NCBI RefSeq assembly: GCF_050920415.1 | Contig: NZ_CP169309.1 | Direction: 5' to 3' (one strand) | DNA length: 64,000 nt | Source: Escherichia coli | GTDB lineage: Bacteria > Pseudomonadota > Gammaproteobacteria > Enterobacterales > Enterobacteriaceae | In this document: positions 1 to 64,000 of the stretch, one piece after another | Numbering within the stretch: the first letter of the stretch is position 1 | Layout: each line of letters opens with the position of its first letter | Translations under genes and position numbers: made by a program | Notes under the pieces: model-generated | Database searches by the model: none | What the model was told of the DNA's origin: nothing | What the model saw: the letters and a program-made list of their open reading frames with translations, nothing else

Positions 1-195
1 CAGGCTGCCGTTGTGCTGTAACGCCAGCGCGTCACTATTACGTAAGCCGTCCGGGGTCTTTTCGCTGCCAGAGGCGACCGGTTTATAACCTGCCGTCCGA
101 TAACCTGCTGCCTTCGCGGCTTGTAAAAGTGCACAACTGGCGACAGTTTTCCCCACTTCGGTATCCGTTCCGGTGACAAAATAACGTTTACTCAC
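1..195 (-). CDS. bioD: dethiobiotin synthetase BioD, N-terminal part only (gene runs off the window start)
   Basis: Minus-strand translation from GTG at 193-195 reads [42 protein letters not shown]; overlaps bioC stop as expected for bioBFCD operon. Confidence 0.85.
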
Positions 196-943
196 GAGCA
201 ATCACTCCCAAAAAAAGATGATACGTCAGAGGATATCGCCCCTGTTGTTGCGGCCAGGCCAGTTGCAATCGCTGCAACTGCGAACGCGTTAATATTCGTG
301 GGTAGCGCCCTTCATGAAGATGCGTGGCACCGATGCCTTTCAGCGAACGCATGGCACTGAGCGCATCAGCAAACCACAGCGTGATGGGCTGAATATGATG
401 TTGATAATGCACGCTGTTCAGCGACTGTTCGATTTCATCTGGCGGTAAAAAGCGATTAGCATGCGGGCGCTCGTCCACCGCCTGCCACGCCTGATGCAAT
501 TCAGGGAGCGATCCCTGCACCAGCGTGGTAAACGCGACCACGCCTCCGGGGCGCACCACGCGATACAGCTCGCGAAGTGCCGTGGATAAATTACCGCACC
601 ACTGCACCGCGAGATTGCTCCATGCAAGATCGAAGGTTGCAGTCGCTAACGGCAGGGATTCGATATCTCCCGCCAGATAATGGTCTGCGGCATCCTTCTG
701 GCGTGCCTGAACAAGCATTGGCGGCGAGAGATCTAACGCTGTCACCTGCGCGTGACGTTCCCGCCAGTGGCGACTCATCCAGCCAGGTCCACAACCCGCA
801 TCCAGTACGTGGGTGTATTTACGCTGTGGGAGCATTGCCAGTAAGACGTCAGCACTCTGGCGCTGTAGATCCGCATGTTGCTCATAATGTGCGGCTGCCC
901 GACCAAATGCCGCAGCAATGGCTTGTTTATTAACCGTTGCCAT
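188..943 (-). CDS. bioC: malonyl-ACP O-methyltransferase BioC
   Basis: ORF 188..982; product [29 protein letters not shown]... matches BioC; start placed at internal Met (MATVNK). Confidence 0.9.
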
Positions 944-2084
944 GCAGCACCTCCAGCAGACGGTCGATATCCTGCATTTCATGCGCGGCGGTTAGCGTTA
1001 AGCGCAGTCGCGCAGTACCAGCGGGTACGGTTGGCGGGCGAATCGCCGTGACCCAGCAGCCTTGCTGGCGCAGTTTTTCTGCCAGTTGTAACGCACGGCT
1101 GTTATCACCGACAATCAATGGCTGGATGGCGCTGTATGAATCAGCAAGCGTAAACGGCAAATCCTGTACTCCGGCACGAAAACGCGTGATGAGTGCCGCC
1201 AGTTTTTCGCGCCGTGCATCACCCTCATCACGGCGAATGACCGCCAGCGACGCACGTAATGCCTGCGCCTGAGCGGGCGGCATACTGGTGCTGTAAATAA
1301 GATGGCGGGCAAATTGCAGTAGATAATCCGCCACCGTATCGGAGCAAAGCACCGCTGCCCCGCTGACGCCAAATCCTTTGCCAAAAGTCACCACCAGCAA
1401 TTCTGGTTTTACCTTTTGCAGCCAGCAGTTGCCGCGCCCCTGTTCACCGATAACACCCGTGCCGTGGGCATCATCGACCATCAACCAGCCATTGTGCTGT
1501 TGCGTTACCTGCTGGATTTCCGCCAGTGGCGCACTATCGCCGTCCATGCTGAACACGCCTTCTGTCACCACCAGTTGCTGCCCCGGACAGGGGGAAGCAA
1601 GCAGTCGCGCCAGATGAGCGACATCGTTATGGGTAAAACGGCGAAGCTGCGACGGGCTTAAACTGGCAGCTTCAAGCAATGAGGCGTGACTCAGCCGATC
1701 GGCAACAATACGGTCCTCTTTCGCCGTCATCGCGGTAATGACTGCCTGGTTAGCGGCAAAACCAGAGATAAACAGCAGTGCCCGCGAATAGCCCAGCCAC
1801 TCGGCCAGTTCTTCTTCCAGCGCCTGATGCGCCATGCTATAACCGCTGACGTGACCGGAACCGCCACTACCGACGCCAAATTGTTCCGCACCCTGCTTCC
1901 ATGCACGAATGATGTCCGGATGATGGCTTAAGCCGAGGTAATCATTGCTGGAAAAGTTCAGATACTGGCGATCATCCACCACCAGCCAGCGTCCGGCCCC
2001 TTGCGCCACCGGATAACGGCGACGCAGGGCATCGGCAGTACGCCGCGCATCGAGCGCCGCGTTGATTTTCTCCTGCCAGCTCAT
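930..2084 (-). CDS. bioF: 8-amino-7-oxononanoate synthase BioF
   Basis: 384-aa [18 protein letters not shown]...; PLP aminotransferase class II; operon position. Confidence 0.93.
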
Positions 2085-3121
2085 AGTGCTGCCGCGTTGT
2101 AATATTCGTCAGTGTCCGGGGTCATCAGCGCCTGTTCAAGACGTTGCTGTTGTTCGTTATCGCCCGCCAGCACGGCGGTTTGCTGCGGATTTAACCCCAG
2201 TTTGCGGAACAGTTGCAGGTCTTTATCTTCTTCCGGATTCGGTGTGGTCAGCAATTTGCAACCGTAGAAAATCGAGTTTGCGCCAGCCATAAAGCACATC
2301 GCCTGAGTCTGTTCGTTCATCTGCTCGCGTCCGGCAGAAAGGCGCACGTATGAGGTCGGCATCATGATCCGCGCTACGGCAATGGTGCGAATAAAATCAA
2401 AGGCATCGACATCATCGTTATCCGCCAGCGGCGTGCCTTTCACCTTCACCAGCATGTTGATTGGTACGCTTTCCGGCGGCGTCGGCAGGTTTGCCAGTTG
2501 CAGCAATAATCCGGCGCGATCTTTTACCGTTTCGCCTAAGCCAACAATGCCACCTGAGCAGACTTTGATCCCGGCATCGCGCACTTTTTCCAGCGTGTCG
2601 AGACGTTCCTGATAAGTGCGTGTGGTGATGATATTGCCGTAAAACTCCGGCGAGGTGTCGAGGTTGTGGTTGTAGTAATCCAGGCCGGCGTTCGCGAGGC
2701 GCTGCGCCTGAGATTCACTCAACGTGCCCAGCGTCATACACGCCTCCAGGCCCATCGCTTTTACCCCCTGCACCATCTGTTCCAGGTACGGCATATCGCG
2801 TTCGTGGGGGTTCTTCCACGCCGCGCCCATGCAAAAACGCGTCGATCCCGCCGCTTTCGCTTTACGCGCCGACTCCAGCACCTGTTCAACTTCCATCAAC
2901 CGCTCAGCTTCCAGTCCGGTTTTATAACGCGAGCTTTGCGGGCAGTATTTGCAATCTTCCGGACAAGCTCCGGTTTTAATTGACAGCAAAGTACTGACCT
3001 GCACCTGACGAGGATCGAAATGCTGACGATGCACCTGCTGCGCTTCAAACAGCAGATCCAGCAACGGTTTTTCAAATAATTCTGTGACTTGCGACAATGT
3101 CCAGCGTGGGTGGTGAGCCAT
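2081..3121 (-). CDS. bioB: biotin synthase BioB (radical SAM)
   Basis: 346-aa [44 protein letters not shown]... with CPEDCKYC cluster motif. Confidence 0.95.
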
Positions 3122-3166
3122 GGGGCTTCTCCAAAACGTGTTTTTTGTTGTTAATTCGGTGTAGAC

Positions 3167-3200
3167 TTGTAAACCTAAATCTTTTCAATTTGGTTTACAA
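3167..3200. promoter_or_regulatory. bio operator (BirA binding palindrome) in divergent bioA/bioBFCD control region
   Basis: Inverted repeat TTGTAAACC-N16-GGTTTACAA between bioB and bioA starts. Confidence 0.7.
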
Positions 3201-3207
3201 GTCGATT

Positions 3208-4497
3208 ATGACAACGGACGATCTTGCCTTTGACCAACGCCATATCTGGCACCCATACACATCCATGACCTCCCCGCTACCGGTTTATCCGGTGGCGAGC
3301 GCCGAAGGTTGCGAGCTAATTTTGTCTGACGGCAGACGCCTGGTTGACGGTATGTCGTCCTGGTGGGCGGCGATCCACGGCTACAATCACCCGCAGCTCA
3401 ATGCGGCAATGAAGTCGCAAATTGATGCCATGTCGCATGTGATGTTTGGCGGTATCACCCATGCGCCCGCTGTCGAGCTGTGCCGCAAACTGGTGGCAAT
3501 GACGCCGCAACCGCTGGAATGCGTTTTTCTCGCGGACTCCGGCTCCGTAGCGGTGGAAGTGGCGATGAAAATGGCGTTGCAGTACTGGCAAGCCAAAGGC
3601 GAAGCGCGCCAGCGTTTTCTGACCTTCCGCAATGGTTATCATGGCGATACCTTTGGCGCGATGTCGGTGTGCGATCCAGACAACTCAATGCACAGCCTGT
3701 GGAAAGGCTATCTGCCAGAAAACCTGTTTGCTCCCGCGCCGCAAAGCCGCATGGATGGCGAATGGGATGAACGCGATATGGTGGGCTTCGCACGTCTGAT
3801 GGCGGCGCATCGTCATGAAATCGCGGCGGTGATCATTGAACCGATTGTTCAGGGCGCTGGCGGAATGCGCATGTACCATCCGGAATGGTTAAAACGAATC
3901 CGCAAAATGTGCGATCGTGAAGGTATCTTGCTGATTGCTGACGAGATAGCCACCGGTTTTGGTCGTACCGGCAAACTGTTTGCCTGCGAACATGCGGGGA
4001 TCGCGCCGGACATTTTGTGCCTCGGTAAAGCCTTAACCGGCGGTACGATGACCCTTTCCGCCACGCTCACTACACGCGAGGTTGCGGAAACCATCAGTAA
4101 CGGTGAAGCTGGCTGCTTTATGCATGGGCCTACTTTTATGGGCAATCCACTGGCCTGCGCGGCAGCAAACGCCAGCCTGGCCATTATCGAATCTGGCGAC
4201 TGGCAGCAGCAGGTAGCGACTATTGAAGTACAGCTGCGCGAGCAACTCACACCCGCACGTGACGCCGAAATGGTTGCCGATGTGCGCGTACTGGGGGCAA
4301 TCGGCGTGGTCGAAACCACTCATCCGGTGAATATGGCGGCGCTGCAAAAATTCTTTGTCGAACAGGGTGTCTGGATCCGGCCTTTTGGCAAACTGATTTA
4401 CCTGATGCCGCCCTATATTATTCTCCCGCAACAGTTGCAACGTCTGACCGCAGCGGTTAACCGCGCGGTACAGGATGAAACATTTTTTTGCCAATAA
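3208..4497 (+). CDS. bioA: adenosylmethionine-8-amino-7-oxononanoate aminotransferase BioA
   Basis: ORF 3097..4497; true start at ATG 3208 ([20 protein letters not shown]...), 429 aa. Confidence 0.95.
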
Positions 4498-4555
4498 CGG
4501 GAAGTCAACGTGAGGGTTTCTGGCTACACTTTCTGCAAAAAAGAAAGGAGGTTTC

Positions 4556-5032
4556 ATGAAACTCATCAGTAATGATCTGCGCGATGGCGATAAATTGCCG
4601 CATCGTCATGTCTTTAACGGCATGGGTTACGATGGCGATAATATTTCGCCGCATCTGGCATGGGATGATGTTCCTGCGGGAACGAAAAGTTTTGTCGTCA
4701 CCTGCTACGACCCGGATGCGCCAACCGGCTCCGGCTGGTGGCACTGGGTAGTTGTTAACTTACCCGCTGATACCCGCGTATTGCCGCAGGGGTTTGGCTC
4801 TGGTCTGGTGGCAATCCCTGATGGCGTGCTCCAGACACGTACCGATTTTGGTAAAGCCGGATACGGTGGCGCAGCGCCGCCGAAAGGCGAAACCCATCGC
4901 TACATCTTTACCGTTCACGCGCTGGATGTAGAACGTATTGATGTCGATGAAGGAGCCAGCGGCGCGATGGTCGGGTTTAACGTTCATTTCCACTCTCTGG
5001 CAAGCGCCTCGATTACTGCGATGTTTAGTTAA
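4556..5032 (+). CDS. ybhB: PEBP-family kinase-inhibitor homolog YbhB
   Basis: 158-aa ORF MKLISNDLRDGDKLPHRHVFNGMGYDGDNISPHLAWDDVPAG...; lies on the bio side of attB(lambda). Confidence 0.9.
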   Translation: MKLISNDLRDGDKLPHRHVFNGMGYDGDNISPHLAWDDVPAGTKSFVVTCYDPDAPTGSGWWHWVVVNLPADTRVLPQGFGSGLVAIPDGVLQTRTDFGKAGYGGAAPPKGETHRYIFTVHALDVERIDVDEGASGAMVGFNVHFHSLASASITAMFS

Positions 5033-5122
5033 TCACTCTGCCAGATGGCGCTATGCCATCTGGTATCACTTAAAGGTATTAAAAACAACTTTTTGTCTTT
5101 TTACCTTCCCGTTTCGCTCAAG

Positions 5123-5137
5123 TTAGTATAAAAAAGC
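5123..5137. other. attR core (lambda att common core, prophage/ybhB junction)
   Basis: TTAGTATAAAAAAGC (reverse complement of GCTTTTTTATACTAA); flank reads as attB arm cttgagcgaaac on host side. Confidence 0.88.
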
Positions 5138-5282
5138 TGAACGCGAAACATTAAAAACCATTAATATCAATGCGTTACAATATCTTTAGTCTAAAAAATA
5201 GACTACATGATGCTACAAAACACAACATATCCAGTCACTATGAATCAACTACTTAGATAGTATTAGTGACCTGAGACAGAGC

Positions 5283-5322
5283 ATTAGCGCAAGGTGATTT
5301 TTGTCTTCTTGCGCTAATTTTT
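5283..5322 (+). terminator. rho-independent terminator-like hairpin just inside the prophage end
   Basis: 10-bp perfect stem ttagcgcaag/cttgcgctaa with 14-nt loop followed by T6. Confidence 0.45.
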
Positions 5323-5394
5323 TGTCAACGCACTGGGTTAGTTGAATTTACAACCATGCTCAGTTTGGTGATCTCTTTAGGTCGATTGTTATGG

Positions 5395-6435
5395 TTATGC
5401 TCTGCTTGATTCAGTGATTTTGGAATCCTGCATTTTAGTAATCATACCCATAATTTTATGCCTAAGCTTTTCCATTGGGTTTTCGATTAGATAAAAACTT
5501 ACCGCCCCAACTAAGATTGATGCTACCATCGTTGCTATATACATATAGAAACTGATTCCTACGTACCACACACCCATTGCTAGAATCAGGAAGTGCCATA
5601 GGTATATAGAGAAGCTCCATTTACCAATGTAAGACATTAACGGTGTTGACAGAGCCCAAGCAAATACACCTTCTCCATAGCTCATTAGCAGAACAATGAG
5701 TCCAAATATTGGCGCATAGAAAATAAATTTGTTGAGAACCCATCCATCAGTAAACCCACCAGTTAACTTCCACATAACTTTAGGCAGTGCAATAAGCATT
5801 GATACAATAAAGAACAGGAAGGCTATATCAGACAACTCTTGACCAATTTTAAGGAAATTATCGTGATAGAGAAATGCTGCAATCATTCCGCAAGCAAACA
5901 GTGGGAAATACCACATCACCATTCCGCCATACGCACTATCCATCGCAGGGTACAATCCCTGTAGCAATACAGCCAGTGCGAAAATAAGGAATGCCGCTGC
6001 TTTTCCATTGTACACTTTTTGAATTGCGACACCAGCATACGCAAAGAATGGAAGTATGAAGTAGAATTTATACTCAATTGGTATTGTCCAGAAATGAAGC
6101 ACGGCCTCTTTCATCGTTATGATTGAGATTGCCGTATTCAAATCAAAATACCCAAAATATGAATACACGAGAACAGCTATTGCGAACACCGGAAGGATTC
6201 TCATTGTTCTTCCAAGGAAATAACTTAAAAGAGACCGCCAGGAAAATCCGGTAGAAATAAATCTACTGGTTAGCAAAAATGCGCTGAGAACAAAGAATAT
6301 CCAAACACCAAACTGTGAACTTCCACCAAGCATAACCTCATACTCATGAAAATATATTCCTGTAGCGTGGGCTATTATTACAAGGAATACCGCTATTGCC
6401 CTTAGTCCATCAAGAGACTTGATTTTACCTTTCAT
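5395..6435 (-). CDS. acyltransferase-3 family integral membrane protein, probable O-antigen acetyltransferase (lysogenic-conversion type)
   Basis: ORF 5395..6522; multi-TM product with LDGLRAIAVFLVIIAHA motif near N-terminus; AT-rich; last gene before att, as oac in Sf6. Confidence 0.7.
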   Translation of the reverse strand: MKGKIKSLDGLRAIAVFLVIIAHATGIYFHEYEVMLGGSSQFGVWIFFVLSAFLLTSRFISTGFSWRSLLSYFLGRTMRILPVFAIAVLVYSYFGYFDLNTAISIITMKEAVLHFWTIPIEYKFYFILPFFAYAGVAIQKVYNGKAAAFLIFALAVLLQGLYPAMDSAYGGMVMWYFPLFACGMIAAFLYHDNFLKIGQELSDIAFLFFIVSMLIALPKVMWKLTGGFTDGWVLNKFIFYAPIFGLIVLLMSYGEGVFAWALSTPLMSYIGKWSFSIYLWHFLILAMGVWYVGISFYMYIATMVASILVGAVSFYLIENPMEKLRHKIMGMITKMQDSKITESSRA

Positions 6436-6518
6436 TTCTTTCCCAGATATGGAGTGAACATCTGCGAAAATGTAGCACATTTCAAGGTAAACAAGAAGCG
6501 CATCCATGCGCATTTTCA

Positions 6519-8438
6519 TCACCCTGCCTTGGTGTATGTCCAGTTAAATGTTGTTGTTCCCTGGCTTGTGATGGTTACAATCCTTCCTGTCACTGTAAAT
6601 GATATCAACCCTCCTGACTTAAGCGGAGTTAAAGTAAGTGTTGTTCCGTCCCACATGGCAAGCTGAAGCGAAGAGAAATTTGTTCCACTGCTTTCTGCCC
6701 AAACGCTTATCAGGTACATCCCTTGGCTATTTGGCAGTTCAAACAACGTAGTTGCTACGTTAGCTGCAACAGCCTGAGTTCCTTTCGCTGTGTACACTGC
6801 TGGCAACTGATTACCTGCAGAGCTTCGTGATTCAACATATGAGCCTGAAGTTTGCGTCCCAGTTAATGAGCAGTCAGTAAATACTCCATTCCCTGTGCTG
6901 TAAGTTGATATTACAGGAGTCCCACCAGTCGGAGCCTTAAACCGGCATCCCTCAGCAATTATTTTTGCTGTTGAGTCTGTCAGCAATGTGTTTGGGTATC
7001 CAGAGCCAGTGTAGGTTATTGATTCGCTATCAAGGAAGCTATCGGTACTTGATTTTATGTTAACAATGCTTGTGCCTGTTGCAAAGATAAATGCTGCTGT
7101 CCCACTCCCCGTTGTTTGCATTGAGTTTCCATGCCCGGCCAATCCTGATATATGGGCAATAGTATCATTAAGTTTTATATACGACGCAGTAATTCCATTT
7201 GTATTTTTTATTATATTAGACTCACCATCATACCCTGTAATAGTAAGACACTTACATCCAGAAAAATATAACCCTGAGGAATCAAATGTATATTGCGACC
7301 CGTCAACTGTGATCTGGTCTCCTGCACAGTTTATTAGCTGAGGAGACAGGCAATTTACAACATACCATGCCTGTGCTGCATCCAGCACATAACATGTATC
7401 CCACTGTATTGTCGTTCCGTTCGCCTTATAGAAACCATGTGCAACTCTCCTCGCCCATACCTGGGTATACTTTGTTAGGTAATTTCCAGAGTCATCATAT
7501 ATGGCCCACCATGCACCATCAACCTCAACATTTTTAATGTGCATAACGCCTGGTGAAGTAGTTCCTCCATCAATTAGAATGCCAATTTTACCATCATTGC
7601 CAGTAGGTGATGTAGGGCGTCCTCCATCGTAAAAAATATAGACATTTTCAATATTTATTGTATTAAACGCTGCGTGGTAATGGAAACAAGCTATATTTCC
7701 TATTACTGCTATGAAAGTTTCCGGCCTATTTATGTTGCTGTTTGTTTCGCCATTTATTGTGCAGTTTGAATTCATCTCTATCGTTGCATTTACGAAGTAA
7801 GTTCCAGATGTCAATAATACATTCCGCCCTGTATTAATTGCGGCCTGTATGCCTGCATAGTCAAGAGACTGAGTTAGTGATGTTACGAATGGATAAACAG
7901 CCTGCGCCGCTGATAGTGTGGAGAATTTCTCGCTGAGTGGATGCAGAGTTCCGTCAGCTGTTGCACCGAAATCCTTGGCTGAAATGAAGTTGGTATTTTT
8001 ATCATGTTGAGTTAAAGCTATTGAGCCGATATATGGCTGCTTAACTGCAACTAGTGCATCTCCCATTCCATCAGCATCGCTTTCTAACTGCTGCTTAAAC
8101 TGATCAGGGTCATACTTCAGCACATTAGGAAAATAGAACTGCCGTGCACCATACGCATTATATACAGCCATAGAATGGCCTTGCACAGTTACGAACTTGG
8201 CAATCTGTCCGTTATATACAGGGTAACCAGCGGCGTTAATGATGATTGGTTGCGAAACAGGAACGTGAGAGCCGTCTTCGTTCTCTACATAAACCTGAAT
8301 CTGGTTTTCTGGATTTACTGGGTACGTGTCAATTTTACCGATATAAATTTTGCCATTGGCAACCGCTTTAAAAGAACGCGCCATAGTGAAGAGTTGCGAA
8401 GGCATGCTTACCACAACATTTGCGGTGATATCTGACAT
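6519..8438 (-). CDS. tailspike protein with P22-like N-terminal head-binding domain and divergent C-terminal receptor-binding domain
   Basis: ORF 6519..8486; from ATG 8438 reads [61 protein letters not shown]..., matching the P22 gp9 N-terminus; SD GGAG upstream. Confidence 0.85.
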
Positions 8439-8559
8439 TTCATTGCTCCAGACGAATGATATGATGCAACCATGATGTGATTGCATACCGAAATGGTACT
8501 ATTGAGTATTTATCCAGTAGGTTACGATGCCATTCCACCCAACTGGTGAGGCATCAAGG

Positions 8560-8820
8560 ATGTACAGCAAATACGACGAGGCGCAGTTTCACTTGAGACT
8601 TCCGCATGAACTCCACGCGAAAATTAAGCAGCGTGCGAAGATGAATAACAGGTCGCTGAACTCAGAGATAATTGCAGCGATTGAAGAATCATTGGATAAA
8701 CAAAGCTCTGCATCAGTTTACATTGACGATGCAGAGCGTATGGCAGAACAACAATCTGATATGGTTAAGAAAATGGTTTTTGAGACGCTCAAAGAGCTAT
8801 ATAAAAAAGACAGCAGCTAA
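8560..8820 (+). CDS. mnt: Mnt-like ribbon-helix-helix repressor
   Basis: ORF 8527..8820; MYSKYDEAQFHLRLPHELHAKIKQRAKMNNRSLNSEIIAAIEESL...DAERMAEQQSDMVKKMVFETLKELYKK resembles P22 Mnt; divergent from late genes. Confidence 0.7.
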   Translation: MYSKYDEAQFHLRLPHELHAKIKQRAKMNNRSLNSEIIAAIEESLDKQSSASVYIDDAERMAEQQSDMVKKMVFETLKELYKKDSS

Positions 8821-8840
8821 CTATCAGTTACGGAGGATTT

Positions 8841-8918
8841 ATGCAAAGAGATATGCTGAATATTGCGTTCTACATATTTGGTTTTTGCACGTTCCTGGTG
8901 TTTGCGAAGCTATTCTGA
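8841..8918 (+). CDS. 25-aa hydrophobic peptide (MQRDMLNIAFYIFGFCTFLVFAKLF), hypothetical
   Basis: ATG preceded by strong SD GGAGGA at 8832-8837; single predicted TM helix; below the ORF-track size cutoff. Confidence 0.35.
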   Translation: MQRDMLNIAFYIFGFCTFLVFAKLF

Positions 8919-10907
8919 CAACGCATCAGACTTGGCACCTTGAGTCAGGGCGTTAATGGCCTTTTGCGCCTGCTGCATGGCTTTCTCAAACGCTGTTGAT
9001 CCGCGTGGGGTGTTTGCCATTCGGAGCATTGCATTTCTGAATGGCTCGCTCTCATAGGCGCGAGTAAGAAGTCCGTAGCTTACCGCTGCGCCAGTTGTCG
9101 CCGGGTTCATTGCCGTCCCATATCCGATAATGAACGGGATGGTTTGCTGCCCTGTTGGTGTTGTTACTGCTGCTTTTGCAGCCTGCTGCGTGGATTGCAG
9201 GTAGTTTTTTAATCCTTTCAGATAAGCAGCGTCCTGCCCCTTAAATGTGATGCCAGTCTGGTTTTGCAGGATATTAAGCTGCCGAAGGAACTGGTCAGGG
9301 GATCCACCTGATTTCTCCATCGCCTTTCCAATGATGCCATTGCGCATTTGCGCCCTGCCAACACGACCAACTGAGTTATACAGCGTCTTAATTTCCGATT
9401 TGTTCTTGCTGAATAGCATGTTGTTGACAACTTCCGGCGTCAGGTCGCCTTTCATGAGAACATTCTTCAGCCTGGTATTCTTTAGTTTCGCCGCTTCGTC
9501 AGCGTAGACGGCATTGGCCTGCTGATATTTACGGAGAGTATCGTTGCCAAGATTCTGACCAATGGCACCATTGATATCGTCTGTCATTGCCTTGTAAACG
9601 CGCTGAATGGCAGCATCGGAACGGTTTGGTAACACTGATCGTTCCCCCTTCACGTCAATTCTGAACTGGCTGCGCAGATCGCTTAATTGCTTCAAATCCA
9701 GATTTACCGGACCATCAGGACCAGCATTGCGAACAAGCTCATCACGATAGGACTGAAGTTTTGAAATAGTCTCGTTATCGGCGACCTTACCAAGCTTCTG
9801 CAGGTTAGATATTTCTGTATCAATCTGCTGAATTGCTCGAGCAGGCTGGATATTGACTCCCGCCATTGCATTCTGAACCTGCTCAAGACGGTTCCCTGCA
9901 GCACGACGAATTCCTGATGTTTTCGCTTTAAGGCTGTCAATAACAACAGCTGGATCATACTCACCGAATTTATCAGCAAATCTCTGCACCAACTGGCTTC
10001 TCGCTTCCTGTTGCGTTGCTCTCATTCCGCTTGTGCCAGCCAGGGGGATATTTTCCGCTGTCGTCTGCGCCATTTTCCCGACGCGGGAAGTAGGCTGTAA
10101 CAGGTCTGTGGTGTGCAGAGGAACTCCTTCACGCTCTGCAAATCTGATAGCCTGCTGCGCTTCTGGCGCAATAGCACCACGAACGCCACGATAAGCAGCA
10201 CCTAATCCACGTCCGGCAGCGTTAATAGCACCGCCAGCCAGCACACCAACGCCTAAATCGGTGGCGAGTGCTTCCGCATCATCTTTCGCACTATTTGCAG
10301 CAAGTGATCCAACTGCGTTTTCTGCTAGAAGGCGAGTTGCTCCCTGAGCAATTCGACCTGCAAGTGTTGGTGCCTGTACCGCCGCTCTCTCAACGCCAGC
10401 AGGAGTGAGGTAAGGCAATGCTTCAGCAAATACCCTTCCCTCTGTCGTTTGTGGAGTCAGCGCACCTTGCTGAAGGCCAAAGTCCTGCTCTAATCCCTGC
10501 GTTGTTACTCGTGGCGCTGGTTGATATGTACCATAGCCAATACCGAGTTTACCGCCAGCCCAAGCCGCAGCGCTTGTTACAGCATCGGCAACTGATGCAG
10601 GTATGTTTGCCACGTTCACGCCAGCCTGCACCAGTCCGCGACCAGTTTCTTTCACGGCTTCACCAAGATCAGACATAAATCCAGTTTGCTGTGGTTGTTG
10701 CTGTGCTTCTGGTTGTTGTGTCTCCACTGGCTGCACAGATGGCAATGGATAGGCAGCATAGAAAGCTTGCTTAGCCTGCTCTGCATTTTCTCCGGCTTGC
10801 GGGGCCACGACTTCATTGAAGTATTGCTCCTGAGCCTGCGATTTTTGTTCTGGTGCTAACGCCTGATACTGTGGAGAGGCGATAACATCTTTCCATGCTT
10901 TAGCCAT
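8910..10907 (-). CDS. ejection (injection) protein, P22 gp16-like
   Basis: 665-aa ORF; position after gp20-like gene; Ala/Gly/Gln-rich composition typical of P22-like ejection proteins. Confidence 0.7.
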   Translation of the reverse strand: MAKAWKDVIASPQYQALAPEQKSQAQEQYFNEVVAPQAGENAEQAKQAFYAAYPLPSVQPVETQQPEAQQQPQQTGFMSDLGEAVKETGRGLVQAGVNVANIPASVADAVTSAAAWAGGKLGIGYGTYQPAPRVTTQGLEQDFGLQQGALTPQTTEGRVFAEALPYLTPAGVERAAVQAPTLAGRIAQGATRLLAENAVGSLAANSAKDDAEALATDLGVGVLAGGAINAAGRGLGAAYRGVRGAIAPEAQQAIRFAEREGVPLHTTDLLQPTSRVGKMAQTTAENIPLAGTSGMRATQQEARSQLVQRFADKFGEYDPAVVIDSLKAKTSGIRRAAGNRLEQVQNAMAGVNIQPARAIQQIDTEISNLQKLGKVADNETISKLQSYRDELVRNAGPDGPVNLDLKQLSDLRSQFRIDVKGERSVLPNRSDAAIQRVYKAMTDDINGAIGQNLGNDTLRKYQQANAVYADEAAKLKNTRLKNVLMKGDLTPEVVNNMLFSKNKSEIKTLYNSVGRVGRAQMRNGIIGKAMEKSGGSPDQFLRQLNILQNQTGITFKGQDAAYLKGLKNYLQSTQQAAKAAVTTPTGQQTIPFIIGYGTAMNPATTGAAVSYGLLTRAYESEPFRNAMLRMANTPRGSTAFEKAMQQAQKAINALTQGAKSDALSE

Positions 10908-12295
10908 TAATCACCCCATAGTGAAGAAAAGTTACTGCTGGCTGCTGGCTGTGATACCTGTGCAGGTTGAGATTGCTGCCGCTGAGATTTACCAACATTA
11001 ACGTTATATTGTTGGTTGTAATTGTTGGTGTATTCCTGAATCTCACGAATCGACTGCTGCATAGCCTCCGGGCTTGAATAGTCAACCTGCGGCATCCCCT
11101 GAAAATACATCTTCGCTTCTGCAACGGTGTTAATACCACTGGCACCCATGTCCCTTGCTGCCGCCACACCCTGATTCTGCATTCTGCCCTGAATCCGTTG
11201 TGCTGAGTTATATAACTGGCGCTGCTCTTTTCCTGTTAATCTGCTGCGAACATCAGCACCAATTGCTGGATTACCTGCACCGCCTGTCATTCCTGTCATG
11301 AAATCGAGAGCAGAAGCGTCTGCATTTGCGATCGCGTCGATATCCTTCTTCATGGCATAGTTTTGTGCTGATGCAGACGATGTTGCAGGCGCAGCGATTG
11401 AACTGGCAGGGACACGAACCATATTCCCCTCGTTGTCGATGCCTTCGTAGAACGCATTAGCCCCAGCGCCATGAAGCTTCCCGCCTACCGTTACAGTTCT
11501 GCCATCTGATAACTGAACTGTACGCTCATCATTCCCAGCGATTCCTCTTGTTGACGCTCGCTGCATTGCCAAATCCTGACCTCGTCGCGCAGTAGAAGAA
11601 GATAAGTCCTGACCGCGCATCGTGATGTTCTGGCCTCGTGCTGTTAGCGCCTCGCCAGCCTGATTGCTGCGGATTGTCTCTGCAAGTTTTCCGCGATCAA
11701 TCTCACGACCAGCCATCTTGTCCTGAACATTGAAGTAATCAATTGGACCAAGAGCAGCCATCCCAAGGTGATCAACAAACTCACCAAATCCTGAAGGATT
11801 CTGCTGATACATCTGAGCAACGTTGTTAGGGTCAACACCTACGCGAGTCAGTTCCTTGGCGTTGTTTTGCAGCCATGATTGCATCGCTTCTGGAGACGAT
11901 GCCGCAAGGCGAGCGCCAGCCGCTAAGGTGCCGATAGAATTACGCTGGTCTTCATCAATGAATCCCATGCCTTTACGAACGGATTCAATCTGGTCTGGAT
12001 ATTGAGTAGCCAACTGACGCAAAGCACCGCGATCACCAGACGCATAAGCATTAGCGTATGCCTGCTGAAATTCTTTCTGCCGCTGAGCCTGCTTTTCCTG
12101 CTGAAACACCCCCGCAATACCTGAAAGGCCTTGCAAAGCAGTCAGCCCAACATTGTTAGCGCCTGAACGCTCAATATCATTGTTCTGCCTGATAAGCTGA
12201 AGCGTATTGCCGATGTCATTTACGCTCGGAGCGTTTGAGTTGACGCCGCCGATACCAGCCAACAATCCGCCGTTTGTTCCTTGCCAAGTAGCCAT
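10907..12295 (-). CDS. ejection (injection) protein, P22 gp20-like
   Basis: 462-aa [20 protein letters not shown]...; synteny 14-7-20-16. Confidence 0.7.
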
Positions 12296-12304
12296 GATTA
12301 CCCC

Positions 12305-12838
12305 TTAAAACAACGAGCCAAGCAATCCGATACCAGCACCAATGCCAGCGCCCCAAGGCGTTGATGTTCCCAAAAGGCTGGCAAGACCTGCACCGGCAAT
12401 CGCACCAGACGTGCCACCGCTAATTGCAGTCTGAAGACTTGATGGTTTATTGGCATTAGCAGCGGCAAGTGCTGCGCTTTGCTGTGCAATGCTGCTCATG
12501 TTGTTGGCGTACGTCTGCCCGGCGTTTGCCTGACCTTGCAGCGCACCAAGCCCAACGTTTGCCAGATTGTTGTAATTGCTCATCTGGTTTGATAACCAAG
12601 ACTGACCGAGTGTAGGCGCGATTGTAGCCAGTTGATTGCTTGTGGCTGTCGAACCAAGTCCTCCCGTAGCCTCCGCAGCAGCAAGACTCTGGTAACGAGC
12701 CTGACCTGCAAGGTCTTTATACTGCTGAGAGTTGTAATACTGATTAAGTGCCTGCCCCTGACCTTCTAAACTGGAAAGGTTCTGAAGCTGGTTAACATAC
12801 TGCTCCGCAAGAGGCGTGAACGGAGCAAGGTTTTTCAT
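12305..12838 (-). CDS. ejection protein, P22 gp7-like (C-terminal 177 aa; see finding on split gene)
   Basis: ORF 12305..12865; ATG at 12836-12838 overlaps stop of upstream 53-aa ORF in ATGA arrangement. Confidence 0.55.
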   Translation of the reverse strand: MKNLAPFTPLAEQYVNQLQNLSSLEGQGQALNQYYNSQQYKDLAGQARYQSLAAAEATGGLGSTATSNQLATIAPTLGQSWLSNQMSNYNNLANVGLGALQGQANAGQTYANNMSSIAQQSAALAAANANKPSSLQTAISGGTSGAIAGAGLASLLGTSTPWGAGIGAGIGLLGSLF

Positions 12839-12996
12839 GATCGTCTGCCACTGCTGATTTTGCAATCTGCAGCATACTTCTGAGCTTCTGCTGCATACTT
12901 TGCGCTTTTATCAGAGCTGCCACCTTTCCCGCCTTTTTCAGGGCAATAAGGTTCCTCGCCGCGCAGTTTTCTGCCCAGCTTAAATGCATATAACAT
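12835..12996 (-). CDS. 53-aa ORF (MLYAFKLGRKLRGEEPYCPEKGGKGGSSDKSAKYAAEAQKYAAD...), possibly the N-terminal part of the gp7 homolog
   Basis: ATG at 12994-12996 with SD GGGAGA; not in ORF track (under 60 aa). Confidence 0.4.
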   Translation of the reverse strand: MLYAFKLGRKLRGEEPYCPEKGGKGGSSDKSAKYAAEAQKYAADCKISSGRRS

Positions 12997-12998
12997 GG

Positions 12999-13457
12999 CT
13001 ATCTCCCGTGATTCAGGAAGTCGATTAGTTCTTCGCGTGTGGCGCTGTAAAAAGTCACGTCATCCACGCCTTTGAAGTATTTCTTGATGGTTCCTACACG
13101 CTTAAGGCCAATCATTGCGCAGTACATCTGACCGTGGCGGAATTTGCGTGCGGCGAACGATGTGACACACTGGACGGTGGTGTTAGTCAGAATGTATCGC
13201 CAGAACGCCAGCCCAATTTCCTTGCTGAAGCCGCGAATCTCTGGCAGGTACATGGCGTGGCAATCGAATGTCAGCGGCTGAATCTCCTGATAGTAAACAA
13301 TGCCGCCGAACTGCCCGTGCACGTTCACCTCAAAGTAACGGCAATCAGGTTTGTAGTCGTATCCATCACCGTTGTTGCTCCCGGCAATAATGTCAGGGTG
13401 ATTTCCGACTGCTTCGATCAAGTCGATGTTTCGCGTTGGTTTGAACTGAATCATCAC
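12999..13457 (-). CDS. head assembly protein, P22 gp14-like
   Basis: 152-aa ORF; synteny between tail needle and gp7. Confidence 0.6.
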
Positions 13458-14302
13458 TGCTCCGCAATGATTTTGATGGTTGTGGCAGTAAACGCCGCAC
13501 CATTTGACTGAATGGTTAACGTACTGCCATTTGTGGCAAGAAAGCCGTCTTTATCCACGCTGAAGAACGTAGCTAACAGGATGTTATCGGTTGTTGTCGC
13601 CGAGTTGCGACTGCTTACCAGTGTGTCAGGAACAGAGCCGGAAAAGCTTAGTTGCATTGACCTGTTGGCGGTTCCGCTGGGCCACGTCCCGACGATCGAC
13701 AGCTTGAAGAACAAGGTTTTGTTCTCGTTGAACACAACCATCTTGTTGTTAACGGTGTCGAAGAATGGTGTCAACGAGCCGGATGACGGCGTGAGCGTTT
13801 TCAGTAGGCTAACAAGGTTGGTCGGCGCTGTCGGAATGGTTACTGATACGCCAGAGTAAACAACCTCTGACTTCTTGCGCGTGGTTGCATAATCCAGAGC
13901 ATCAATGCGCGATTCATGATCTGAAACCTGCGATTCCAGCGACTGAACTCTGGTATCAAGCGACGCAATATCGCTTTCATTCTGAGCGATTCGCGTTTCA
14001 TGTTCCTGAAGAGTTGATTCTGCCTGGCTGATTCGCTCCTCATGATTAACAAGCGTTGCTTCCGCAGCAGAAATTCGCTGCTCATGGTCAGCGAGAATCA
14101 CATCCTGCTCATCGTTCCTGACCTGTGCATCATAAGCGCCCTGTCCGGCCTCGTTGGCCTTGTTAGCCACGTTACCAACATCAGTACCTTGCGCGATAAC
14201 GTACAGCAGATACGACTGCGAGAAGATATTGCGTGGAAGGACTGATGTATCGAGCCGCGTAGCCTGGATGATTACCGGCACATTGAGATTCGAATCCGCC
14301 AT
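13454..14302 (-). CDS. tail needle protein (P22 gp26-like N-terminus, extended C-terminal knob)
   Basis: [43 protein letters not shown]...[20 protein letters not shown] matches gp26 N-terminus; 282 aa vs 233 in P22. Confidence 0.8.
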
Positions 14303-15720
14303 TACTCAATCCTTATCTGAGCGCCAGACAGAGTTACAGGTGACTTCGTGATAACGCGCAATTTGAAGCCGACATTTTTCCTGATGCGCCCGACACGCTT
14401 CCACAAAACGCGTTTGTCGTAAACGAACGGTTCATTCTGCTCAATCATCTGCTCACGACCGTAATTTATGCCGTCAGTGGTTGCAGAGAGGAACAGGCGG
14501 TCGGCGTACTGCGCAACGCCAGTTGAAGATTCAACTTCAAGGTCGAAAACTCTGGCGTTATCTGCTTTGAACAAAGGAGTAAACAGCAGGTGTTCCTGTT
14601 GCTTGTCGTACTGACTGCTGATATCGAACTGCAATTTCCCGGTCACGGATTCCAGCTTATCGCCGCACGTTATCTGATTGCCTTCGTAAATGAAGTCGAT
14701 AGCGCGGTACACATCGTCATACAGGCCTGTTTTCAGCACACACCATTGCGGACCATTGGCGCTTGAAGATGCGTCGTACACCAGAACATGGCGCGGAAGA
14801 TGGATAATCAGCAGCTCATGCGCATCAAATCGCAGAGACTCCATCACACCATCAGCCAGTTCATCAGCAGTGTAGGAGCGGAGAATTTTCTCAATGCTCG
14901 CGCTGGCGATTGGTGACACCTGACCGGAGCCAATGATATACACAGACGGCGCACCTGTTGCCGGATTGCTGATAAACGCATAAGAATCAGCGAATGGCGT
15001 TTTGCAGTAAGTCCCGGCAATGCCTTTCTGCACCATCAGCGATGGCTGGGCGACATACAAAGCAGAACCAACGGTGGTTGCACCAGTCAGGGAAAAATAC
15101 TCAATCGTCGAAGAACCAAAGCAGACGATGAAGTCTCGCCATGTCCCGATACCGATGATGCCGTCCGGCTGCGATTCTGCGCGATATTGTGCACTGTATC
15201 GGTCAGGGTGCGATTCGTCTTCAGGGTCAGTGATAAACCATGAATCAGTTCCGTCTTTTGACCACGCATAACGCCCACGTAAGCGCGTAATGTCGCGAAC
15301 TGAACCTAACTCGTACTGTGTGAATCCGCTGTCTGTAGGCCAGTTTGAGACGGTTTTAACCGTGCCATCATAGCGATACTCGACCAGTTGACCATTAACG
15401 CCTATCGCCTGTGATGTCCGACCATGCGCCATTGATACACGACCACTTCCGTCAACGTCACCGACTTCACTTTCTCCTTTGTACAGCTTGCCACCGCAAA
15501 CGCGATAAACAGCATTCTGCGCCATGTTGTACTCGACACCGCGCGATACACCATTCACATCAGAGCGTTTGGCAATGCCCGGGAATGAGCGAAGATATCC
15601 GCTGCTGTTGAGGATTTCTTTGGGTGTAGCCAACATATTCACTGGCAGATAGTCGATATAGTCGGCGTTTCGGAAATCTTTGCCGACACCTTTCATGAGC
15701 GGAAGTTGCTGAATCGGCAT
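14302..15720 (-). CDS. head completion / DNA stabilization protein, P22 gp10-like
   Basis: 472-aa ORF; synteny after gp4. Confidence 0.75.
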
Positions 15721-16197
15721 TATTCGCTCCCGTTATCGCAAGGTTCCTTTCGGTGGAAGTAATTCCAACCGTTCCACTTCGCCAACTGGTTACCGCTACC
15801 AACAGGCATACGGTTTGGATAACCGGACTTACATTTAGCGGCTTTTGCTCTGTCCATTGCAGACAGTTTGACGAGTCGCTCTTTCCCGTATCTGGCAGTG
15901 GTTATAAGTTTTGCAGGCGCTTCCAGCGCATAATCCGGTGCAATGCGGCAGGCAAGGTTGAAAATGACAGCATTGATAGCGTTATTTGATAAACCGTGCT
16001 CATCGCCCGGATCTGGAGCGACATCTGCATCAGCGAAAATGTAGCCAACGTTGATACCAGGTGACACATCACCGCCAAGCCATTCAGCCATCATCATTTC
16101 AAGGTCGTTGACGCCGTCTTCCATAGACTGCGGTTCGACATCGGTTAACGTGGCATTTGATGCCACACCGAGCTTACGTAATGCCGCAAGAACTAAA

Positions 16198-16220
<23 letters not shown>
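15720..16220 (-). CDS. head completion protein, P22 gp4-like
   Basis: ORF 15720..16316; from ATG 16220 reads [47 protein letters not shown]... resembling gp4 (166 aa). Confidence 0.8.
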
Positions 16221-16458
<238 letters not shown>

Positions 16459-16502
16459 GCTTGTCTCCAGATAAAAAAGGGAGCCGAAGCTCCCTCTGGT
16501 TA

Positions 16503-17798
16503 TCACGCAGTCTGGTTAGGCAGACCAACACCAATTGCCTCTGGTCGTACAGCACATGCTGAATACCACACAGCAATACGGCACTTGCCAGACAGAGTGT
16601 TGATATCACCCTGCGTTGCGAAGATGCCGTTAACACCAATACCTGGAATGCTGAAGGAAGAAGTTTTCATGCCAGCAAACAGTTCATGGGTTACCGGAAT
16701 CGGCTGAGACAGCAGGCGGATTGAGTCATCAGCCCAGAACACGTTAGCGGTGGTTGTTGCCACGTTCAGAACGTTTACCGGAGTGGCATCAGCAAGAGAG
16801 GTGTTTACGTTAGCGTAAGCCTTCTCTTCTTTTGTCAGTGACGAGTCATCCAGCGCAATCGGCTTCGGCGTGATTTCGATGTGAGTACTATGAATCACTC
16901 GGGTGATTGAGAAAGTAGCATCATCAGTCAGCACGTTCTTCGCCATCTGAGATAGGAATTTCACACCAGTGAAGCTGATTTTGTCGCCGCGCTTAAATCC
17001 GGTGGTGGAGGATACGGTCACCGTTGCAACACGGTTGTCGACGTTCTCTTTGTTACCATCGGTATCAAGGGTGTATGCCTGCGGCTTAAACTTCTGCGCA
17101 CCAGAAACAGTTACACCAGTAGCGGTTGACTTGGTAACTGCCGGAAGTTTCGGTGAGCGAAGAATTTCATCAAAGCCAGCAATCTGACGCTGAATAGTAC
17201 CGTTACGATACGCTTCTTCAGGAACGCGCCCAAAGATGTCACCATCTACCAGGTTGCGGCCTGCTTTGCGGTAATCGTCAGGGTTCAGGAAGTAACTGAT
17301 GCCCATATCGCGGTTTAGCTCACGGGAGAACATCAGGCGCTCTGCATCAGACACAAAATCCCAGCCAGACAGGCCAGTAGATGGACCAATTGCGCGGGTA
17401 TCGTGAACAACAAGTGAGCCCATTTCGGTTGCCTGTTTGGCAATTGCTGACTCAATGTTATTCGCCAGTTTTTTGGCGGATGCCTGGATGCGGCGACGGT
17501 AAGAACGCTCATCACGCAGGTCATCTGCACGAAGCTCGAAGAAATCGTTATCCGGATTGCCCATGTTGCATTTCACGGAGAGTTCCAGAATCCCGGTTGC
17601 GTTGCCAGTTAAATCCCAGCCTGTCTGAGTTGGCGCTTCCTGCTCAACAGGCATCCACACGGTGTTGCTTGAACGTTGCATGGATTCTGCCGGAGGGGTG
17701 TATTTTGTCACTTTGGACGCCATTGGCGTCAGGTTCTGGACGGTTTCGATGATTTCATCCAGAGCATATGTGACCAGTTGACCTTCATTTAATGCCAT
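16503..17798 (-). CDS. major coat protein, P22 gp5-like
   Basis: 431-aa [32 protein letters not shown]...[10 protein letters not shown]...GVGLPNQTA closely resembling P22 coat. Confidence 0.9.
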
Positions 17799-18709
17799 TA
17801 TCGAATTCCTTTATTCAGTTGCGCCTTAAGCTTGCGGTACGTCTCTACATCACCTTTGTTTGCTGCCGCTTCCATCTGCTTTTCAATCGCAGAGATATTT
17901 GCAGCAACAGCGTGTCCCTGAATGGGTTCATCAGGTAACGGGGCTTCTGAAACAGACTTGGCTCGAGGCTTGAGAGTTAAACGTTCTGACAGTCGAGTGA
18001 GTTCAATCAGCGCGGATTGCCCGTCCATCGCCAGTAACTGGCGTGTTTTCTCAGGATTAGCACCAAGGTGATACATGAGAGCAGCGGATTTCTCCGGGAA
18101 GAGGCGCATGATGTCGGCACCGACTGCTGGCGGCACCAGTTGCATGAATGCATCCTCTTTCTCCTGATAGTCAGGGATATTGAGCTTTTCCGCTGCGTCG
18201 TAGTGCTTACGGGCTGCCTCGACGTATTGCGCTGATTGCTGGGTGAACTCCTGAGTTTTGCGACCCTGCTCGGCGACAGCCTGGCTTCGTGCGTCCATGG
18301 CCTTGATCTGCCATTCACTGTTTGCCTGCTGGAAGGCAGCCAGTGCGCGGCTCTGGTCATAGTCGTACTTAGCCAGTGCATCTTCGGAAAGATAATCGTT
18401 AGGGTCTGGTTGTTTTGGTAACTCAGGGTTCACCCGCAGGTGCTCCGGCAACTCTCCACGCTTAACCGCTTCCATCTGCTGCTCAAGCTCACGCTGGCGT
18501 TTGCGTTCGATGCGGCGACGGGCAAATTCAGCATTAGTTGCCGGGTCTTGTTTTGGTTTCTCATCGTCTTTCAGGACAATCTCAAAGCCTTCTTCCTGAC
18601 CTGCGCTGTCGTTGGCATTATCGACAACTAAGCCATCAGCAGATGCCGCTGCATGATTGCCGGGCAGGGTTAATTCTTCAGAAGCCTGAATGTCGGTGGT
18701 TTGGTCCAT
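17798..18709 (-). CDS. scaffolding protein, P22 gp8-like
   Basis: 303-aa acidic/helical ORF between portal and coat. Confidence 0.8.
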
Positions 18710-18722
18710 GGTTAACTCTCTC

Positions 18723-20889
18723 TTATTGAGGTGTCTCGGCTACTCCGCCGGAGGGGATTTGAACTTGACGCATAAGATTCGCGAAATCCATGCGTTGTGA
18801 ATGAGTCTGGTCTGCATCTTTAAGAAGCAGCTCAGCGTTAGCACGAGCATCTTTGCTGCGCTGTTGCTGGAATTGACCTACGAGCTTGAGGTACTCACGC
18901 AGTTCTGCCTGCTTGTCGAGGTCCATATTGTTGAAGATTTCTGCAATCTTCGCGGCGTTGAGTTGGTTTTGGGCTTCAACCTTGGCGGCTTCAACCTGAA
19001 TCTGCGCCTGTTGGTTCTCTGCCTTGATCAATTCAGCCTGACCTTGCAGAAGGATACCCTGCGCCTGAATTTGCTCTGCTGATGGCTGCTGCGGCTGCTG
19101 TTGCGCCTGTTGCACCATCTCCATCTCTTCAGGTGTTTCTGGTTTCTTCAGCCACATCATCACCAGTTGCTTGTTCGCGTACTCTCGCATCATCTCGAAC
19201 GCCTTTACCGTCAAGCAGCGTGAAGTATTGCAACATCAGCATCTGGAACTCTGGAGTACCTTGCGGAACCTTGGTGAGTAACTCCTGAATCTCTGCGCGG
19301 TTCTGTTCCTTCATACTCTGGAAGGATGGTCCAACGTCGGTATAGCACTCATAGCGACCGCGAATGTCGTTGAGTGTGACCACATTACCGGACTGGTAAT
19401 CTACAACTTGCGCGTAGAGTTGAACGTCTTTCTCGCTACCATCTTCAAGTGTCAGCGTTACATGACGAGGAACGTCATAAATATCATTGACCATTGAAGC
19501 ATAAATCTCGCCATCACGTCGCATTGCGGTAGCAAGGTTATCCTGAAACACGTATGTCTCAAGGTCTGCCCGCATGTTCAGTTGATTGACGGTATCGAAA
19601 GCGACCTGAGAGTTTGCTGCCTGCGCATCCACACCAAGACTAGCCACCTCTTTCACTGCGTTGGTGGCAGCCTCAAGCATGTAAGCGTTGGCTTGCGGCA
19701 CTTCAGGGTTTTCCATGTAGGAGATTGGACCAATCGGCAGGTCGTTGCCGTTTTCATCGGTCCTGTTCTGCAGATAGTACGGATAGTCATCATTTCCACC
19801 GTACATGTATTCGTAGCCTTCGATTTGCTCAGGGAAGAAGGTCGGTTTCTTCTTCGGTGAACGAGCAACAATATCGGCGTTGAATGACATGATCATGTTA
19901 CGAAGGCGTTGACCGTCTTTCGTCAGCCTTACCACTCCTTCGTAGCACTCCTTGTCACCAGCGAATGACCATTCGCCATATACTGGAACGATTGGAATAT
20001 GCTCTCCGGCTATCTTCTCGCGGTCTTTCAGTATCTGCGTGCAGGTGACGATCGACTTATACACACGCCGACGCTTCACCTTGCGCTCTGCTACCTTAAT
20101 GAATCCACGATTAGCCAGGTCGTCGATGACGTCTTTGATATCCTGCTGGTAATAGCTGACCGGCTCACCTGTCAGCGGGTCGCGGTAGATGAAGACTTTC
20201 TCTTTCTTCTCTTCGACCTCGTAATACTCAGCGACGTAGACGACATCATTCGATACCCACGGAAACAGCCATGTATCGTTTGGATTCTGGAAAGATGGCA
20301 GCGTGTCCGGATCAATACCGTAATCCTCTGCGAACTCTTTCCAGCCATTGCGCGACAAGGCGTTAATCACCGTGCAGTGCTTAGCGTCGCTCTTATCCAT
20401 CTGCTTGCTGTTGGCGTCCCATATGACGTGTGAGCAGGCTTCATGGATTGGCAGGCGTCGGATTACCTGATTGTTGCTTGTTGGATCGTTGTCTTCGTAC
20501 TGCGTGACCAGACGCCATGCACCAACGCCTGACTCTATCTGCTCACGAACGCCAACGTTAACGGCAATTTTTGCCGTATTATGGCGCATATCAGTACGAT
20601 ACATCCCCATCAGCACATCGGCAGCATCAGGATTAGCGCCGTCTTTTGGTCTGAAGAGAACATCGATAGGGTTCCGGCGCATCTCTGCGACCAGCTTCCT
20701 GACCACCGGGCGAACAACATCGAATTGTCCGCGATATTGCAGGGTGGTGTAGTTTGATAGCCAGTCATCCCATTGCGACACTCGGCTAAAATACAGGTCA
20801 TTTGTCGCCTCGGTTCTGGCTTCATCGCTCGCCATCCAGTCTGCGTCAAACTTACACAGAATGGAATTGAGTCTGTTTTCGTCGGCCAT
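18723..20889 (-). pseudogene. portal protein gene (P22 gp1-like) split by a +1 frameshift near 19197
   Basis: ORFs 19129..20889 (586 aa) and 18723..19214 (163 aa) overlap by 86 nt in different frames; junction GKGV|[10 protein letters not shown] is restored by removing one nt; span 2167 nt = 3n+1. Confidence 0.7.
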
Positions 20890-22387
20890 TTAAGTTCTCC
20901 GTGCGATGGGCCTGATTGGGGCTGGTATCTTTTTCTCTTTTGGCTTTTTGATGTCGCGCATCATTTTTGCGAAGCGGCGCATCATGTATGCATAGCGAAC
21001 GGCGGATAGCACGTCGTCGTTAAGCTTGACGATTTTCCCGTTTTCATCACGGTGATAGAGGCGGAACTCCTCAAAGAATGGCTCACAGGTGTTGAATACT
21101 TTGAAGCGACCGTCGAGCATCATGTCTCGCAATTCAGTGATGCCAGGCTCAACAGCGTTACCGCCATCAGGCCATGTCGCATGCTCCTGCAACATCATAA
21201 ATCCAGCGTCCGCATACTGCCCTTTGAGCTGCTCACCGCCGCCCTTCTCGTGCTGGTTTCCGTCATGAGGCCATGCGGTTGGCACTTTATGCGCCCATGG
21301 TTTAACAGCTCCCCACGCCTGAACGGCTGTCTTTTCTTTCGCCTTCCAAACGCGTGAAAGGTAGATTATGTCTGCGTCCTTATCCCACCAAAGCTGAACC
21401 TGCGCCTGCGGGTGATCCCATCCGAAATCCATACCGCCAATTACGTAGAAGTGATCAGGACACTCGAACGCTGACACTTAATCGTCTCTTCCGGTATCTG
21501 GAAGATTCGACCACTACCCATCGTAGGAATACCGCGAGCACGCGCCTCTCTCTCATGCTCAGGATAGGATGCGATGATTTGCTCTTTCTGCTCGTCGGTG
21601 TAGTGCTCAGCGTCATAGATGGTCATGTTGACCACTTTCTGAGACTTGCTGGGATTCTTCAGGAACTTGGTAACAACGTCAGACATCCCCATCAGCGGGG
21701 TAAACGTCAGAATTGAGAATTGCCCGTATTTGTTGGTACGGGTAAGACCTTCGCCATAAATGCTGTATGGTGGCTCTTCGTCAAACCACACGCCGTGGAT
21801 TGTGTCACCCTGCCAGCGAGCACGGCCTTGCGAGTATGGTTTGAAGTAGCAGATTGAAATGCCATCTTCAACGCCATCAGCCGTGTGATGCTTAACCAGA
21901 AGATGATCAACAAGGTTCGGAAAGAAAGGAGACTTCTTCCAGCTAATGATGTCTTCTTTCGGTATGGAACGTAGCCTGGCTCACCATTCTCTTCGATACG
22001 ACCGCACAGGATGCGTTGAGTCGTTTTGGTTACAGTCTCGTTTGTCTCTCCACCAATCCAGAAGACAACAGGCTCATAGAAACGCTTACCTTTCCACTCA
22101 CCGCCATATTTACCATCAGCAGGATAGCCTTTTGTGCCCGGATAACGACCGGTAAGGTGAAACGCGACTTCAGCAGCACCAGTAAATGACTTACCAAGCT
22201 GGTTACCAGCCATAAAACATCGCTCTGGATAGTCATGCCCGGCGTCGATGAACTCACGCTGCTTGCTGTATGGCGTAAATTCATATAGCAGGTGTGTGTT
22301 CCGGTAGTTCTCTTCTTCTTCGAGTAGCTCGAGCAACTCGATTTGCTCTTCGTCGCTCAGGTTATCAAGAATCGCGTCCAGTTCCAC
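20890..22387 (-). pseudogene. terminase large subunit gene (P22 gp2-like) split by two -1 frameshifts (near 21957 and 21478)
   Basis: Three consecutive ORF fragments (21707..22387, 21441..21791, 20890..21477) in three frames; span 1498 nt = 3n-2; WFDEEPP motif in middle fragment. Confidence 0.7.
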
Positions 22388-22853
22388 GGTTGAATAGCTC
22401 CTTGATACGAGAGCGCCGCTTATCGCGATCTCCCTTATCAGGTGTCACGTCTTCAACTTGCGACTGCTCTTTGAGGCCCAAATCACGGGCGATGATGTTA
22501 GCGTTGAGAAGGTCAGCGGCTGCGCCAGAGAATTTCTGGTCGTAGATGACCTGTTCTGCTCGCGTAACGACTTCAGATAAATCTTCTCGCAGGCGATATG
22601 TGCGCCATGTTTCAAGCGTCACATCAATGAACAGAGTGAGGCCGGTAATGGTCATCGCTCGCATCTTGGCGATAGGCTCTTGTATTACTTCACCCTGATA
22701 CGAGAACGCCTTCATCTCCCATAGCGGGTTAGCTTCCACCCACTCGAAGTATTCACAACAAGCAGCCCACAGCGCCTCAGGCGATTCGAATTTAGGATTT
22801 CGCCCATGACTACTGCGGGCCTCCCAAAATCGGTTGCCCTTTGGTGCTGCCAT
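22365..22853 (-). CDS. terminase small subunit, P22 gp3-like
   Basis: 162-aa [49 protein letters not shown]... Confidence 0.85.
22565..22586 (-). promoter_or_regulatory. pac site (headful packaging initiation) inside small terminase gene
   Basis: Minus strand reads GAAGATTTATCTGAAGTCGTTA, matching the P22 pac sequence as recalled. Confidence 0.55.
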
Positions 22854-22932
22854 ATTGATTATTTCCCTTCTGCTTGCTTATCCCATTCATCGCGGAATTT
22901 GGATGGGTTGTCGAAACCTTGAGTTGCCATGT

Positions 22933-23175
22933 TTATGCTCCGGTAGTGAACAGGTCTAACGCTTCCTTCGATTTACGCACCGCTTCGATAGTGCGAGATG
23001 TGAAGTCTGGATTTGCACCGCCATCGTTGTAGTGCAACTTGAACAATTCCAGTTTCAGTTGGTCAGCACCAATGAATGCAAAAGCTTCCTCTGCCGCTGA
23101 ATTGTTCTTAGATAGCAGTCGGTAAATTTCTAACTTGAACTTCTGTTCTTCAGTCATGGGAATAATCTCTGCCAT
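22933..23175 (-). CDS. hypothetical 80-aa protein upstream of terminase
   Basis: ORF-track entry; no recognisable motif. Confidence 0.4.
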   Translation of the reverse strand: MAEIIPMTEEQKFKLEIYRLLSKNNSAAEEAFAFIGADQLKLELFKLHYNDGGANPDFTSRTIEAVRKSKEALDLFTTGA

Positions 23176-23713
23176 TGTTGGCTCCGTTTATCCGTTAAAA
23201 GGGATATCAGTTAAGTTATCCCGTGTAGGGTATAAGCCATTATCAAAGCCACTATGTAGGGAATGGCTTTTGTGATGGCAATAAAAAAGGCCGCCTGAGC
23301 GACCTGTTAGTTGTTCACAACTTCCATTGAAGGTCCAGCATGTCGAAAAATGATCCGCATTTAGGGGGATTTTCCATTCTTGCCCTCTCTTCAGCAGCTT
23401 TGTAATAAGCCATTGGCCTTTTCACACCATCAGCACCAGTGATGTATTCAACGCCTTCCTTCGGATCTTGTTCACGGAAACCATCGCAACCTATTCCACT
23501 TGTTTATCATCGATTCAGTGGATGTCTTTCCATCAGTCCGCCACCACAAAGAATCTTTTTTGCCATAAGGCAGGAGGTTCATCTTTCAGTGGCTGCCAGT
23601 GTTATTTCCCCACTTACTGGCTTGGGTTGTTTCGCTGTACTGCCGTTAACTGGTGGCCCAGAATAAATTCCGGTTTCATTATCAAGCCCACCCATTGATG
23701 GGCTTTGTAATGA

Positions 23714-24016
23714 CTACAGTAACGAACTGCACAATGCGCCTGTATTTCGAGGATGACGCCCAAATACGTTAATCTTCTCGCGAACGCTCTCACTACACAT
23801 TCGCTCTACAATTCGCCAAACAGCCTTTTCAGGTAAAAATTTCGGCGCTAGTGCTGAAATAGCACGCCACATACCCCGACTAAGCGAGCATGCTGTGCTA
23901 CCGAAACTAAAGATGGCGAACGAAATAGACGTGATAAACGCCCAGCACCCAGAGAGAAAAGTTGAGATGCGGTGATAAAGCTTAGTCATGTATTGCTCCT
24001 GTTTTTTGGTTTTCAT
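23714..24016 (-). CDS. hypothetical protein downstream of spanin genes
   Basis: 100-aa ORF-track entry with hydrophobic N-terminal segment; start uncertain. Confidence 0.3.
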   Translation of the reverse strand: MKTKKQEQYMTKLYHRISTFLSGCWAFITSISFAIFSFGSTACSLSRGMWRAISALAPKFLPEKAVWRIVERMCSESVREKINVFGRHPRNTGALCSSLL

Positions 24017-24023
24017 CGCCCGA

Positions 24024-24461
24024 TCATTTCAGGCATTGCGTCCTGATGTATTCCTGCAGGTAGTTAACCTGCGCGGTTATCTTGTCGATTCCACTTCTGA
24101 GACGGTAATAATTGAGTTCAGCATCTGCTGTAAGTCTTGGGCTTTCTCCATCGCCCATGCTGTTGGCTCCGGTCGTTGACTTTGCACAGGTGGCGGCGAC
24201 TTGCAGGCGCTTACGACCAGCAGAAACATCAGCACGGAGACTTTCGATAGTCGCATTAGCATCAGCAAGCTCCTTTGTGTATCTGGCGTCAAGTTCTGCT
24301 ACATCACGTTGACGCTTCTGCATGTCAGCGATTGTGGATGCGGCCTTATCGCGCTGTTCTTTGTAGGCGATGGCGTTATCACGGTAATGATTGACCGCCC
24401 ATGACAGACAGACGACGATGCAGATAATCAGAGCGGAGATAATCGCGGTGACTCTGCTCAT
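24024..24461 (-). CDS. Rz: i-spanin Rz (inner-membrane spanin subunit)
   Basis: 145-aa [34 protein letters not shown]... matches lambda Rz N-terminus, then diverges. Confidence 0.85.
24077..24256 (-). CDS. Rz1: o-spanin Rz1 (outer-membrane lipoprotein) embedded in Rz in another frame
   Basis: ORF 24077..24292; [25 protein letters not shown]... lipobox LVVSAC and Pro-rich segment; start uncertain. Confidence 0.6.
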
Positions 24462-24933
24462 ACCTCAATCTCTCTAACCGTTCCGCCTGCTTCTTTGAAT
24501 TTTGCAATCAGGCTGTCAGCCTTATGCTCGAACTGGCCATAACCAGCGCCCGGCAGTGAAGCCCAGATATTGCTGCAACGGTCGATTGCCTGACGAATAT
24601 CACCGCGATCAATCATCGGCAAAGCGCCACGCTCCTTAATCTGCTGCAATGCCACAGCGTCCTGACTTTTCGGAGAGAAGTCTTTCAGGCCAAGCTGCTT
24701 GCGGTAGGCATCCCACCAACGGGAAAGAAGCTGGTAACGTCCGGCTGCTGTTGATTTGAGTTTGGGGTTTAGCGTGACAAGTTTGCGAGGGTGATGGAGT
24801 AATCAGTGAATAGCCCCCCGCCTACAATGACGTCATAACCATGATTTCTGGTTTTCTGACGTCCGTTATCAGTTCCCTCTGACCACGCCAGCATATCGAG
24901 GAACGCCTTACGTTGATTATTGATTTCCACCAT
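24458..24933 (-). pseudogene. R: endolysin R (lambda-type transglycosylase) with a 1-nt deletion frameshift near 24795
   Basis: From ATG 24933: [46 protein letters not shown] then out of frame to a stop; downstream frame (ORF 24458..24655) resumes HPRKLVTLNPKLKS...ALQQIKERGALPMIDRG...; span 476 nt. Confidence 0.7.
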
Positions 24934-25240
24934 CTTCTACTCCGGCTTTTTTAGCAGCGAAGCGTTTGATAAGCGAACCAATCGAGTCAGTACCGATGTA
25001 GCCGATGAACACGCTCGTTATATAAGCGAGATTGCTACTTAGTCCGGCGAAGTCGAGAAGGTCACGAATGAACCAGGCGATAATGGCGCACATCGTTGCG
25101 TCGATTACTGTTTTTGTAAACGCACCGCCATTATATCTGCCGCGAAGGTACGCCATTGCAAACGCAAGGATTGCCCCGATGCCTTGTTCCTTTGCCGCGA
25201 GAATGGCGGCTAACAGGTCATGTTTTTCTGGCATCTTCAT
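24917..25240 (-). CDS. S: holin/antiholin S (lambda S107/S105)
   Basis: 107-aa [70 protein letters not shown]... essentially lambda S. Confidence 0.93.
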
Positions 25241-25535
25241 GTCTTACCCCCAATAAGGGGATTTGCTCTATTTAATTAGGAATAAGGTCGATTACTGATA
25301 GAACAAATCCAGGCTACTGTGTTTAGTAATCAGATTTGTTCGTGACCGATATGCACGGGCAAAACGGCATGAGGTTGTTAGCGCAACCTCTTGCCACCCG
25401 CTTTCACGAAGCCAGCCATTGAGCTGGTTTTCTTTTATGCAAAGCACACCGCACCGTAGCCACAGCGGATAAGGTGATTATTTTGGTCTGTCTGGTATTT
25501 GGTTTGATGCGCTTTCAGAAAGGTCGTGCTTAAAA

Positions 25536-25568
25536 CGCAAAAAGCCCCGAGCTATTAACTCAGGGCTT
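25536..25568 (-). terminator. tR'-like rho-independent terminator downstream of pR'
   Basis: Minus strand: hairpin GCCCTGAG-loop-CTCGGGGC followed by TTTTTGCGTTTT. Confidence 0.6.
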
Positions 25569-25602
25569 TATTTAACGAGTGCATTTATCCATCGTTGAGT
25601 CA

Positions 25603-25631
25603 AATTTACCCAACTTTATTCAAAAAGTCAA
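25603..25631 (-). promoter_or_regulatory. late promoter pR' (-35 TTGACT, 17-bp spacer, -10 TAAATT) with overlapping qut region
   Basis: Minus strand TTGACTttttgaataaagttgggTAAATT immediately downstream of Q; matches lambda pR' closely as recalled. Confidence 0.7.
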
Positions 25632-25673
25632 TATCATGCCGTTAATATGTTGCCATCCGTGGCAATCATGCTG

Positions 25674-26297
25674 CTAACGTGTGACCGCATTCAAAATGTT
25701 GTCTGCGATTGACTCTTCTTTGTGGCATTGCACCACCAGAGCGTCATACAGCGGCTTAACAGTGCGTGACCAGGTGGGTTGGGTAAGGTTTGGGATTAGC
25801 ATCGTTACAGCGCGATATGCAGCGCTTGCTGGCATTCTTGAATAGCCGACACCTTTGCATCTTCCGCACTCTTTCTCAACAACTCTCCCCCACTGCTCTG
25901 TTTTGGCTATATCAACCGCACGGCCTGTACCGTGGCAATCTCTGCATCTTGCGCCCGGCGTCGCGGCACTACGGCAATAATCAGCATAAGCGAATGTTGC
26001 GAGCACTTGCAGTACCTTTGCCTTAGTATTTCCTTCGAGCTTTGCCACACCCCGGTATTTCCCCGATACCTTGTGTGCAAATTGCATCAGATAGTTGATA
26101 GCCTTTTGTTTGTCGTTCTGGCTGAGTTCGTGCTTACCACAGAATGCAGCCATTCCGAATCCGGCTTGTGATTGCGCCATCCCCATAGCAGCCATCACAT
26201 CAGTACCGGAAAGAGAGTCAGAAGCCGTGGCCCGTGGTGAGTCACTCATCATCGGGCTTTTTGGCGAATGAAATTTAGCTACGCTTTCTAGTCTCAT
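25674..26297 (-). CDS. Q: late antiterminator Q (lambda-type)
   Basis: 207-aa ORF MRLESVAKFHSPKSPMMSDSPRATASDSLSGTDVMAAMGMAQSQAGFGMAAFCGKHELSQNDKQKAINYLMQFAHK... matches lambda Q. Confidence 0.93.
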   Translation of the reverse strand: MRLESVAKFHSPKSPMMSDSPRATASDSLSGTDVMAAMGMAQSQAGFGMAAFCGKHELSQNDKQKAINYLMQFAHKVSGKYRGVAKLEGNTKAKVLQVLATFAYADYCRSAATPGARCRDCHGTGRAVDIAKTEQWGRVVEKECGRCKGVGYSRMPASAAYRAVTMLIPNLTQPTWSRTVKPLYDALVVQCHKEESIADNILNAVTR

Positions 26298-26482
26298 GGC
26301 CTTCCCCTTTTGCCCTGTTTGACCATCAGGACGCCGTTAACTATTACGTGACGCTCGCCTTTGCTGTCTCGGTTGTACTTGAGCACTGTTCCTCTTGCGC
26401 AGGAAAGCATCCTCGCCACTTCGGTCTGATTGCCTCGTGTCTGGATAAGAAGCTCTGGTATCGTTTGAATTGTGGCGTTCAT
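26294..26482 (-). CDS. ninH: NinH-like small DNA-binding protein
   Basis: 62-aa ORF MNATIQTIPELLIQTRGNQTEVARMLSCARGTVLKYNRD... resembles lambda NinH. Confidence 0.7.
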   Translation of the reverse strand: MNATIQTIPELLIQTRGNQTEVARMLSCARGTVLKYNRDSKGERHVIVNGVLMVKQGKRGRP

Positions 26483-26841
26483 ACGTTCTCCAGTTCGGTG
26501 ATTTTTATTCCAAGCCGTCCGCCTGGTACTTTCACACCACGAATTACGCGAATGTCATCGAATTGCTCGTCGTCTTCCGCAAATCCGGCGTGGATAAGGG
26601 AGTCGAGTAAACCCTTCAGGATGTTATCGAGGTCGCGGCGGCGGGAGTCTGGAACGTCTGCGATGACTTTGATGCGGAGTCGTGATTTGGTGAAAATGTC
26701 TAACTTAAGTTGGCGGATGATTTGCTGAACGTCTTTTCGGTATTTCTGGCCTTTATCGCTGATGTAGTATTGACTCCCCCGTCTTCGCCAGTAGGTGTTC
26801 AGCGACGGCGGGTATGGAAGCACAAACTGATATTCGTTCAT
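26479..26841 (-). CDS. rusA: Holliday junction resolvase RusA family
   Basis: 120-aa ORF with LPYPPSLNTYWRRRG...DVPDSRRRDLDNILKGLLDSL matching RusA motifs. Confidence 0.85.
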   Translation of the reverse strand: MNEYQFVLPYPPSLNTYWRRRGSQYYISDKGQKYRKDVQQIIRQLKLDIFTKSRLRIKVIADVPDSRRRDLDNILKGLLDSLIHAGFAEDDEQFDDIRVIRGVKVPGGRLGIKITELENV

Positions 26842-27128
26842 GGCTTAATCTTCCCCTCCTTCAGCAGTATCGCCTGCGTCCTTATCACGCCTTCGAGGTG
26901 GTAAAGTCTGGCGTCTTTGTTGTCGAGAATCCTTGTGCGTCGGTCGATCTCCGCGTGGCAGTCACTACAAGCCCATGCGCCGATCAGGTCGTCAGGTTTC
27001 ATTCCCGTTCCGCAAATTCCAGCCATCCGGTAATGTGCCAGAACTGTAGTTTCAGGATTGCCATTGCATACGCCGTAAATACGTACCTGGCATTCTCTGT
27101 TGCGCGCTTCTTTGCGTAGGTTAGCCAT
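26838..27128 (-). CDS. DUF1364 (YbcO-like) Cys-rich nin-region protein
   Basis: 96-aa ORF MANLRKEARNRECQVRIYGVCNGNPETTVLAHYRMAGICGTG...CSDCHAEIDRR resembling DLP12 YbcO. Confidence 0.7.
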   Translation of the reverse strand: MANLRKEARNRECQVRIYGVCNGNPETTVLAHYRMAGICGTGMKPDDLIGAWACSDCHAEIDRRTRILDNKDARLYHLEGVIRTQAILLKEGKIKP

Positions 27129-27850
27129 TAAGCAGCCTCCCCTGTTACTTTCAGCATTCCGTTATCGAGCAGCTTTCTGGTCAGCCACTGTTGACCACGC
27201 CCGGTGATTTTTGTGGTGAACGATATCTGTATTCCGTGATTTGTGTTGACCGCTGTTTCTTTCACTGTGAAATAGCCGCGATCCATATATTCCTGCATTG
27301 GCACATTGCGCCGGGAACCTGAAGCAATAAGGATTTTGTGATCACGCATCCACGCAAACAGTTTGTTTGGACCAATACCGACAACCTTTGCAAAGTTTCC
27401 AATCAAAATTCCGCTGGCCTCGCCAACGCGATCGGCAAACTCAACTTTAGGTGCGGCAATTGCGAGCTGGTTTTCCAGTTGCATTTTCTGCTCAGCAAGA
27501 TCAGCAGCAAGGCGCAACGCTTCTGGTAGCGTTTTGGGGATATTAACCGCAGTTTCCTCAAGCTCTCGCCAACGGTCAACAAGACGAGCGGTGAATTCCG
27601 GCGACAACTGGGCAACAACGACAATACTGTCTCGCTTACCTTGTTCGCCTTCGAAGACGTAATGCTCGTACTGAACATTGAACCCTAAGTTATTGATTCT
27701 TTCGGAAACCTCAATTTGAGGAAGCCGGATAACACCATTTTTAGCCAGCGTTTCGATGGTACGTTTCACATTGTCTTGACGCTTACCCACCAACTCAGCG
27801 ATTTCAATGCTTGTCATTTTGATAGCATTGCCATTTATTAACTCATTCAT
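27128..27850 (-). CDS. Roi/antirepressor-like DNA-binding protein (Rha-type N-terminus, KilAC-type C-terminus)
   Basis: 240-aa ORF in nin region; assignment by composition and position. Confidence 0.45.
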   Translation of the reverse strand: MNELINGNAIKMTSIEIAELVGKRQDNVKRTIETLAKNGVIRLPQIEVSERINNLGFNVQYEHYVFEGEQGKRDSIVVVAQLSPEFTARLVDRWRELEETAVNIPKTLPEALRLAADLAEQKMQLENQLAIAAPKVEFADRVGEASGILIGNFAKVVGIGPNKLFAWMRDHKILIASGSRRNVPMQEYMDRGYFTVKETAVNTNHGIQISFTTKITGRGQQWLTRKLLDNGMLKVTGEAA

Positions 27851-28019
27851 CGTCTTCTTCCTCGTACATTGAGCTATTCGGATCGCTCATCAGTTCTGCG
27901 CAGCAATCTGAGCACACGTGAACTTCCAGCACATGCAGCTTCTGACCGCAGTTAGCGCACGTTAAAGCTCGCTCGACGCTTTCTTTCTGGTATTGAAGGG
28001 ATTGGGATGGGCTAAGCAT
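27843..28019 (-). CDS. ninF: NinF
   Basis: Hand-translated 58-aa [61 protein letters not shown] matches lambda NinF; below ORF-track cutoff. Confidence 0.75.
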
Positions 28020-28359
28020 TATTGGCGTCCTGCATCATGAGAAAGACAATCATGGCGGCGCGGAGAGGTCTGGTATCAAATATTGGGCTTACGCCTTTTG
28101 CATCCACACACCATTCAGTTAACTGGTCTAAGATAGAAATCCTGTGTTTCTCAATAATCGGCCATGAGGCACTCGGATCATTGCAGTAGTCAGGTAAATG
28201 GTTTAATGGCTCAAAAGTTGTATCAGCGTTTCCGTAATACCATTTGTTGGTATTATTCCCTGACGTTTCCGGCTTACATGCCCAAAGGCCCTTAAAAATT
28301 ATGTCTCCTACCATTCTGTTAATTTCAAAATCACTTAACTGTGAATAATCCATTGTCAT
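28012..28359 (-). CDS. nin-region hypothetical protein (NinX-like position)
   Basis: ORF 28012..28395; start uncertain (internal Met MTMDYSQ...). Confidence 0.45.
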
Positions 28360-28532
28360 TTCCTCGCACGATGTCTTAGCCACCGGATATCCCACAGGTG
28401 AGCCGTGTAGTTGAAGGTTTTTACGTCAGATTCTTTTGGGATTGGCTTGCGTTTATTTCTGGAGCGTTTCGTTGGAAGGTATTTGCAGTTTTCGCAGATG
28501 ATGTCGGTGAAACTTCGTCGCTGTCGTCTCAT
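28356..28532 (-). CDS. ninD: NinD-like zinc-finger protein
   Basis: ORF 28356..28592; C-terminal [47 protein letters not shown]; start placed at Met overlapping ninB stop. Confidence 0.6.
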
Positions 28533-28969
28533 GCCGCCCTGTCTCCCCATCGCGCTTTCCATTCGAGAGCCAGTCGCGCTTCGTCTGACCACTTAACGCC
28601 ACGCTCTGTACCGAATGCCTGTATAAGCTCTAATAGCTCCGCAAATTCGCTTACACGCATCCTGCTGGTTGACTGGCCTATTACCACAAAGCCATTCCCG
28701 GCAAGGTTAGGAACAACGTCCTGCTGCTTTAATGCTGCGGTAAAAACGCACTTCCAGCTTTCTGCATCCAGCCAGCGACCATGCCATTCAACCTGACGAG
28801 AGACGTCACCTAAGCAGGCCCATAGCTTCCTGTTTTGGTCTAAGCTGCGGTTGCGTTCCTGAATGGTTACTACGATTGGTTTGGTTGGGTCTGGAAGGAT
28901 TTGCTGTACTGCGTGAATAGCGTTTTGCTGATGTGCCGGAGATCGAATTTCAAAGGTTAGTTTTTTCAT
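28529..28969 (-). CDS. ninB: NinB recombination protein
   Basis: ORF 28529..28987; from [66 protein letters not shown]... matches lambda NinB. Confidence 0.88.
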
Positions 28970-29042
28970 GACTTCCCTCTCCCCCAAATAAAAAGGCCTG
29001 CGATTACCAGCAGGCCTGTTACAAGCTCAGTGATGTAGATGG

Positions 29043-30419
29043 TCATACGTCAGCCCCTTGTGCATATCGTCTGCCACGCGCAGCAGGTGCATTTGATGCT
29101 GTGCAAATCTGTCTGGCTTCATCCTGGTCACATGCCACAAAGTGTCCGTTGCAGAACCGCTGGTAAACCGTACCAAGCGAGCCAAAACGGTTTTTCGTCA
29201 CGATGATTTCAGCAAATGGCGCGGCGCTACTGTTCTCGTCATATACCGCTTCCCGATAGAGCATGATGATTGAGTCTGCGTCCTGTTCAATGCTTCCTGA
29301 ATCACGCAAATCTGCGTTTGTCGGGCGTTTATTTGGTCGCTTCTCAACATCGCGCGAAAGCTGACTTAGGGAGATAACAGGCGTTTTCAGGTCTTTCGCC
29401 ATCGCCTTCAGGCTTCCGGAGATGTGAGCAATTGCGAGGTCGTTGCGATCTGCTTTCGGCTTCTCAATCAGGCCAAGATAATCCGCCATGATGAGTGACA
29501 GGTTTGGATTTTCCTGTTTGTGCCGTTCTGCGATTGAGCGTATTTCTTCGACCGATAACCGCGAGGCATCGACTACCCATACATCCAAATCTGCAAGCTG
29601 ACTCATGCCGTTAGCAACACGCGCCCAGCCTTCGTCATCCATCGATGCAGGATTTCGCAGCACGCTAACCGACATCCTCCCGGCGTTGGCGATGCTTCGC
29701 TCTGCAATCTGCAATGCGCTCATTTCCATCGAGAAAATCAATACTCCGCGCCGGACGTCATAACCAGGAATAACGCGGCTTGCAACGCCTTCGGCAATCT
29801 TCAGCGCCAGTTCGGTTTTCCCCATACCAGGACGAGCAGCGATTATCACCAGGTCTTCTGCGTTCATCCCTCCGGTGATGGCATCAAGTTCTTCGATTCC
29901 GGTCTTCAGGGTATCGGACTCTTCTCCGTTCCTCAGACGCCTGTCAAGCGTGTCAGTGTAGTCAGTAATGATTTCCCATAACCGTACAGGTTTTACCTCG
30001 TCACGGGGCTTTCTGATGGCTGAAAGACGCTTTACAAGTTCATCCATCGCCTGACTCGATGCGTCGATGGTTCCGCTCTGAATTGGTTCACGCATTTCAT
30101 CCATGATTTCCAGCACCAGACGGCGGTGAAAGTTATCCGCGACCATTCCGGCATATCCCTTCAGGTTTGCGGCACTCGGGCAGTTTTTGCTGGTCATCAG
30201 GATTGACGTGAAATGCTCCTCTCCGCACGCCTCGGCAACCATCAGCGCGTCGATTAGGTTTCTGTTTCTCGCCTGCTTGCGGATAACCTCGAAGGCTTTC
30301 CGGTAGAGCGGAATTGAAAACGCTTCCGGCTCCAGCGTTGCCAGAACGTCACTGGCAGTTGGTGTTAATCCACCAATCAGCAGGCCACCGATAACGCTCG
30401 CTTCGATATCCTGTTTCAT
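29043..30419 (-). CDS. replicative DNA helicase (DnaB family; P22 gene 12-like)
   Basis: 458-aa ORF with Walker [18 protein letters not shown] and DnaB C-terminal motifs. Confidence 0.85.
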
Positions 30420-31363
30420 GCAATCCCCCTGTCTGCAAACTTCCCTTCCCGTACTCCCGTTAACGAATCTTCCCTCAACAGGTAATCAAAATCAGCTGTC
30501 CAGCCCGTGTCGTTGTCTCCGAAGTAAAACGGCTTGGCCTGATGCACAAACGCCCTGACATACGCTCTGAAACCGTCCACGTTTGGCGTTTTCAGCTGCG
30601 GGATGATTTTCTTCAGGCGGCGTTTTCGTTTCTCGTTGACCGCAACAGCGTGTGGAAGTCTGTCACCGACTTCGGTGTTGTAGGCGTTCAGGAAGGATTC
30701 GTAGTCGATTCGTTCTGCCTTGCGACGTTCAGGTTTAACCTGCCCATCGCCTCCCCCATTGGGGGGTAGGGGGGTATTATTTATATTCTTGTTAATACCT
30801 TCTTGTTCATGATGTGCGGTTGTTTGTGCGGCTTCATGTGCGCTTTCATGTGCGGCATGTACGCTGAAAGCCGCACCATTACTGGCTTCATCATGTGCGG
30901 AATCATGTGCGGTTGTTTGTGCGGCTTCATGTGCGGGTGAATTGTCCATTTTTTGAGCGTATTCATGGTAATTTGTGATGGTGATCACACGACCTTTTTG
31001 CTTCTCTCCATCAATGGTGATCATCCCCTCTTTCACAAAAACCTGAAGCATCCGCTCAACCTGATCACGGCTTGCCGGCTTGCCATGCCTGTCGCATAAC
31101 TGAAGACCTAAATCAGCTGCTGTCACAACCAGTTGACCGGGTTGCAGATGCCATTCATGACCTTTGAAATTCGCTTTGTATGGCTTTCTGGCGGCATTCA
31201 GGAGAAGGTTTTCCCACAGGGTGCGAAGATAAACATCTTTCGCCCATGACTGTTTCAGAATGCTCCGGTACAACGGAATGTAACCAGTTTTCTGGTTCTC
31301 CATCCTGTTGCTCCTGCGCTCGTGTGCGGCGCTGAAATCGTAGATTTTTGCTGTATTGCTCAT
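30416..31363 (-). CDS. replication initiator (lambda O / P22 gene 18-like) with internal origin
   Basis: 315-aa ORF; central His/Ala-rich repeats encoded by iteron DNA; sits immediately upstream of helicase. Confidence 0.7.
30805..30940. repeat. origin-like iteron array (about 8 copies of a TGTGCGG-core ~12-bp unit; 31-bp direct repeat at 30811 and 30904) with adjacent AT-rich tract
   Basis: Repeated tcatgtgcgg / tgtttgtgcgg units inside the initiator gene; AT-rich segment 30770-30805. Confidence 0.65.
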
Positions 31364-31365
31364 AA

Positions 31366-31638
31366 CTACCTGCCTTGACGAAAGACCTTAAGAACATCGT
31401 TAAACTGACTTACGGATATGTCTTCTTTGAGAAGCTTTTCCAGAAATGCGTTTGGAATGAACGTATATCCCTCCTCTTTTGGTAGAGACGGGAGCAACGC
31501 CCTCGCCTCAGCCTTCAGAAGCTCAGTTCTGGCAACTTTCACAAAAGAGATTTGAGTTCTTTCATCAATGGAACGAAGGAAGCGCAAACGCTTAGCTTCT
31601 TTGTGTGTATCAGGTGGATTAAAGCCTTTGTTTCGCAT
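31366..31638 (-). CDS. hypothetical 90-aa protein between cII and the initiator gene
   Basis: ORF 31366..31911, start placed at internal Met MRNKGFNPPDTHKEAKRLRF... to avoid overlap with cII. Confidence 0.4.
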   Translation of the reverse strand: MRNKGFNPPDTHKEAKRLRFLRSIDERTQISFVKVARTELLKAEARALLPSLPKEEGYTFIPNAFLEKLLKEDISVSQFNDVLKVFRQGR

Positions 31639-31660
31639 ATAATTACCTCGTTGGATGTTG

Positions 31661-31954
31661 TTAAAATTCCATTTGTATTTGATCAGAACGCTCGGTTGCC
31701 GCCGGGCGTTTTTTATTGGTGAGAATCGAAGCAACTTGTCGTGCCAATCGAGCCATGTCGTCGTCAACGACGCCCCATTCAAGAACAGCAAGCAGCATTG
31801 AGAACTTTGGAATCCAATCCCTCTTCCACCTGCTGATCTGCGACTTATCAACTCCCACAGCTTCCGCTGTCTTCTCAGTTCCAAGCATTGCGATTTTGTT
31901 AAGCAACGCACTCTCGATTCTTAGAGCCTCGTTGCGTTTGTTTGCACGAACCAT
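31661..31954 (-). CDS. cII: transcriptional activator CII (lambda-type)
   Basis: ORF 31661..32041; from MVRANKRNEALRIESALLNKIAMLGTEKTAEAVGVDKSQISRWKRDWIPKFSMLLAVLEWGVVDDDMARLARQV... matches lambda CII. Confidence 0.9.
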   Translation of the reverse strand: MVRANKRNEALRIESALLNKIAMLGTEKTAEAVGVDKSQISRWKRDWIPKFSMLLAVLEWGVVDDDMARLARQVASILTNKKRPAATERSDQIQMEF

Positions 31955-32012
31955 ATGTAAGTATTTCCTTAACAAATAAGAAGTTATGCGCATCAACTTA
32001 TGCGCGTTGTAT

Positions 32013-32056
32013 TCCCGCATTTCGGCGGGAATGAGGACCATGACTGTTAAAGAGCG
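32013..32056 (-). promoter_or_regulatory. nutR (boxA CGCTCTTTAACA + boxB hairpin TCCCGCCGAAATGCGGGA)
   Basis: Read on minus strand just downstream of cro; boxB identical to the nutL copy. Confidence 0.7.
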
Positions 32057-32063
32057 GTGTTAC

Positions 32064-32288
32064 TTATGCTGCCTGATTCGGTTTTGGAAACAGGTGTGGC
32101 AAATCGGGGCGAATTTCGTAAGCCTTGATCTGCCCTCCAGTGGCGTTAACGATGGCGGTAACTTTCTCTGGAGAGACCAATCCGCCTTTCAGCCATTTGT
32201 GTACTGCTGGCTGCGTTACACCACACTTGTCGGCAAGGCGCTTTTGGCTACCGACAATTTTCAAGGCTCGTTGAATTACTAAATTCAT
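32064..32288 (-). CDS. Cro-like HTH repressor
   Basis: ORF 32064..32309; MNLVIQRALKIVGSQKRLADKCGVTQPAVHKWLKGG...; divergent from repressor gene; start chosen by SD spacing. Confidence 0.7.
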   Translation of the reverse strand: MNLVIQRALKIVGSQKRLADKCGVTQPAVHKWLKGGLVSPEKVTAIVNATGGQIKAYEIRPDLPHLFPKPNQAA

Positions 32289-32312
32289 GAGCATACCTCT
32301 TGTGGTCATTGA

Positions 32313-32390
32313 TTATAACCAAAGATAACTCAAGTTATAAAAAATAGCAATAACCTTTGTTATTTTACTTTGGATAACCGTAGTTATAGA
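32313..32390. promoter_or_regulatory. OR operator cluster with pR/pRM: three 14-bp palindromes ATAAC-N4-GTTAT
   Basis: ataactcaagttat (32325-32338), ataacctttgttat (32350-32363), ataaccgtagttat (32374-32387); putative pR -35 TTGCTA / -10 TATCTT on minus strand. Confidence 0.65.
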
Positions 32391-32399
32391 TTTGTGGGT

Positions 32400-33107
32400 A
32401 TGAAAACATTCGCAGAAAGACTAAATGCAGCCATGAGCTTAGCTGGGGTATCACAATCACAGCTTGCAGACATGGTTGGAATATCTCAGCCAGCCATACA
32501 GAAGATGTCGTCCGGTAAAACAAACGGATCTCGCAAGATGGTTGAATTAGCCAATGCTTTAAAAGTGCGCCCTGAATGGCTTAGTTCTGGTATTGGTGAA
32601 ATGAGGGATGGTGCACATGAAGAACCATCCAATGTCCGTGAGTCATCTTTAAAAGCTGTGGTATGGGAAGACATTAAAAGAAACGATGACGAGTTTGTTG
32701 CGTTGCCTCTTCTTAACGTTTCGCTTTCAGCTGGAAGCGGTAGCTGCGAGCTAGAGGAATCATCGGAGTTCTCTTTGGTTTTCAGAAAGCACTATCTGAA
32801 AAAGATGGGAGTATCTGAAAGATCAGCCAAGCTAGTTAGGGTTGTAGGGCAAAGCATGGAACCTACGCTTCACGATGGCGATGTTGTTGGTGTTAACACG
32901 CAAGATACCACAATCAGAGATGGTAAAACCTACGCTATTTGCCAGTCTGATTTGTTACGAGTAAAAACATTAATCGCCACCCCTACATCGGTGATAATCA
33001 GATCAATAAATCGCGAAGAGTACCCGGATGAAGTAATGGATAGAGATGAATTTCATGAAACCGTAAGGATTATTGGCAGAGTATTCTGGTCGTCTCATAG
33101 TTGGTAA
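32400..33107 (+). CDS. CI-type prophage repressor (N-terminal HTH, C-terminal LexA/S24 autocleavage domain)
   Basis: ORF 32370..33107; MKTFAERLNAAMSLAGVSQSQLADMVGISQPAIQKM... and C-terminal GQSMEPTLHDGDVVGV motif. Confidence 0.85.
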   Translation: MKTFAERLNAAMSLAGVSQSQLADMVGISQPAIQKMSSGKTNGSRKMVELANALKVRPEWLSSGIGEMRDGAHEEPSNVRESSLKAVVWEDIKRNDDEFVALPLLNVSLSAGSGSCELEESSEFSLVFRKHYLKKMGVSERSAKLVRVVGQSMEPTLHDGDVVGVNTQDTTIRDGKTYAICQSDLLRVKTLIATPTSVIIRSINREEYPDEVMDRDEFHETVRIIGRVFWSSHSW

Positions 33108-33147
33108 CCGATAATCAGAAGAAGACTTACGGAAGTGCGGAGGGATA

Positions 33148-33444
33148 ATGGAATTTCTGATAGTTTTTGTTGTTGTTTTGGTCATCATTCTTTTTGTTTT
33201 GCTAAGCATTAGCAAAAAGCTATCTCAAATGATTGAACATAGCTCTAATCGCGCAAAAGAAGAAGAGCATCTAATTGATATAAAAGAGATTCTCTCTGAT
33301 ATAAAAATCACATTAGATGAAATAAAATACACAACAGATCTAATTGAACAGTATAAAATACCAACCCCAAACGAGAGAAAATCAATAGATCAATATCGTA
33401 TTGACTTAGAAATCGACGAAATGCTAAGCAACAGAAAGGACTAA
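33148..33444 (+). CDS. 98-aa single-pass membrane protein co-transcribed with repressor (candidate superinfection-exclusion/abortive-infection moron)
   Basis: SD GGAGGG then ATG 33148, 40 nt after cI stop; MEFLIVFVVVLVIILFVLLSISKK... TM helix then charged helical tail; very AT-rich; terminator follows. Confidence 0.6.
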   Translation: MEFLIVFVVVLVIILFVLLSISKKLSQMIEHSSNRAKEEEHLIDIKEILSDIKITLDEIKYTTDLIEQYKIPTPNERKSIDQYRIDLEIDEMLSNRKD

Positions 33445-33447
33445 AAA

Positions 33448-33474
33448 CACCCGGCCTCAGCGCCGGGTTTTTCT
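33448..33474 (+). terminator. rho-independent terminator after the cI-linked moron
   Basis: Stem CCCGGC/GCCGGG with 5-nt loop followed by TTTTTCTTTC. Confidence 0.65.
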
Positions 33475-33597
33475 TTCCCTGCCGTTCACCATCCAATCAA
33501 CCATCCTCATCATAGACAAGCATCAAGCCAAAGGTAACACCTTCACCCAGCACGCAAGCCCTCAAACACCAATCAATCAGCAACATTTACAAAAATA

Positions 33598-33690
33598 AAA
33601 TACCTTTGTTATCCATCACTTATAACTTATTTACCACAAAATATAAATTAGGTTATTGACCACACCTATAACCTAAGTTATCTTTAAGCC
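33598..33690. promoter_or_regulatory. OL operators and pL promoter (-35 TTGACC 33656-33661, -10 TATCTT 33679-33684)
   Basis: Operator palindrome ataacctaagttat (33668-33681) overlapping spacer and -10; second half-matching site atacctttgttat near 33600. Confidence 0.6.
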
Positions 33691-33728
33691 ATCAGCAGGA
33701 AGCTGGTAGCCAAACGGAACAGATTGGC

Positions 33729-33769
33729 AGGCTCTTTAACATTGATGGGATTGTCCCGCCGAAATGCGG
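33729..33769 (+). promoter_or_regulatory. nutL (boxA GCTCTTTAACA + boxB hairpin TCCCGCCGAAATGCGGGA)
   Basis: Between pL and N start; same boxA/boxB as nutR. Confidence 0.7.
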
Positions 33770-33878
33770 GAACCAAAGAGTAGTTGGCTTTGGGGTGACG
33801 TGAAGTGCAGCTGCACGACGGCAACCGGAAGATAAGCACCCGGCGCGTCACCGCCAAAGTCAATCATCGGAGGTCAAC

Positions 33879-34184
33879 ATGGCAGTAGTCATTACATATC
33901 TGGCTGACGATAACGCCAGAAATCGCCGCAGAGCACGCAGGCAGGCTCAACGTGAACAGGCAATGCAAGAACAGCGACTGGCGCGAAAGATTGCGCTAAA
34001 GCTCTCTGGTTGCGTCAGAGCAGATAAAGCAGCATCACTCGGAAGCCTTCGCTGCAAGAAGGTAGAAGAAGTCGAGCGTAAACAGAACCGTATTTACTAC
34101 CGAAAGCCACGGAGTGAAATGGGTGTGACATGCTCAGGCCGCCAGAAGCAACGCGGAAAATCAATTCCAGCTTATTACGATTGA
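33879..34184 (+). CDS. N: antitermination protein N (arginine-rich motif; phage 21 N-like)
   Basis: 101-aa ORF; NARNRRRARRQAQREQ arginine-rich N-terminus; LARKIALKLSGCVRADKAASLGSLRCKK...EVERKQNRIYY resembles phage 21 N as recalled. Confidence 0.7.
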   Translation: MAVVITYLADDNARNRRRARRQAQREQAMQEQRLARKIALKLSGCVRADKAASLGSLRCKKVEEVERKQNRIYYRKPRSEMGVTCSGRQKQRGKSIPAYYD

Positions 34185-34192
34185 GGTGAGAT

Positions 34193-34663
34193 ATGACAAT
34201 ATCATGGAGCGTACCTTTTCCTGAATCAGAAACTGAACATGAGGGAATGCCTGTTTTCTGGAGATTCCAGGCGACAGTTGAAGAAGATGGAATCAAAATA
34301 TTAGCACTTCAATATATAGCTTTTCATCAGACAGAGCATTATGCATGGTTGGTTCCTGCGCATTGGATTGTTAATTTTAAACCAGCACCAAATCAGTGGT
34401 TACAGGAATGGAAACAAAGGAGAAATAGATATGCAATTAAGAAAGTAGCAAAAAATGCAGAAAGATCTTTTGCATTCCCAACGAAGAAACTTGCCATTGA
34501 GAGTTTATTGCGCCGGAAGAAATACCATTTAATGAGAATCAAACAAGATTTGGCTGTTGTATCAACTCTTGTTGATGGGATGAAGAATATTGATACATCA
34601 ACACCAGATATTGAATATAACTTTGGGCACAACCAAGAAACAGAAAATTGGGTATTTTATTAG
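34193..34663 (+). CDS. hypothetical 156-aa protein immediately downstream of N (AT-rich accessory gene)
   Basis: SD GGTGAG then ATG 34193; no recognisable motif. Confidence 0.5.
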   Translation: MTISWSVPFPESETEHEGMPVFWRFQATVEEDGIKILALQYIAFHQTEHYAWLVPAHWIVNFKPAPNQWLQEWKQRRNRYAIKKVAKNAERSFAFPTKKLAIESLLRRKKYHLMRIKQDLAVVSTLVDGMKNIDTSTPDIEYNFGHNQETENWVFY

Positions 34664-34765
34664 TACGAGTAAGCACTGTGTATTCATTCCAACGAGTGAA
34701 TACACGGAGCAATGTCGCTCGTAACTAAACAGGAGCCGACTTGTTCTGATTATTGGAAATCTTCT

Positions 34766-34794
34766 TTGCCCTCCAGTGTGAGGGCAATTTTTTT
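34766..34794 (+). terminator. rho-independent terminator inside pL operon (N-readthrough type)
   Basis: Stem TTGCCCT/AGGGCAA with 7-nt loop followed by T7, 12 nt upstream of next gene start. Confidence 0.6.
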
Positions 34795-34932
34795 GATGGA
34801 GGATATATGAGTGAAGTAACAGATTTAGTTGTTATTGAAAAAGCAAATGCAATGACTGTATTTCAGTCTGCCGACCAGATTGAAGAAATCTGAACCGCCC
34901 CGGGTTTCCTGGAGAGTGTTTTATCTGTGAAC

Positions 34933-35820
34933 TCAGGCTGCCAGATCATTGTTTCCGATGGAAGCATAATAAGCTTTTTCTGCTTCTGCCGGAGGAGTAT
35001 GGCCCAGCCTTCCCAGCAATCGTCGATTGTTATACCAGTCCACCCACGTGAGTGTGGCCAGTTCCACTTCTGCACGGTTTTTCCAGCTCTTACGGTGTAT
35101 TACCTCCGCTTTGTAAAGACCATTGATGCTCTCAGCCATCGCGTTGTCATACGAGTCGCCTGTACTCCCTGTTGATGCCAGCAGTTTTGCTTCTTTTAGT
35201 CGCTCCGTATAGGCCAGTGACACATACTGAGAGCCTTTATCGCTGTGATGGATGGTGCCAGACGGACGACGGGCCCACAACGCCTGCTCCAGCGCATCCA
35301 GCACGAATGTCGTTTCCATAGACGATGAGACCCGCCACCCCACGATGTATCCGGCAAACACATCAATGATGAACGCCACATAGACGAAGCCCTGCCATGT
35401 GCTGACGTAAGTAAAATCAGCCACCCACAGCTGGTCAGGACGTTCTGCCACGAACTGACGGTTTACGCGGTCACCTGTGGCAACGGTTTTCCGGCTGACG
35501 GTAGTGCGGACCTTTTTACCCCGGAGAACACCGGCAAGTCCCATAACCGCCATGAGGCGCGCCACTGTACATCTGGCCACCCTGATTCCTTCCCGTAACA
35601 ACTGACGCCAGACTTTACGCACACCGTACACCTGATGATTTTCATCGTATACGCGCTGTATCTCTCTCTTCAGCCAGTCATCGCGCTGCGCACGGGCACT
35701 GCGTTTATCAGGATGATGCCGCTGCTGCTGACAATGGTAATACGTTGACGGGGCGATATGCAGTTCACTGCATACCGGTCCGACCCCGTACTGCTCACGC
35801 AGCTTATCCAGCAGTGGCAT
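34933..35820 (-). CDS. IS3-family transposase OrfB (DDE integrase domain)
   Basis: 295-aa ORF with DDE-type catalytic region; overlaps orfA end as expected for programmed -1 frameshift fusion. Confidence 0.85.
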   Translation of the reverse strand: MPLLDKLREQYGVGPVCSELHIAPSTYYHCQQQRHHPDKRSARAQRDDWLKREIQRVYDENHQVYGVRKVWRQLLREGIRVARCTVARLMAVMGLAGVLRGKKVRTTVSRKTVATGDRVNRQFVAERPDQLWVADFTYVSTWQGFVYVAFIIDVFAGYIVGWRVSSSMETTFVLDALEQALWARRPSGTIHHSDKGSQYVSLAYTERLKEAKLLASTGSTGDSYDNAMAESINGLYKAEVIHRKSWKNRAEVELATLTWVDWYNNRRLLGRLGHTPPAEAEKAYYASIGNNDLAA

Positions 35821-36146
35821 TATTTTTTCCAGAGGCGGTCGAACTCCGCCTTCGCAAAATAAGCGGAAGCCTGGCGAAGGATATCGTTACTGCGGCGCAG
35901 TTCACGATTTTCACGTTCCAGCTCTTTCAGACGCTGACGTTCAGCGGTGGTGAGCCCACCATCACCGCTCCCGGTATCCCTCTCATGCTGGCGAACCCAG
36001 ACACGCAGAGTCTCTGGCGTACAGCCAATCTTTGGAGCAATGGAACAAATTGCCGCCCATTGTGAGTCATATTCGCCCTGACTTTCCAGAACCATACGAA
36101 CTGCGCGTTGACGGACTTCGGGGGAAAAACGAGTATTTTTAGTCAT
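35820..36146 (-). CDS. IS3-family transposase OrfA (HTH)
   Basis: 108-aa [60 protein letters not shown]... Confidence 0.85.
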
Positions 36147-37112
36147 CCTGTTTACCTCTTTCTCAGGAAGTTTAGTCTCCAGGATTTCCGGGGCGGTTCA
36201 ATCCTTCAAAAGGTTGAACGTGAAGTTATGTCCTTTGTGCCTGATATCACAACGGCAAAGGGCAGAAAGGAGATCGCTTCTCTGGCGTATAAAGTTGCGC
36301 AGACGAAAACATATCTCGATGGTCTTGGCAAAGACCTTGTTGCTGAACTGAAGGAAATTCCAAAGCTAATTGATGCCAACCGCAAGACAGTGCGCGATCG
36401 CCTTGATGAGCTGAAAGCCAAGGCACGCCAGCCTCTTACTGATTATGAGGAAGAACAGGCGCGGATTAAAGCCGAAGAAGAAGCTAAGGCAGCAGCTGAA
36501 GCTCTCGCAAAGCAAATTGAGTCTGACCATGAAATAGCGATTTTGATGGATCGCGAATTTGACCGCCAAAGAGAAGAGGCAAGACTCAAAGCTGAGCAGG
36601 AAAAGCGAGAGCATGAAGAACGCTTAAAAAGAGAAGCTGAAGAGAAAGCAAGAGCAGAAGCCGAAGCAAAGGCAAAAGCCGAAATTGAAGCAGCCGCAAG
36701 GCGAGAAGCAGAAGCTAAGGCCGCAGCGGAACGTGCAGAGCGTGAACGCATTGAGGCCGAGCAACGAGCACAGCGCGAAGCAAAAGAGGCAGCAGAACGA
36801 GCTGAAAGAGAAAAGCAGGCAGCAATTGAAGCAGAACGCAGAAAAGCACAGGAGGAGGCTGAACGAATCCGTCGCGAGGCTGAAGCAAAAGAGCAAGCCA
36901 GAATCGCAGAAGAAAAAAGAATCAAGGACGAAGAAGAGCACAGAGCAAAGGATAAAGCTCACCGGAAAGAAGTAAATAACAAAATACTTGCTGACCTTAT
37001 CAAGGTTGGCGCATCAGAAGATGTTGCTAAAAATATCATAACAGCCATCGTAAAAGGCGAAGTATTCGCAACAAAAATAACCTACTAATAAAACCAACAT
37101 AAGGAACCACCC

Positions 37113-37244
37113 ATGATTTACGCAATCGCGGGAGGCGCTCGCATGGGTGCCTTCCAACTAAATGAATCTTTACTTGAACGAATCACCCGTAAATTACGTG
37201 ACGGATGGAAAAGAGTTGAGGTCCTATTATGCGCAATGAAATAG
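37113..37244 (+). CDS. cIII: CIII-like protein (FtsH/HflB inhibitor)
   Basis: Hand-translated 43-aa ORF MIYAIAGGARMGAFQLNESLLERITRKLRDGWKR... matches lambda CIII core SLLERITRKLRDGWKR; below ORF-track cutoff. Confidence 0.7.
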   Translation: MIYAIAGGARMGAFQLNESLLERITRKLRDGWKRVEVLLCAMK

Positions 37245-37381
37245 CCATCAATCACCATATGCTTCGTGCTGCACAGAACAAAGCAGTAATAGCCAGATTT
37301 ATTGGTGATTCCAAAATGTGGCTTGAAGCAAATAAAGCGATGAAATCAGCTATCAACATTCCGTGGTATCGCAGGAAATGA
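37229..37381 (+). CDS. Kil-like host cell-division inhibitor
   Basis: Hand-translated 50-aa ORF MRNEIAINHHMLRAAQNKAVIARFIGDSKMWLEANKAMKSAINIPWYRRK; Kil-family FIGD motif; immediately after cIII-like gene. Confidence 0.5.
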   Translation: MRNEIAINHHMLRAAQNKAVIARFIGDSKMWLEANKAMKSAINIPWYRRK

Positions 37382-37536
37382 GTTTTACAGATAACTGGTC
37401 AGACGAAGAATTCATTCGTCAGATGAAAGAATTAATCGGTAACGAAGGAGATATTCATGTCACTTGCAACCACCGTGAAGGAGAGCAAGTTACAGAGACG
37501 CATGTACACGCAGAAAGCTCTCTGGTATCGCCATAA
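37378..37536 (+). CDS. hypothetical 52-aa protein
   Basis: ATG overlaps Kil-like stop (ATGA); MSFTDNWSDEEFIRQMKELIGNEGDIHVTCNHREGEQVTETHVHAESSLVSP. Confidence 0.35.
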   Translation: MSFTDNWSDEEFIRQMKELIGNEGDIHVTCNHREGEQVTETHVHAESSLVSP

Positions 37537-37635
37537 TGGCGACCGCGAAGGAATGCGGGTATGCCTTAATTTGTCTCGAGTCGAAGTATTAAATCAGCGT
37601 TATTTCCTTGGGCCGTGTCCATTCTGAGGTGAATT

Positions 37636-38343
37636 ATGGATTTGAATAAATTCGATGAGCCATTCAGCCCTGAAGATATCGAATGGCGAATACAGCAAAG
37701 CGGTAAAACACGCGATGGCAAAGTGTGGGCTATGGTGCTGGCTTATGTCACGAACCGGGCAATCATGAAACGCCTGGACGATGTTTGCGGCAAAGCAGGA
37801 TGGCGCAATGAATACCGCGATATTCCCAACAACGGCGGCGTTGAATGCGGCATATCAATAAAGATTGATTCCGAATGGGTAACCAAATGGGATGCTGCTG
37901 AAAACACGCAGGTAGAAGCCGTCAAAGGTGGTCGTTCCGGTGCAATGAAGCGCGCTGCCGTTCAGTGGGGAATCGGTCGGTATCTGTATAACCTTGAGGA
38001 AGGTTTCGCACAAACATCTCCCGATAAAAAGCAGGGGTGGCACAGGGCAAAACTGAAGGATGGAACAGGATTTTACTGGCTCCCTCCATCGCTGCCGGGA
38101 TGGGCAATCCCAGCATCAGATAACAAACCATCACCAGAAAATACCAACCAGAAATCTCCATCGGTTGACTGCGAACAAATCCTGAAAGACTTCAGCGATT
38201 ATGCATCAACAGAAACTGACAAGAAAAAACTCATCGAGCGTTATCAGCGTGACTGGCAATTAATGGCTGGCAACGAGGAGGCGCAGGCTAAATGCGTTCA
38301 GGTAATGAACATCAGAGTTAACGAACTAAAACAGGCGGCATAA
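37636..38343 (+). CDS. erf: Erf-like single-strand annealing recombinase
   Basis: 235-aa ORF; C-terminus ...ETDKKKLIERYQRDWQLMAGNEEAQAKCVQVMNIRVNELKQAA resembles P22 Erf C-terminus. Confidence 0.75.
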   Translation: MDLNKFDEPFSPEDIEWRIQQSGKTRDGKVWAMVLAYVTNRAIMKRLDDVCGKAGWRNEYRDIPNNGGVECGISIKIDSEWVTKWDAAENTQVEAVKGGRSGAMKRAAVQWGIGRYLYNLEEGFAQTSPDKKQGWHRAKLKDGTGFYWLPPSLPGWAIPASDNKPSPENTNQKSPSVDCEQILKDFSDYASTETDKKKLIERYQRDWQLMAGNEEAQAKCVQVMNIRVNELKQAA

Positions 38344-38817
38344 ATGGCAAGCAGAGGCGTAAATAAGGTGATCATTATTGGTCGCCTTGGGCATGATCCA
38401 GAAATCAGATATTCACCATCAGGAACGGCATTTGCAAACCTTACAGTTGCTACGTCAGAACAATGGCGTGATAAGCAAACTGGAGAGCAAAAGGAGCAGA
38501 CGGAGTGGCACCGTGTGGTAATGAGCGGGAAACTGGCAGAAATTGCCAGCGAATATCTGCGAAAAGGCTCTGAGGTTTATCTTGAAGGCAAATTGCGGAC
38601 AAGAAAATGGCAGGATCAAAGCGGACAGGATCGGTTCACTACCGAAGTTATCGTAGGCGTTGGTGGAACCATGCAAATGCTTGGTGGCAAGCAAGGAGGC
38701 AATGAACAGTCTTCACCTCAGCGAAATAACGGTCAGCAACAAAGACAGCAATCTCAGCAGCAAGGGAATCACAGCGAACCACCTATGAACTTCGACGATT
38801 CGGATATTCCGTTCTAG
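38344..38817 (+). CDS. ssb: single-stranded DNA-binding protein
   Basis: 157-aa ORF; OB-fold N-terminus, Gln/Gly-rich linker, acidic tail DDSDIPF. Confidence 0.9.
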
Positions 38818-38826
38818 GAGCTGAAT

Positions 38827-39306
38827 ATGAAAATCTGCTCAAGATGCCATCAACAGAAGGAAGAAAGGGACTTTCAAATCAGAAGAGCATCCAGAGATGG
38901 ATTAACTGCCGCTTGCCGGGCTTGCCTGGCTGAATATGACAAAGAGCGCGCGGGATTGCCACATCGAGTATCAGCAAGGAGAGAATATCAATCATCGGAA
39001 CGCGGCAGAGAACGGTGTAACGCAGCCAAAAAGCGGTTCATTCAGAGCAACCCATGGAAAAGAAAAGCCCACATCATCGTGGGTAATTTTTTGCGCGACG
39101 GTAAGCTAATCCGACCACCACAATGTGAGTGCTGCGGATCAGAATGTAAACCACAGGCGCACCACTGCGACTACAGCAAACCAACCGATGTGATGTGGCT
39201 CTGCAAGTCATGTCATGTCGAGTGGCACAAACATAACAAACCTATCTACCCAGACGAGGAGCCAGTAACTCTCCCCTTCCCTCGTCACGCTATTCACGCA
39301 ATTTAA
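38827..39306 (+). CDS. Cys-rich protein with C-terminal HNH endonuclease-like motif
   Basis: 159-aa ORF; CxxC pairs and HHCDYSKPTDVMWLCKSCHVEWH. Confidence 0.55.
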   Translation: MKICSRCHQQKEERDFQIRRASRDGLTAACRACLAEYDKERAGLPHRVSARREYQSSERGRERCNAAKKRFIQSNPWKRKAHIIVGNFLRDGKLIRPPQCECCGSECKPQAHHCDYSKPTDVMWLCKSCHVEWHKHNKPIYPDEEPVTLPFPRHAIHAI

Positions 39307-39319
39307 TCAGGAGAAAATC

Positions 39320-39613
39320 ATGCCAGCGCCTCAGTATGGTGCGGATGACCCGCGCCGCTGTTCCGGCAATTCCGTATCGGAGGTGCTGGATAAATTCAGG
39401 AAAAACTACGACCGGATAATGTCGCTACCGCAGGAAACGAAAGAGGAAAAGGAATTTCGTCACTGTATATGGCTTGCAGAGAAAGAAGAACGCGAGCGAA
39501 TTTACCAGACATCAATCCGACCATTCCGCAAAGCCACATATACCCACTTCCCTGAAATTGACCCGCGCCTGCGTAATTATCGATCACGCTATGGCGCTAT
39601 CAGTAATGACTGA
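39320..39613 (+). CDS. hypothetical 97-aa protein
   Basis: ORF-track entry in early-left operon. Confidence 0.4.
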
Positions 39614-39623
39614 GGAATTTACC

Positions 39624-39791
39624 ATGAGAGGACTTACATACAATCCCGGCATTCTTCCGGCAGAAATGATTATTCGCCAACGCGTAAAGCCAATGCCATC
39701 GAGAGAGGAATTGCTTAAAAGAAAGAGTTTCGGTTCTGTTAATGACAACAAATATCTGAATGCGATGTGGCGTAAAGGAGGCAAGCAGTGA
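39624..39791 (+). CDS. hypothetical 55-aa protein
   Basis: ATG 39624 with SD GAGGAA; C-terminal part of ORF 39474..39791. Confidence 0.3.
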
Positions 39792-40087
39792 GTGTATGTC
39801 TTATTGATAAACGTCGACGTGGGCAACAAATACCATCTGTTGAAATGCCGAATCACACATGGTTTTGCGTACTTGATATCGATGGTATGGATACGTTGGT
39901 TGACACTCGTCATTACTGCGATACCGCAACAGCTACTCCGGCGAAAGCAAAGAAAATGGCTGCTATGATAGAAAGCTGGACTCCACCTGATGGTTGGTGC
40001 AATGGGAATGATCGAGATTGGCACGAAAAAATGAAGGGCTATATCTGCGATTTTTTACGTAAATGCAACGGATTCAGGGTGATGTGA
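39788..40087 (+). CDS. hypothetical 99-aa protein
   Basis: ORF-track entry; ATGA-type coupling to neighbours. Confidence 0.4.
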
Positions 40088-40088
40088 C

Positions 40089-40982
40089 ATGAGCGAGATT
40101 AACCATCAGGCACTGCGTGAGGCGGCGGAAAATGCAACTAAGGGGAGCTACATCGTAGGGCATACATCGGTCAATCAGCACGGTAATTTAACAGGAGTTT
40201 TTGTTTGTCAAAAATGGAAAGGAGAACCCGGAGGCGTGATTGCAGAATGTCATGTTAACTGCCTGGTTGAAACAGATGTTCAGGCTTATGCAAACGCTGA
40301 ATTTATTGCTGCCTTTAATCCAAATGTTGCGCTGGCGCTACTGGATGAACGGGAAAGAAACCAGCAATACATCAAACGCCGCGACCAGGAGAACGAGGAA
40401 ATTGCGCTAACGGTAGGGAAGCTGCGTGTTGAGCTGGAAGGCAAAGACAAGCTGATTGCAGAGCTTAGAAAACAATGCGCTGAATGGGAGCGAAAAGCAT
40501 TAAGCAACTTTGAAGAGTGTGCTGCGATGGCTGAACGTATCGAAGAGTTGCAGACAAAATCTGCACCAGATTCGTTTGGCATCATCGGTGAAAATATTCG
40601 AACACAGGATAATCGAATAACGTCAGACCCTATGTTTTGTGTGTATCAAAAGCGCGAAATCGTTGTTGATGCTGATTATGACTATGACCGGATTGTCTGG
40701 GTTGATGAAGATGGCAATGAAGCCAATAAACGCCAAAGTCGTCGTCTCGAACTACTTCACGAAAACTTTCGAGAGCCACCAGAAAAATGGCGGCGCGTTG
40801 CTGTGAAAGATATTGATGAATTCGTTACCTGCTGTTTCACCGAACAGGGTTGTAAAGACTACCTGGCAGTCAATGGTCACAATCTTCGCTTGCCATTTAT
40901 ATATGTAAAAAGCGGTTTCAGGAACGCTGAATATATCGGCATAAGAAACTGGCTTGCTGGCATTCGCATCAAAGGAGAGTGA
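40089..40982 (+). CDS. Ead/Ea22-like early protein
   Basis: 297-aa ORF MSEINHQALREAAENA...ALALLDERERNQQYIKRRDQENEEIALTVGKLRVELE resembles lambda Ea22. Confidence 0.7.
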   Translation: MSEINHQALREAAENATKGSYIVGHTSVNQHGNLTGVFVCQKWKGEPGGVIAECHVNCLVETDVQAYANAEFIAAFNPNVALALLDERERNQQYIKRRDQENEEIALTVGKLRVELEGKDKLIAELRKQCAEWERKALSNFEECAAMAERIEELQTKSAPDSFGIIGENIRTQDNRITSDPMFCVYQKREIVVDADYDYDRIVWVDEDGNEANKRQSRRLELLHENFREPPEKWRRVAVKDIDEFVTCCFTEQGCKDYLAVNGHNLRLPFIYVKSGFRNAEYIGIRNWLAGIRIKGE

Positions 40983-40983
40983 G

Positions 40984-41175
40984 ATGAATGGACAAATATC
41001 AATTGTTCGACCAGGAGCATGTGACGATCGCGAAATACGAATGATTATTCGTCTGGCGATGGGGAAAACAATAACAGCTCTCATTACTCCAGAAAATCTC
41101 GCATTAGCTTTAACCGGAAAGTCAGACCTGCCAGTGGAGCTAAAGCTGCGAAATGTTGAGATTAAGGTGAAATAG
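40984..41175 (+). CDS. hypothetical 63-aa protein
   Basis: SD AGGAGA then ATG 40984; part of ORF 40954..41175. Confidence 0.35.
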   Translation: MNGQISIVRPGACDDREIRMIIRLAMGKTITALITPENLALALTGKSDLPVELKLRNVEIKVK

Positions 41176-41177
41176 CT

Positions 41178-42383
41178 ATGACCACTATTACCAAAGAACG
41201 TATCGAATTGTTCATTAAAAATCCGCTTGATAACGGACTTACTCGTGGCGAACAAATGGAACTGGCACGAATTGCACTGGCCTCGCTTGAGGCAGAGCCA
41301 GTTGGTGCATTCCACATTGCTGAACAGCAAGTTGACGGAACAAGTGACTATCTCAAGGATGGAGAATGGCCTATTGATAATGGGATTATTGAAGTCTACG
41401 CCGCTCCGCCAGTACCGGTAGTACCTGCTGCATTACCTGAGAACGACGATGAGGACGGGCATGACATTGATTATCTTGAGCCATCTGAAGTTTACGCGCT
41501 TGGGCGAACAGCTGGCTGGAACGCCTGCCGCGTCGCCATGCTTCAGTCCGGAAACTTTCTGGAAAACAAGAATTCGTCAACCAATAATTTTCGGGAAATC
41601 GCGGAAACGTCAACCAACTCTCCGGTAATTCCTGATGAGGTGTTGTCCGCAATCCGGGAGGTTGCCAGGATTCGCGCCGATTTCGATGATTTTGACGGTG
41701 ACAGGCGAGGTATCGGTGATTGTCTGGATGAGGCCGAGCAAGAGCTTATCGTTACCATTAACAAATATGCCAGTCAGTTGGCAGTAGAGCCGGTAGTGCC
41801 TGCTGTTCTGGAACGTTTGCGAACCATTGTAGCGGACCCACGCGCATTACCTCGCAGAAAAGAATGGGTTAGTGGGCAGCAGTACAGTTACGTACTTCTC
41901 GAAAACGTAGAAGCTATGGTTGATGAAGCCTGCCGTGCAGCCATGCTCTATGGTGCCGTACATGCAAGCCAGGCTTACAAGTTGCCACAAACGCAGTTTA
42001 AACAGGTTGCTGACCTCTACGAAATGCAATTTGATGACGGTCGCACTTGTACCTTTCACACTGATGCGCAAAAGGCTGTGCAATGGCTTCAGGCGTGCGA
42101 CGGAAACAGGGTTCAGGAATACGTTAAGCTGGAACGATTGCAGAACGCACTGTCTGGCAACTCTCCGGTAACTCCGGATGGTTGGATAAGCTGTAGTGAG
42201 CGAGTGCCAGAGGACGGTCAGCACGTAATTATTTTATGTGATGGCGCATTCGTTCTTTATGCGCAATATCGGGGCGGTGAGTTTTTTGATGTCGTCCGCA
42301 ATGGTGAGGAGTTCTTCGAAACGCAGAGCCGCAATGTAACCCACTGGATGCCGCTACCAGAACCGCCGCAGGAGGCGAAATGA
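41178..42383 (+). CDS. Ead/Ea22-family protein with DUF551-like C-terminal domain
   Basis: 401-aa ORF; C-terminal WISCSERVPEDGQHVIILCDG...HWMPLPEPP. Confidence 0.55.
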   Translation: MTTITKERIELFIKNPLDNGLTRGEQMELARIALASLEAEPVGAFHIAEQQVDGTSDYLKDGEWPIDNGIIEVYAAPPVPVVPAALPENDDEDGHDIDYLEPSEVYALGRTAGWNACRVAMLQSGNFLENKNSSTNNFREIAETSTNSPVIPDEVLSAIREVARIRADFDDFDGDRRGIGDCLDEAEQELIVTINKYASQLAVEPVVPAVLERLRTIVADPRALPRRKEWVSGQQYSYVLLENVEAMVDEACRAAMLYGAVHASQAYKLPQTQFKQVADLYEMQFDDGRTCTFHTDAQKAVQWLQACDGNRVQEYVKLERLQNALSGNSPVTPDGWISCSERVPEDGQHVIILCDGAFVLYAQYRGGEFFDVVRNGEEFFETQSRNVTHWMPLPEPPQEAK

Positions 42384-42640
42384 TGAATGTAAAAGAGAAG
42401 GTTTTTCAGGTGATGCGTTCCCGGGCTGCCCTGCAAGATAAAGCTCTCGGCGGGGAATATCCATTCAGGATGGCAACCTGGAATCTGCGGTTGGCAATGG
42501 AGAAGGAATTTCCTGATGAAGAATGGCGTTCGGCAGATTTGCGCAAAATTCTTATGGAGATGGCTAAAGACGGAACAGTATCCAAAGATACCCATGCCAG
42601 CCGGATTGGTCAGGCGGTATGGAGACTGGAGGTGAGGTAA
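42380..42640 (+). CDS. hypothetical 86-aa protein
   Basis: ORF-track entry. Confidence 0.4.
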   Translation: MMNVKEKVFQVMRSRAALQDKALGGEYPFRMATWNLRLAMEKEFPDEEWRSADLRKILMEMAKDGTVSKDTHASRIGQAVWRLEVR

Positions 42641-42924
42641 TGGCTAACCTGCAACTTGCCGTTAAATGTGAATACTTCGATGCCATGATTCGTGGAGAGA
42701 AAACGGAAGAGTATCGCTTGTGTAATGACTACTGGAATAAGCGAATTATGTTCCGCGAGTACGACCGCCTGATTATCACAAAGGGATATCCGAAGCGCGA
42801 CGACTCCAGTCGTAGAATTGACGTCCCGTATGACGGATATGAAATCAAGACAATCATACATCCACACTTCGGTGATAAACCGGTAAAGGTGTTCGCGATA
42901 AAGGTGAATATCGGCAATGAATAA
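42640..42924 (+). CDS. hypothetical 94-aa protein (possibly ASCH-like)
   Basis: ORF 42619..42924, start placed at MANLQLAVKCEYFDAMIRGEKTEEYR with SD GGAGGTGAGG. Confidence 0.4.
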   Translation: MANLQLAVKCEYFDAMIRGEKTEEYRLCNDYWNKRIMFREYDRLIITKGYPKRDDSSRRIDVPYDGYEIKTIIHPHFGDKPVKVFAIKVNIGNE

Positions 42925-42995
42925 CATCCTCGCACTCGCGGGGATTTCTTTTATCTGAACTCGCTACGGCGGGTTTTGTTTTATGGAGATGATAA

Positions 42996-43163
42996 ATGCA
43001 CTTCCGAGTCACAGGTGAATGGAATGGAGAGCCATTCAACAGAGTTATCGAAGCAGAGAACATCAACGACTGCTATGACCACTGGATGCTGTGGGCGCAG
43101 ATAGCACATGCAGACGTAACCAATATTCGAATTGAAGAACTGAAAGAACACCAAGCCGCCTGA
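42996..43163 (+). CDS. hypothetical 55-aa protein upstream of xis
   Basis: Hand-translated MHFRVTGEWNGEPFNRVIEAENINDCYDHWMLWAQIAHADVTNIRIEELKEHQAA. Confidence 0.4.
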   Translation: MHFRVTGEWNGEPFNRVIEAENINDCYDHWMLWAQIAHADVTNIRIEELKEHQAA

Positions 43164-43176
43164 TGGCGGTTTTTTC
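43155..43176 (+). terminator. rho-independent terminator-like hairpin upstream of xis
   Basis: GCCGCC-tgat-GGCGGT followed by TTTTTTC. Confidence 0.5.
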
Positions 43177-43202
43177 TTGCGTGTAATTGCGGAGACTTTG
43201 CG

Positions 43203-43421
43203 ATGTACTTGACACTTCAGGAGTGGAACGCTCGCCAGCGACGCCCAAGAAGCCTTGAAACAGTTCGTCGATGGGTGCGCGAATGCAGGATATTCCCTCC
43301 TCCGGTTAAGGATGGAAGAGAATATCTGTTCCACGAATCAGCGGTAAAGGTTGACTTAAATCGACCAGTAACAGGTAGCCTTTTGAAGAGGATCAGAAAT
43401 GGGAAGAAGGCGAAGTCATGA
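43203..43421 (+). CDS. xis: excisionase Xis (lambda-type)
   Basis: 72-aa ORF MYLTLQEWNARQRRPRSLETVRRWVRECRIFPPPVKDGREYLFHESAVKVDLNRPVTGSLLKRIRNGKKAKS matches lambda Xis. Confidence 0.95.
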   Translation: MYLTLQEWNARQRRPRSLETVRRWVRECRIFPPPVKDGREYLFHESAVKVDLNRPVTGSLLKRIRNGKKAKS

Positions 43422-44469
43422 GCGCCGGGATTTACCCCCTAACCTTTATATAAGAAACAATGGATATTACTGCTACAGGGACCCAAGGACGGGTAAAGAG
43501 TTTGGATTAGGCAGAGACAGGCGAATCGCAATCACTGAAGCCATACAGGCCAACATTGAGTTATTTTCAGGACACAAACACAAGCCTCTGACAGCGAGAA
43601 TCAACAGTGATAATTCCGTTACGTTACATTCATGGCTTGATCGCTACGAAAAAATCCTGGCCAGCAGAGGAATCAAGCAGAAGACACTCATAAATTACAT
43701 GAGCAAAATTAAAGCAATAAGGAGGGGGCTGCCTGATGCTCCACTTGAAGACATCACCACAAAAGAAATTGCGGCAATGCTCAATGGATACATAGACGAG
43801 GGCAAGGCGGCGTCAGCCAAGTTAATCAGATCAACACTGAGCGATGCATTCCGAGAGGCAATAGCTGAAGGCCATATAACAACAAACCCTGTCGCTGCCA
43901 CTCGCGCAGCAAAATCAGAGGTAAGGAGATCAAGACTTACGGCTGACGAATACCTGAAAATTTATCAAGCAGCAGAATCATCACCATGTTGGCTCAGACT
44001 TGCAATGGAACTGGCTGTTGTTACCGGGCAACGAGTTGGTGATTTATGCGAAATGAAGTGGTCTGATATCGTAGATGGATATCTTTATGTCGAGCAAAGC
44101 AAAACAGGCGTAAAAATTGCCATCCCAACAACATTGCATGTTGATGCTCTCGGGATATCAATGAAGGAAACACTTGATAAATGCAAAGAGATTCTTGGCG
44201 GAGAAACCATAATTGCATCTACTCGTCGTGAACCGCTTTCATCCGGCACAGTATCAAGGTATTTTATGCGCGCACGAAAAGCATCAGGTCTTTCCTTCGA
44301 AGGGGATCCGCCTACCTTTCACGAGTTGCGCAGTTTGTCTGCAAGACTCTATGAGAAGCAGATAAGCGATAAGTTTGCTCAACATCTTCTCGGGCATAAG
44401 TCGGACACCATGGCATCACAGTATCGTGATGACAGAGGCAGGGAGTGGGACAAAATTGAAATCAAATAA
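43399..44469 (+). CDS. int: integrase Int (lambda-type tyrosine recombinase)
   Basis: 356-aa ORF MGRRRSHERRDLPPNLYIRNNGYYCYRDPRTGKEFGLGRDRRIAITEAIQANIELFSG... matches lambda Int. Confidence 0.96.
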   Translation: MGRRRSHERRDLPPNLYIRNNGYYCYRDPRTGKEFGLGRDRRIAITEAIQANIELFSGHKHKPLTARINSDNSVTLHSWLDRYEKILASRGIKQKTLINYMSKIKAIRRGLPDAPLEDITTKEIAAMLNGYIDEGKAASAKLIRSTLSDAFREAIAEGHITTNPVAATRAAKSEVRRSRLTADEYLKIYQAAESSPCWLRLAMELAVVTGQRVGDLCEMKWSDIVDGYLYVEQSKTGVKIAIPTTLHVDALGISMKETLDKCKEILGGETIIASTRREPLSSGTVSRYFMRARKASGLSFEGDPPTFHELRSLSARLYEKQISDKFAQHLLGHKSDTMASQYRDDRGREWDKIEIK

Positions 44470-44542
44470 TGATTTTATTTTGACTGATAGTGACCTGTTC
44501 GTTGCAACAAATTGATAAGCAATGCTTTTTTATAATGCCAAC

Positions 44543-44557
44543 TTAGTATAAAAAAGC
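44543..44557. other. attL core (lambda att common core, int-proximal junction) with lambda P-prime arm at 44470-44542
   Basis: TTAGTATAAAAAAGC identical to the 5123-5137 copy; adjacent sequence reads as lambda attP P-prime arm. Confidence 0.88.
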
Positions 44558-44603
44558 AGGCTTCAACGGATTCATTTTTCTATTTCATAGCCCGGAGCAA
44601 CCT

Positions 44604-45887
44604 GTGAATACATTTTCAGTTTCCCGTCTGGCGCTGGCATTGGCTTTTGGCGTGACGCTGACCGCCTGTAGCTCAACACCACCCGATCAACGTCCTTCTG
44701 ATCAAACCGCGCCTGGTACCTCTTCTCGCCCGATTCTGTCGGCAAAAGAAGCGCAGAATTTCGATGCTCAACACTATTTTGCGTCCCTGACGCCGGGCGC
44801 AGCATCATGGAATCCATCACCGATTACTCTGCCTGCACAACCTGACTTTGTTGTCGGCCCGGCGGGTACTCCGGGTGTAACGCATACCACGATTCAGGCG
44901 GCGGTAGATGCGGCAATTATCAAGCGCACCAACAAGCGCCAGTATATTGCCGTGATGCCTGGTGAATATCAGGGAACGGTGTATGTCCCTGCCGCTCCGG
45001 GTGGAATTACTCTGTACGGTACAGGTGAAAAACCGATTGATGTGAAGATTGGGCTTTCCCTTGATGGGGGCATGAGCCCTGCCGACTGGCGTCACGACGT
45101 CAACCCGCGCGGCAAATATATGCCAGGTAAACCAGCGTGGTATATGTACGATAGCTGCCAGAGCAAACGCAGCGACAGTATCGGCGTTCTCTGCTCTGCG
45201 GTCTTCTGGTCACAAAACAATGGCCTGCAACTGCAAAACCTGACCATCGAAAACACGCTGGGTGATAGCGTAGATGCGGGTAACCATCCGGCGGTGGCAC
45301 TGCGTACTGATGGCGACAAAGTGCAGATCAATAACGTCAACATTCTCGGTCGTCAGAATACATTCTTTGTCACCAACAGTGGTGTGCAAAACCGTCTGGA
45401 AACCAACCGTCAGCCGCGTACTCTGGTGACCAACAGTTACATTGAAGGGGATGTGGATATCGTTTCTGGTCGCGGCGCAGTGGTGTTCGATAATACCGAA
45501 TTCCGCGTGGTGAACTCACGTACTCAGCAAGAAGCGTATGTGTTTGCACCGGCTACGCTGTCTAACATCTATTACGGTTTCCTCGCCGTAAACAGCCGTT
45601 TCAATGCTTCCGGTGATGGCGTGGCGCAACTGGGCCGCTCGCTGGATGTTGATGCCAATACCAACGGTCAGGTGGTGATCCGTGATAGCGCCATCAACGA
45701 AGGTTTTAACACGGCTAAACCGTGGGCCGATGCGGTGATTTCCAATCGTCCGTTTGCGGGTAATACTGGCAACGTTGATGATAACGACGAAGTACAGCGT
45801 AATCTGAATGACACTAACTACAACCGCATGTGGGAATACAATAACCGCGGCGTGGGTAGCAAAGTGGTTGCAGAGGCGAAGAAGTAA
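44604..45887 (+). CDS. ybhC: outer-membrane lipoprotein YbhC (pectinesterase-like)
   Basis: 427-aa ORF MNTFSVSRLALALAFGVTLTACSSTPPDQRPSDQTAPG... with lipobox LTAC. Confidence 0.93.
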   Translation: MNTFSVSRLALALAFGVTLTACSSTPPDQRPSDQTAPGTSSRPILSAKEAQNFDAQHYFASLTPGAASWNPSPITLPAQPDFVVGPAGTPGVTHTTIQAAVDAAIIKRTNKRQYIAVMPGEYQGTVYVPAAPGGITLYGTGEKPIDVKIGLSLDGGMSPADWRHDVNPRGKYMPGKPAWYMYDSCQSKRSDSIGVLCSAVFWSQNNGLQLQNLTIENTLGDSVDAGNHPAVALRTDGDKVQINNVNILGRQNTFFVTNSGVQNRLETNRQPRTLVTNSYIEGDVDIVSGRGAVVFDNTEFRVVNSRTQQEAYVFAPATLSNIYYGFLAVNSRFNASGDGVAQLGRSLDVDANTNGQVVIRDSAINEGFNTAKPWADAVISNRPFAGNTGNVDDNDEVQRNLNDTNYNRMWEYNNRGVGSKVVAEAKK

Positions 45888-45899
45888 AAGCGATTAACT

Positions 45900-46015
<116 letters not shown>

Positions 46016-46027
46016 ACATGGCGCTTT

Positions 46028-48289
46028 TTACATCTGACGGTTTTTATTGAAGTTAATCAAACTACCCGCCTTGATAATCTCGCGCTCTTCAGCAGTCAGA
46101 CTTTCCATATAGAGCGTAATCTCTGTTACCGGCGCATCTTCATGGATCACATAACCTTTAAACGTCGTCCCCGGATTATCCAGCGCCGCTTTAATGCCAA
46201 GGATGTAAATGTAATCCCCCACTTCAAACGTTGGTGCTTCCGCCATTTGCAGCGGTAACATCCCCCAGTTGATGACGTTAGAACGGTAGCGTTTAGTCGC
46301 GTATTCCTCGGCAATATTCGCCAGACCGCCAATCACACGCTGGCAGCTCGCCGCCTGCTCACGCGCAGACCCATCGCCTGGTTTCACCGCATAGACCATG
46401 CTGCCAATTTCAGTTTGCAGCGGATCAATATGCTCCTGACCAGCAATCTGCTTAATGCGCGCAAACACCTCTGTCAGCTCGCTGACATTGCCCGCCAGAC
46501 GCTGATTTTCCAGCTCGGCAGTCGCTTTACTTCTGCCAACATAACCTGGATCGCGGCGTGACAGGGTAAACTCCGCCAAACCAATCGGATTTGAACGATA
46601 AGAAGAGGTTTCACCGGAAGGAATCAATTCGTCGGTGGTGGTCACTTCGTCGAGGATCTTCGAGCACACTTTGAGGACGATATTGTCAGTCAGCGCCCCC
46701 AATTCCGGCCAGTCTTTGATGTTCGGTCCGTAGATCAGCGATTGCTGGGTCGCCCCTTTCACAAAGCCCTGATAGACGCGATTTTTATACAGCGTGACAT
46801 CGAAGGCATACTCCGGCACGATGTCCCAGCAGTCCAATTCACTTGCAGAGGTTAAATAACCACCGTTTGCGGCTGTTGCAGCGATAGAACGGGCATCCAT
46901 CAACGCCACCGCTGACATCTGACCGTTGGCTGGCTTAGAGCCTTCGCGGTTCGGGAAGTTACGCGTGGTGTGGCGAATACTCAAACCGTTGTTGATTGGC
47001 GTGTCGCCCGCGCCAAAGCATGGGCCGCAAAACGCAGTTCTGATGATTGCACCTGCGCCAATCAAATCTGCTACCACGCCTTTTTTGGCTAAATCCATAA
47101 ACACCGGCTGTGATGATGGATAAACCGCCAGCGAGAAGGTGTCATTGCCACAGGATTGACCGCGCAGCGCATTAGCTGCAGCGATAACGTTTTCATAGTT
47201 ACCGCCAGAACAGCCCGCGATAATCCCCTGCTGCACTTTCAGGCGACCATTTTCGACTTTATCCAGCAATGAGAGTTTGGCTTTCCCGTGCGCCACGCGC
47301 TCGGACTCAATTTCAATCTCACGCAGAATGTCAGTCAGGTTCTGGTTCAGCATGTCGATTTCATACACGTTGCTCGGGTGGAACGGCAGCGCAATCATTG
47401 GTTTGATGGCACTCAAATCAACGCTGATGCAGCCATCGTAGTACGCCATCGGTTGAGGGTTAAGCTGACAATAATCCTGGCCGCGACCGTGCAGCGCCAG
47501 CCAGTTATGGACTTCTTCATCAGTTTGCCAGACAGAACTTAAACAGGTAGTTTCAGTGGTCATCACGTCAACGCTGTTACGGAAATCGGTAGAGAGCGCT
47601 GCAACACCGGGCCCCACGAATTCCATCACTTTGTTTTTGACGTAGCCGTTTTTGAACACGGCACCAATGATAGCCAGCGCCACATCCTGCGGCCCCACAT
47701 ACGGCGCAGGTTTTCCGGTCAAATGCACCGCAACAACTCCCGGATAGTCGATATCCCAGGTGTCATTAAGCAGCTGTTTTACCAACTCACCGCCACCCTC
47801 ACCGACTGCCATTGTCCCTAATGCACCGTAACGGGTGTGGCTGTCTGACCCGAGGATCATTTTGCCGCCTCCTGCCATCATCTCACGCATATATTGATGG
47901 ATGACCGCAATATGCGGAGGCACAAAAATACCGCCATAACGCTGCGCTGCCGATAAACCAAAAACATGGTCATCACCGTTAATGGTGCCGCCGACGGCGC
48001 AGAGTGAGTTATGGCAGTTGGTCAGCACATACGGCAGCGGGAAACGTTCCATACCGGACGCTTTAGCGGTCTGTACAATACCAACAAAGGTAATATCGTG
48101 AGAGGCTAATGAATCAAACTTAATTTTAAGTTTATCCATATTTCCGGACGTATTATGAGAAGAGAGAATAGACCAGGCAATAGTGCCTTTTTTTGCTTCT
48201 TCTTTTTTAATTTCGCCTCTGAAATGTTCTTCGGCAATTATTTCGTTATTACTGGCGAGAAATACGCCTTTTTCAGATAACTTGATCAT
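46028..48289 (-). CDS. ybhJ: aconitase-family protein YbhJ
   Basis: ORF 46028..48313; product ~753 aa from [31 protein letters not shown]... Confidence 0.9.
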
Positions 48290-48471
48290 CAAATGCTCCA
48301 GATATCTGCGCACCGTTAAGTGCGCAGAAAGATAATAAATGGATATACTCTAAATAATTCGAGTTGCAGGAAGGCGGCAAGCGAGTGAATCCCCAGGAGC
48401 TTACATAAGTAAGTGACTGGGGTGAGCGAACGCAGACGCAGCACATGCAACTTGAAGTATGACGAGTATAT

Positions 48472-49905
48472 TTACAGCATGTTCCAGCCGATCAGCATAT
48501 TCCACCACCACACGCCGAGGGTGATATGTACCAGGAAGGTTAATATCGTCAGTACCGCACCGACCAACCACCAGGATTTAATATCGTTATAGCCTACGCC
48601 GAAGATGACCGGACCTGCCGCACCGCCATAGTGAGTAACCATGCCGCCATAGGAGTTGGAGAAAAGCAGCGCCAGCGCAGTTAACATTAACGGTGCGCCG
48701 GAGACGTTCGCCAGCATGGCAAATACCGGTAACATGGCAACGATATAGGCACTACCGGAAGCAAAGAAATAACGCACGATGATGCTAAGGAAAATAATAA
48801 CGAAGAAAGCTACGTTACCATGACCGTCAAATGCCAGGTTATTTTTAAAGACTTCAGCTAACCATTCGAAGAATTTAACTTTCGATAATAAGGAGCTTAA
48901 GCCGATAATACCGCCGTACCAGATTAAGGTATTCCAGCCGCCTTTATTTTTCACCACGTCTTCCCAGGTAACGATCCCCAGCAGCAGCATGGTCGCCATA
49001 ACAACGATTGCCACAGTGGATTCATCTACCCCGAGCGTTTTACTGAAAATCCAGCCCAGCAGCGCCAGCACGAAGACACCGAGCAGCATTTTTTCGCGGA
49101 TTTTCATCGGCCCCAGCTCAGCAAGGCCCGCTTTGGCGATGGTTTTGTTATCCACTTTCTTAATTTCTGGCGGATACATGGTGTAAATCACCAGCGGAGT
49201 GACCAGTAGCATAATGATGCCAGGCAATCCAGCAGCCAGCGCCCATCCACCCCAACTAATTTGTAGGTGCAGAATATCATTGATCATTTTCAGCGCCAGA
49301 ATGTTCCCCGCCATTGCGGTAAAGAACATATAGCTGGTGGTTTTAGTGACCATGTAAATGGACATCATCAGGTAATGTCCAACACGACGTGGGCTTTTTT
49401 CAGGTTCTGACCCCAAAGCCACCGCCACGCTGTTGATGATCGGTAACACAATGCCGCCCGCACGCGCGGTGTTAGACGGTGTTGCCGGAGCCAGTACCAG
49501 ATCGAGGAATACCGTAACGTAACCCAGCCCCAGGGTAGTGCTACCAATTTTGCCAATCAATAAATAGGCAATACGTTTACCTAACCCTGTGGTCACAAAT
49601 GCGGCACTTAAGGTAAACGCCGAGAATACCAGCCAGGTGGTACCTGAAGAGTAACCGCTTAATACGGCGGTAGTCTTAAATGCACCATCGGATAAATTAC
49701 CGACCACCACCATGGAGGCAGCAACGGCAATTAACAGTACGACAGGTTCCGGGAAAGGCTTGATAACCAGCCCCACAATGGCCGCCAGGTAAATACCAAA
49801 AAGCACCCACGCCAGTTCGCTTAATCCTGCCGGAGCTGGCATAAAGCCAATAATACATGGGATCGCTAATATCAGAATTAGCTTCCATAACGATTTCTTA
49901 TTCAT
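48472..49905 (-). CDS. ybhI: DASS-family anion:sodium symporter YbhI
   Basis: 477-aa multi-TM ORF MNKKSLWKLILILAIPCIIGFMPAPAG... Confidence 0.9.
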   Translation of the reverse strand: MNKKSLWKLILILAIPCIIGFMPAPAGLSELAWVLFGIYLAAIVGLVIKPFPEPVVLLIAVAASMVVVGNLSDGAFKTTAVLSGYSSGTTWLVFSAFTLSAAFVTTGLGKRIAYLLIGKIGSTTLGLGYVTVFLDLVLAPATPSNTARAGGIVLPIINSVAVALGSEPEKSPRRVGHYLMMSIYMVTKTTSYMFFTAMAGNILALKMINDILHLQISWGGWALAAGLPGIIMLLVTPLVIYTMYPPEIKKVDNKTIAKAGLAELGPMKIREKMLLGVFVLALLGWIFSKTLGVDESTVAIVVMATMLLLGIVTWEDVVKNKGGWNTLIWYGGIIGLSSLLSKVKFFEWLAEVFKNNLAFDGHGNVAFFVIIFLSIIVRYFFASGSAYIVAMLPVFAMLANVSGAPLMLTALALLFSNSYGGMVTHYGGAAGPVIFGVGYNDIKSWWLVGAVLTILTFLVHITLGVWWWNMLIGWNML

Positions 49906-49980
49906 TTAAAATCCTGTTCTTTCTGTATGACTCATACAGAAGTCCTTTATTGATTGTCCTTATCCTGACAACGAATATTT

Positions 49981-51033
49981 TCAGGGAAGATAAACTTCAC
50001 CGGAAAATATTTTTCTGGTTGTCCGAATAACAGATGCGCGTAACGTCGTGGCATCCTGACCTTCATTACTTAAATGAACGTCGAGTGCACCACTGGGGTG
50101 TTCAATATTGATATTGCCGTATCCTACAGAAGGGACGATTTGTCGGGTGACGGTGCCTTCCAATGCACAACTACTGGAAATAGCAATAGCACCGGTTATC
50201 GCCAGCGCGCGATGGCAAGAATGCGGCATAAAATAACGCACATTAATTGCCCCGCCTTTCTGCGCAGGAGAAATAAGCACAGGTTTAGGGATAACCATAT
50301 TACTGACATCGCCTAAGCCCATTGCTTTACCCGCTTGTAGGCGGATAGATTCAATGCGGGCTAATAATGTTTTGTCGGCATCCAGTTCCGCCGGTAATTC
50401 ATAGCCTGTTTTACCCAAATAATCAGCCGGAATAATGACGACTGGCATCGCCATATCGATACAAGTCACTGGAACATCGTCAAAATAATCAATCTGATTA
50501 TCAGTCGGGAAGACTTTTCCGGTTTTGGTTCCAGCGGCATTCAGGAAAGTGAGCGCAACCGGTGCGGCAGTACCCGGTACGCCGTCAATTCTGGCGCTAC
50601 CCTCGTACTCGACAACACCATTTGGCGTTTGCACATCAGCTTCGATGAACGTACCCGTATTGACGTTGCGGATACATACGCGGGTAACTGGCGAAGTCGC
50701 TGCAATCAAACCATTTTCAATGGCGAATGCCCCAACGCCAGACAGCATATTGCCGCAGTTAGGCGTGGTATCGACACGTTGCTCATGGACGATAACCTGA
50801 GCAAACAGATAATCGACGTCAGCACGCGGATCGCTGGAACGGCTAATTATGGCGACTTTACTGGTCAGTGGATTACCGCCGCCAATACCGTCAATTTCCA
50901 GATCGTTACCGGAACCCATAATTGCCATCAATATTTTATCGCGCTGCGTTTGATCTTCGGGTAGATGTTCCGCTAACAGGAACGCGCCCCTCGAGGTTCC
51001 ACCTCGCATCATCACGCAGGGTATTTTTTTCAT
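49981..51033 (-). CDS. ybhH: PrpF/AcnD-accessory-like isomerase YbhH
   Basis: 350-aa ORF MKKIPCVMMRGGTSRGAFLLAEHLPEDQTQRDKILMAIMGSGN... Confidence 0.9.
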   Translation of the reverse strand: MKKIPCVMMRGGTSRGAFLLAEHLPEDQTQRDKILMAIMGSGNDLEIDGIGGGNPLTSKVAIISRSSDPRADVDYLFAQVIVHEQRVDTTPNCGNMLSGVGAFAIENGLIAATSPVTRVCIRNVNTGTFIEADVQTPNGVVEYEGSARIDGVPGTAAPVALTFLNAAGTKTGKVFPTDNQIDYFDDVPVTCIDMAMPVVIIPADYLGKTGYELPAELDADKTLLARIESIRLQAGKAMGLGDVSNMVIPKPVLISPAQKGGAINVRYFMPHSCHRALAITGAIAISSSCALEGTVTRQIVPSVGYGNINIEHPSGALDVHLSNEGQDATTLRASVIRTTRKIFSGEVYLP

Positions 51034-51216
51034 AATAATGCCCTCAATTTAAAAACATAACTTATTGCGATATGGTTACATTAAGGGCAAAGCATCTCTA
51101 ATGACTTTAGCTCAACGATTAATAACATTTTTTCATTAATTTAAGTTGGCTAAATGCAGTTAAAATTTTTAACTGCCTGTCATCCAAAATCGTCGCATCC
51201 ATTTTTCGGAGTAATA

Positions 51217-52170
51217 ATGAAGCATGAATTATCAAGTATGAAGGCATTTGTCATACTGGCAGAGTCCAGTTCATTTAACAATGCTGCTAAATTACTCAAT
51301 ATTACGCAACCTGCATTAACGCGAAGAATAAAAAAGATGGAAGAGGATTTACATATTCAACTATTTGAGCGTACAACTCGCAAGGTTACGTTAACAAAAG
51401 CAGGAAAAAGGTTGCTCCCGGAGGCGCGGGAATTAATAAAGAAATTCGATGAAACGCTTTTTAATATTCGTGATATGAATGCTTATCATCGTGGTATGGT
51501 GACGTTAGCGTGTATTCCGACCGCAGTATTTTATTTTTTACCACTGGCAATCGGTAAATTTAATGAGCTGTATCCCAATATTAAAGTGCGGATTCTGGAA
51601 CAAGGCACGAATAATTGCATGGAATCGGTGCTGTGTAACGAATCAGACTTTGGCATAAACATGAACAACGTCACAAATTCATCCATTGATTTTACCCCAC
51701 TGGTCAACGAGCCGTTTGTGCTGGCCTGTCGGCGTGACCACCCATTAGCCAAAAAGCAGCTTGTAGAATGGCAGGAGTTAGTGGGTTACAAAATGATTGG
51801 CGTACGCTCCTCCAGCGGCAACCGACTTTTGATAGAACAACAGCTGGCCGACAAGCCCTGGAAGCTGGACTGGTTTTACGAAGTGCGTCATCTTTCGACG
51901 TCATTAGGACTGGTGGAGGCGGGACTGGGGATTTCGGCGCTTCCTGGTCTGGCAATGCCCCATGCACCCTATTCTTCGATTATTGGTATCCCGCTGGTGG
52001 AACCGGTTATACGTCGGACATTGGGGATTATTCGCCGCAAAGATGCCGTGCTTTCTCCGGCTGCAGAACGCTTTTTTGCCTTGCTGATTAATTTATGGAC
52101 CGACGATAAAGACAACTTGTGGACCAATATCGTCGAACGCCAGAGACATGCGTTACAGGAAATAGGTTAA
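51217..52170 (+). CDS. ybhD: LysR-family transcriptional regulator YbhD
   Basis: ORF 51154..52170; from MKHELSSMKAFVILAESSSFNNAAKLLNITQPALTRRIKKMEE (HTH), 317 aa. Confidence 0.9.
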   Translation: MKHELSSMKAFVILAESSSFNNAAKLLNITQPALTRRIKKMEEDLHIQLFERTTRKVTLTKAGKRLLPEARELIKKFDETLFNIRDMNAYHRGMVTLACIPTAVFYFLPLAIGKFNELYPNIKVRILEQGTNNCMESVLCNESDFGINMNNVTNSSIDFTPLVNEPFVLACRRDHPLAKKQLVEWQELVGYKMIGVRSSSGNRLLIEQQLADKPWKLDWFYEVRHLSTSLGLVEAGLGISALPGLAMPHAPYSSIIGIPLVEPVIRRTLGIIRRKDAVLSPAAERFFALLINLWTDDKDNLWTNIVERQRHALQEIG

Positions 52171-52210
52171 TACACCGGCGCAGGAGAGACTGCGCCGGGT
52201 GAATCAGCGG

Positions 52211-53242
<1,032 letters not shown>

Positions 53243-53360
53243 CTAAAATTAGTCGCTTTTGGCGGTGAATGCTGAATTAAAACGCAGAATTTTGTCCGAT
53301 AGTGGTATCGGTGTACCATTCGCGCAGACGAAAATTCTTAACCTTAATCTGGAATACGCC

Positions 53361-54179
53361 ATGACCACACGCGTGATTGCACTCGACTTAGACGGCACCT
53401 TATTGACCCCGAAAAAAACCTTGCTTCCTTCATCGATAGAAGCCCTGGCCCGCGCTCGCGAAGCAGGCTATCAATTAATCATCGTCACGGGCCGCCATCA
53501 TGTCGCTATTCATCCTTTTTATCAGGCGCTGGCGCTGGATACACCTGCTATTTGCTGTAATGGCACCTATTTGTATGATTATCATGCAAAAACAGTGCTT
53601 GAAGCCGATCCAATGCCCGTTAATAAAGCCCTGCAACTCATTGAGATGCTGAATGAACACCACATTCACGGTCTGATGTATGTGGATGATGCAATGGTCT
53701 ATGAGCACCCGACCGGGCATGTCATTCGCACGTCTAACTGGGCGCAAACCCTGCCGCCGGAACAGCGTCCGACCTTTACCCAGGTTGCTTCACTGGCCGA
53801 GACAGCGCAGGAAGTTAACGCAGTATGGAAGTTCGCCCTGACACACGATGACCTGCCGCAATTGCAGCATTTTGGTAAGCATGTTGAACATGAATTGGGA
53901 CTGGAGTGTGAATGGTCCTGGCACGATCAGGTTGATATTGCCCGCGGTGGTAACAGCAAAGGTAAACGCCTGACGAAATGGGTTGAGGCGCAAGGCTGGT
54001 CGATGGAAAACGTCGTCGCATTCGGCGATAATTTTAATGATATCAGTATGCTGGAAGCCGCTGGTACAGGCGTGGCGATGGGCAACGCTGATGACGCAGT
54101 AAAAGCGCGTGCCAACATTGTGATTGGTGATAACACCACCGACAGCATTGCCCGGTTCATTTATAACCACCTGATTTAA
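53361..54179 (+). CDS. ybhA: HAD-family pyridoxal phosphate phosphatase YbhA
   Basis: ORF 53259..54179; from MTTRVIALDLDGTLLTPKKTLLPSSIEALARAREAGYQLIIVTGRHH, 272 aa. Confidence 0.9.
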   Translation: MTTRVIALDLDGTLLTPKKTLLPSSIEALARAREAGYQLIIVTGRHHVAIHPFYQALALDTPAICCNGTYLYDYHAKTVLEADPMPVNKALQLIEMLNEHHIHGLMYVDDAMVYEHPTGHVIRTSNWAQTLPPEQRPTFTQVASLAETAQEVNAVWKFALTHDDLPQLQHFGKHVEHELGLECEWSWHDQVDIARGGNSKGKRLTKWVEAQGWSMENVVAFGDNFNDISMLEAAGTGVAMGNADDAVKARANIVIGDNTTDSIARFIYNHLI

Positions 54180-55238
54180 TCAGGCGGTTATCGAGACACT
54201 TTTAATTTGCGCGTATAGCCATAGGCCAGGTTTGATCGCCAGTTCATCCCTGGCCCACGGGCTTATTCGCGCCCACAGCGTTTTACCGCCGACTTCCAAT
54301 TCCACTTCCACCTGACCGTTGTCGTCATAGCTATTGACGACTTTGGCGCGCAATACGTTACGAATGCTGGTTTGTTGCGGCGGTTGTAAAACCAGAGAAA
54401 CATCGGAAGCCTGGATGCGGATGCGTAGCGCGGCTTGCAGCGGTTCATCCAGCTTATTAACCCACAAATGCTGATCGCCCAGCGCCAGCGCGGTCATCGC
54501 GTAACGCGGATGATGTTCCAGTACCGTTACTTTCAGAATGCTGCTTTGTTGCTCTTTCGGCAACCATGGATTCATTACGCTACTGCCCCAGACTTCTTCC
54601 AGCGCACCGAACGCTTTCACCTGGCCGTTTTCCAGTACCATCACTCGGTCTGCCAGATGGAGGATCTCATCCAGCGAATGGCTGACATAGAGCATCGGAA
54701 TGTTGATTTCCCGCGTCAACCGTTGCAGATAAGGCAATAGCTCGCGTTTTCGCGGAAGATCCAGCGAGGCCAGTGGTTCATCCAGCAATAATAATTCCGG
54801 TGCCGTCAGCAATGCCCGGCCAATTGCCACACGCTGTTTTTCGCCTCCGGACAGGCTGCCCGGTAAACGCTCAAGCAACGGATCAATGCCTAAAAGCGCC
54901 ACCAGCTTATCGAACTGATCGACCATGCTTTTCGCCATGCCGTAGCGCAGATTTCCACGTACTTTGTAATGCGGAAACAGCCGCGCATCCTGAAACACAT
55001 AACCAACGCGACGCTTTTCTGGCGAAAGGCAGATCCCTTTTTCGGCGTCATTTAGTACCCGACCATTGAGGACAATCCGCCCTTTTTGCGGACGTGTCAG
55101 CCCACTGATGGCATTAATCAGCGAGGTTTTTCCAGCTCCGGAGACACCAAAGATAGCGGTGATACCATTGGCGGGCAGCGTTTCATTAATGGCCAGGCAA
55201 TGATTGCCCAACGTCTGGGAAAAATTCAGTTCCAGCAT
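54180..55238 (-). CDS. modC: molybdate ABC transporter ATPase ModC
   Basis: 352-aa ORF; Walker [10 protein letters not shown], signature [15 protein letters not shown]. Confidence 0.95.
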
Positions 55239-55240
55239 GA

Positions 55241-55930
55241 TTAGCGCCCCGCCCGTTCACGGCTGATTCTGGCCAGCCATTCAGAAATCAACAGGGAGAT
55301 CATCGCCAGCGCAATAGAGATAATGCACAGTCTCGCCGCACCACTTTCCCCGCCGGGGGTCTGGATCAGGGTATACATGGCTGAAGGAATGGTTCGCGTT
55401 TCGCCAGGAATGTTAGAAACAAAGGTGATCGTTGCCCCAAACTCACCAAGCGAACGAGCGAATGCCAGTACCGTACCGACGATAATTCCCGGTAAGGTCA
55501 GCGGTAACGTGATAGTAAAGAACACGCGCCAGCGCCCTGCCCCCAATGTTCTTGCGGCCTGTTCCAGTTTGACATCAACCCCTTCCAGCGCCAGACGAAT
55601 TGCCCGCACCATCAACGGAAACGACATCACGGCGGCAGCGAGAACCGCGCCACGCCAGCTAAAGGCGAAGGTAATGCCAAACCAGTCATACAGACGTTCA
55701 CCGATAAATCCGCGCCGTCCCATCGAAACTAATAACAAGTAACCGACGACCACGGGCGGTAACACCAGCGGTAGATGCAGTACGCTGTCGAGCAGAGCTT
55801 TGCCCGGAAATGTGCAACGCACCAGTAACCAGGCAAAAAAGATCCCAAACGGCAGGCTAAACAGCACAGCCAGGGAAGAAACTTTCAGGCTTAATAAAAC
55901 CGCCTGCCATTCTGGATCGGTCAGTATCAT
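55241..55930 (-). CDS. modB: molybdate ABC transporter permease ModB
   Basis: 229-aa multi-[41 protein letters not shown]... Confidence 0.95.
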
Positions 55931-56703
55931 TACTTGGTTGTAAATCCGTAGCGTTTAAAAATTTCCGCAGCCTGCGGTCCCTTCAGATAATCATAAAATG
56001 CTTTTACTGTCGCATTGTTATGTCCTTCCACAACAGCAACCGGATATTCCACTTTTTTATGTGAATCTTCCGGGAAGGTGGCAACCACTTTTACCCCTTT
56101 GCTGGCAACTGCGTCAGAACCGTAAACAATACCCAGCGGCGCTTCATTGCGTTCGACCAACGCCAGCGCGCCACGAACATCTTCCGCCGGAGCCAGTTTC
56201 GGGGAGAGCGTATCCCATGCGCCCAGTTTTTGCAGTGCTTCTTTTGCATAAATGCCAGCGGGAACATGTTCCGGATCACCAACCGCCAGGCGACCGCCAT
56301 TCAGCAGCGAAGTCCAGTTGGTTTTGCTGTCAATGGAGAAATCTTTCTGCTCGCTGGCTTTCGGTGCTACAACAACCAGGCTATTACCGAGTAGAGTCTG
56401 ACGCGAGGCCGTATCGATCGCTTTTTTATCAACCGCATAATCCATCCATTTCTGATCGGCAGAAATAAACAGATCCGCAGGCGCACCCGCTTCAATCTGA
56501 CGGGCCAGGGTAGAAGACGAGGCGAAAGAAGAGACGACATCTACGCCTTTCTCTTTTTTATACTGCGTAGCGATGTCCTGCATTGCGTTAGTCAGTGATG
56601 CGGCGGCGAATACCGTGATTTTCCCTTCATCTGCCAGTACATTGCCAGCAGCAGCGAAAGAGAGTGCCGCCCCGGCAAACAAGTTCAACCATTTACGAGC
56701 CAT
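55930..56703 (-). CDS. modA: molybdate-binding periplasmic protein ModA
   Basis: 257-aa ORF MARKWLNLFAGAALSFAAAGNVLADEGKITVFAAASLTNAMQDIATQYKKEKG... Confidence 0.95.
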   Translation of the reverse strand: MARKWLNLFAGAALSFAAAGNVLADEGKITVFAAASLTNAMQDIATQYKKEKGVDVVSSFASSSTLARQIEAGAPADLFISADQKWMDYAVDKKAIDTASRQTLLGNSLVVVAPKASEQKDFSIDSKTNWTSLLNGGRLAVGDPEHVPAGIYAKEALQKLGAWDTLSPKLAPAEDVRGALALVERNEAPLGIVYGSDAVASKGVKVVATFPEDSHKKVEYPVAVVEGHNNATVKAFYDYLKGPQAAEIFKRYGFTTK

Positions 56704-56720
56704 TGGTAACCCCTTAATGC

Positions 56721-56747
56721 AACGTTATGTAGGCGATAATATAACGG
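56721..56747. promoter_or_regulatory. ModE operator in modA promoter region
   Basis: Minus strand reads CCGTTATATTATCGCCTACATAACGTT, resembling the ModE site CGTTATATT...TACATAACG. Confidence 0.5.
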
Positions 56748-56868
56748 CTAGCTCAGAATTTTCCCAGCAGTTATTGCTAACCTTTGTGAGGTAGATGAGA
56801 AAAATATCGGCAGGAAAAGCAGGAAGTTGAGAACAAGAAAATGCCCGACTAAGCGGGCATTCAGGGAA

Positions 56869-57036
<168 letters not shown>

Positions 57037-57146
57037 TCATGAGACTATTCTAACCGCTAAGCACAGAAAAGCACTCCCCTTTTGTGCGGTCAGCTTTGCG
57101 TGGCGTTCGTTTTCCGTCACAATAAGACTTTTGCCAGGACATTGTT

Positions 57147-57935
57147 ATGCAGGCCGAAATCCTTCTCACCCTTAAGCTCCAACAAAAATTATTCGCCGAC
57201 CCGCGCCGCATTTCGTTACTAAAACACATTGCGCTTTCCGGTTCCATTAGCCAGGGAGCGAAAGATGCCGGTATCAGCTATAAAAGCGCCTGGGATGCCA
57301 TTAACGAGATGAATCAGTTAAGTGAGCATATTCTGGTTGAGCGCGCAACAGGCGGTAAAGGTGGCGGCGGCGCAGTACTGACCCGCTATGGTCAGCGACT
57401 GATTCAGCTCTATGATTTACTGGCGCAAATCCAGCAAAAAGCCTTTGATGTGTTAAGTGACGATGACGCCTTGCCGCTGAACAGCCTGCTGGCCGCGATC
57501 TCACGTTTTTCACTGCAGACCAGTGCCCGTAACCAGTGGTTTGGCACCATCACCGCCCGCGATCATGATGACATTCAACAACATGTTGATGTCTTACTGG
57601 CCGATGGCAAAACACGCCTTAAAGTCGCGATTACCGCACAAAGTGGCGCACGTCTGGGACTGGATGAAGGCAAAGAAGTGTTGATTCTGCTGAAAGCGCC
57701 GTGGGTGAACATTACTCAGGATGACACTGTCGCCCAGGGTGCCGACAACCAATTGCCGGGCATTATTCGTCATATAGAGCGCGGTGCAGAACAGTGCGAA
57801 GTATTAATGGCGTTACCTGACGGGCAAACTCTGTGCGCCACGGTGCCGATAAATGAAGCAGCTTCTCTTGAACAAGGGCAGAATGCCACGGCTTACTTTA
57901 ACGCCGACAGCGTGATTATCGCTACGCTTTGCTAA
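57147..57935 (+). CDS. modE: molybdate-responsive transcriptional regulator ModE
   Basis: 262-aa ORF MQAEILLTLKLQQKLFADPRRISLLKHIALSGSISQGAKDAGISYKSAWDAINEMNQL... Confidence 0.95.
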   Translation: MQAEILLTLKLQQKLFADPRRISLLKHIALSGSISQGAKDAGISYKSAWDAINEMNQLSEHILVERATGGKGGGGAVLTRYGQRLIQLYDLLAQIQQKAFDVLSDDDALPLNSLLAAISRFSLQTSARNQWFGTITARDHDDIQQHVDVLLADGKTRLKVAITAQSGARLGLDEGKEVLILLKAPWVNITQDDTVAQGADNQLPGIIRHIERGAEQCEVLMALPDGQTLCATVPINEAASLEQGQNATAYFNADSVIIATLC

Positions 57936-58002
57936 GCGTGTTGACAATTTGTTATGAAACACGTATCCCTGTCAGTAATCGCTGCAAAAAATGGGATATA
58001 AA

Positions 58003-59475
58003 ATGTCATCGTTGCAAATTTTGCAAGGCACGTTTCGTCTTAGCGACACAAAAACGCTGCAATTGTCTCAGCTAACGTTAAACGCGGGTGATAGTTGGGC
58101 GTTTGTCGGTTCGAATGGAAGCGGGAAGTCGGCGCTGGCCCGCGCGCTGGCGGGGGAACTTCCGTTTTTGAAAGGTGAACGACAAAGTCAGTTTTCCCAC
58201 ATCACTCGTCTCTCCTTCGAGCAATTGCAAAAGCTCGTCAGCGACGAATGGCAACGGAATAACACCGATATGCTCGGCCCTGGCGAAGATGACACCGGAC
58301 GCACTACGGCTGAAATCATTCAGGATGAAATTAAGGATGCACAGCGTTGTGCGCAGTTGGCGCAGCAGTTCGGCATTACCGCCCTTCTCGACCGACGCTT
58401 TAAATACCTTTCCACTGGCGAGACGCGAAAAACCCTGCTGTGTCAGGCGCTGATGTCGGAGCCAGACTTGTTGATTCTTGATGAGCCGTTCGATGGCCTG
58501 GATGTTGCCTCACGTCAGCAGCTGGCTGAGCTGCTCGCCTCGTTACATCAGTCCGGTATTACCCTGGTACTGGTGCTCAATCGCTTCGATGAGATCCCGG
58601 AATTTGTCCAGTTTGCTGGCGTGCTGGCGGATTGCACGTTAGCGGAAACTGGCGCTAAAGAGGAACTGCTCCAACAAGCACTCGTCGCGCAACTGGCGCA
58701 TAGCGAACAGCTTGAAGGTGTGCAACTGCCGGAGCCAGATGAACCTTCAGCACGTCACGCCTTACCCGCCAACGAACCGCGCATTGTGCTGAAAAATGGC
58801 GTGGTTTCTTATAACGATCGCCCCATTCTTAATAACCTTAGCTGGCAGGTGAATCCAGGCGAGCACTGGCAAATTGTCGGGCCAAATGGCGCGGGAAAAT
58901 CGACGCTATTAAGCCTGATTACAGGCGATCATCCGCAAGGTTACAGCAACGATTTGACGCTTTTTGGACGACGTCGCGGCAGCGGCGAAACCATCTGGGA
59001 CATCAAAAAGCATATCGGTTACGTCAGCAGTAGTTTGCATCTGGATTACCGGGTCAGCACTACCGTGCGTAATGTGATCCTTTCTGGCTATTTTGATTCG
59101 ATTGGCATTTATCAGGCCGTTTCAGATCGCCAGCAAAAACTGGTGCAGCAGTGGCTGGATATTCTCGGCATTGATAAACGCACGGCTGACGCTCCTTTCC
59201 ATAGTCTTTCCTGGGGACAGCAGCGTCTGGCGCTGATCGTTCGCGCACTGGTGAAGCATCCGACTTTGCTTATTCTTGATGAACCTTTACAGGGCCTTGA
59301 TCCACTCAATCGCCAGCTTATCCGCCGTTTTGTTGATGTGCTGATTAGCGAAGGTGAAACGCAATTATTGTTTGTTTCACACCACGCCGAAGATGCGCCC
59401 GCCTGTATTTCCCATCGTCTTGAGTTCGTGCCGGACGGTGACCTCTATCGTTATGCGCTGACAAAAATAAACTGA
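58003..59475 (+). CDS. modF: ABC-family ATPase ModF (two ATP-binding cassettes)
   Basis: ORF 57991..59475; from MSSLQILQGTFRLSDTKTLQL...; two Walker A motifs GSNGSGKS and GPNGAGKS. Confidence 0.93.
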   Translation: MSSLQILQGTFRLSDTKTLQLSQLTLNAGDSWAFVGSNGSGKSALARALAGELPFLKGERQSQFSHITRLSFEQLQKLVSDEWQRNNTDMLGPGEDDTGRTTAEIIQDEIKDAQRCAQLAQQFGITALLDRRFKYLSTGETRKTLLCQALMSEPDLLILDEPFDGLDVASRQQLAELLASLHQSGITLVLVLNRFDEIPEFVQFAGVLADCTLAETGAKEELLQQALVAQLAHSEQLEGVQLPEPDEPSARHALPANEPRIVLKNGVVSYNDRPILNNLSWQVNPGEHWQIVGPNGAGKSTLLSLITGDHPQGYSNDLTLFGRRRGSGETIWDIKKHIGYVSSSLHLDYRVSTTVRNVILSGYFDSIGIYQAVSDRQQKLVQQWLDILGIDKRTADAPFHSLSWGQQRLALIVRALVKHPTLLILDEPLQGLDPLNRQLIRRFVDVLISEGETQLLFVSHHAEDAPACISHRLEFVPDGDLYRYALTKIN

Positions 59476-59642
59476 GTCGGTAATGCTGACTGTACCGGAG
59501 GCGGCCTTAGCGCCCTCTCCGGCCTAAAGTTCGACGCATCCAGGCATGAAACCGCGACTTTTTTCAGATAAAAAGCGCAATCATTCATAAACCCTCTGTT
59601 TTATAATCACTTAATCGTGCATAAAGAACGGCTAAATTCTTG

Positions 59643-59658
59643 TGTAAACGATTCCACT
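59643..59658. promoter_or_regulatory. gal operator OE (GalR/GalS site) upstream of galE
   Basis: GTGTAAACGATTCCAC about 80 bp upstream of galE ATG. Confidence 0.75.
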
Positions 59659-59735
59659 AATTTATTCCATGTCACACTTTTCGCATCTTTGTTATGCTAT
59701 GGTTATTTCATACCATAAGCCTAATGGAGCGAATT

Positions 59736-60752
59736 ATGAGAGTTCTGGTTACCGGTGGTAGCGGTTACATTGGAAGTCATACCTGTGTGCAATTACTGCA
59801 AAACGGTCATGATGTCATCATTCTTGATAACCTCTGTAACAGTAAGCGCAGCGTACTGCCTGTTATCGAGCGTTTAGGCGGCAAACATCCAACGTTTGTT
59901 GAAGGTGATATCCGTAACGAAGCGTTGATGACCGAGATCCTGCACGATCACGCTATCGACACCGTGATCCACTTCGCCGGGCTGAAAGCCGTTGGCGAAT
60001 CGGTACAAAAACCGCTGGAATATTACGACAACAATGTCAACGGCACCCTGCGCCTGATTAGCGCCATGCGCGCCGCTAACGTCAAAAACTTTATCTTCAG
60101 CTCCTCCGCCACCGTTTATGGCGATCAGCCCAAAATTCCATACGTTGAAAGCTTCCCGACCGGCACGCCACAAAGTCCTTACGGCAAAAGCAAGCTGATG
60201 GTGGAACAGATCCTCACCGATCTGCAAAAAGCCCAGCCGGACTGGAGCATTGCCCTGCTGCGCTACTTCAACCCAGTTGGCGCGCATCCGTCGGGCGATA
60301 TGGGCGAAGATCCGCAAGGTATTCCGAATAACCTGATGCCATACATCGCCCAGGTTGCCGTAGGCCGTCGCGACTCGCTGGCTATTTTTGGTAACGATTA
60401 TCCGACCGAAGACGGTACTGGCGTACGCGATTACATCCACGTAATGGACCTGGCAGACGGCCACGTCGTGGCAATGGAAAAACTGGCGAACAAGCCAGGC
60501 GTACACATCTACAACCTCGGCGCAGGCGTAGGCAGCAGCGTGCTGGATGTGGTTAATGCCTTCAGTAAAGCTTGCGGCAAACCGGTTAATTATCATTTTG
60601 CACCGCGTCGCGAGGGCGACCTTCCGGCCTACTGGGCTGACGCCAGCAAAGCCGACCGTGAACTGAACTGGCGCGTAACGCGCACACTCGATGAAATGGC
60701 ACAGGACACCTGGCACTGGCAGTCACGCCATCCACAGGGATATCCCGATTAA
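59736..60752 (+). CDS. galE: UDP-glucose 4-epimerase GalE
   Basis: ORF 59694..60752; from MRVLVTGGSGYIGSHTCVQLLQNGHDVIILDNLCNSKRSVLPVIERLGGKHPTFVEGDIRNEALMTEIL..., 338 aa. Confidence 0.96.
   Translation: MRVLVTGGSGYIGSHTCVQLLQNGHDVIILDNLCNSKRSVLPVIERLGGKHPTFVEGDIRNEALMTEILHDHAIDTVIHFAGLKAVGESVQKPLEYYDNNVNGTLRLISAMRAANVKNFIFSSSATVYGDQPKIPYVESFPTGTPQSPYGKSKLMVEQILTDLQKAQPDWSIALLRYFNPVGAHPSGDMGEDPQGIPNNLMPYIAQVAVGRRDSLAIFGNDYPTEDGTGVRDYIHVMDLADGHVVAMEKLANKPGVHIYNLGAGVGSSVLDVVNAFSKACGKPVNYHFAPRREGDLPAYWADASKADRELNWRVTRTLDEMAQDTWHWQSRHPQGYPD
59755..59770. promoter_or_regulatory. gal operator OI (internal GalR site within galE 5-prime end)
   Basis: GTGGTAGCGGTTACAT inside first codons of galE. 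Confidence 0.75.
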
Positions 60753-60761
60753 GGAACGACC

Positions 60762-61808
60762 ATGACGCAATTTAATCCCGTTGATCATCCACATCGCCGC
60801 TACAACCCGCTCACCGGGCAATGGATTCTGGTTTCACCGCACCGCGCCAAGCGCCCCTGGCAGGGGGCGCAGGAAACGCCAGCCAAACAGGTGTTACCTG
60901 CGCACGATCCAGATTGCTTCCTCTGCGCAGGTAATGTGCGGGTGACAGGCGATAAAAACCCCGATTACACCGGGACTTACGTTTTCACTAATGACTTTGC
61001 GGCCTTGATGTCTGACACGCCAGATGCGCCAGAAAGCAACGATCCTTTGATGCGTTGTCAGAGCGCGCGCGGTACCAGCCGGGTGATCTGCTTTTCACCG
61101 GATCACAGTAAAACGCTGCCAGAACTGGGCGTTGCGGCATTGACGGAAATCGTCAAAACCTGGCAGGAGCAAACCGCAGAACTGGGGAAAACATACCCGT
61201 GGGTGCAGGTCTTTGAAAACAAAGGCGCGGCGATGGGCTGCTCTAACCCGCATCCGCACGGACAGATTTGGGCAAATAGCTTCCTGCCTAACGAAGCTGA
61301 GCGCGAAGACCGCCTGCAAAAAGAATATTTCGCCGGGCAGAAATCACCAATGCTGGTGGATTATGTTCAGCGCGAGCTGGCAGACGGTAGCCGTACCGTT
61401 GTCGAAACCGAACACTGGTTAGCCGTTGTGCCTTACTGGGCTGCCTGGCCGTTCGAAACGCTACTGCTGCCCAAAGCCCACGTTTTGCGAATCACCGATT
61501 TGACCGACGCCCAACGCAGCGATTTGGCGCTGGCGTTGAAAAAGCTGACCAGTCGTTATGACAACCTCTTCCAGTGCTCCTTCCCCTACTCTATGGGCTG
61601 GCACGGCGCACCGTTTAATGGCGAAGAGAATAAACACTGGCAGCTGCACGCGCACTTTTATCCGCCTCTGCTGCGCTCCGCCACCGTACGTAAATTTATG
61701 GTTGGTTATGAAATGCTGGCAGAGACCCAGCGAGACCTGACCGCAGAACAGGCAGCAGAGCGTTTACGCGCAGTCAGCGATATCCATTTTCGCGAATCCG
61801 GAGTGTAA
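60762..61808 (+). CDS. galT: galactose-1-phosphate uridylyltransferase GalT
   Basis: 348-aa [38 protein letters not shown]... with HPHGQ active-site motif. Confidence 0.96.
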
Positions 61809-61811
61809 GTA

Positions 61812-62960
61812 ATGAGTCTGAAAGAAAAAACACAATCTCTGTTTGCCAATGCATTTGGCTACCCTGCCACTCATACCATTCAGGCGCCTGGCCGCGTGAA
61901 TCTTATTGGCGAACACACCGACTACAACGACGGTTTCGTTCTGCCCTGCGCAATTGATTATCAAACCGTCATTAGTTGTGCGCCACGTGATGACCGTAAC
62001 GTTCGCGTGATGGCAGCCGATTATGAAAATCAGCTCGACGAGTTTTCCCTCGATGCGCCCATTGTCGCGCATGAAAACTATCAATGGGCTAACTACGTTC
62101 GTGGCGTGGTGAAACATCTGCAACTGCGTAACAACAGCTTCGGCGGCGTGGACATGGTGATCAGCGGCAATGTGCCGCAGGGGGCCGGGTTAAGTTCTTC
62201 CGCTTCACTGGAAGTCGCGGTCGGAACCGTATTGCAGCAGCTTTATCATCTGCCGCTGGACGGCGCACAAATCGCACTTAACGGCCAGGAAGCAGAAAAC
62301 CAGTTTGTTGGCTGTAACTGTGGGATCATGGATCAGCTGATTTCCGCGCTCGGCAAAAAAGATCATGCCTTGCTGATCGATTGCCGCTCACTGGGCACCA
62401 AAGCGGTTTCCATGCCGAAAGGTGTGGCTGTCGTCATCATCAACAGTAACTTCAAACGTACCCTGGTTGGCAGCGAATACAACACCCGTCGTGAACAGTG
62501 CGAAACCGGTGCGCGTTTCTTCCAGCAGCCAGCCCTGCGCGATGTCACCATTGAAGAGTTCAACGCTGTTGCGCATGAACTGGACCCGATCGTGGCGAAA
62601 CGCGTGCGTCATATCCTGACTGAAAACGCCCGTACCGTTGAAGCAGCCAGCGCACTGGAGCAAGGCGACCTGAAACGTATGGGCGAGTTGATGGCGGAGT
62701 CTCATGCTTCTATGCGAGATGATTTCGAAATCACCGTGCCGCAAATTGACACTCTGGTAGAAATCGTCAAAGCTGTGATTGGCGACAAAGGTGGCGTACG
62801 CATGACCGGCGGCGGATTTGGCGGCTGTATCGTCGCACTGATCCCGGAAGAGCTGGTGCCTGCCGTACAGCAAGCTGTCGCTGAACAATATGAAGCAAAA
62901 ACAGGTATTAAAGAGACTTTTTACGTTTGTAAACCATCACAAGGAGCAGGACAGTGCTGA
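61812..62960 (+). CDS. galK: galactokinase GalK
   Basis: 382-aa [56 protein letters not shown]... Confidence 0.96.
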
Positions 62961-63994
62961 ACGAAACTCCCGCACTGGCACCCGATGGTCAGCCGTACCG
63001 ACTGTTAACTTTGCGTAACAACGCAGGGATGGTAGTCACGCTGATGGACTGGGGTGCGACTTTACTTTCCGCCCGTATTCCGCTTTCCGATGGCAGCGTC
63101 CGCGAGGCGCTGCTTGGCTGCGCCAGCCCGGAATGCTATCAGGATCAGGCCGCATTTCTTGGGGCCTCTATTGGTCGTTATGCAAACCGTATCGCCAATA
63201 GTCGTTATACCTTTGACGATGAAACCGTAACGCTTTCGCCAAGTCAGGGCGTCAACCAGCTGCACGGCGGCCCGGAAGGGTTCGACAAACATCGCTGGCA
63301 GATTGTGAACCAGAACGATCGTCAGGTGCTGTTTGCCTTGAGTTCAGATGATGGCGATCAGGGCTTTCCGGGGAATCTCGGCGCGACAGTGCAGTATCGT
63401 CTGACCGACGATAACCGTATCTCTATTACTTATCGCGCCACGGTTGATAAACCTTGCCCGGTGAATATGACTAACCACGTCTATTTCAACCTCGACGGCG
63501 AGCAGTCTGACGTACGCAATCACAAGCTGCAGATTCTGGCAGACGAATATCTGCCGGTTGATGAAGGCGGCATTCCGCACGACGGCCTGAAATCTGTCGC
63601 CGGAACGTCTTTTGATTTCCGCAGCGCCAAAATCATCGCCAGTGAATTTCTTGCCGACGATGATCAGCGCAAAGTGAAAGGTTACGATCATGCGTTCTTG
63701 TTACAGGCTAAAGGTGATGGCAAGAAAGTGGCGGCGCATGTCTGGTCAGCAGATGAAAAATTGCAACTGAAGGTCTACACCACCGCTCCGGCTCTGCAAT
63801 TTTACTCCGGCAACTTCCTTGGTGGCACGCCGTCACGGGGAACTGAACCTTACGCTGACTGGCAGGGACTGGCTCTGGAAAGCGAGTTTCTGCCGGACAG
63901 CCCAAACCACCCTGAATGGCCGCAACCGGACTGCTTCCTGCGTCCTGGCGAAGAGTATTCCAGCCTGACTGAATATCAGTTTATTGCTGAATAA
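62954..63994 (+). CDS. galM: aldose 1-epimerase (galactose mutarotase) GalM
   Basis: 346-aa [50 protein letters not shown]... Confidence 0.95.
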
Positions 63995-64000
63995 CTTTAA

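Follow-up and report, generated by a model that had tools for sequence, protein, structure and literature searches.

The interval from 5123 to 44557 of the window, the 64,000-nucleotide stretch of Escherichia coli DNA analysed here, is very probably an integrated temperate P22-like phage (genus Lederbergvirus) with a lambda integration cassette, to judge from its sequence. It is a typical lambdoid mosaic, which also contains an IS629 element and frameshifts that are likely artefactual. A sequence-only reading had described it as a mosaic lambdoid prophage in attB-lambda, which combines lambda integration, Q and holin modules with a virion module of P22 type, and this central reading was upheld. 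Two features, the IS629 in an early-left gene and five frameshifts, set this copy apart from its sisters in other genomes.

The prophage is flanked by bioA-ybhB on the left and by ybhC and the genes towards gal on the right. The sequence TTAGTATAAAAAAGC, which is the reverse complement of the 15-bp lambda core GCTTTTTTATACTAA, occurred exactly twice in the 64-kb window and was absent from 100 shuffles of the window:

5123-5137: att core copy on the bio side (attR in lambda naming), an exact 15-mer, with the junction checked against the empty site in MFDS1022581
44543-44557: att core copy on the gal side (attL), an exact 15-mer

E. coli MFDS1022581 (NZ_CP169399.1), an isogenic sister strain, is prophage-free and has an empty site at ybhB-ybhC. 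After removal of positions 5138-44557, the joined flanks (24,580 bp) were 100% identical to this non-lysogen, with 0 mismatches and 0 gaps. It follows that 39,420 bp were inserted precisely between ybhB and ybhC and that a copy of the core marks either end. The earlier claim that identical lambda cores bracket about 39.4 kb between these genes was borne out, and the prophage boundaries are now set to the base.

The integration cassette is split between the two ends of the prophage:

5138-5327 (minus strand): lambda-type P arm of attP, 86.8% identical to lambda 27534-27738
43203-43421 (plus strand): xis of lambda type, Xis 98.6% identical to lambda
43399-44469 (plus strand): int of lambda type, Int 99.2% identical to lambda (353/356 residues)
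44470-44542 (minus strand): lambda P' arm, with P'-side sites 100% identical to lambda

Int kept all six catalytic residues (R212, K235, H308, R311, H333, and Y342). When the P arm was compared with the annotated lambda Int arm sites, P1 matched at 17 of 20 positions and P2 at 19 of 20, with the cores of both conserved; the Xis/Fis/IHF stretch between P2 and the core was diverged, with 57 of 79 positions identical to lambda (72%). The reconstructed attP and int-xis formed one 1,828-bp block that aligned to lambda 27534-29361 at 97.4%. A duplicated core, insertion at attB-lambda, an Int with its catalytic residues, and P and P' arm sites together with Xis were all found, as in a lambda-type integration module, and the lambda-type assignment of Int, Xis and the P' arm in the sequence-only reading was correct. 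The lambda xis-int-attP cassette appears to have been acquired as one contiguous 1.8-kb block, from which integration at attB-lambda between ybhB and ybhC would follow. Int would have recombined the phage into the 15-bp core in lambda's own orientation, and int indeed lies on the gal side and the late genes on the bio side, as in lambda.

The same prophage was present at the same site, identified by ybhB-bioA, in at least six public E. coli draft genomes (GCA_048027635.1, GCA_000194575.2, GCA_015518365.1, GCA_002133425.1, GCA_020910405.1, and GCA_045005245.1). These sisters were 99.96-100% identical to it over the overlaps, which jointly cover about 1-24 kb and 26-43 kb of the window, and they carry the same tailspike, acyltransferase, immunity region and int. 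A nucleotide mosaic with such sharp switches of best match might also come from an assembly chimera or from two adjacent elements, for example a lambda-type int/att remnant beside a separate P22-like prophage. However, a single core pair brackets the interval, and its removal restores the sister chromosome exactly, while int-xis, the P' arm, the core and the P arm rebuild one contiguous lambda attP segment. The genes also follow the order of one P22-type prophage. Junction and interior recur in independent draft assemblies, with sister contigs spanning the bio-side junction, and E. coli 88-3493 shows this architecture at this site. No additional internal att site or second integrase was seen among ORFs of more than 50 aa. 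A chimera or a pair of elements has next to no probability in our view and is effectively refuted.

The virion, packaging and conversion genes of this single P22-like prophage are as follows:

5395-6519 (minus strand): O-antigen O-acyltransferase (Acyl_transf_3) of 374 aa; phrog_3333 O-acetyltransferase, E=1e-37; PF01757 in sister copies
6519-8438 (minus strand): tailspike of 639 aa with a P22-type head-binding N-terminal domain and a different receptor-binding domain; phrog_8649, E=0
8560-8820 (plus strand): Mnt/Arc-family repressor of 86 aa, 49% identical to P22 Mnt; PF11423/PF03869 in sister copies
8910-10907 (minus strand): ejection protein gp16, by tblastn against P22
10907-12295 (minus strand): ejection protein gp20, by tblastn against P22; PF26808 and PF16928 for the gp16 and gp20 pair
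12305-12996 (minus strand): ejection protein gp7 in two reading frames, with a private 1-base deletion at 12864 in GATC; intact in sisters (230 aa)
12999-13454 (minus strand): gp14, 91% identical to P22 gp14
13454-14302 (minus strand): P22-type tail needle gp26 with knob
14302-15720 (minus strand): gp10, 92% identical to P22 gp10
15720-16220 (minus strand): P22-type gp4
16503-17798 (minus strand): coat protein, 73% identical to P22 gp5
17798-18709 (minus strand): scaffolding protein, 85% identical to P22 gp8
18723-20889 (minus strand): portal protein, with a private 1-base insertion at 19199; the extra base is absent in all 20 of the 20 relatives checked there
20890-22387 (minus strand): large terminase TerL in three reading frames, with private 1-base deletions at 21470 and 21970; intact (499 aa) in sisters and relatives
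22365-22853 (minus strand): small terminase TerS, 100% identical to P22 gp3
22565-22586 (minus strand): P22 pac site inside the TerS gene, matching the 22-bp P22 pac sequence at 22/22 positions

All genes of the virion set (TerS, TerL, portal, scaffold, coat, gp4, gp10, gp26, gp14, gp7, gp20, and gp16) were found in P22 order by tblastn against P22 and IME10 and by Pfam in identical sisters, and the block was 79% identical in nucleotides to P22. The 22-mer query, which we take to be the P22 pac sequence, is supported by its exact match inside a gene whose product is identical to gp3. This TerS protein is widespread, with 13,255 index blocks in an exact-sequence look-up. Nucleotide comparison with lambda gave no match to lambda head or tail genes in the prophage. 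These results agree with the earlier assignment of P22-type virion genes, from the small terminase with pac to gp16 and the tailspike, and with the stated lack of lambda tail genes. As predicted from these genes, the terminase would begin headful packaging at the pac site in gene 3, and the coat, scaffold, portal, gp4/10/26 and the ejection proteins gp7/20/16 would form a short-tailed virion. The proposal of a short-tailed podovirus that uses the lambda attachment site holds for the P22 virion set at attB-lambda, but the sequence as written cannot make a virion, because TerL (twice), portal, gp7 and endolysin R are frameshifted and not all essential virion genes have intact frames.

Residues 1-121 of the tailspike were 70% identical to P22 gp9 and matched PF09008, the P22-type head-binding domain, and the exact protein was present on 11 public contigs. 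With its own receptor-binding domain, it would target a surface polysaccharide. The acyltransferase adjoining att is a candidate lysogenic-conversion gene that probably modifies the O antigen of the lysogen, and together the tailspike and acyltransferase could influence how this E. coli clone types for O antigen. The Mnt homolog had also been recognized as P22-type; no arc or ant gene was found beside it in the prophage. Its gene lies on the strand opposite to the flanking late genes.

Upstream of the packaging genes are the lysis, late control, nin and replication genes:

24024-24461 (minus strand): Rz, only 57% identical to lambda Rz
24458-24933 (minus strand): endolysin R, with a private 1-base deletion at 24795 in GATC; intact (158 aa) in relatives
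24917-25240 (minus strand): holin S, 99.1% identical to lambda S
25674-26297 (minus strand): late antiterminator Q of lambda type, 99.5% identical to lambda Q
26294-28969 (minus strand): nin region with ninH, rusA, YbcO, roi-like, ninF, ninX, ninE and ninB, 96.6-97.7% identical to CUS-3; Pfam names from sister copies
29043-30419 (minus strand): DnaB-type helicase P, 89.5% identical to P22 gp12
30416-31363 (minus strand): replication protein O; the P and O genes together 98% identical to CUS-3
31661-31954 (minus strand): cII of lambda type, 97.9% identical to lambda CII

NinB was 99.3% identical to lambda NinB, and the identities of CII, NinB, Q and S bear out their earlier description as lambda-type. 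For R and Rz, the same description is justified by the lysis cassette as a whole (24024-25240), which has 92.8% nucleotide identity to lambda, but Rz itself is far more distant and R is frameshifted. On the basis of these homologies, the DnaB-type helicase and O would replicate the phage genome, the lambda-type Q would drive late transcription, and S, R and Rz would lyse the cell.

The immunity region contains the following elements:

32045-32056 (minus strand): nutR boxA, an exact match to CGCTCTTTAACA
32064-32288 (minus strand): cro
32400-33107 (plus strand): cI, a LexA-like S24 repressor; phrog_4 and phrog_35 for cro and cI
33148-33444 (plus strand): 98-aa membrane-anchored protein, just downstream of cI
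33730-33741 (plus strand): nutL boxA, the same sequence with one mismatch
33879-34184 (plus strand): N antiterminator, a hybrid of HK620 and phage 21 types

The cI protein had only 23% identity with lambda cI and 31% with P22 c2. The cro-cI-N region was 97.5% identical to the Stx1a phage LC744178.1 and is neither of lambda nor of P22 type. The sequence-only reading had likened N to phage 21 N, which is true of residues 37-97 (87% identical), but residues 1-64, including the arginine-rich stretch, are of HK620 type (95%). The P22-type boxA named in that reading was found at nutR exactly and at nutL with one mismatch. The LexA-like cI of this immunity type would maintain lysogeny, and N acting at nutL and nutR would drive early transcription. 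The 98-aa membrane-anchored protein had no PADLOC match, and a terminator-like hairpin lies downstream of its gene at 33449-33468.

The early-left region runs from the gene interrupted by the insertion sequence to the accessory genes next to xis:

34807-37088 (plus strand): early-left gene encoding a 322-aa homolog of IME10 Orf53 (phrog_1376), split by an IS at 34891 and intact in sisters
34891-36200 (minus strand): IS629 isoform of 1,310 bp with 25-nt terminal inverted repeats, a 3-bp target duplication (ATC) and orfA/orfB
within 37113-39613 (plus strand): cIII and kil; this segment is 98% identical to IME10
37636-38343 (plus strand): Rad52/Erf-like annealing protein, with an N-terminal domain of the Rad52/Rad22 family
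38344-38817 (plus strand): SSB, in the same segment
within 37113-39613 (plus strand): endonuclease-like gene, in the same segment
39320-39613 (plus strand): Abc2 anti-RecBCD protein, in the same segment
within 39624-43163 (plus strand): early-left accessory 'ea' genes, with DUF2737, DUF7739 and small ORFs
40089-40982 (plus strand): Ea22-like gene
41178-42383 (plus strand): DUF551 gene

IS629 transposed into the early-left gene in a genuine event that left a target duplication; the sequence-only reading had missed the element. The copy was 97.1% identical over its full length to annotated IS629 copies, matched transposase PHROG families and contained the ALIL frameshift pseudoknot (RF01497, 122 bits), so that length, inverted repeats, target duplication, frameshift signal and identity all place it in IS629 of the IS3 family. 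The sister copies have no IS629 at 34891. A candidate defence moron at 34933-36146 was rejected as the IS629 transposase, and ten accessory ORFs, including the opposite-strand pair of IS629, gave no PADLOC defence-system match. A literature search for the terminal repeat string of the element returned no match, and Rfam and tRNA scans of the prophage found nothing besides its frameshift element. Erf had been called P22-type, which applies to its C-terminal 79 residues (63% identical to P22 Erf) but not to the N-terminal domain. In the sister GCA_000194575.2, a different 1.3-kb IS3-family element lies in the Ea22-like gene near window position 40335, and the contig of GCA_015518365.1 ends at the same point.

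The five single-base frameshifts, which had also been overlooked, are in gp7 (deletion at 12864), portal (insertion at 19199), TerL (deletions at 21470 and 21970) and R (deletion at 24795). They belong to nine differences private to the window, each unique among the 4-25 related sequences that align at that site, and the six sister genomes have none of the nine. Six of the nine are single-base indels. Five lie inside GATC and one is adjacent to it, although GATC makes up 0.8% of that region (P=9e-9, computed on 10 differences before one was dropped). All nine are confined to 12623-24795; in this stretch they affect 5 of 25 GATC sites, and none of the 147 GATC sites in the remainder of the window is hit (Fisher P=4.5e-5). 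The sister assemblies, and also ten unrelated relatives, have unbroken TerL, portal, gp7 and R genes. Dam-site-centred consensus errors are a recognized error mode of nanopore assemblies. The frameshifts occur in this assembly only, fall within 12.6-24.8 kb and cluster at GATC, and are therefore likely to be basecalling errors in the assembly consensus and not real mutations. If they are errors, the cell probably harbours a phage able to form virions, aside from whatever polar effect IS629 may have.

Some observations fit this explanation poorly. A genome-wide error process alone does not account for the confinement to 12623-24795, the indels at 19199, 21470 and 21970 do not lie in GATC, and the flanks contain no error relative to MFDS1022581, a sign that the assembly is otherwise accurate. 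Alternatively, the prophage may be truly defective, with real frameshifts and IS629 as marks of decay; such an element would retain the ability to excise, given its intact int, xis and att sites, but could not package DNA, build a portal vertex, eject DNA or lyse the cell. The frameshifts do stand in the given sequence and all fall in essential late genes, IS629 is a clearly real and independent inactivating event, and the lack of the prophage in the isogenic MFDS1022581 fits excision by intact Int and Xis. However, neutral decay should leave mostly substitutions throughout the element, not six indels among nine changes within 12 kb and five of them in GATC. Sisters with no other base difference in about 38 kb of overlap have all these genes intact, and five independent frameshifts with almost no other change are implausible. 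We therefore consider real decay unlikely. It is far less probable still, and very doubtful, that all nine changes are real and arose by a Dam-site-centred, region-limited process, in what would amount to a fast, targeted domestication of the prophage; such a process would have selectively wrecked the genes for packaging, portal, ejection and lysis and spared int, xis, immunity and the conversion gene. Assembly errors thus remain the preferred explanation. The broken late genes are no proof of a defective prophage without a check of the reads, and the GATC clustering is a warning about this assembly.

An end-to-end match to one described phage had been named as one result that would speak against a mosaic, and none of the named phages covered even 80% of either half of the interval. 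The E. coli Lederbergvirus phages IME10 (NC_019501.1) and CUS-3 (CP000711.1) share the overall P22-type gene order with the prophage and cover at most 73% and 48% of a half, respectively. Identity to IME10 was 95-96% across the TerS-gp16 virion block and 98% in the erf-ssb segment, and the replication and nin genes agreed with CUS-3 at 97-98%. Both phages lack a lambda-type integration cassette: IME10 carries an integrase annotated as IntS-like, resembling that of the cryptic prophage CPS-53, and CUS-3 encodes an integrase of its own and uses another att core, of 16 bp. Their tailspikes (an endosialidase in CUS-3) and immunity regions also differ. Lambda (NC_001416.1) shares the att core, P' arm and orientation, as well as Q, S, cII and NinB at 98-99.5%, whereas its head and tail genes, cos-type terminase, exo/bet/gam and rex are absent here and its cI/cro and O/P genes differ. 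P22 (AF217253.1) shares the identical TerS and pac, the virion gene order, the Mnt homolog and the gene 12 helicase; its own int/xis, gtrABC conversion genes, arc-ant-sieA immI genes, endorhamnosidase tailspike, c2 repressor and gene 24 antiterminator are absent.

The P22-like prophage of E. coli 88-3493 (NZ_CP027457.1) also occupies the ybhB-ybhC interval; it encodes an excisionase of 72 aa and an integrase of 356 aa, and its acyltransferase and tailspike genes adjoin att. It is only about 95-97% identical in shared blocks, differs in the immunity region and tailspike body, and has RecT in place of the Rad52/Erf-like recombinase. The P22-like phage phiHS3 integrates upstream of ybhC, excises and is SOS-inducible, as shown by experiment (bioRxiv 10.64898/2026.05.19.726188); we compare it with the prophage by its published description (P22-like, ybhC site). 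Because the same prophage occurs in at least six draft genomes and other P22-like phages (88-3493, phiHS3) use the site, the combination of a P22-type virion with a lambda integration cassette is not unusual; it is already in public genomes and has been shown experimentally for phiHS3. The prophage is one more case of module exchange among lambdoid phages, with little import beyond annotation. Salmonella phage SI8 was rejected as a named P22-like phage with lambda att, as its lambda-related int-xis has only 72% nucleotide identity and it has no lambda core. Phage Gally (LF82) and HK022 were not counted as users of att-lambda, because their matches to int stop short of the core.

We searched the window for the 15-mer TTAGTATAAAAAAGC, the reverse complement of the lambda att core GCTTTTTTATACTAA, and found exactly two copies, at 5123-5137 and 44543-44557 (none in 100 shuffles), which confirmed the identical cores that the sequence-only reading had placed around approximately 39.4 kb. 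To the left lay bioA and ybhB; ybhC lay to the right, with the flank continuing in the direction of the gal operon. An empty site was found in one complete genome, that of E. coli MFDS1022581 (NZ_CP169399.1). When 5138-44557 was removed, the joined flanks (24,580 bp) were 100% identical to MFDS1022581 with no mismatches and no gaps, indicating that the interval is a precise 39,420-bp insertion with one core copy per side; the proposed insertion between ybhB and ybhC was thus borne out against an unoccupied site. As in lambda's own orientation, int lay nearer gal and the late genes nearer bio. The lysogen itself was absent from the 5,426 complete RefSeq genomes searched. The host flanks (1-5122 and 44558-64000), 100% identical to MFDS1022581, shared only ~97-98% identity with most complete E. 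coli genomes; on this measure, the host is of a less commonly sequenced E. coli lineage.

The attP site rebuilt from the joined ends, together with int-xis, aligned as one 1,828-bp block with lambda 27534-29361 at 97.4%. Int matched lambda Int at 353 of 356 residues and kept all six catalytic residues, and Xis was 98.6% identical to lambda Xis. In the P' arm there was no difference from lambda, and the arm-site cores of P1 and P2 were conserved; between P2 and the core, where lambda has its Xis, Fis, and IHF sites, just 57 of 79 positions agreed. Judged by sequence, the integration cassette is lambda's. Q (99.5%), S (99.1%), cII (97.9%), and NinB (99.3%) were also close to their lambda counterparts. 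The earlier list of lambda-type genes therefore stands for Int, Xis, and these four (97.9-99.5%) but loses Rz, which was only 57% identical to lambda Rz.

The late genes formed a complete P22 virion set in P22 order (TerS, TerL, portal, scaffold, coat, gp4, gp10, gp26, gp14, gp7, gp20, and gp16), followed by an opposite-strand Mnt homolog, the tailspike, and an acyltransferase. TerS did not differ from P22 gp3 (100% identity), and 22565-22586 was an exact match to the P22 pac 22-mer, in agreement with the P22-type virion and P22-like pac site first proposed. Likeness of the tailspike to P22 gp9 was limited to the 121-residue head-binding domain. The best matches to the interval among phage records were two E. 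coli Lederbergviruses, IME10 for the virion block (95-96%) and CUS-3 for the replication and nin genes (97-98%). No phage among 50,697 records covered 80% of either half of the interval, so that it is not an end-to-end match of a described phage.

The cro-cI-orf98-N region was 97.5% identical to the Stx1a-converting phage LC744178.1 and had no nucleotide-level relation to lambda, P22, IME10, or CUS-3. Residues 1-64 of N (33879-34184) were of the HK620/HK140/mEp213 type (95-97% identical), and residues 37-97 were 87% identical to N of a lambda imm21 hybrid. The N antiterminator thus reads as a recombinant whose RNA-binding and C-terminal ends differ in origin; its reported resemblance to phage 21 N holds for the C-terminal part but not for the arginine-rich N-terminal stretch, which is HK620-type. 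Similarly, the gene called a P22-type Erf resembled P22 Erf in the final 79 residues alone, and its N-terminal domain belonged to the Rad52/Rad22 family. As first described, an exact P22-type boxA occupied the nutR position; the copy at nutL had one mismatch. Directly downstream of cI lay a 98-aa ORF (33148-33468, including a terminator-like hairpin after the ORF) with a transmembrane helix at its N terminus and a tail that is charged and resembles a coiled coil. It belonged to phrog_18389, of unknown function, and Pfam and PADLOC searches gave no match. Exclusion genes expressed by lysogens, lambda rex among them, occupy this position. In a related prophage with the same immunity region (locus L037, 4879-7272), the DnaB-type helicase was 797 aa, compared with 458 aa here, and had a faint LAGLIDADG match; it may be an intein-containing replicative helicase.

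Homology at every step suggests how the phage would work. Lysogeny would be kept by a LexA-like S24 cI repressor. Once induced, the phage would antiterminate early transcription through N at nutL and nutR and afterwards late transcription through a lambda-type Q. O and the DnaB-type helicase would replicate the genome, and Xis and Int would excise it at the cores. Terminase would use pac to begin headful packaging, the virion would be assembled with a T=7 head and short tail of P22 type, and S, R, and Rz would lyse the cell. The tailspike would bind and cleave a surface polysaccharide, with gp7, gp20, and gp16 delivering the DNA, and the acyltransferase adjoining att probably acetylates the O antigen of the lysogen.

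Against P22 and IME10, the TerL coding sequence occupied three reading frames, those of portal and gp7 occupied two each, and the endolysin R had lost one base. These five frameshifts (two in TerL) had been overlooked in the sequence-only reading. Taken as written, the sequence predicts a phage unable to package or eject DNA, to form a portal vertex, or to lyse the cell. Exact-protein look-ups showed that at least six public draft assemblies carry this prophage, again at the same site. All four broken genes were intact in these sister copies, coding for a TerL of 499 aa, a portal of 721 aa, a gp7 of 230 aa, and an R of 158 aa. GCA_048027635.1 differed from window 907-22293 by seven events and no more, and GCA_015518365.1 was 100% identical over 26038-34890 and 36200-40335. 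The differences private to the window numbered nine, leaving out 24499, where the outlier was a sister copy rather than the window.

Differences private to the window and their relation to GATC sites
12623, substitution, in GATC
12864, deletion, in GATC
16892/3, substitution, in GATC
17558, substitution, in GATC
19199, insertion, not in GATC
21470, deletion, not in GATC
21970, deletion, not in GATC
23467, deletion, adjacent to GATC
24795, deletion, in GATC

At these nine sites (six single-base indels and three substitutions), the window alleles were found in none of the 4-25 related sequences aligned per site. Five of the nine destroyed a GATC site and a sixth abutted one, although GATC makes up 0.8% of the affected stretch (P = 9e-9, computed on an earlier count of ten differences). 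All nine fell within 12623-24795, in the late-gene block, with none elsewhere in the 64 kb; 5 of the 25 GATC sites inside this stretch were affected, compared with 0 of 147 in the rest of the window (Fisher P = 4.5e-5).

Random decay is expected to give mostly substitutions scattered along the element, whereas nanopore consensus sequences are prone to residual errors that are rich in indels and centre on Dam sites. Because the observed profile fits the latter, unlike random decay, we consider the frameshifts probably technical, with the bias towards GATC suggestive of basecalling error. Confinement to 12623-24795 is accounted for by neither a technical nor a real origin; a local polishing failure is possible, for example if the conserved block is repeated in a second P22-like prophage of the genome. 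A genuine set of changes that centre on GATC and are limited to the late operon is very improbable. Only such changes, if true, would lift the finding above a routine prophage. P22-like phages are the textbook example of lambdoid mosaicism, and P22-like genomes at this attachment site are already known. In E. coli 88-3493, a P22-like prophage that encodes an integrase of 356 aa and an excisionase of 72 aa lies between ybhB and ybhC. For the P22-like phage phiHS3, a 2026 preprint (bioRxiv 10.64898/2026.05.19.726188) shows integration upstream of ybhC, excision, and SOS inducibility. The exact module combination is present in several draft genomes, though in no named phage.

In GCA_000194575.2, gp10 was called in two pieces (334 and 136 aa) owing to a one-base T-run difference (locus L031, 2748-2753; window 14733). 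This split and the differences at window 23874 and 30769 are probably homopolymer errors of an older assembly.

The early-left operon contained an insertion sequence that had gone unmentioned.

34891-36200, 1,310 bp, complete IS629 isoform (IS3 family) ending in 25-nt inverted repeats, with a 3-bp duplication of the target (ATC)
34933-36146, opposite strand to the neighbours, IS629 orfA and orfB

Aligned along its whole length, the element shared 97.1% identity with annotated IS629 copies, and it held the ALIL programmed-frameshift pseudoknot at 35749-35865 (RF01497, 122 bits). It split a 322-aa gene that was intact in sister copies, and its position in the pL operon may lower downstream expression, from erf through int. 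GCA_000194575.2 had no IS629 at 34891 and carried a different 1.3-kb IS3-family element within the Ea22-like gene (locus L033, 15880-17209; window ~40335), indicating that IS positions within this prophage differ between isolates. The GCA_015518365.1 contig (L042) stopped exactly at this second site. Contigs of two sister draft assemblies (L008, L011, and L032) both ended at window 12667, inside gp7, which suggests a repeat or an IS insertion in those isolates.

Follow-up and report, generated by a model that had tools for sequence, protein, structure and literature searches.

Genes and features at the att end of the prophage

The window analysed here, a stretch of 64,000 nucleotides from an Escherichia coli genome (NZ_CP169309.1), contains a 39.4-kb P22-like prophage integrated at lambda attB, with a lambda-like int gene at 43399-44469 and a lambda-type att core that is present twice (0.02 matches expected by chance). 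At the prophage end beside ybhB lie a tailspike gene and a gene for an integral-membrane acyltransferase of the AT3 family, both on the minus strand and co-directional, the latter probably starting at ATG 6435, 83 nt past the tailspike stop. The AT3 gene is the final gene before att, with 258 nt between it and the core, which puts a predicted modifying gene of a temperate phage directly beside both the tailspike gene and att. The features of the locus are as follows.

5123-5137, no strand: lambda-type att core GCTTTTTTATACTAA (attL/attR copy), exact match with its second copy at 44543-44557; prophage end beside ybhB
5138-5330, plus strand: lambda-type attP P arm and sib/tI hairpin, by alignment to lambda 27.5-27.74 kb (stem 5286-5315, T run to 5324)
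5395-6435, minus strand: AT3-only integral-membrane acyltransferase, 346 aa from ATG 6435, by Pfam PF01757, PHROG 3333, conserved residues and AF2 model
6469-6477, minus strand: TGCTACATT, candidate extended -10 box (TGnTAnnnT) of the AT3 gene, from aligned columns in four orthologous loci
6498-6511, minus strand: GC hairpin GCGCATGGATGCGC followed by TTCTTGTTT (6497-6489), terminator-like match; putative intrinsic terminator of the tailspike/late transcript
6519-8438, minus strand: tailspike gene, 639 aa, P22 gp9 head-binding domain joined to an unrelated beta-helix receptor-binding domain (RBD)
8100-8438, minus strand: P22 gp9-type head-binding (virion attachment) domain, residues 1-113, by Pfam PF09008, PDB 1lkt/2vnl/7sg7 and DNA identity at the tailspike 5' end
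6519-8081, minus strand: receptor-binding part of the tailspike, ~residues 120-639, with a short linker, cap region, right-handed beta-helix and C-terminal beta-sandwich

The attP element at 5138-5330 is the att-side boundary of the module and lies outside the function of this moron.

The tailspike gene closes the virion-assembly and ejection block, whose neighbouring members are of P22-like type (P22_gp16, Inj_translocase, P22_gp7 and the tail needle). Its product matches Pfam Head_binding (PF09008) over residues 1-113 (E=3.3e-64) and no other Pfam family, and PDB entries 1lkt, 2vnl and 8tvr match residues 1-117; sequence matches to P22 gp9 end at residue ~117 and those to Sf6 gp14 at ~166. 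At the DNA level, the 5' end of the gene is 86-91% identical to the tailspike genes of HK620, Sf6 and CUS-3, and this homology ends at ~8082-8100, around codon 113-119 and just past VLKYDPDQF. The remainder holds a right-handed parallel beta-helix domain of the receptor-binding and cleaving type, whose identity to the closest solved structures does not exceed 19%; the nearest sequenced phage RBD, setting aside the uncharacterised phage vB_EcoP-611R6, is 39-40% identical. Several acidic residues are invariant (e.g. D315, D374, E406 and D466 in full-length numbering) and are catalytic candidates only. An earlier, sequence-only reading of this locus had proposed a gp9-type N-terminus fused to a non-P22 RBD, and both parts of that proposal are borne out. 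Identity of the RBD to a characterised tailspike would have counted against it, and the RBD is not that of one.

The AT3 protein matches Pfam Acyl_transf_3 (PF01757) over residues 6-311 (E=1e-23) and PHROG 3333 "O-acetyltransferase" (E=1e-37), possesses ~ten hydrophobic segments without an SGNH domain, and is of the AT3-only type. Its AF2 model is all-helical (pLDDT 91), and a Foldseek search with this model returned a sole meaningful PDB fold match, the acetyl-CoA-bound transmembrane acetyltransferase HGSNAT (E=0.04), while a PDB search by sequence gave no match. Across 41 relatives, R12-X10-H23, FFVLSA, R76xxR79, E121, H281 and E318 are invariant, and among these R12-X10-H23 and R76-T-M-R79 correspond to the R/K-X10-H (TMH1) and RXXR signatures that define AT3 catalysis (PMC7448272). 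The FFxISG motif with its invariant Gly is not kept, the protein reading FFVLSA with Ala52 invariant across the subfamily. The equivalent change in OafA (G46A) keeps full activity, although G53 of Oac is critical (PMC7448272); Ala52 is a subfamily deviation and no proof of inactivity. The protein is only 22-25% identical to the characterised O-antigen acetyltransferases Sf6 Oac, OacB and BTP1 GtrC, so its substrate cannot be read from homology and is taken here from gene context. The sequence-only reading had also described an AT-rich AT3-family membrane protein with an LDGLRAIAV motif as the last gene before att, and the motif, the GC content (0.39 in the gene against 0.49 in the remaining prophage), the domain match and the stop at 5395 all agree with it. 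That reading would have been undermined by membership in a non-LPS substrate family, against which stand an empty NCBIfam search and best named matches that are phage O-antigen acetylases; the PADLOC anti-phage defence library likewise gave no match.

As listed and annotated, the AT3 reading frame spans 374-375 aa and overlaps the tailspike stop, with an alternative ATG at 6519 giving 374 aa. This frame is probably over-extended, and the start is probably ATG 6435, which has a Shine-Dalgarno-like GGGAAAG immediately upstream. The Enterobacter orthologue begins MKGKIK and has an in-frame TGA within the extension, and the Citrobacter orthologues carry indels there. Between the two genes, the Enterobacter locus and two Citrobacter loci likewise have a hairpin and T run, though the stems differ in sequence, and the TGnTAnnnT box keeps its TG, TA and last T at the aligned position of four orthologous loci. 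The box by itself is not enriched in the window (100 matches against 107 expected), and a scan for consensus sigma-70 promoters found nothing beyond chance. Because both the terminator hairpin and the box are conserved between the genes, their arrangement suggests that the AT3 may be expressed independently in lysogens.

Linkage of the two genes and association with the O2/O50 O-antigen

Evaluating other occurrences of the AT3 revealed nine distinct loci with 52-100% identity, and in each a tailspike whose RBD belongs to this family lies upstream, with its stop 60-172 nt away and ~83 nt away in most. These loci belong to podovirus-type (P22-like), siphovirus-type and myovirus-type prophages of Escherichia, Enterobacter and Citrobacter, and their tailspikes carry P22, Tail_spike_N or other adaptors. 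The RBD homologues from Enterobacter and Citrobacter are 69-76% identical. Because all close AT3 relatives examined sit behind tailspikes of one RBD family across phage types, the RBD and AT3 would appear to move as a cassette. The linkage rule is limited to close relatives, since in viral contigs many AT3 proteins that are less closely related (≤38% identity) lack a co-directional tailspike upstream. In locus L026, a 44% relative sits behind an unrelated RBD. Strict co-divergence of the two proteins is ruled out by locus L033, in which the AT3 is 97% identical and the RBD only 46%.

Among 5426 complete E. coli genomes, the tailspike-AT3 pair occurs in seven, and all seven carry the O2/O50 O-antigen cluster (wzx/wzy), which is present in 135 of the 5426; there is no carrier without O2/O50 wzx/wzy. 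The carrier prophages occupy at least three integration sites (argW, torS-torT and another site), and the O-antigen cluster of one carrier, FT130, is a variant that is 3% diverged. Further, the window is 99.99% identical to the cryptic-clade-I strain 7v, which is of serotype O2:H25 (PMC3417572), and some cluster members bear the label "E. coli O2". Given the association in all carriers, the spread of integration sites and the match to 7v, the O2/O50 O-antigen is very probably the tailspike receptor, and the RBD is a putative O2/O50 O-antigen endoglycosidase. As this O-antigen is a neutral, L-rhamnose-rich repeat, the tailspike would be expected to act as a hydrolase, not as a lyase. The depolymerase target had been anticipated as "another O-antigen or capsule", of which the O-antigen part stands and the capsule part is unlikely. 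The broader suggestion, of a phage that recognises a host polysaccharide and modifies it as well, gains strength from the O2/O50 association and from the linkage across phage types, with acetyl transfer itself presumed from context.

The AT3 was considered as a cause of the O2 versus O50 difference and rejected, the literature assigning this difference to an fdtB point mutation that removes the Fuc3NAc branch (PMC7685785, in its O2/O50 passages); those same passages describe no O-acetylated O2 form. A survey linking tailspikes to O-serogroups mentions neither "serogroup O2" nor O50 (PMC10408124). A 751-aa RBD of epsilon15-like prophages, 45% related, was also considered as O2-linked and is unsupported as such, with near-identical copies in P22-like prophages of pig ETEC; FT130 alone has the full locus.

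Comparison with known serotype-conversion systems

The pair is an uncharacterised example of a well-known phage serotype-conversion module, and the closest parallel is Sf6, with its gp14 endorhamnosidase tailspike and Oac. Both are P22-like phages with a gp9-type head-binding N-terminus (residues 1-166 match Sf6 gp14 with E=9e-73) and a beta-helix RBD for an O-antigen of Rha3-GlcNAc type, this activity being putative here, and in both, as with oacB of Sf101, an AT3-only acetyltransferase gene separates the tailspike gene from the att/int end. The two differ in that the RBDs are 12-14% identical by structural alignment, the AT3 proteins are 24-25% identical to Oac and OacB, and the antigens are those of S. 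flexneri Y/X versus E. coli O2/O50. The sequence-only reading had placed the AT3 gene "like oac of Sf6", which holds for the slot and not for orientation, because oac and oacB point towards the tailspike gene from the opposite strand, have their own promoter and are followed by the integrase gene on the side away from the tailspike, whereas the AT3 gene here is co-directional.

Salmonella phage BTP1 is likewise a P22-like prophage with an AT3 acyltransferase and a tailspike, and its GtrC shields the O-antigen of the lysogen against the endorhamnosidase tailspike that the phage itself carries, blocks superinfection and is not phase-variable (PMC4413052). Phase-variation signals are not found in the AT3 gene either: it has no tandem repeats and one GATC, distant from its start, so that control in the style of gtr or neuO was rejected. 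GtrC is only 22.5% identical over the AT3 domain and acts on another O-antigen, the role of the present AT3 being putative, and in the Salmonella cases the AT3 orientation relative to the late operon differs from the co-directional one here. In phiV10 and epsilon15-like phages the tailspike also lies beside an O-antigen acyltransferase, which blocks reinfection (PMC11854483). Epsilon15-like E. coli prophages carry an RBD that is 45-52% related, adjoining an AT3-SGNH gene, yet that protein is two-domain and 26-27% identical to the AT3 here, the genes are convergent and the virion is of another type. CUS-3, with its endosialidase tailspike and NeuO, is also a P22-like E. coli prophage in which the RBD has been exchanged and an O-acetyltransferase for the receptor lies alongside, but NeuO is a soluble enzyme with a solved crystal structure (PMC3046976) rather than an integral-membrane AT3, is phase-variable and targets the K1 capsule. 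Escherichia phage vB_EcoP-611R6 (ON470589) and the prophages of the seven complete genomes have a tailspike and AT3 that are 99-100% identical, and differ in being integrated at argW, torS-torT or elsewhere and not at lambda attB. These copies are annotated generically and are uncharacterised, the sole paper found to name the phage being a prophage survey.

Proposed function and alternative explanations

We consider it probable that the module combines a tailspike that recognises and probably cleaves the O2/O50 O-antigen with an AT3 that is expressed in the lysogen and acylates this O-antigen, so masking the receptor. The tailspike would dock on the virion via its gp9-type N-terminal domain, and its beta-helix domain would bind and probably hydrolyse the O2/O50 O-antigen. 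In the lysogen, the AT3 gene would probably be transcribed from its own promoter right after the tailspike terminator, and the enzyme, situated in the inner membrane, would take an acyl group (most likely acetyl) from acyl-CoA in the cytoplasm and attach it to the O-antigen at the periplasmic face. Once modified in this way, the O-antigen would cease to serve the tailspike as substrate or receptor, which would guard the lysogen from superinfection and from trimming of its O-antigen by spontaneously released virions, as with BTP1 GtrC (PMC4413052), and would also alter the antigen. Of this scheme, the domain identities, fold, gene order, O2/O50 association and cassette linkage are observed, and the cleavage activity, acetyl transfer, acceptor sugar, promoter and exclusion phenotype are predicted.

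The main competing explanation, which we judge unlikely, keeps the tailspike O2/O50-specific and has the AT3 acylate another glycan (enterobacterial common antigen, colanic acid, osmoregulated glucans, peptidoglycan or capsule) or serve host physiology. AT3 proteins have many substrates (PMC9558356), and the low identity to O-antigen acetylases, the lack of an NCBIfam assignment, the much-diverged RBD of L033 and the unrelated one of L026 would all fit such a role. Set against these are the exclusive position of close AT3 relatives directly behind temperate-phage tailspike genes in all nine loci, the nature of the best named matches, and a gene slot that is the classical one for serotype conversion. 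Less probable still is that the AT3 is mainly or only the last gene of the late operon, translated as the 374-aa form coupled through a TGATG overlap and active in the lytic cycle, for example by lessening the trapping of progeny on debris. The shared direction of the genes, the ATG 6519 that overlaps the tailspike stop, an extension that is open in E. coli, L033 and L034, and the absence of a strong promoter in the sigma-70 scan are what such an arrangement would predict, but the hairpin and T run persist between the genes despite differing stems, the extension is broken by a stop in Enterobacter and by indels in Citrobacter, and AT3 proteins usually start a few residues ahead of the R-X10-H helix. 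Moreover, the replacement of old by new O-antigen is slow relative to one lytic cycle, too slow for turnover to matter inside it.

The remaining alternative is that the tailspike receptor is a capsule or other polysaccharide co-occurring with O2 clones, the association reflecting clonal ancestry. Four of the seven carrier genomes are similar in size and could be related, P22-like CUS-3 targets the K1 capsule, and fold alone cannot separate O-antigen from capsule depolymerases. We nonetheless regard this as very improbable, because carriers show at least three integration sites and two O-cluster sequence variants and include a cryptic-clade-I O2:H25 strain (PMC3417572), none among the 5426 genomes lacks O2/O50 wzx/wzy, and sequence and structure comparison of the tailspike revealed no similarity to endosialidases.

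Extending the receptor-masking explanation, we tentatively propose that the RBD, terminator, promoter and AT3 form one mobile unit that is exchanged among podovirus-, siphovirus- and myovirus-type temperate phages of Escherichia, Enterobacter and Citrobacter, and that in E. coli it gives rise to an undescribed O-acetylated O2 subtype in ~5% of O2/O50 genomes (7/135); we hold this possible, though somewhat short of an even chance. O2 strains are frequent in human extraintestinal and avian pathogenic E. coli, and many of the O2/O50 genomes found here are APEC or human clinical isolates. The mechanism is already familiar from systems of the Sf6 and BTP1 type; the pair predicts an O-acetylated O2 variant not described before. 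Were the O2 repeat acetylated, ~5% of O2/O50 strains would show a modified antigen, with possible changes in recognition by antibodies, phages and tailspike-based reagents, and serological reagents and O-antigen-targeted interventions could be affected. The tailspike, having no close solved structure, is itself a candidate O2-specific binding or cleaving reagent, and the linkage of an RBD with a presumed receptor-masking enzyme across morphotypes would offer a clean case in which superinfection exclusion is inherited along with host range. Strain 7v is nonetheless typed as O2, which means that O2 serology is not abolished by whatever modification may take place.

Prophage setting and tailspike architecture

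The tailspike gene and the adjoining membrane acyltransferase gene (AT3) lie in a 39.4-kb prophage between two copies of the lambda att core, with the following features.

1-5032, left host flank of the window: bioC-bioF-bioB, then bioA and ybhB
5123-5137 and 44543-44557, two copies of the 15-bp lambda att core GCTTTTTTATACTAA (sequence match, 0.02 expected by chance)
5138-5330, lambda-type attP P arm and sib/tI hairpin, the hairpin at 5286-5315 (the 200 bp inward from the left core align to lambda)
stop at 5395, minus strand, AT3 gene (Pfam Acyl_transf_3, E=1e-23; PHROG 3333 'O-acetyltransferase', E=1e-37)
6519-8438, minus strand, tailspike gene, 639 aa (Pfam Head_binding, residues 1-113, E=3.3e-64)
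43399-44469, lambda-type integrase gene

The virion genes are P22-type (tail needle, gp7/gp20/gp16-type ejection proteins and tailspike), and lambda Int and lambda attB are here used by a P22-like prophage. The window matched contigs from E. coli STEC_7v and from a related assembly (NEMK01000004) at 99.986-100% identity over 11.7-13.9 kb; strain 7v, of serotype O2:H25, serves as the stx2g reference (PMC3417572). The strain is cited as Escherichia cryptic lineage 1 (reference list of PMC10100065), which accounts for the low identity, about 91-94%, between the host flanks (1-5100 and 44600-64000) and ordinary E. coli.

Evaluating the tailspike revealed that it keeps the P22 gp9 head-binding N-terminus and carries a receptor-binding domain (RBD) different from those of its P22-like relatives, as the sequence-only reading had proposed. 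Head_binding was the only domain returned by the Pfam search, PDB sequence matches ran up to residue ~117 for P22 gp9 and ~166 for Sf6 gp14, and residues 146-254 matched two Pseudomonas phage tailspikes, LKA1 gp49 and phi297, in their N-terminal region (PDB, E=8e-16). DNA similarity with the HK620, Sf6 and CUS-3 tailspike genes ended at 8082-8100, the usual recombination point behind the head-binding domain. An AlphaFold2 model (40 homologues, pLDDT 87.5) combines a long right-handed beta-helix with a short helical/cap region and a C-terminal beta-sandwich. The predicted fold class is thus clear, but the specificity is fixed by no characterised relative. Among sequenced phages vB_EcoP-611R6 (prophage-derived, uncharacterised) had the one close copy, with the next best RBDs at 39-40% identity, and PHROG 8649 (function unknown) matched from residue 6 to the end.

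Receptor of the tailspike

The tailspike-AT3 pair was present in 7 of 5426 complete E. coli genomes at 98-99% identity. One of these carriers, FT130, has an O-antigen cluster with 'O2/O50 family' wzx and wzy, and its wzx-wzy segment matched 135 genomes of the same 5426. All seven carriers possess O2/O50 wzx-wzy (six among the matches listed, PSJ-23 by direct check), for which the chance at a 2.5% background would be ~6e-12 if draws were independent, as the carriers not all are. The target had been presumed to be another O-antigen or a capsule, and these observations favour the O-antigen half of that proposal. A capsule receptor merely accompanying O2 is unlikely, since the carrier prophages occupy varied sites (argW in FT130, torS-torT in PSJ-23 and EFF60, beside a P4-like element in YZLc1-3), the FT130 O-cluster is a variant 3% diverged from those of the other carriers, the lambda-attB lineage of the window includes a strain serotyped O2:H25, and the label 'E. 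coli O2' is attached to some members in the databases. We therefore regard O2/O50 specificity of the tailspike as highly probable.

The main chain is common to O2 and O50, and O2 adds a D-Fuc3NAc side branch to it (O2/O50 passages of PMC7685785). Because the O2 unit, with three L-rhamnose residues and GlcNAc (PMC5293828), has no uronic acid, the enzyme would be expected to be a hydrolase, not a lyase. A published tailspike-to-serogroup survey (PMC10408124) mentions neither 'serogroup O2' nor O50. FT130 and PSJ-23 each have, within the O2/O50 cluster, two annotated acyltransferase pseudogene fragments between the 3,4-ketoisomerase and aminotransferase genes (8705-9076 of locus L021; 6965-7339 of locus L023); by position the split gene may be fdtC, and either the split is an annotation artefact or the Fuc3NAc branch has been lost.

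The acyltransferase and its expression

AT3 was correctly recognised beforehand as an AT-rich acyltransferase-3 family gene, with a GC content of 0.39 against 0.425 in the RBD, 0.49 in the remaining prophage and 0.51-0.55 in the host flanks. It carries R/K-X10-H (R12, H23) and RXXR (R76, R79), motifs that define functional AT3 acetyltransferases (PMC7448272), and 41 relatives all share H23, R76, R79, E121, H281 and E318. Across the subfamily FFVLSA stands in place of FFxISG (residues 47-52, 346-aa numbering), with Ala at a position where Gly was reported to be constant among 31 characterised AT3 acetyltransferases; G46A is silent in OafA and the equivalent residue is critical in Oac (PMC7448272). 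The AF2 model is all-helical (pLDDT 91), its only meaningful solved neighbour being human HGSNAT with acetyl-CoA bound. AT3 shares little sequence with characterised O-antigen acetylases (25% identity to Sf6 Oac, 24% to Sf101 OacB, 22.5% to BTP1 GtrC, about 23% to g341c and SPN1S), so homology does not give the acceptor, for which we consider the O-antigen a fairly likely candidate. The O2/O50 passages of the O-antigen review (PMC7685785) make no mention of O-acetylated O2.

The gene likely starts at ATG 6435 (346 aa), preceded by a GGGAAAG element, and the Enterobacter asburiae orthologue, 88% identical, begins at the equivalent codon (MKGKIKSLDG); AT3 proteins normally start a few residues ahead of the first helix. 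Public annotation instead gives 374 aa from an ATG overlapping the tailspike TGA (TGATG), and a long form coupled to the tailspike through this overlap is possible, the longer frame being open in E. coli and two viral contigs. The 28-codon extension (6436-6519) is, however, interrupted by an in-frame TGA in the Enterobacter orthologue, and it contains indels in Citrobacter orthologues and covers the terminator hairpin and putative promoter.

This spacer holds the hairpin GCGCATGGATGCGC and then TTCTTGTTT directly 3' of the tailspike stop, and Enterobacter and Citrobacter loci likewise have a hairpin ahead of a T run, although the stems differ in sequence. About 20 nt past the hairpin, TG-n-TA-nnn-T columns, the pattern of an extended -10 box, are invariant in four of four loci. 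As this motif by itself is not significant and a consensus promoter scan gave nothing above chance, a promoter belonging to AT3 is a reasonable inference, not a result. Neither repeats nor Dam-site clusters pointing to phase variation of AT3 were found.

Linkage of RBD and AT3 across phages

Wherever an AT3 relative at 52-100% identity could be placed, it is preceded in the same direction by a tailspike whose RBD belongs to the same family, with a gap of 60-172 nt that is mostly about 83 nt; at 38% identity or less this rule no longer holds.

Linked loci in other genomes and viral contigs, with identity to the window pair
L007, E. asburiae prophage near smpB: RBD 74%, AT3 88%
L029, myovirus-type contig (Baseplate_J): RBD 76%, AT3 75%
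L010, Citrobacter P22-like: RBD 69%, AT3 72%
L009, Citrobacter P22-like: RBD 72%, AT3 frameshifted
L028, siphovirus-type contig (tape measure, NlpC/P60): RBD 69%, AT3 52%
L031 and L032, IMG/VR contigs: RBD identical, AT3 identical
L034, IMG/VR contig: RBD 74%, AT3 96%
L033 (1231-4535), IMG/VR contig: RBD 46%, AT3 97%

Because virion adaptors differ among these loci (P22 head-binding, Tail_spike_N, others), the travelling unit would be RBD-AT3 rather than the entire tailspike. Downstream of AT3, relatives at argW and torS-torT retain a remnant of the lambda P arm and sib (5990-6215 of locus L002), which suggests export of the unit from a lambda-att phage resembling the window prophage. The match of RBD to AT3 is not rigid. 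In L033 either the two may have re-assorted or both diverged RBDs may serve one glycan, and in E. coli KTE156 the slot holds a 44% AT3 relative although the RBD ahead of it is unrelated.

The linkage provides the strongest indirect evidence that AT3 would act on the tailspike's receptor. We propose that the tailspike would bind and cleave O2/O50 O-antigen and so reach the outer membrane, and that in the lysogen AT3 would draw on cytoplasmic acetyl-CoA to acetylate the O-antigen at the periplasmic face, leaving a chain that the tailspike would bind or cleave poorly. The entire chain, from O2/O50 recognition to receptor masking, seems to us rather probable. It follows the logic of BTP1, in which long O-antigen survives alongside the tailspike of the prophage itself only when GtrC is there, and in which GtrC suffices to block infection (PMC4413052).

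This kind of module is well known (Sf6 Oac, Sf101 OacB, BTP1 GtrC, phiV10, CUS-3 NeuO), and the window pair is uncharacterised. The earlier likening of AT3's placement to oac of Sf6 does not extend to orientation, as Sf6 oac and Sf101 oacB are convergent with the tailspike whereas AT3 is co-directional. What is new is modest: the apparent joint transfer of the cassette between phage morphotypes, and the spacer with terminator and putative promoter between the co-directional tailspike and AT3 genes.

Decay was seen in Citrobacter freundii, where AT3 is frameshifted (6921-8022 of L009), and in EFF60, where tailspike and AT3 genes are both intact, an IS5 separates AT3 from the att end (3165-4145 of locus L077). 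In epsilon15-like prophages (L013, L012, L014-L017) the tail protein measures 743-751 aa, its RBD is 45-52% related, and a convergent AT3-SGNH acyltransferase gene adjoins it; FT130 (O2/O50) holds one of these (L013, NZ_CP040090.1 1275247-1289502) together with a remnant of the P22-like one, and P22-type tailspikes of pig ETEC genomes carry near-identical copies of the epsilon15-like-prophage RBD. Another P22-like tailspike, whose RBD is 46% related, is followed in the AT3 slot by genes for a reverse transcriptase and for an SMC/AAA ATPase (7737-11064 of locus L011), suggestive of defence cargo, retron-like or otherwise.

Follow-up and report, generated by a model that had tools for sequence, protein, structure and literature searches.

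A lone mnt gene and a conserved 25-codon reading frame overlapping gene 16 in an Sf6-like Escherichia coli prophage: a candidate superinfection exclusion peptide

The question raised by this locus is what a solitary Mnt-type repressor gene, together with a very short hydrophobic reading frame behind it, may be doing in a prophage of Escherichia coli. The window, that is, the whole stretch of 64,000 nucleotides that was analysed, carries an Sf6-like (Lederbergvirus) prophage, and the two genes, mnt and the frame called pep here, are embedded in its late operon. The order of the locus was confirmed as tailspike gene (minus strand), a gap of 121 bp, mnt (plus), pep (plus) and the homologue of gene 16 (minus), with the following features:

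6519..8438, minus strand: tailspike gene, homologue of P22 gene 9 and Sf6 gene 14 (open reading frame list; annotation of relatives)
8560..8820, plus strand: mnt homologue, 86 amino acid residues, ribbon-helix-helix followed by the Mnt tetramerisation helix (Pfam, PDB, PHROG 795)
8832..8837, plus strand: Shine-Dalgarno sequence of pep, GGAGGA, followed by TTT and ATG (sequence)
8841..8918, plus strand: pep, 25 codons, predicted single-helix membrane peptide, MQRDMLNIAFYIFGFCTFLVFAKLF
8910..10907, minus strand: homologue of P22 gene 16 and Sf6 gene 13, DNA-ejection protein (open reading frame list; annotation of relatives)

The true start of the tailspike gene is the ATG at 8438 (MSDITANVV...), with GGAG upstream of it. 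The N-terminal head-binding domain of this protein is kept in all related loci, where the records label the homologue either tailspike or head-binding protein. The intergenic region between tailspike and mnt (8439-8559, 121 bp) contains no arc- or ant-like reading frame, and P22 Arc, Ant and SieA used as tblastn queries found no match at the locus or in about 85 related loci. All sampled relatives with the window type of mnt are without arc and ant. Some of them have longer spacers between mnt and tailspike, and the idea that these hide arc or ant was rejected, the insertions being HNH endonuclease genes. No Rfam match was found in 8000-9400. The first-pass annotation had described an Mnt-like gene diverging from the tailspike gene with no arc or ant between them, and the reading frames and tblastn searches agree with it. 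It had also set this layout apart from the immI region of P22; that is correct as far as the missing arc and ant are concerned, but the layout is not unusual. The mnt-only "ant morons" of ST64T, ST104 and Para1 (Villafane et al. 2008, PMC2629481) and the same arrangement in phage L (PMC8022706) also have a lone mnt between genes 16 and 9. A lone Mnt is an ordinary, already described arrangement, and the Mnt half of the locus adds little.

Judged by its protein sequence, the window gene encodes a true Mnt-family repressor. Residues 7-49 match Pfam family Arc (PF03869) at 1.4e-14, so the N-terminal ribbon-helix-helix DNA-binding domain is present, and residues 57-82 match Repressor_Mnt (PF11423) at 2.2e-13, so the C-terminal coiled-coil tetramerisation domain is present as well. 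The best solved relative is P22 Mnt (1MNT, 5e-19, aligned over 1MNT residues 3-76); the Mnt tetramerisation domain 1QEY also matches (1.8e-8), and the protein was assigned to PHROG 795. P22 Mnt, encoded in the immI order mnt-arc-ant, has the same succession of an Arc-type ribbon-helix-helix and an Mnt tetramerisation helix, and its gene likewise points away from the tailspike side. However, two of the three base-contacting residues of the β-strand differ: Q9, H11 and R13 in the window protein correspond to H6, N8 and R10 in P22 Mnt. The window also differs from P22 immI in having no arc, ant or sar after mnt, with no Rfam hit. The earlier annotation had allowed for a pseudogene in related prophages. 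Of 61 loci, 60 have an intact copy (31 synonymous and 29 non-synonymous variants, no stops), and mnt is therefore not a pseudogene.

The region in front of mnt contains the following elements:

8464..8486, no strand: palindrome ATGCAACCA-N5-TGATTGCAT in the tailspike leader (repeat search)
8484..8502 (core 8486-8498), no strand: candidate Mnt operator CATACC-GAAAT-GGTACTAT, core TACC-N5-GGTA (positional homology)
8502..8528, plus strand: putative mnt promoter, -35 TTGAGT (8502-8507), 15-nt spacer, -10 TACGAT (8523-8528)
8526..8555, plus strand: hairpin GATGCC-N18-GGCATC in the mnt 5' leader (repeat search)

A search of 8439-8559 for a palindromic Mnt operator, as the first-pass annotation had proposed, gave the candidate TACC-N5-GGTA at 8486-8498, which is predicted from its position. 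It lies where O-mnt lies in P22, immediately before the conserved CTATTGAG, and the P22 promoter and operator block is homologous to that of the window (...CC-N5-GG...CTATTGAG...). Its layout matches GTCC-N5-GGAC of P22 and GACC-N5-GGTC of ST64T, while the core differs from P22 (TACC in place of GTCC). The candidate is the leftmost block conserved between two lineages of the window-type mnt module, and the 19-mer is unique in the window. The core occurs twice in the window against 0.28 expected, the second occurrence (19386) being inside a coding region; its symmetry extends over only 4 bp per arm, and 2 of 19 alleles carry TACA for TACC. The best palindrome of the intergenic region, at 8464-8486, was rejected as the operator: a related element is found in Sf6, which has no mnt, and VSe13-type loci lack the palindrome, although they encode the same DNA-binding domain of Mnt. 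The putative mnt promoter is the positional counterpart of P22 Pmnt, TTGAGA-17-TATCAT (annotated in NC_002371), and of TTGTGG-17-TATGAT in ST64T; the spacer in VSe13-type loci is also 17 nt. The consensus promoter scan did not call the window promoter, so we infer that it is probably weak. The leader hairpin (fold z = -2.1) is 100% conserved between the lineages compared. The -35 box of P22 Pant is not retained.

The short frame behind mnt is the less familiar part of the locus. The earlier annotation had noted a strongly initiated hydrophobic frame of 25 codons with a near-perfect Shine-Dalgarno sequence, and this description stands: the spacing to the ATG is 3 nt from GGAGGA, or 4 nt from GGAGG. 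The Kyte-Doolittle values of residues 5-25 average 1.89, which is compatible with the single membrane helix predicted at that time. The frame starts 20 nt after mnt with no terminator between the two, and its final 9 nt are shared with the 3' end of the gene-16 homologue, which converges on it, and include the last three sense codons of that gene, a detail absent from the earlier description. It is unannotated in all records inspected and has no PHROG match, and exact pep sequences are absent from a collection of 15 billion proteins. Annotation pipelines miss it because it is shorter than their length cut-offs. Three other identities were considered for this stretch and rejected. An RNA element in place of a gene does not agree with the folding of 8815-8930, which on both strands is no better than that of shuffled sequences (z -0.8 and -0.95). 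A remnant of sieA is not indicated, as there is no similarity to the C-terminus of P22 SieA. Finally, orf25 of P22, also of 25 codons, is located elsewhere in its genome and has an unrelated sequence. A possible 3' end for a transcript of mnt and pep was found within gene 16:

9186..9210, plus strand: terminator-like hairpin and T-run in the gene-16 coding region (consensus scan)

This element lies about 290 nt past pep and is weak on its own, because the scan found one such element where 1.0 was expected.

In all of the roughly 150 related loci examined the frame is intact. The 25-residue type was found without indels in 87 loci (39 alleles), which represent at least four upstream contexts. 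ST64T/L/ST104, BTP1, HF4s and Klebsiella phiKp_30 carry the 23-residue type; all 49 IMG/VR pattern hits for this type (49/49) are ATG-initiated frames, with 23 codons wherever the locus extends far enough, one locus ending within its pep. Further relatives occur in Sf6 and in prophages of Erwinia, Kluyvera, Citrobacter, Escherichia spp. and Klebsiella. Members of the family have 23-25 codons, overlap the gene-16 stop by 9-12 nt and share the motif M-x-R-D-x-L-N-x-A-F-x-I-F-G, to which the window member conforms. A G-rich Shine-Dalgarno sequence (GAGGA, GGAGGG or GGAGGA) with a 3-nt spacer precedes the frame in the ST64T, BTP1, HF4s, Erwinia, Kluyvera, Citrobacter and Escherichia sp. ESNIH1 loci, the spacer being TTT, or TGT in ESNIH1. 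In the moron-free phages a conserved TATAAT is located about 22 nt before the ATG. No disrupted copy was seen among the most divergent E. coli hits checked.

The substitutions in these loci have the character expected of a coding sequence under protein-level purifying selection, and pep is conserved accordingly. Across relatives the mean pairwise pS is 0.64 against a pN of 0.18, and 11, 6 and 17 of 18 columns vary at the first, second and third codon position, respectively (p = 7e-4). For Arg3 the codons AGA, CGA and CGT are used, while each of the four GGN codons occurs for Gly18 and each of the four GTN codons for Val17. In the close 25-residue group (17 synonymous and 32 non-synonymous variants) omega is about 0.5, and constraint is only moderate there. 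We regard it as very probable that pep is a real gene.

It is important to note that pep is associated with the end of gene 16 and not with mnt. [quoted passage not shown] It occurs in phages without an ant moron (Sf6, BTP1, HF4s), while Sf101, with the window type of mnt and a different gene-16 end, has no pep. The suggestion that the frame could be a remnant of immI thus does not fit. ST64T/L carries a pep homologue at the end of gene 16, although the papers on the mnt-only morons (PMC2629481; PMC8022706) do not mention the small frame. In ST64T an opposite-strand gene for a lipoprotein of 100 residues separates mnt and pep, which means that pep of that phage needs a promoter of its own; in the window no gene intervenes between the two.

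A possible function is suggested by phage BTP1. Owen et al. (2020, PMC7067206) observed its transcript STnc6030 both by RNA-seq and on Northern blots, and described it as a non-coding antisense RNA by which superinfecting BTP1 is excluded. In that work the STnc6030 fragment gave total exclusion of BTP1 and not of P22, left prophage induction unaffected, and was escaped by SNPs of which all four are non-synonymous in gp16 (PMC7067206). STnc6030 corresponds to D23580 403942-404727, and the BTP1 homologue of pep occupies positions 408-479 of the cloned 787-nt fragment, where it is the only ATG-initiated frame of at least 15 codons with a Shine-Dalgarno sequence. The transcript was called non-coding because no frame of more than 60 residues was seen. 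The presence of the BTP1 frame within the excluding transcript suggests that the peptide may be the true blocking agent. [quoted passage not shown] The two frames have the same residue at 9 of the first 14 positions, with equal geometry of the gene-16 stop overlap and the same arrangement of Shine-Dalgarno sequence, TTT and ATG. However, mnt is missing from BTP1, and the 23-residue peptide of this phage contains a GxxxG motif, whereas the window peptide has 25 residues and a different C-terminal half without the second Gly of that motif; the function may for this reason not transfer. The BTP1 transcript starts from a promoter inside the tailspike gene (TTGAAT-17-TTCAAT), which is not conserved in the window and was therefore rejected as the driver of pep there. 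The mapped 3' end of STnc6030 is about 308 nt past the BTP1 frame.

The escape mutations point to a particular segment of the ejection protein. Window gp16 is 98% identical to Sf6 gp13 in a full-length alignment, and the segment can be placed in it as follows:

9093..9131, minus strand: gp16 residues 593-605, IIGYGTAMNPATT, proposed target of pep (gp16 alignment)

These residues correspond to the BTP1 stretch that holds the STnc6030-escape mutations (gp16 codons 583-595). The BTP1 stretch overlaps the alignment column of P22 gp16 P546, and G532 of P22 lies 8 alignment columns upstream of it; both P22 residues are SieA-escape positions (Leavitt et al. 2024, PMC10883804). SieA of P22 is encoded in the same slot as pep, directly after gene 16, on the opposite strand. 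[quoted passage not shown] The two systems are not identical. SieA has about 160 residues and several membrane helices, against 23-25 residues and one helix for pep; there is no sequence similarity between them, and pep is too short for the motif FxRYPxEAxxFNK of SieA types A-C. Escape from SieA also needs changes in gp20 (PMC10883804). Phages with Sf6-type ejection proteins are among those that SieA excludes, whereas P22 was insensitive to the STnc6030 fragment. Peptides of 23 and of 25 residues each co-segregate with one type of the gp16 escape segment (143:0), which could also be plain linkage, the two being no more than about 200 nt apart with overlapping ends. In HF4s an Sf6-like gp16 body is joined to a BTP1-like gp16 tail, and the pep is BTP1-like.

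These comparisons allow us to propose that mnt and pep form an operon expressed in the lysogen, and that pep encodes a very small exclusion peptide of the inner membrane, directed against incoming gp16. We give this reading a probability of about 0.5. The pair would be a short leftward two-gene unit, probably expressed from the prophage. The Mnt tetramer probably binds TACC-N5-GGTA within 8484-8502, adjoining its own weak promoter, and with arc and ant gone it would be left with setting the level of its own transcript. Since pep begins 20 nt after mnt and no terminator intervenes, it would share the mnt mRNA in lysogens. Inserted into the inner membrane as a single helix, the peptide would contact the hydrophobic C-terminal part of gp16 that is rich in Gly (about residues 591-615 of the window protein), and in this way would stop superinfecting phages whose gene-16 ejection protein is of the matching type from delivering their DNA. 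Its action would resemble that of P22 SieA at one-seventh the size, and it would be, to our knowledge, the smallest phage exclusion protein described. Of the three roles considered in the first-pass annotation (immI remnant, membrane toxin, exclusion peptide) the last is favoured, given the homologue inside the excluding STnc6030 fragment (PMC7067206); chances that pep has this function are about even, as are those that the peptide of 23-25 residues, and not the RNA, is the active agent of STnc6030-type exclusion. In P22, gp16 residues 476-609 are dispensable for membrane association in vitro (Leavitt et al., PMC10883804), which makes a contact between helices inside the membrane less plausible. 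A transcript across pep has been reported for BTP1 only (PMC7067206). Expression of pep in the window prophage is a prediction, the mnt promoter having a spacer of 15 nt and the BTP1 promoter not being conserved.

The published explanation is that exclusion is due to the RNA itself: a long antisense transcript would pair with incoming late mRNA at the 3' end of gene 16 and destabilise it, and pep would then be a conserved micro-protein with another role or a fine-tuner of the transcript. Besides the detection of STnc6030 by two methods (PMC7067206), this agrees with the escape SNPs, which lie inside the part complementary to gene 16 as an antisense model predicts, and with the fact that P22, whose sequence is dissimilar in this part, is not excluded (PMC7067206); the model was repeated in a 2025 review. 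Nevertheless, a single SNP should hardly weaken a perfect duplex of about 320 nt, and the four SNPs all change gp16 residues in a stretch aligned with the SieA-escape site. Overexpression did not reduce the yield of the induced prophage, though its late mRNA has the same target (PMC7067206). The main Northern species of about 480-500 nt, if they begin at the mapped 5' end, would stop near the end of the BTP1 frame (position 479), at a BTP1 hairpin (about 467-510) and short of the SNP positions (about 650-687). The selection on pep at the amino acid level would also be left unexplained, and we consider the RNA explanation doubtful. A meaningless open frame, kept only through the conserved flank of gene 16, is scarcely credible. 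The frame is short, unannotated everywhere, without a PHROG match and absent from the protein collection, yet the peptide is kept across genera at near-saturated synonymous sites, the substitutions have a three-base periodicity with synonymous switches between codon families, and the start codon, Shine-Dalgarno sequence, length and stop are all conserved.

Type I toxins of the Ibs, ShoB and TisB class resemble pep in size and hydrophobicity, and they too face a fully complementary transcript from the opposite strand, a part that the late operon transcript, fully antisense to pep, could play here. A toxin-like or abortive-infection peptide, restrained by the convergent late transcript or by a low rate of translation and killing or depolarising the cell on a trigger, is nevertheless very unlikely, and the membrane toxin of the first-pass annotation is not favoured. 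The host tolerated constitutive expression from a plasmid of the BTP1 fragment, with pep and its Shine-Dalgarno sequence, giving healthy lawns and normal spontaneous phage titres (PMC7067206), and the promoter scan and Rfam revealed no dedicated small antisense RNA or promoter for one. In addition, pep is strictly tied to one family of gp16 tails, which is more in line with a specific partner than with a poison of membranes in general. As to Mnt, its main role may not be autoregulation: it could silence a residual Pant-like promoter directed into the tailspike gene, or act in trans on ant genes of superinfecting or co-resident phages with the same operator, which would amount to a second immunity with no ant of its own. 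In P22, Pant is under repression by Mnt, and tailspike expression is influenced by transcription from the region (PMC2629481); the candidate operator lies between mnt and the tailspike gene, and the DNA-binding half of Mnt is invariant across alleles. However, the scan called no promoter on the tailspike-ward strand, where the best match by eye is poor (TGGAAT-17-GATAAA). A second operator copy before an ant gene was sought in the 64-kb window and not found, the core match in the coding region at 19386 being the only other one; the Ant/Roi-like gene of the prophage (27128-27850) is located in the nin operon and has no such site nearby. No relative with the window type of Mnt has arc and ant beside mnt. 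Another main role for Mnt is thus unlikely, and the preferred reading remains that of an autoregulated unit expressing an exclusion peptide.

The locus would add a conserved unannotated gene to Sf6, ST64T/L and BTP1, and to about 5% of complete E. coli genomes. Should the peptide be the agent, the published example of RNA-mediated phage exclusion, cited as such in the 2025 review, would need reinterpretation, and injection blockers would gain a new class of very small members. Many P22-like prophages of Escherichia, Shigella, Salmonella, Klebsiella, Citrobacter, Kluyvera and Erwinia would then carry pep paired with a cognate gp16 tail, including Sf6, so far regarded as moron-free at this position. 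Since a probe of only 23-25 residues would hit a defined segment of gp16, it would also be of use in studying the passage of P22-type ejection proteins through the inner membrane.

The prophage in the window is Sf6-like (Lederbergvirus), and its late genes are encoded by the minus strand. The features of the locus are as follows.

5395-6522, minus strand: O-antigen acetyltransferase (ORF list and annotation of relatives)
6519-8438, minus strand: tailspike (ORF list)
8560-8820, plus strand: Mnt-like gene (mnt), between gene 16 and tailspike
8832-8837, plus strand: GGAGGA, Shine-Dalgarno sequence of pep, 3 bases 5' of its ATG
8841-8918, plus strand: 25-codon ORF (pep), between gene 16 and tailspike
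8910-10907, minus strand: gene-16 homologue (ORF list)
9093-9131, minus strand: matching gp16 segment (residues 593-605), proposed target of pep
10907-12295, minus strand: gene-20 homologue (ORF list)

The first-pass annotation described a Mnt-like gene without arc or ant beside the tailspike, followed by a 25-codon ORF with a strong Shine-Dalgarno sequence. Both are present as described, and the 121-bp spacer between tailspike and mnt holds no arc- or ant-like ORF. The final 9 nt of pep overlap the end of gene 16. In the nin region of the prophage, an Ant/Roi-like anti-repressor gene (27128-27850, minus strand; PHROG 63, 1e-97) overlaps a small gene upstream, so the prophage is not entirely without an ant-type protein; no Mnt-operator-like site was found near it. 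A transposase gene (34933-35820, minus strand, probably also 35820-36146, minus strand; PHROG 157, 9e-140) adjoins the N-like antiterminator gene in the early-left region and suggests that an IS element was inserted into the prophage there.

To judge from its sequence, the Mnt-like protein is a true member of the Mnt family. Two Pfam models match it, Arc at 1.4e-14 and Repressor_Mnt at 2.2e-13. Among solved structures the closest are 1MNT, which is P22 Mnt (5e-19), and 1QEY, the tetramerisation domain of Mnt (2e-8). Residues H6, N8 and R10 of P22 Mnt align with Q9, H11 and R13 of the window protein, so that an operator other than that of P22 is expected. Of 61 loci, 60 have an intact gene, and its DNA-binding half is invariant; this answers the earlier concern that it might be a pseudogene in relatives. 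The arrangement of mnt alone between genes 16 and 9 has been described in ST64T, ST104 and Para1, where the term "ant moron" was coined (PMC2629481), and likewise in phage L (PMC8022706). The Mnt half of the finding holds up, yet it is already known and ordinary.

The DNA 5' of mnt is homologous to the P22 Pmnt/O-mnt block (GGTCCACCGTGGACCTATTGAGAATATAG in P22, CATACCGAAATGGTACTATTGAGTATTTAT in the window), with the operator cores in register: GTCC-N5-GGAC in P22, GACC-N5-GGTC in ST64T and the candidate TACC-N5-GGTA in the window. Two lineages of the mnt module are wholly different to the left of CATACC and conserved from CATACC rightwards, which places the candidate operator at the outer edge of the mobile module. 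This is the candidate from the search of 8439-8559 for a palindromic Mnt operator. The stronger palindrome in that interval (8464-8486) was rejected as the Mnt site. It does not track Mnt, is shared with the mnt-less Sf6, and was assigned to the tailspike leader. The putative mnt promoter, TTGAGT-15-TACGAT, is homologous to TTGAGA-17-TATCAT of P22 with a shorter spacer, and was not called by the promoter scan. All window-type loci have this 15-nt spacer (8508-8522 in the window), against 17 nt in VSe13-type loci, P22 and ST64T; for this reason the window-type promoter may be much weaker, or it may depend on something else. It is possible that Mnt controls a residual tailspike-ward promoter, or ant genes in trans, although the scan gave no good promoter and no second operator was found in the window.

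In related loci L041, L050, L057, L067, L074 and L079, an HNH-type homing-endonuclease gene (166-179 aa), absent from the window, is inserted exactly after tailspike codon 5. A duplicate of the 15 nt that open the tailspike gene lies beside the mnt leader in these loci, and the new tailspike start lies further on.

For the comparison of pep, 80 IMG/VR loci were fetched with the gene-16 C-terminus as anchor, and records of phages and E. coli were added. The 25-residue type occurs in 87 of these loci as 39 alleles, all with ATG, 25 codons, TGA and zero indels. Among 5426 complete E. coli genomes, 284 carry this type. None of the sequence records examined annotates pep. The ORF stays at the gene-16 end although the DNA upstream varies: mnt in the window type, a 161-aa lipoprotein gene in VSe13, Gally and 720R6, only 95 nt of tailspike leader in Sf6, and other sequence in locus L060. 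In the non-mnt contexts homology with the window begins 1 base 5' of the pep ATG. Sf101 has the window-type mnt but lacks pep, and its gene 16 ends differently; in P22 the slot is occupied by sieA. Within the close 25-residue group, pep shows 17 synonymous and 32 non-synonymous variants and 0 stops, whereas the adjacent gene-16 codons show 81 and 14, so the coding signal is modest here. Folds of both strands were no better than those of shuffles, and no Rfam match to an RNA element was found at pep.

The predicted 161-aa lipoprotein (MKKSLLIIPLLLAGC...; PHROG 6067, function unknown) sits between mnt and pep, directly 5' of pep in L005, L008, L087, L089, L152, L153 and others, and resembles the Cor signal peptide only weakly. 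This position appears to accumulate genes for envelope proteins. A Yersinia aleksiciae locus, L101, has a more distant gp16 with a different C-terminus and, in place of pep, another small ORF of ~42 codons (VLEIASFVALAAIVYLIRQVG...). This ORF has a GGAGG site and encodes a hydrophobic helix at the N terminus. The gene-16 homologue is 665 aa in the window, 911 aa in Sf101 (L002), and 797 aa in E. coli S56 (L001) and Klebsiella phiKp_30 (L092), where it includes a lytic-transglycosylase domain. The C-terminal ~150 residues together with pep are common to the 665-aa and 797-aa types only, and not to Sf101.

The decisive step, by which pep is counted as a gene, was the recovery of diverged homologues of 23 residues. 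These are found in ST64T, L and ST104 (MNRDLLNFAFLIFGIVVGRLLFA), in BTP1 (MERDLLNFVFLIFGLVVGKLLFA), in HF4s and Klebsiella phiKp_30, and in prophages of Ca. Erwinia dacicola, Kluyvera, Citrobacter and two Escherichia species. A comparison of eight of them gave mean values of 0.64 for pS and 0.18 for pN, and variable columns at codon positions 1, 2 and 3 number 11, 6 and 17, each of 18 (p = 7e-4). Arg3 is encoded by AGA, CGA or CGT and Gly14 by three GGN codons, while Val17 and Gly18 each use all four of their codons. A degenerate pattern covering residues 3-14 was run on IMG/VR and gave 49 matches, all with ATG six bases upstream, with 23 codons in every locus extending far enough, and adjoining the gp16 end wherever the sequence past pep was readable. 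The Shine-Dalgarno, spacer and ATG layout is conserved among the homologues, and in moron-less phages TATAAT lies ~22 nt 5' of the ATG. Judged by this conservation, pep is a widespread micro-gene that had gone unrecognised, and a chance origin of the ORF is all but excluded.

Between the tailspike start and pep, just 5' of the TATAAT, loci L097-L100 and L093/L094 share a long, imperfect inverted repeat (about GCAAAGCCGCACAAG-N6-CTTGCGCAGCGTTGC) that is conserved across genera; at this position Sf6 carries another hairpin, CCGGACA-N10-TGTCCGG. The repeat could be late-mRNA structure ahead of the tailspike or a control site of the pep promoter.

STnc6030 is a strongly expressed lysogenic transcript of prophage BTP1, antisense to the gene-16 3' end and the tailspike 5' end, and was called non-coding because it has no ORF longer than 60 aa (PMC7067206). 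The literature found by search still regards it as an antisense RNA. From the published coordinates (STMMW_03891, 402294-404261; STnc6030, 403942-404727; supplement of PMC7067206) and the primer sequences, BTP1 pep falls at positions 408-479 in the fragment of 787 nt that was cloned, in which it is the sole ATG-initiated ORF of at least 15 codons with a ribosome-binding site. Plasmid-expressed STnc6030 excluded BTP1 completely and P22 not, and did not reduce the yield of the resident prophage; escape arose by four SNPs within 36 bp of the gene-16 homologue, 4/4 non-synonymous (PMC7067206). This interval corresponds to gp16 codons 583-595 (ILGIGTVTNPALV). In the protein alignment the column of P22 P546 falls inside it, and that of G532 eight columns upstream; both residues allow escape from the inner-membrane exclusion protein SieA (PMC10883804).

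Three observations suit a protein that targets the ejection protein of the incoming phage better than antisense decay of late mRNA: prophage induction is unaffected, escape takes single amino-acid changes, and the escape interval coincides with a SieA-escape site. The type of pep (23 or 25 residues) and that of the gp16 segment co-segregate 143:0, and in HF4s the gp16 body is Sf6-like while the gp16 tail and pep are both BTP1-like. This is consistent with a protein agent, but weakly, as pep and the gp16 segment are closely linked. A second weak pointer is a strong BTP1 hairpin (z = -3.4) that ends ~510 nt from the mapped 5' end and is not conserved in the window. Its position is close to the length of the main Northern species, ~480-500 nt (PMC7067206), which may then stop short of the SNP positions. 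It is possible that the published antisense mechanism holds and that pep has another role. That pep is a toxin is unlikely, as the BTP1 fragment was tolerated (PMC7067206).

Building on the gene identity and homology of mnt and pep, which the comparisons establish, we infer a protein-mediated exclusion in this prophage. Mnt would bind the candidate site beside its own weak promoter, and a single transcript would read through mnt and then pep, because the 20-nt gap between them has no terminator. From there it would run on into gene 16 in antisense orientation, and it may end at the hairpin and T-run at 9186-9210, whose position agrees with the STnc6030 3' end of BTP1. The peptide consists of a polar MQRD cap and a hydrophobic stretch of 21 residues with a mean hydropathy of 1.89. 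Lodged in the inner membrane, it would keep phages with the matching gp16 segment from delivering their DNA. This hypothesis of pep function is specific, testable and mildly provocative.

Follow-up and report, generated by a model that had tools for sequence, protein, structure and literature searches.

According to its sequence, the region 12305..12996 (minus strand) of the 64,000-nt Escherichia coli stretch analysed here (the window) encodes one gene, for a predicted DNA-ejection protein of the P22 gp7 / Sf6 gp11 type. Unlike its counterparts Sf6 gp11 and WP_000964882.1, the window copy is one base short at codon 45 and reads as 53 + 177 codons. As written, this gp7-type gene spans 692 nt and is either a pseudogene or an intact gene that was mis-sequenced. 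Judged from the pattern of differences alone, the missing base is probably an error of the consensus (base calling or assembly) and not a feature of the organism's DNA.

Table 1. Coordinates of the split gene, its surroundings, and the window-specific differences from same-lineage prophages
Feature	Position	Strand	Remarks
ORF-A	12835..12996	minus	53 aa, ATG start
ORF-B	12305..12838	minus	177 aa from ATG; 186 aa if TTG at 12865 used
Shine-Dalgarno GGGAGA	13002-13007	minus	5 nt 5' of ORF-A ATG; upstream sequence ACTTCCTGAATCACGGGAGATAGCC
Missing base	12864/12865	minus	C of GATC, codon 45, gene nt 133
gp14-like DUF2824 protein (PF11039)	12999..13457	minus	upstream neighbour, intact
gp20 / Sf6 gp12-like ejection protein (PF16928, Inj_translocase)	10907..12295	minus	downstream neighbour, 462 aa, intact
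gp16 / Sf6 gp13-like ejection protein	8910..10907	minus	665 aa, intact; PF26808 on homologous products
Tailspike	6519-8438		Head_binding
int, lambda-type integrase	43399-44469		356 aa
ybhB	4556-5032		
ybhC	44604-45887		
Difference, gp7 gene	12623		GATC to AATC
Difference, gp7 gene	12865		GATC loses C
Difference, coat gene	16892/3		GATCG to GATTC (complex)
Difference, coat gene	17558		GATC to AATC
Difference, portal	19199		+T
Difference, large terminase	21471		CC to C
Difference, large terminase	21971		GG to G
Difference, 56-codon ORF	23470		AAA to AA, abuts GATC
Difference, endolysin	24499		C to T, vs one reference only
Difference, endolysin	24796		GATC loses a base

Reading frames and family assignment

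The stop codon of ORF-A and the ATG of ORF-B overlap as ATGA. An earlier note on this DNA had reported these coordinates, the 53- and 177-aa lengths, a strong Shine-Dalgarno sequence, and the overlap, all of which were reproduced from the ORFs on the minus strand. In ORF-A, native residues 1-44 are continued by 9 residues in the wrong frame (CKISSGRRS) up to a TGA stop; ORF-B comprises native residues 54-230, its start being the native internal Met54. The 53 + 177 pair is a broken gene and not a chance pair of ORFs.

Both ORFs match the Pfam profile PF25688 (P22_gp7, cut-off 28 bits), ORF-A over profile positions 1-46 (E = 4e-24) and ORF-B over 54-230 (E = 1e-96), so they represent successive parts of a single family profile. 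Once repaired, the 230-aa protein matches the same profile over its full length (1-230/230, 447.2 bits), above the gathering score; the earlier suggestion that the combined ~230 codons correspond to a single P22 gp7-sized protein holds end to end. The repaired protein is 100% identical to WP_000964882.1 ('DNA transfer protein') of E. coli W and EC3. At the DNA level the repaired gene has 19 differences from E. coli W and 9 from EC3, all of them synonymous. No match for the gp7 family was found in NCBIfam, and no solved structure was matched by sequence.

In Sf6 (gene 11), Gally, Dewey, phiKp_30, the E. coli W prophage, 88-3493, and EC3 the homologue is one ORF of 693-696 nt; the intact gene of the relatives has 693 nt (230 aa), one more than the window copy. 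A tblastn search with the repaired protein matched 162 phage genome records, and wherever the match to a phage genome is full-length, as in P22, residues 1-167 align in one frame, the Gly/Ala-rich tail past residue 167 being masked as low complexity. The alignment to P22 gp7 and homologues that had been proposed as a check thus yields one continuous protein that is one base short. The single uninterrupted frame of ~229-231 codons typical of the family is absent from the window copy, in which it breaks at codon 45. Sf6 gp11 (AAQ12201.1) differs from the repaired protein in 2 of 230 residues. P22 gp7 aligns in one frame over residues 1-167 with 76% identity; unlike P22 gp7, which has 229 aa, the window allele is of the Sf6/HK620 type with 230 aa.

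In Louie, Proteus phage Brookers, APSE-1, and APSE-2 the tblastn match begins only at residue 44-45. These alignments suggest an N-terminal module of ~44 residues that can be exchanged on its own; its putative boundary happens to fall at the frameshift codon.

Gene order and known ejection systems

According to ORFs and Pfam matches, the gene order in the window is gp10-like, tail needle with knob, gp14-like, gp7, gp20-like, gp16-like, and Head_binding tailspike. This is the conserved order of the gp7 family, found also in Sf6, E. coli W, and others: Sf6 gene 11 lies in the same place between the gp14-like (DUF2824) and gp20-like genes, and P22 has the same order 14-7-20-16. Directly downstream of the tailspike, at 5395-6522, there is an acyltransferase-3 family gene that looks like an O-antigen acetylase gene for lysogenic conversion, comparable to Sf6 oac. 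In a small ORF upstream of the gp4-like gene, a GGCTCT tandem repeat (16271-16277) is 6 nt longer than in the E. coli W prophage, with the frame kept; contigs of two related short-read assemblies stop ~20 nt from this expansion, at 16293-16294.

P22 gp7 is released at infection and helps to build a trans-envelope conduit for DNA. It is packaged in the virion and needed for DNA delivery (PMC8402733, PMC4992974). Residues 1-20 of P22 gp7 are cut off by the host OpdA and largely dispensable, the mature N-terminus being Lys-Gly-Gly-Lys-Gly, and residues 21-154 form the procapsid-assembling fragment (PMC8402733). In the window protein residues 18-26 read CPE and then KGGKGG, so that KGGKG after residue 20 agrees with the mature P22 N-terminus reported in PMC8402733. 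In a review, the gp14-like place in a three-gene podovirus ejection operon is assigned to P22 gp7 and Sf6 gp11 on the basis of gene order, size, and role (PMC8954989). The likeness to T7 gp14, an outer-membrane ejectosome component, is an analogy taken from that literature (PMC8954989).

The missing base and broken copies in other prophages

At the lesion the relatives read GCAGATCTGCAA / GCAGA(C/T)CTGCAA and the window GCAGAT-TGCAA; as written, positions 12860-12870 of the window are GCAGATTGCAA, without the C. The lesion thus lies at 12864/12865, inside the range 12835-12870 that had been singled out for inspection. The closest alleles, those of EC3 and of same-lineage assemblies, have GAT CTG, so the window differs from them by a one-base deletion alone. 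A compound lesion (deletion plus C-to-T), which a comparison with Sf6 or E. coli W would imply, was dropped, since the EC3 and same-lineage alleles already have the T.

Among E. coli complete genomes, 634 gave a match, and none of them agrees exactly with the window at the lesion site; a 30-mer spanning the lesion is absent from the GTDB representative genomes. The searches gave no record of ORF-A in its exact 53-aa form, of the 186-aa product starting at TTG, or of the 586-aa fragment of the portal protein.

The exact 177-aa product, in turn, is called on 22 public contigs, and each of the 10 shown (L008-L017) has its own upstream lesion. These are amber TAG codons at codon 6 (K6, 4 contigs), codon 39 (Q39, 2 contigs), and codon 48 (Q48, 1 contig), an IS66 insertion at ~codon 45, a scaffold gap, and, in L015, a one-base deletion at ~codon 22 that leads to the same 53 + 177 layout. 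Three distinct amber alleles are striking; the search, however, is biased to lesions upstream of Met54. None of the 10 split copies supports a native two-gene form, and the gp7 knock-outs in other public prophages are independent and apparently real.

The prophage and its copies in other assemblies

The gene belongs to a P22/Sf6-like prophage at ~5100-44550, between ybhB/bioA and ybhC, i.e., in the lambda attachment region. Besides the integrase, the prophage encodes a lambda-type excisionase (Xis); no tRNA genes were found anywhere in the window. The same prophage occupies the same site in GCA_048027635.1, GCA_000194575.2, GCA_002133425.1, GCA_015518365.1, GCA_020910405.1, GCA_025684375.1, GCA_002965625.1, and the Logan assembly of DRR168434. 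The same-lineage copies are 99.94-99.98% identical to the window, and in all of them GATCTG and the ejection gene are intact. Apart from IS elements, the window is 100.000% identical to the same-lineage assemblies over 1-12255 and 26038-52383 (~37 kb).

As for the IS elements, an IS3-family element (orfA 108 aa, orfB 295 aa; IS629-like by size) is located at 34885-36200 in the early-left region of the prophage and is not present in the same-lineage assemblies, and GCA_000194575.2 and GCA_036681285.1 have an IS in the ead/Ea22 gene instead. GCA_000194575.2, an older draft (L021, L043), has its own homopolymer-length errors in the same prophage: A5 vs A4 splits the gp10-like gene, C5 vs C6 splits the replication O gene, and G3 vs G4 is seen at window position 23877. 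At these sites the window agrees with the other assemblies.

Most complete E. coli genomes are only ~96.4% identical to the chromosomal flanks (43000-64000 and 1-5100), and the three best reach ~98.3%, so the host comes from a lineage with few members among the complete E. coli genomes of RefSeq.

Distribution of the differences

All 10 window-specific differences from the same-lineage prophages fall in 12623-24796 (Table 1). The comparison covered 49.5 kb, of which this stretch makes up 12.2 kb (P ~8e-7 under a uniform spread). One-base indels account for 6 of the 10 and break gp7, portal, large terminase (twice), endolysin, and the 56-codon ORF; the corresponding P of ~1e-4 assumes a rough natural ratio of ~1 indel per 10 substitutions, which is our own estimate. 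The G or C of a GATC is affected in 5 of the 10 differences (P ~3e-10), and the fraction of destroyed GATC sites is 5/25 in the block vs 0/34 in 1-12600. The four indels other than GATC losses are length changes of 1-3-base runs. The earlier note had counted the gp7 break as a possible fifth frameshift in the late operon. A frameshift it is, and the tally in recognised late structural genes comes to four (gp7, portal, and terminase twice), with two further frameshifts (endolysin and the 56-codon ORF) upstream of these genes.

The indels at 19199, 21471, and 21971 are not at GATC. All three read GAACG/CGTTC in the window, and two of them give the 8-mer CGTTCGAG. This context may reflect a strain-specific methylation motif or a k-mer bias of the base caller; GAACG/CGTTC could not be linked to a known methylation motif.

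Short-read contigs of the same lineage end at 11947, 12255, 12667, 16293, 24215, 26038, and 26646, and these ends bracket the block. They suggest that the head-gene block is repeated in these genomes, the second copy being inferred from the contig ends.

Consensus error or real mutation

The clustering of the 10 differences, their share of indels, and their GATC bias are very unlike natural divergence, so a consensus error is favoured over mutation. According to PMC11610603, nanopore errors caused by methylation show up as G-to-A changes and as reduced accuracy at the G and the C within GATC, and they are carried over into assemblies. The block resembles this pattern at Dam GATC sites, showing G-to-A, loss or miscall of G or C, and short homopolymer length errors. 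The stretch 12623-24796 would then be uncorrected long-read consensus with single-base indels and G/C changes at Dam GATC: in a repeated block, hybrid assembly would fall back on the long-read consensus and short-read polishing would fail. At codon 45 the C of GATC would be lost in the consensus, which would shift the frame to the TGA overlapping the Met54 codon. Unlike nanopore Dam-site errors spread across a whole window, the errors here sit in one 12-kb block, so that a repeat escaping polishing must be assumed. Sequencing noise distributed uniformly over the window was rejected because of the ~37 kb of perfect identity outside the block.

A real deletion, recent and private to the prophage of this strain, with gene 7 inactivated amid the decay of portal, terminase, and endolysin, is unlikely, yet several observations fit it. 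The lesions are confined to the prophage, and the chromosomal genes in the window are all intact; prophages are subject to decay, and the IS3-family insertion in this one, absent from the same-lineage copies, is real. Independent natural gp7 knock-outs occur in other assemblies, the substitutions relative to intact alleles are all synonymous, which fits a very recent event, and the three indels outside GATC count against an error. In P22, moreover, gp7 binds procapsids via residues 21-154, and a deletion of 1-20 still gives ~60% of the normal burst (PMC8402733). However, six indels vs 3-4 substitutions are far from a natural mutation spectrum, and five of the ten changes fall on the G or C of GATC, including the complex GATCG-to-GATTC, for which we know of no mutational process. 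After the first knock-out, five more bring selection no gain. In addition, the other 27 kb of the prophage show no differences, and none of these alleles is present in any other assembly.

It is highly improbable that all ten changes are real and due to a process aimed at Dam GATC, e.g., cleavage or nicking with error-prone repair, that peppered 12 kb of head and lysis genes. If so, it would have destroyed 5/25 GATC sites and put gp7, portal, terminase, and endolysin out of action while leaving the rest of the prophage and the chromosome untouched.

Two-gene and programmed-frameshift readings

Where the earlier note left a choice between two translationally coupled genes and a frameshift, the frameshift is borne out, one inserted base restoring the protein, and the coupled genes are not, given that homologues and near-identical prophages have a single 693-nt gene. 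A native layout would yield either a 177-aa protein together with a small N-terminal peptide or, by programmed ribosomal slippage, the full-length product. It could draw on the ATGA overlap, which resembles translational coupling, on the strong Shine-Dalgarno sequence before ORF-A, and on the sequence itself, in which a -1 slip after GAT onto TTG would restore the native Asp-Leu. However, wherever a single base is lost within nt 1-160 of the intact gene, the resulting frame has its first stop at nt 161, a TGA overlapping the Met54 codon (nt 160). The ATGA junction is therefore incidental. Furthermore, no Shine-Dalgarno sequence was found upstream of the ORF-B ATG, and there is no slippery heptamer of the form X XXY YYZ around GCAGATTGCAAAATC. 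None of the homologues examined has the same two-ORF layout, the sole other 53 + 177 case (L015) arising from its own, different deletion, and the gene is uninterrupted in the near-identical copies of the prophage. With no such heptamer and with the shift absent from all relatives, a programmed frameshift was rejected, and the native reading as a whole is effectively refuted.

Implications

If the deletion were real after all, ORF-A would be a 53-aa dead-end peptide, and ORF-B would perhaps be made at a low level via termination-reinitiation at ATGA. The ORF-B product would lack mature residues 21-53, which belong to the part of gp7 needed for procapsid incorporation. The result would likely be a null allele, an ordinary private pseudogene, with non-infectious particles by analogy with P22 gene 7 mutants.

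With a consensus error as the preferred explanation, the consequence is mainly one of quality control. Reporting the 53 + 177 pair as novel coupled genes, or the prophage as heavily decayed, would mislead. The stretch 12623-24796 would better be treated as a low-accuracy block, with the frameshifts of gp7, portal, terminase (both), endolysin, and the 56-codon ORF discounted together. As for the gene itself, it is an ordinary member of the gp7 family, with nothing new about it.

Follow-up and report, generated by a model that had tools for sequence, protein, structure and literature searches.

The 282-residue protein encoded at 13454..14302 on the minus strand raises two questions, namely what kind of phage tail part it is and whether its C-terminal half helps to set the range of hosts that a phage can infect. 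The window, by which we mean the whole stretch of 64,000 nucleotides of Escherichia coli DNA that was analysed, had already been the subject of a preliminary description, in which this gene was read as a tail needle with an N-terminus like that of P22 gp26 and a knob like the one on the Sf6 needle. Our analysis leads to the conclusion that the gene product is a tail needle of Sf6 type from a P22-like (Lederbergvirus) prophage, with a probability of about 0.97, and none of the sequence, profile and structure comparisons run gave a result that contradicts this identification. The reading frame runs from an ATG start over 282 codons to a TGA stop and is open on the minus strand only; a plus-strand reading of 13454..14302 was rejected, as its translation is interrupted by many stops along the whole segment. 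Several elements of the preliminary description were recovered in this frame. The peptide quoted there, ending in SMQLSFSG, corresponds to aa 169-222; the C-terminus is indeed rich in Ser, Thr and Asn, which together make up 36% of aa 140-282 vs 21% of aa 1-139; and the difference in length from P22 gp26 (233 aa) is 49 residues, as had been noted.

The gene occupies the position of Sf6 gene 9 and P22 gene 26 in a P22-like late operon, between a gene for a gp10-type hub and a gp14-type gene. Upstream of it, at 14302..15720 (minus strand), lies the gene of a tail hub or head-closure protein of 472 aa, homologous to P22 gp10 and Sf6 gp8 and 98.3% identical to Sf6 gp8 and 98.5% to IME10 gp10. Downstream, at 12999..13454 (minus strand), a DUF2824 protein (PF11039, E=3e-53) is encoded, the homolog of P22 gp14 and Sf6 gp10, with 98.7% identity to Sf6 gp10 and 97.4% to the IME10 gp14 homolog. 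Further upstream, a head-to-tail adaptor homologous to P22 gp4 is found at 15720..16220 (minus strand); from the ATG at 16220 it has 166 aa and is 99.5% identical to IME10 gp4, and in sister contigs it is called as a 166-aa PF11650 P22_Tail-4 gene. The order gp4-gp10-needle-gp14-gp7-gp20-gp16 is that of Sf6, and the order around the needle is the same in five independent contigs. Neighbouring genes of this series overlap by 1 nt: the ATG of the needle gene shares one nucleotide with the stop codon of the gp10 homolog (TAATG), and its own stop shares one with the ATG of the DUF2824 gene (TGATG). These overlaps at both ends constitute the tight packing that is expected of a phage late operon. 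An AAGGA motif is located ~8 nt upstream of the needle ATG.

Against gp9 of Shigella phage Sf6 the protein is identical at 273 of 282 positions (97%), in an ungapped alignment of two chains of equal length. From Sf6 to the window, the nine substitutions are R92S, D100E, S113A, T131S, E137D, T176S, A178T, T219S and S270A. At the DNA level, identity is 95.5% with Sf6 gene 9 and 96.5% with the corresponding gene of Escherichia phage Louie, which is named "tail needle knob" there, and the codon comparison with Sf6 gene 9 gives 29 synonymous vs 9 non-synonymous differences, all 9 conservative. Sf6 gp9, whose knob is available as PDB 3RWN, also shares with the window needle the three-part plan, the operon position and all residues that bind glutamate and phosphate. 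The needle is therefore an already known and named protein whose knob structure has been solved. Exactly these 282 aa can already be found in NCBI, for example as EGE64290.1, "MULTISPECIES: tail needle knob protein [Escherichia]", and its 90%-identity protein cluster has 3620 members. At least 80% of the gene is present in 474 of 5426 complete E. coli genomes, under the annotation "tail needle knob protein" in the records listed. It is an allele almost identical to a phage part that has been characterised both in structure and by genetics, and beyond correct annotation its significance is slight; it serves as a marker that places the prophage in the Sf6-needle subgroup of the P22-like phages.

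The first of the three parts, the N-terminal virion-binding domain (aa 1-60; 14123..14302, minus strand), is the one to which the literature attributes the plugging of the portal channel. It is 100% identical to Sf6 gp9, and in the PDB a gp26 fragment of 62 residues (8EAP chain B) matches it with E=1.8e-27. The second part is a coiled-coil shaft (aa 61-139; 13886..14122, minus strand) that aligns to the helical core of gp26, with five substitutions vs Sf6 gp9 and an HExRI motif that recurs at aa 73, 87, 101 and 129. Single-sequence AlphaFold2 predicted one long helix over aa 42-141, with a pLDDT of 82-94 over aa 61-130. The third part, the C-terminal knob (aa 140-282; 13457..13885, minus strand), is a TNF-like jellyroll of the Pfam family Phage_tail_NK according to PF16532, PDB matches and an AlphaFold2 model. 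PF16532, "Sf6-type phage tail needle knob", is matched over aa 108-282 and over its whole length (profile positions 1-175 of 175) with 379.9 bits (cutoff 27 bits) and E=1.7e-114, and aa 130-282 match the knobs of Sf6 (3RWN, E=6.7e-89) and of the E. coli prophage HS1 (4K6B, E=1.9e-88).

The single-sequence model of the full 282 aa was unfit for fold comparison (pLDDT 57, knob <50), and the knob was modelled as aa 120-282 from a 13-sequence alignment, for which knob homologs were gathered from 11 phages; this model has a pLDDT of 87.4 and a pTM of 0.80. In a Foldseek search against the PDB the six chains of 4K6B and 3RWN came first (TM 0.88-0.93, rmsd 1.6-1.7 Å, E about 2e-26), followed by TNF-family EDA-A1, PRD1 vertex protein P5, the phi812 central spike knob, BclA and C1q heads; the 50 structure matches listed include no gp26 chain. 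The structure prediction proposed in the preliminary description thus gave a knob model that can be superposed on the crystal structures of both the Sf6 and the HS1 knob. In the HS1 knob, L-glutamate contacts E181, K235, S283 and D285, and phosphate is held by the triad S266-R267-N268 (Leavitt et al., PMC3741392). After subtraction of 35 to pass from HS1 to Sf6 numbering, the window needle is seen to retain every glutamate-contact residue (E146, K200, S248 and D250) and the complete phosphate triad (S231-R232-N233). E146, K200, S248 and R232 do not vary, and D250 hardly varies, in the 13-sequence alignment, which spans Lederbergvirus, Murrayvirus, Autographiviridae, Straboviridae, Ackermannviridae and a jumbo phage. 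Only four substitutions separate the knob from that of Sf6, all conservative (T176S, A178T, T219S and S270A), and this divergence of 2.8% lies inside the 4.9% maximum for knobs of P22-like phages (PMC3741392). Taken together, the identity to Sf6 gp9, the PDB and Pfam matches, the superposition of the model and the conserved ligand residues bear out the proposal of an Sf6-like knob on a gp26-type needle.

How this tip relates to that of P22 had to be described anew. P22 gp26 has the same gene position, the same plug function and a homologous plug domain and coiled-coil core, and the match of the N-terminal ~60 residues to gp26 stands (49/60 identical, 82%). The similarity, however, does not end there: it continues to aa 138, with 32/76 identical residues in aa 61-136, and BLASTP aligns needle aa 1-138 with gp26 aa 1-140 at 83/140 identical (59%). 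No significant BLASTP alignment of the needle with gp26 was obtained beyond aa 138, and the sequence and structure comparisons run gave no P22-type C-terminal fold. Residues 141-233 of gp26 have no counterpart in the window needle, which carries the TNF-like knob there instead. The description of a C-terminal domain ~50 residues longer than that of gp26 is thus replaced by another one, in which about 144 unrelated residues stand in place of 93 residues of gp26 (aa 141-233). The alternative is a P22-type tip that has received an insertion, and nothing speaks for it beyond the common N-terminal half. The sequence comparison is against it, since the BLASTP alignment stops at aa 138/140; so are the gp26 entries of the PDB, which reach aa 155 at most (2POH, 3C9I and 4ZKP align over aa 1-155, 4LIN and 4ZXQ over aa 1-137), and the structure search, whose 50 listed matches comprise the knobs of Sf6 and HS1 as well as TNF-like folds, but no gp26 chain. 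We consider the probability of such an insertion negligible, and it was rejected.

A replaced tip, as opposed to an inserted segment, can be followed in the phages nearest to the prophage. In the flanks of the needle gene the nearest phage backbone is that of IME10, with 95.8% nucleotide identity, and the DNA alignment with IME10 is lost at ~13456-14100, that is, over everything after about codon 67 of the needle. The needle of IME10, an HK620-like phage, has 233 aa and a P22-type tip, and aligns only to aa 1-141 of the window needle. HK620 itself had been suggested earlier as a comparator for the knob, a role for which it does not serve, being devoid of an Sf6-type knob; of the needle gene, only nt 1-224 are matched by HK620 gene 26. 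As the flanks are ~98% protein-identical to IME10 and IME10 has a P22-type tip, the needle locus represents, relative to that phage, a clear module swap as judged from the sequences compared, and it offers a clean example of needle-tip module swapping.

Regarding function, the near-identity to characterised proteins suggests that the needle would be a homotrimeric fibre. Its N-terminal ~60 residues would insert into the hexameric gp10-type hub and plug the portal channel, and in this way the packaged DNA would be retained; aa ~61-139 would form a trimeric coiled-coil shaft, and aa 140-282 a trimeric TNF-like jellyroll knob with three molecules of L-glutamate at the subunit interfaces and a phosphate at the tip. 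In the needles described in the literature, homotrimers place their N-terminal hairpins in the hub and plug the channel, and packaged DNA leaks without them; the needle extends past the tailspikes and is expected to be the first part in contact with the outer membrane, and particles that have ejected their DNA are devoid of it (PMC3741392, PMC9728967). Sf6 gp9 has been modelled in the cryo-EM map of the Sf6 tail (PMC9728967). By analogy, the tailspikes would cut the O-antigen, the knob would be the first part to reach the outer membrane, and release of the needle would then open the channel for the ejection proteins and the DNA. By the same analogy, the tip domain would tune the rate of DNA delivery and would not set host specificity.

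This last point touches a suggestion of the preliminary description, in which the knob was given a possible role in host range. A knob that binds a receptor and determines the host would fit its place as the most distal part of the tail and its fold, which is that of the receptor-binding knobs of adenovirus and PRD1 (PMC3741392). It would also fit a survey from 2013, in which the occurrence of Sf6-type knobs was confined to the P22-like phages of Escherichia and Shigella (PMC3741392). However, P22 chimeras that carry Sf6 or HS1 knobs infect Salmonella normally, which contradicts the suggested role; virion function was apparently unaffected by mutations that were predicted to prevent the binding of glutamate; and the effect of some other alterations of the needle tip was to slow the release of K+, that is, to change the kinetics of DNA delivery (PMC3741392). 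In addition, Sf6 has been described as recognising its host by means of the tailspike in combination with OmpA and OmpC (PMC9728967). Based on the normal chimeras, the silent glutamate mutants and the slowed K+ release, the knob appears to tune kinetics and not host range, and we regard a host-determining knob as unlikely.

The needle of HS1, the second with a solved knob (4K6B), shares Ala270 with the window needle, where Sf6 has Ser. It has 317 aa and a coiled-coil shaft 35 residues longer (PMC3741392); the needle of phage JEP4 has the HS1 length, unlike the window needle with its short Sf6 shaft. Homologs of the knob, 35-55% identical to it, were also found at the C-terminus of otherwise unrelated proteins of Autographiviridae, Straboviridae, Ackermannviridae, Murrayvirus and jumbo phage PBECO4; those read from outside the P22-like phages were sortsyn, MR4, Kpn BU9, Reminis, Miller, 44RR2.8t, Se-N, PBECO4, phiDP23.1 and PEi26. 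These proteins, which consist of a knob or end in one, differ from the window needle in that they are devoid of a gp26-type plug domain and are encoded in other genomic contexts, and resemble it in their PF16532-type domain with invariant E146, K200 and S248. In Kpn BU9 the knob gene comes directly after the large terminase gene, and in MR4 one small ORF lies between the two.

The needle belongs to a P22-like prophage that extends over ~5.4-44.5 kb of the window and is inserted between ybhB/bioA and ybhC (chromosomal flanks ybhB, 4556-5032, and ybhC, 44604-45887). This position in the bio-gal interval corresponds to the lambda attB region. A lambda-type integrase with an Arm-DNA-binding domain and a Phage_integrase domain is encoded at 43399-44469 (plus strand), and no tRNA gene was found in the 64-kb window; the insertion site is of lambda type and not a tRNA. 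The chromosomal flank is at best 98.3% identical to the E. coli ybh-mod-gal region. The prophage itself is mosaic. For the scaffold, coat, gp4, portal and large-terminase segments, identity to IME10 is 97-100%, except that over its N-terminal 178 aa the large terminase reaches 89%; the small terminase has diverged further (82% identity). The needle belongs to the Sf6 type, as does the gp16-type ejection protein. Unlike Sf6, it combines head genes of HK620/IME10 type with a different tailspike. That tailspike, of 639 aa, is encoded together with a following gene for an Acyl_transf_3 membrane acyltransferase, as recognised by Pfam, at the end of the prophage (5395-8438, minus strand); Pfam recognises in it the P22 head-binding domain only (aa 1-113). 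The pair presumably resembles the arrangement in Sf6, where the tailspike is accompanied by the O-antigen acetylase (oac), and it could represent a module for serotype conversion.

Whether the needle is used in this host is a separate matter. An intact sister prophage (L020, GCA_048027635.1) occupies the same attachment site and shares 99.958% identity with the window prophage over 18.85 kb. The only gaps relative to it are four 1-bp indels in the window prophage, each of which causes a frameshift: one near 12864 in the gp7-type ejection protein (12305-12996, minus strand), one near 19199 in the portal (18723-20889, minus strand) and two, near 21470 and 21970, in the large terminase (20890-22441, minus strand). 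With these four frameshifts, needle trimers may never be built into virions here, and the intact needle gene would then be an idle relic of a defective prophage. That all four gaps with such a close relative disrupt the terminase, the portal and gp7 favours this possibility, as does an IS3-family transposase ORF (rve and HTH_21 domains) in the early region (34933-35820, minus strand), a further sign of prophage decay. In the same sense, not one of the 16 chromosomal genes in 43-64 kb has an ORF shorter than its annotated counterpart, and this speaks against a uniform rate of sequencing error. On the other hand, three of the four indels fall in 2-nt homopolymers, where some sequencing chemistries also produce indels, and with four events the contrast between prophage and chromosome is weak (roughly P = 0.03, by our own estimate). 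We give about even odds to a true defect, the alternative being assembly errors, and see the evidence for and against an idle needle as equally balanced. The defect bears on the use of the needle in this host and not on its identity as an Sf6-type needle.

The allele itself carries minority states at five positions (S131, D137, S176, T178 and S219), where Sf6 and most of 12 other members of the cluster have T, E, T, A and T respectively; the comparison with these members showed nothing beyond this. The needle gene stays intact in a prophage with frameshifted packaging genes. One could speculate that the surface substitutions retune the interaction of the knob with the membrane or the kinetics of DNA delivery, or that the intact tail genes of a decaying prophage are kept for recombination with incoming P22-like phages or for their complementation. 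We judge this highly improbable.

A minor observation concerns the region ahead of the tail genes. Between the coat gene and the gp4 homolog, a small ORF contains a perfect tandem repeat of GAGCCA (coding strand) in 7.7 copies at 16268-16313, which encodes (Glu-Pro)n; the corresponding array of IME10 is one unit longer, so its length is variable.
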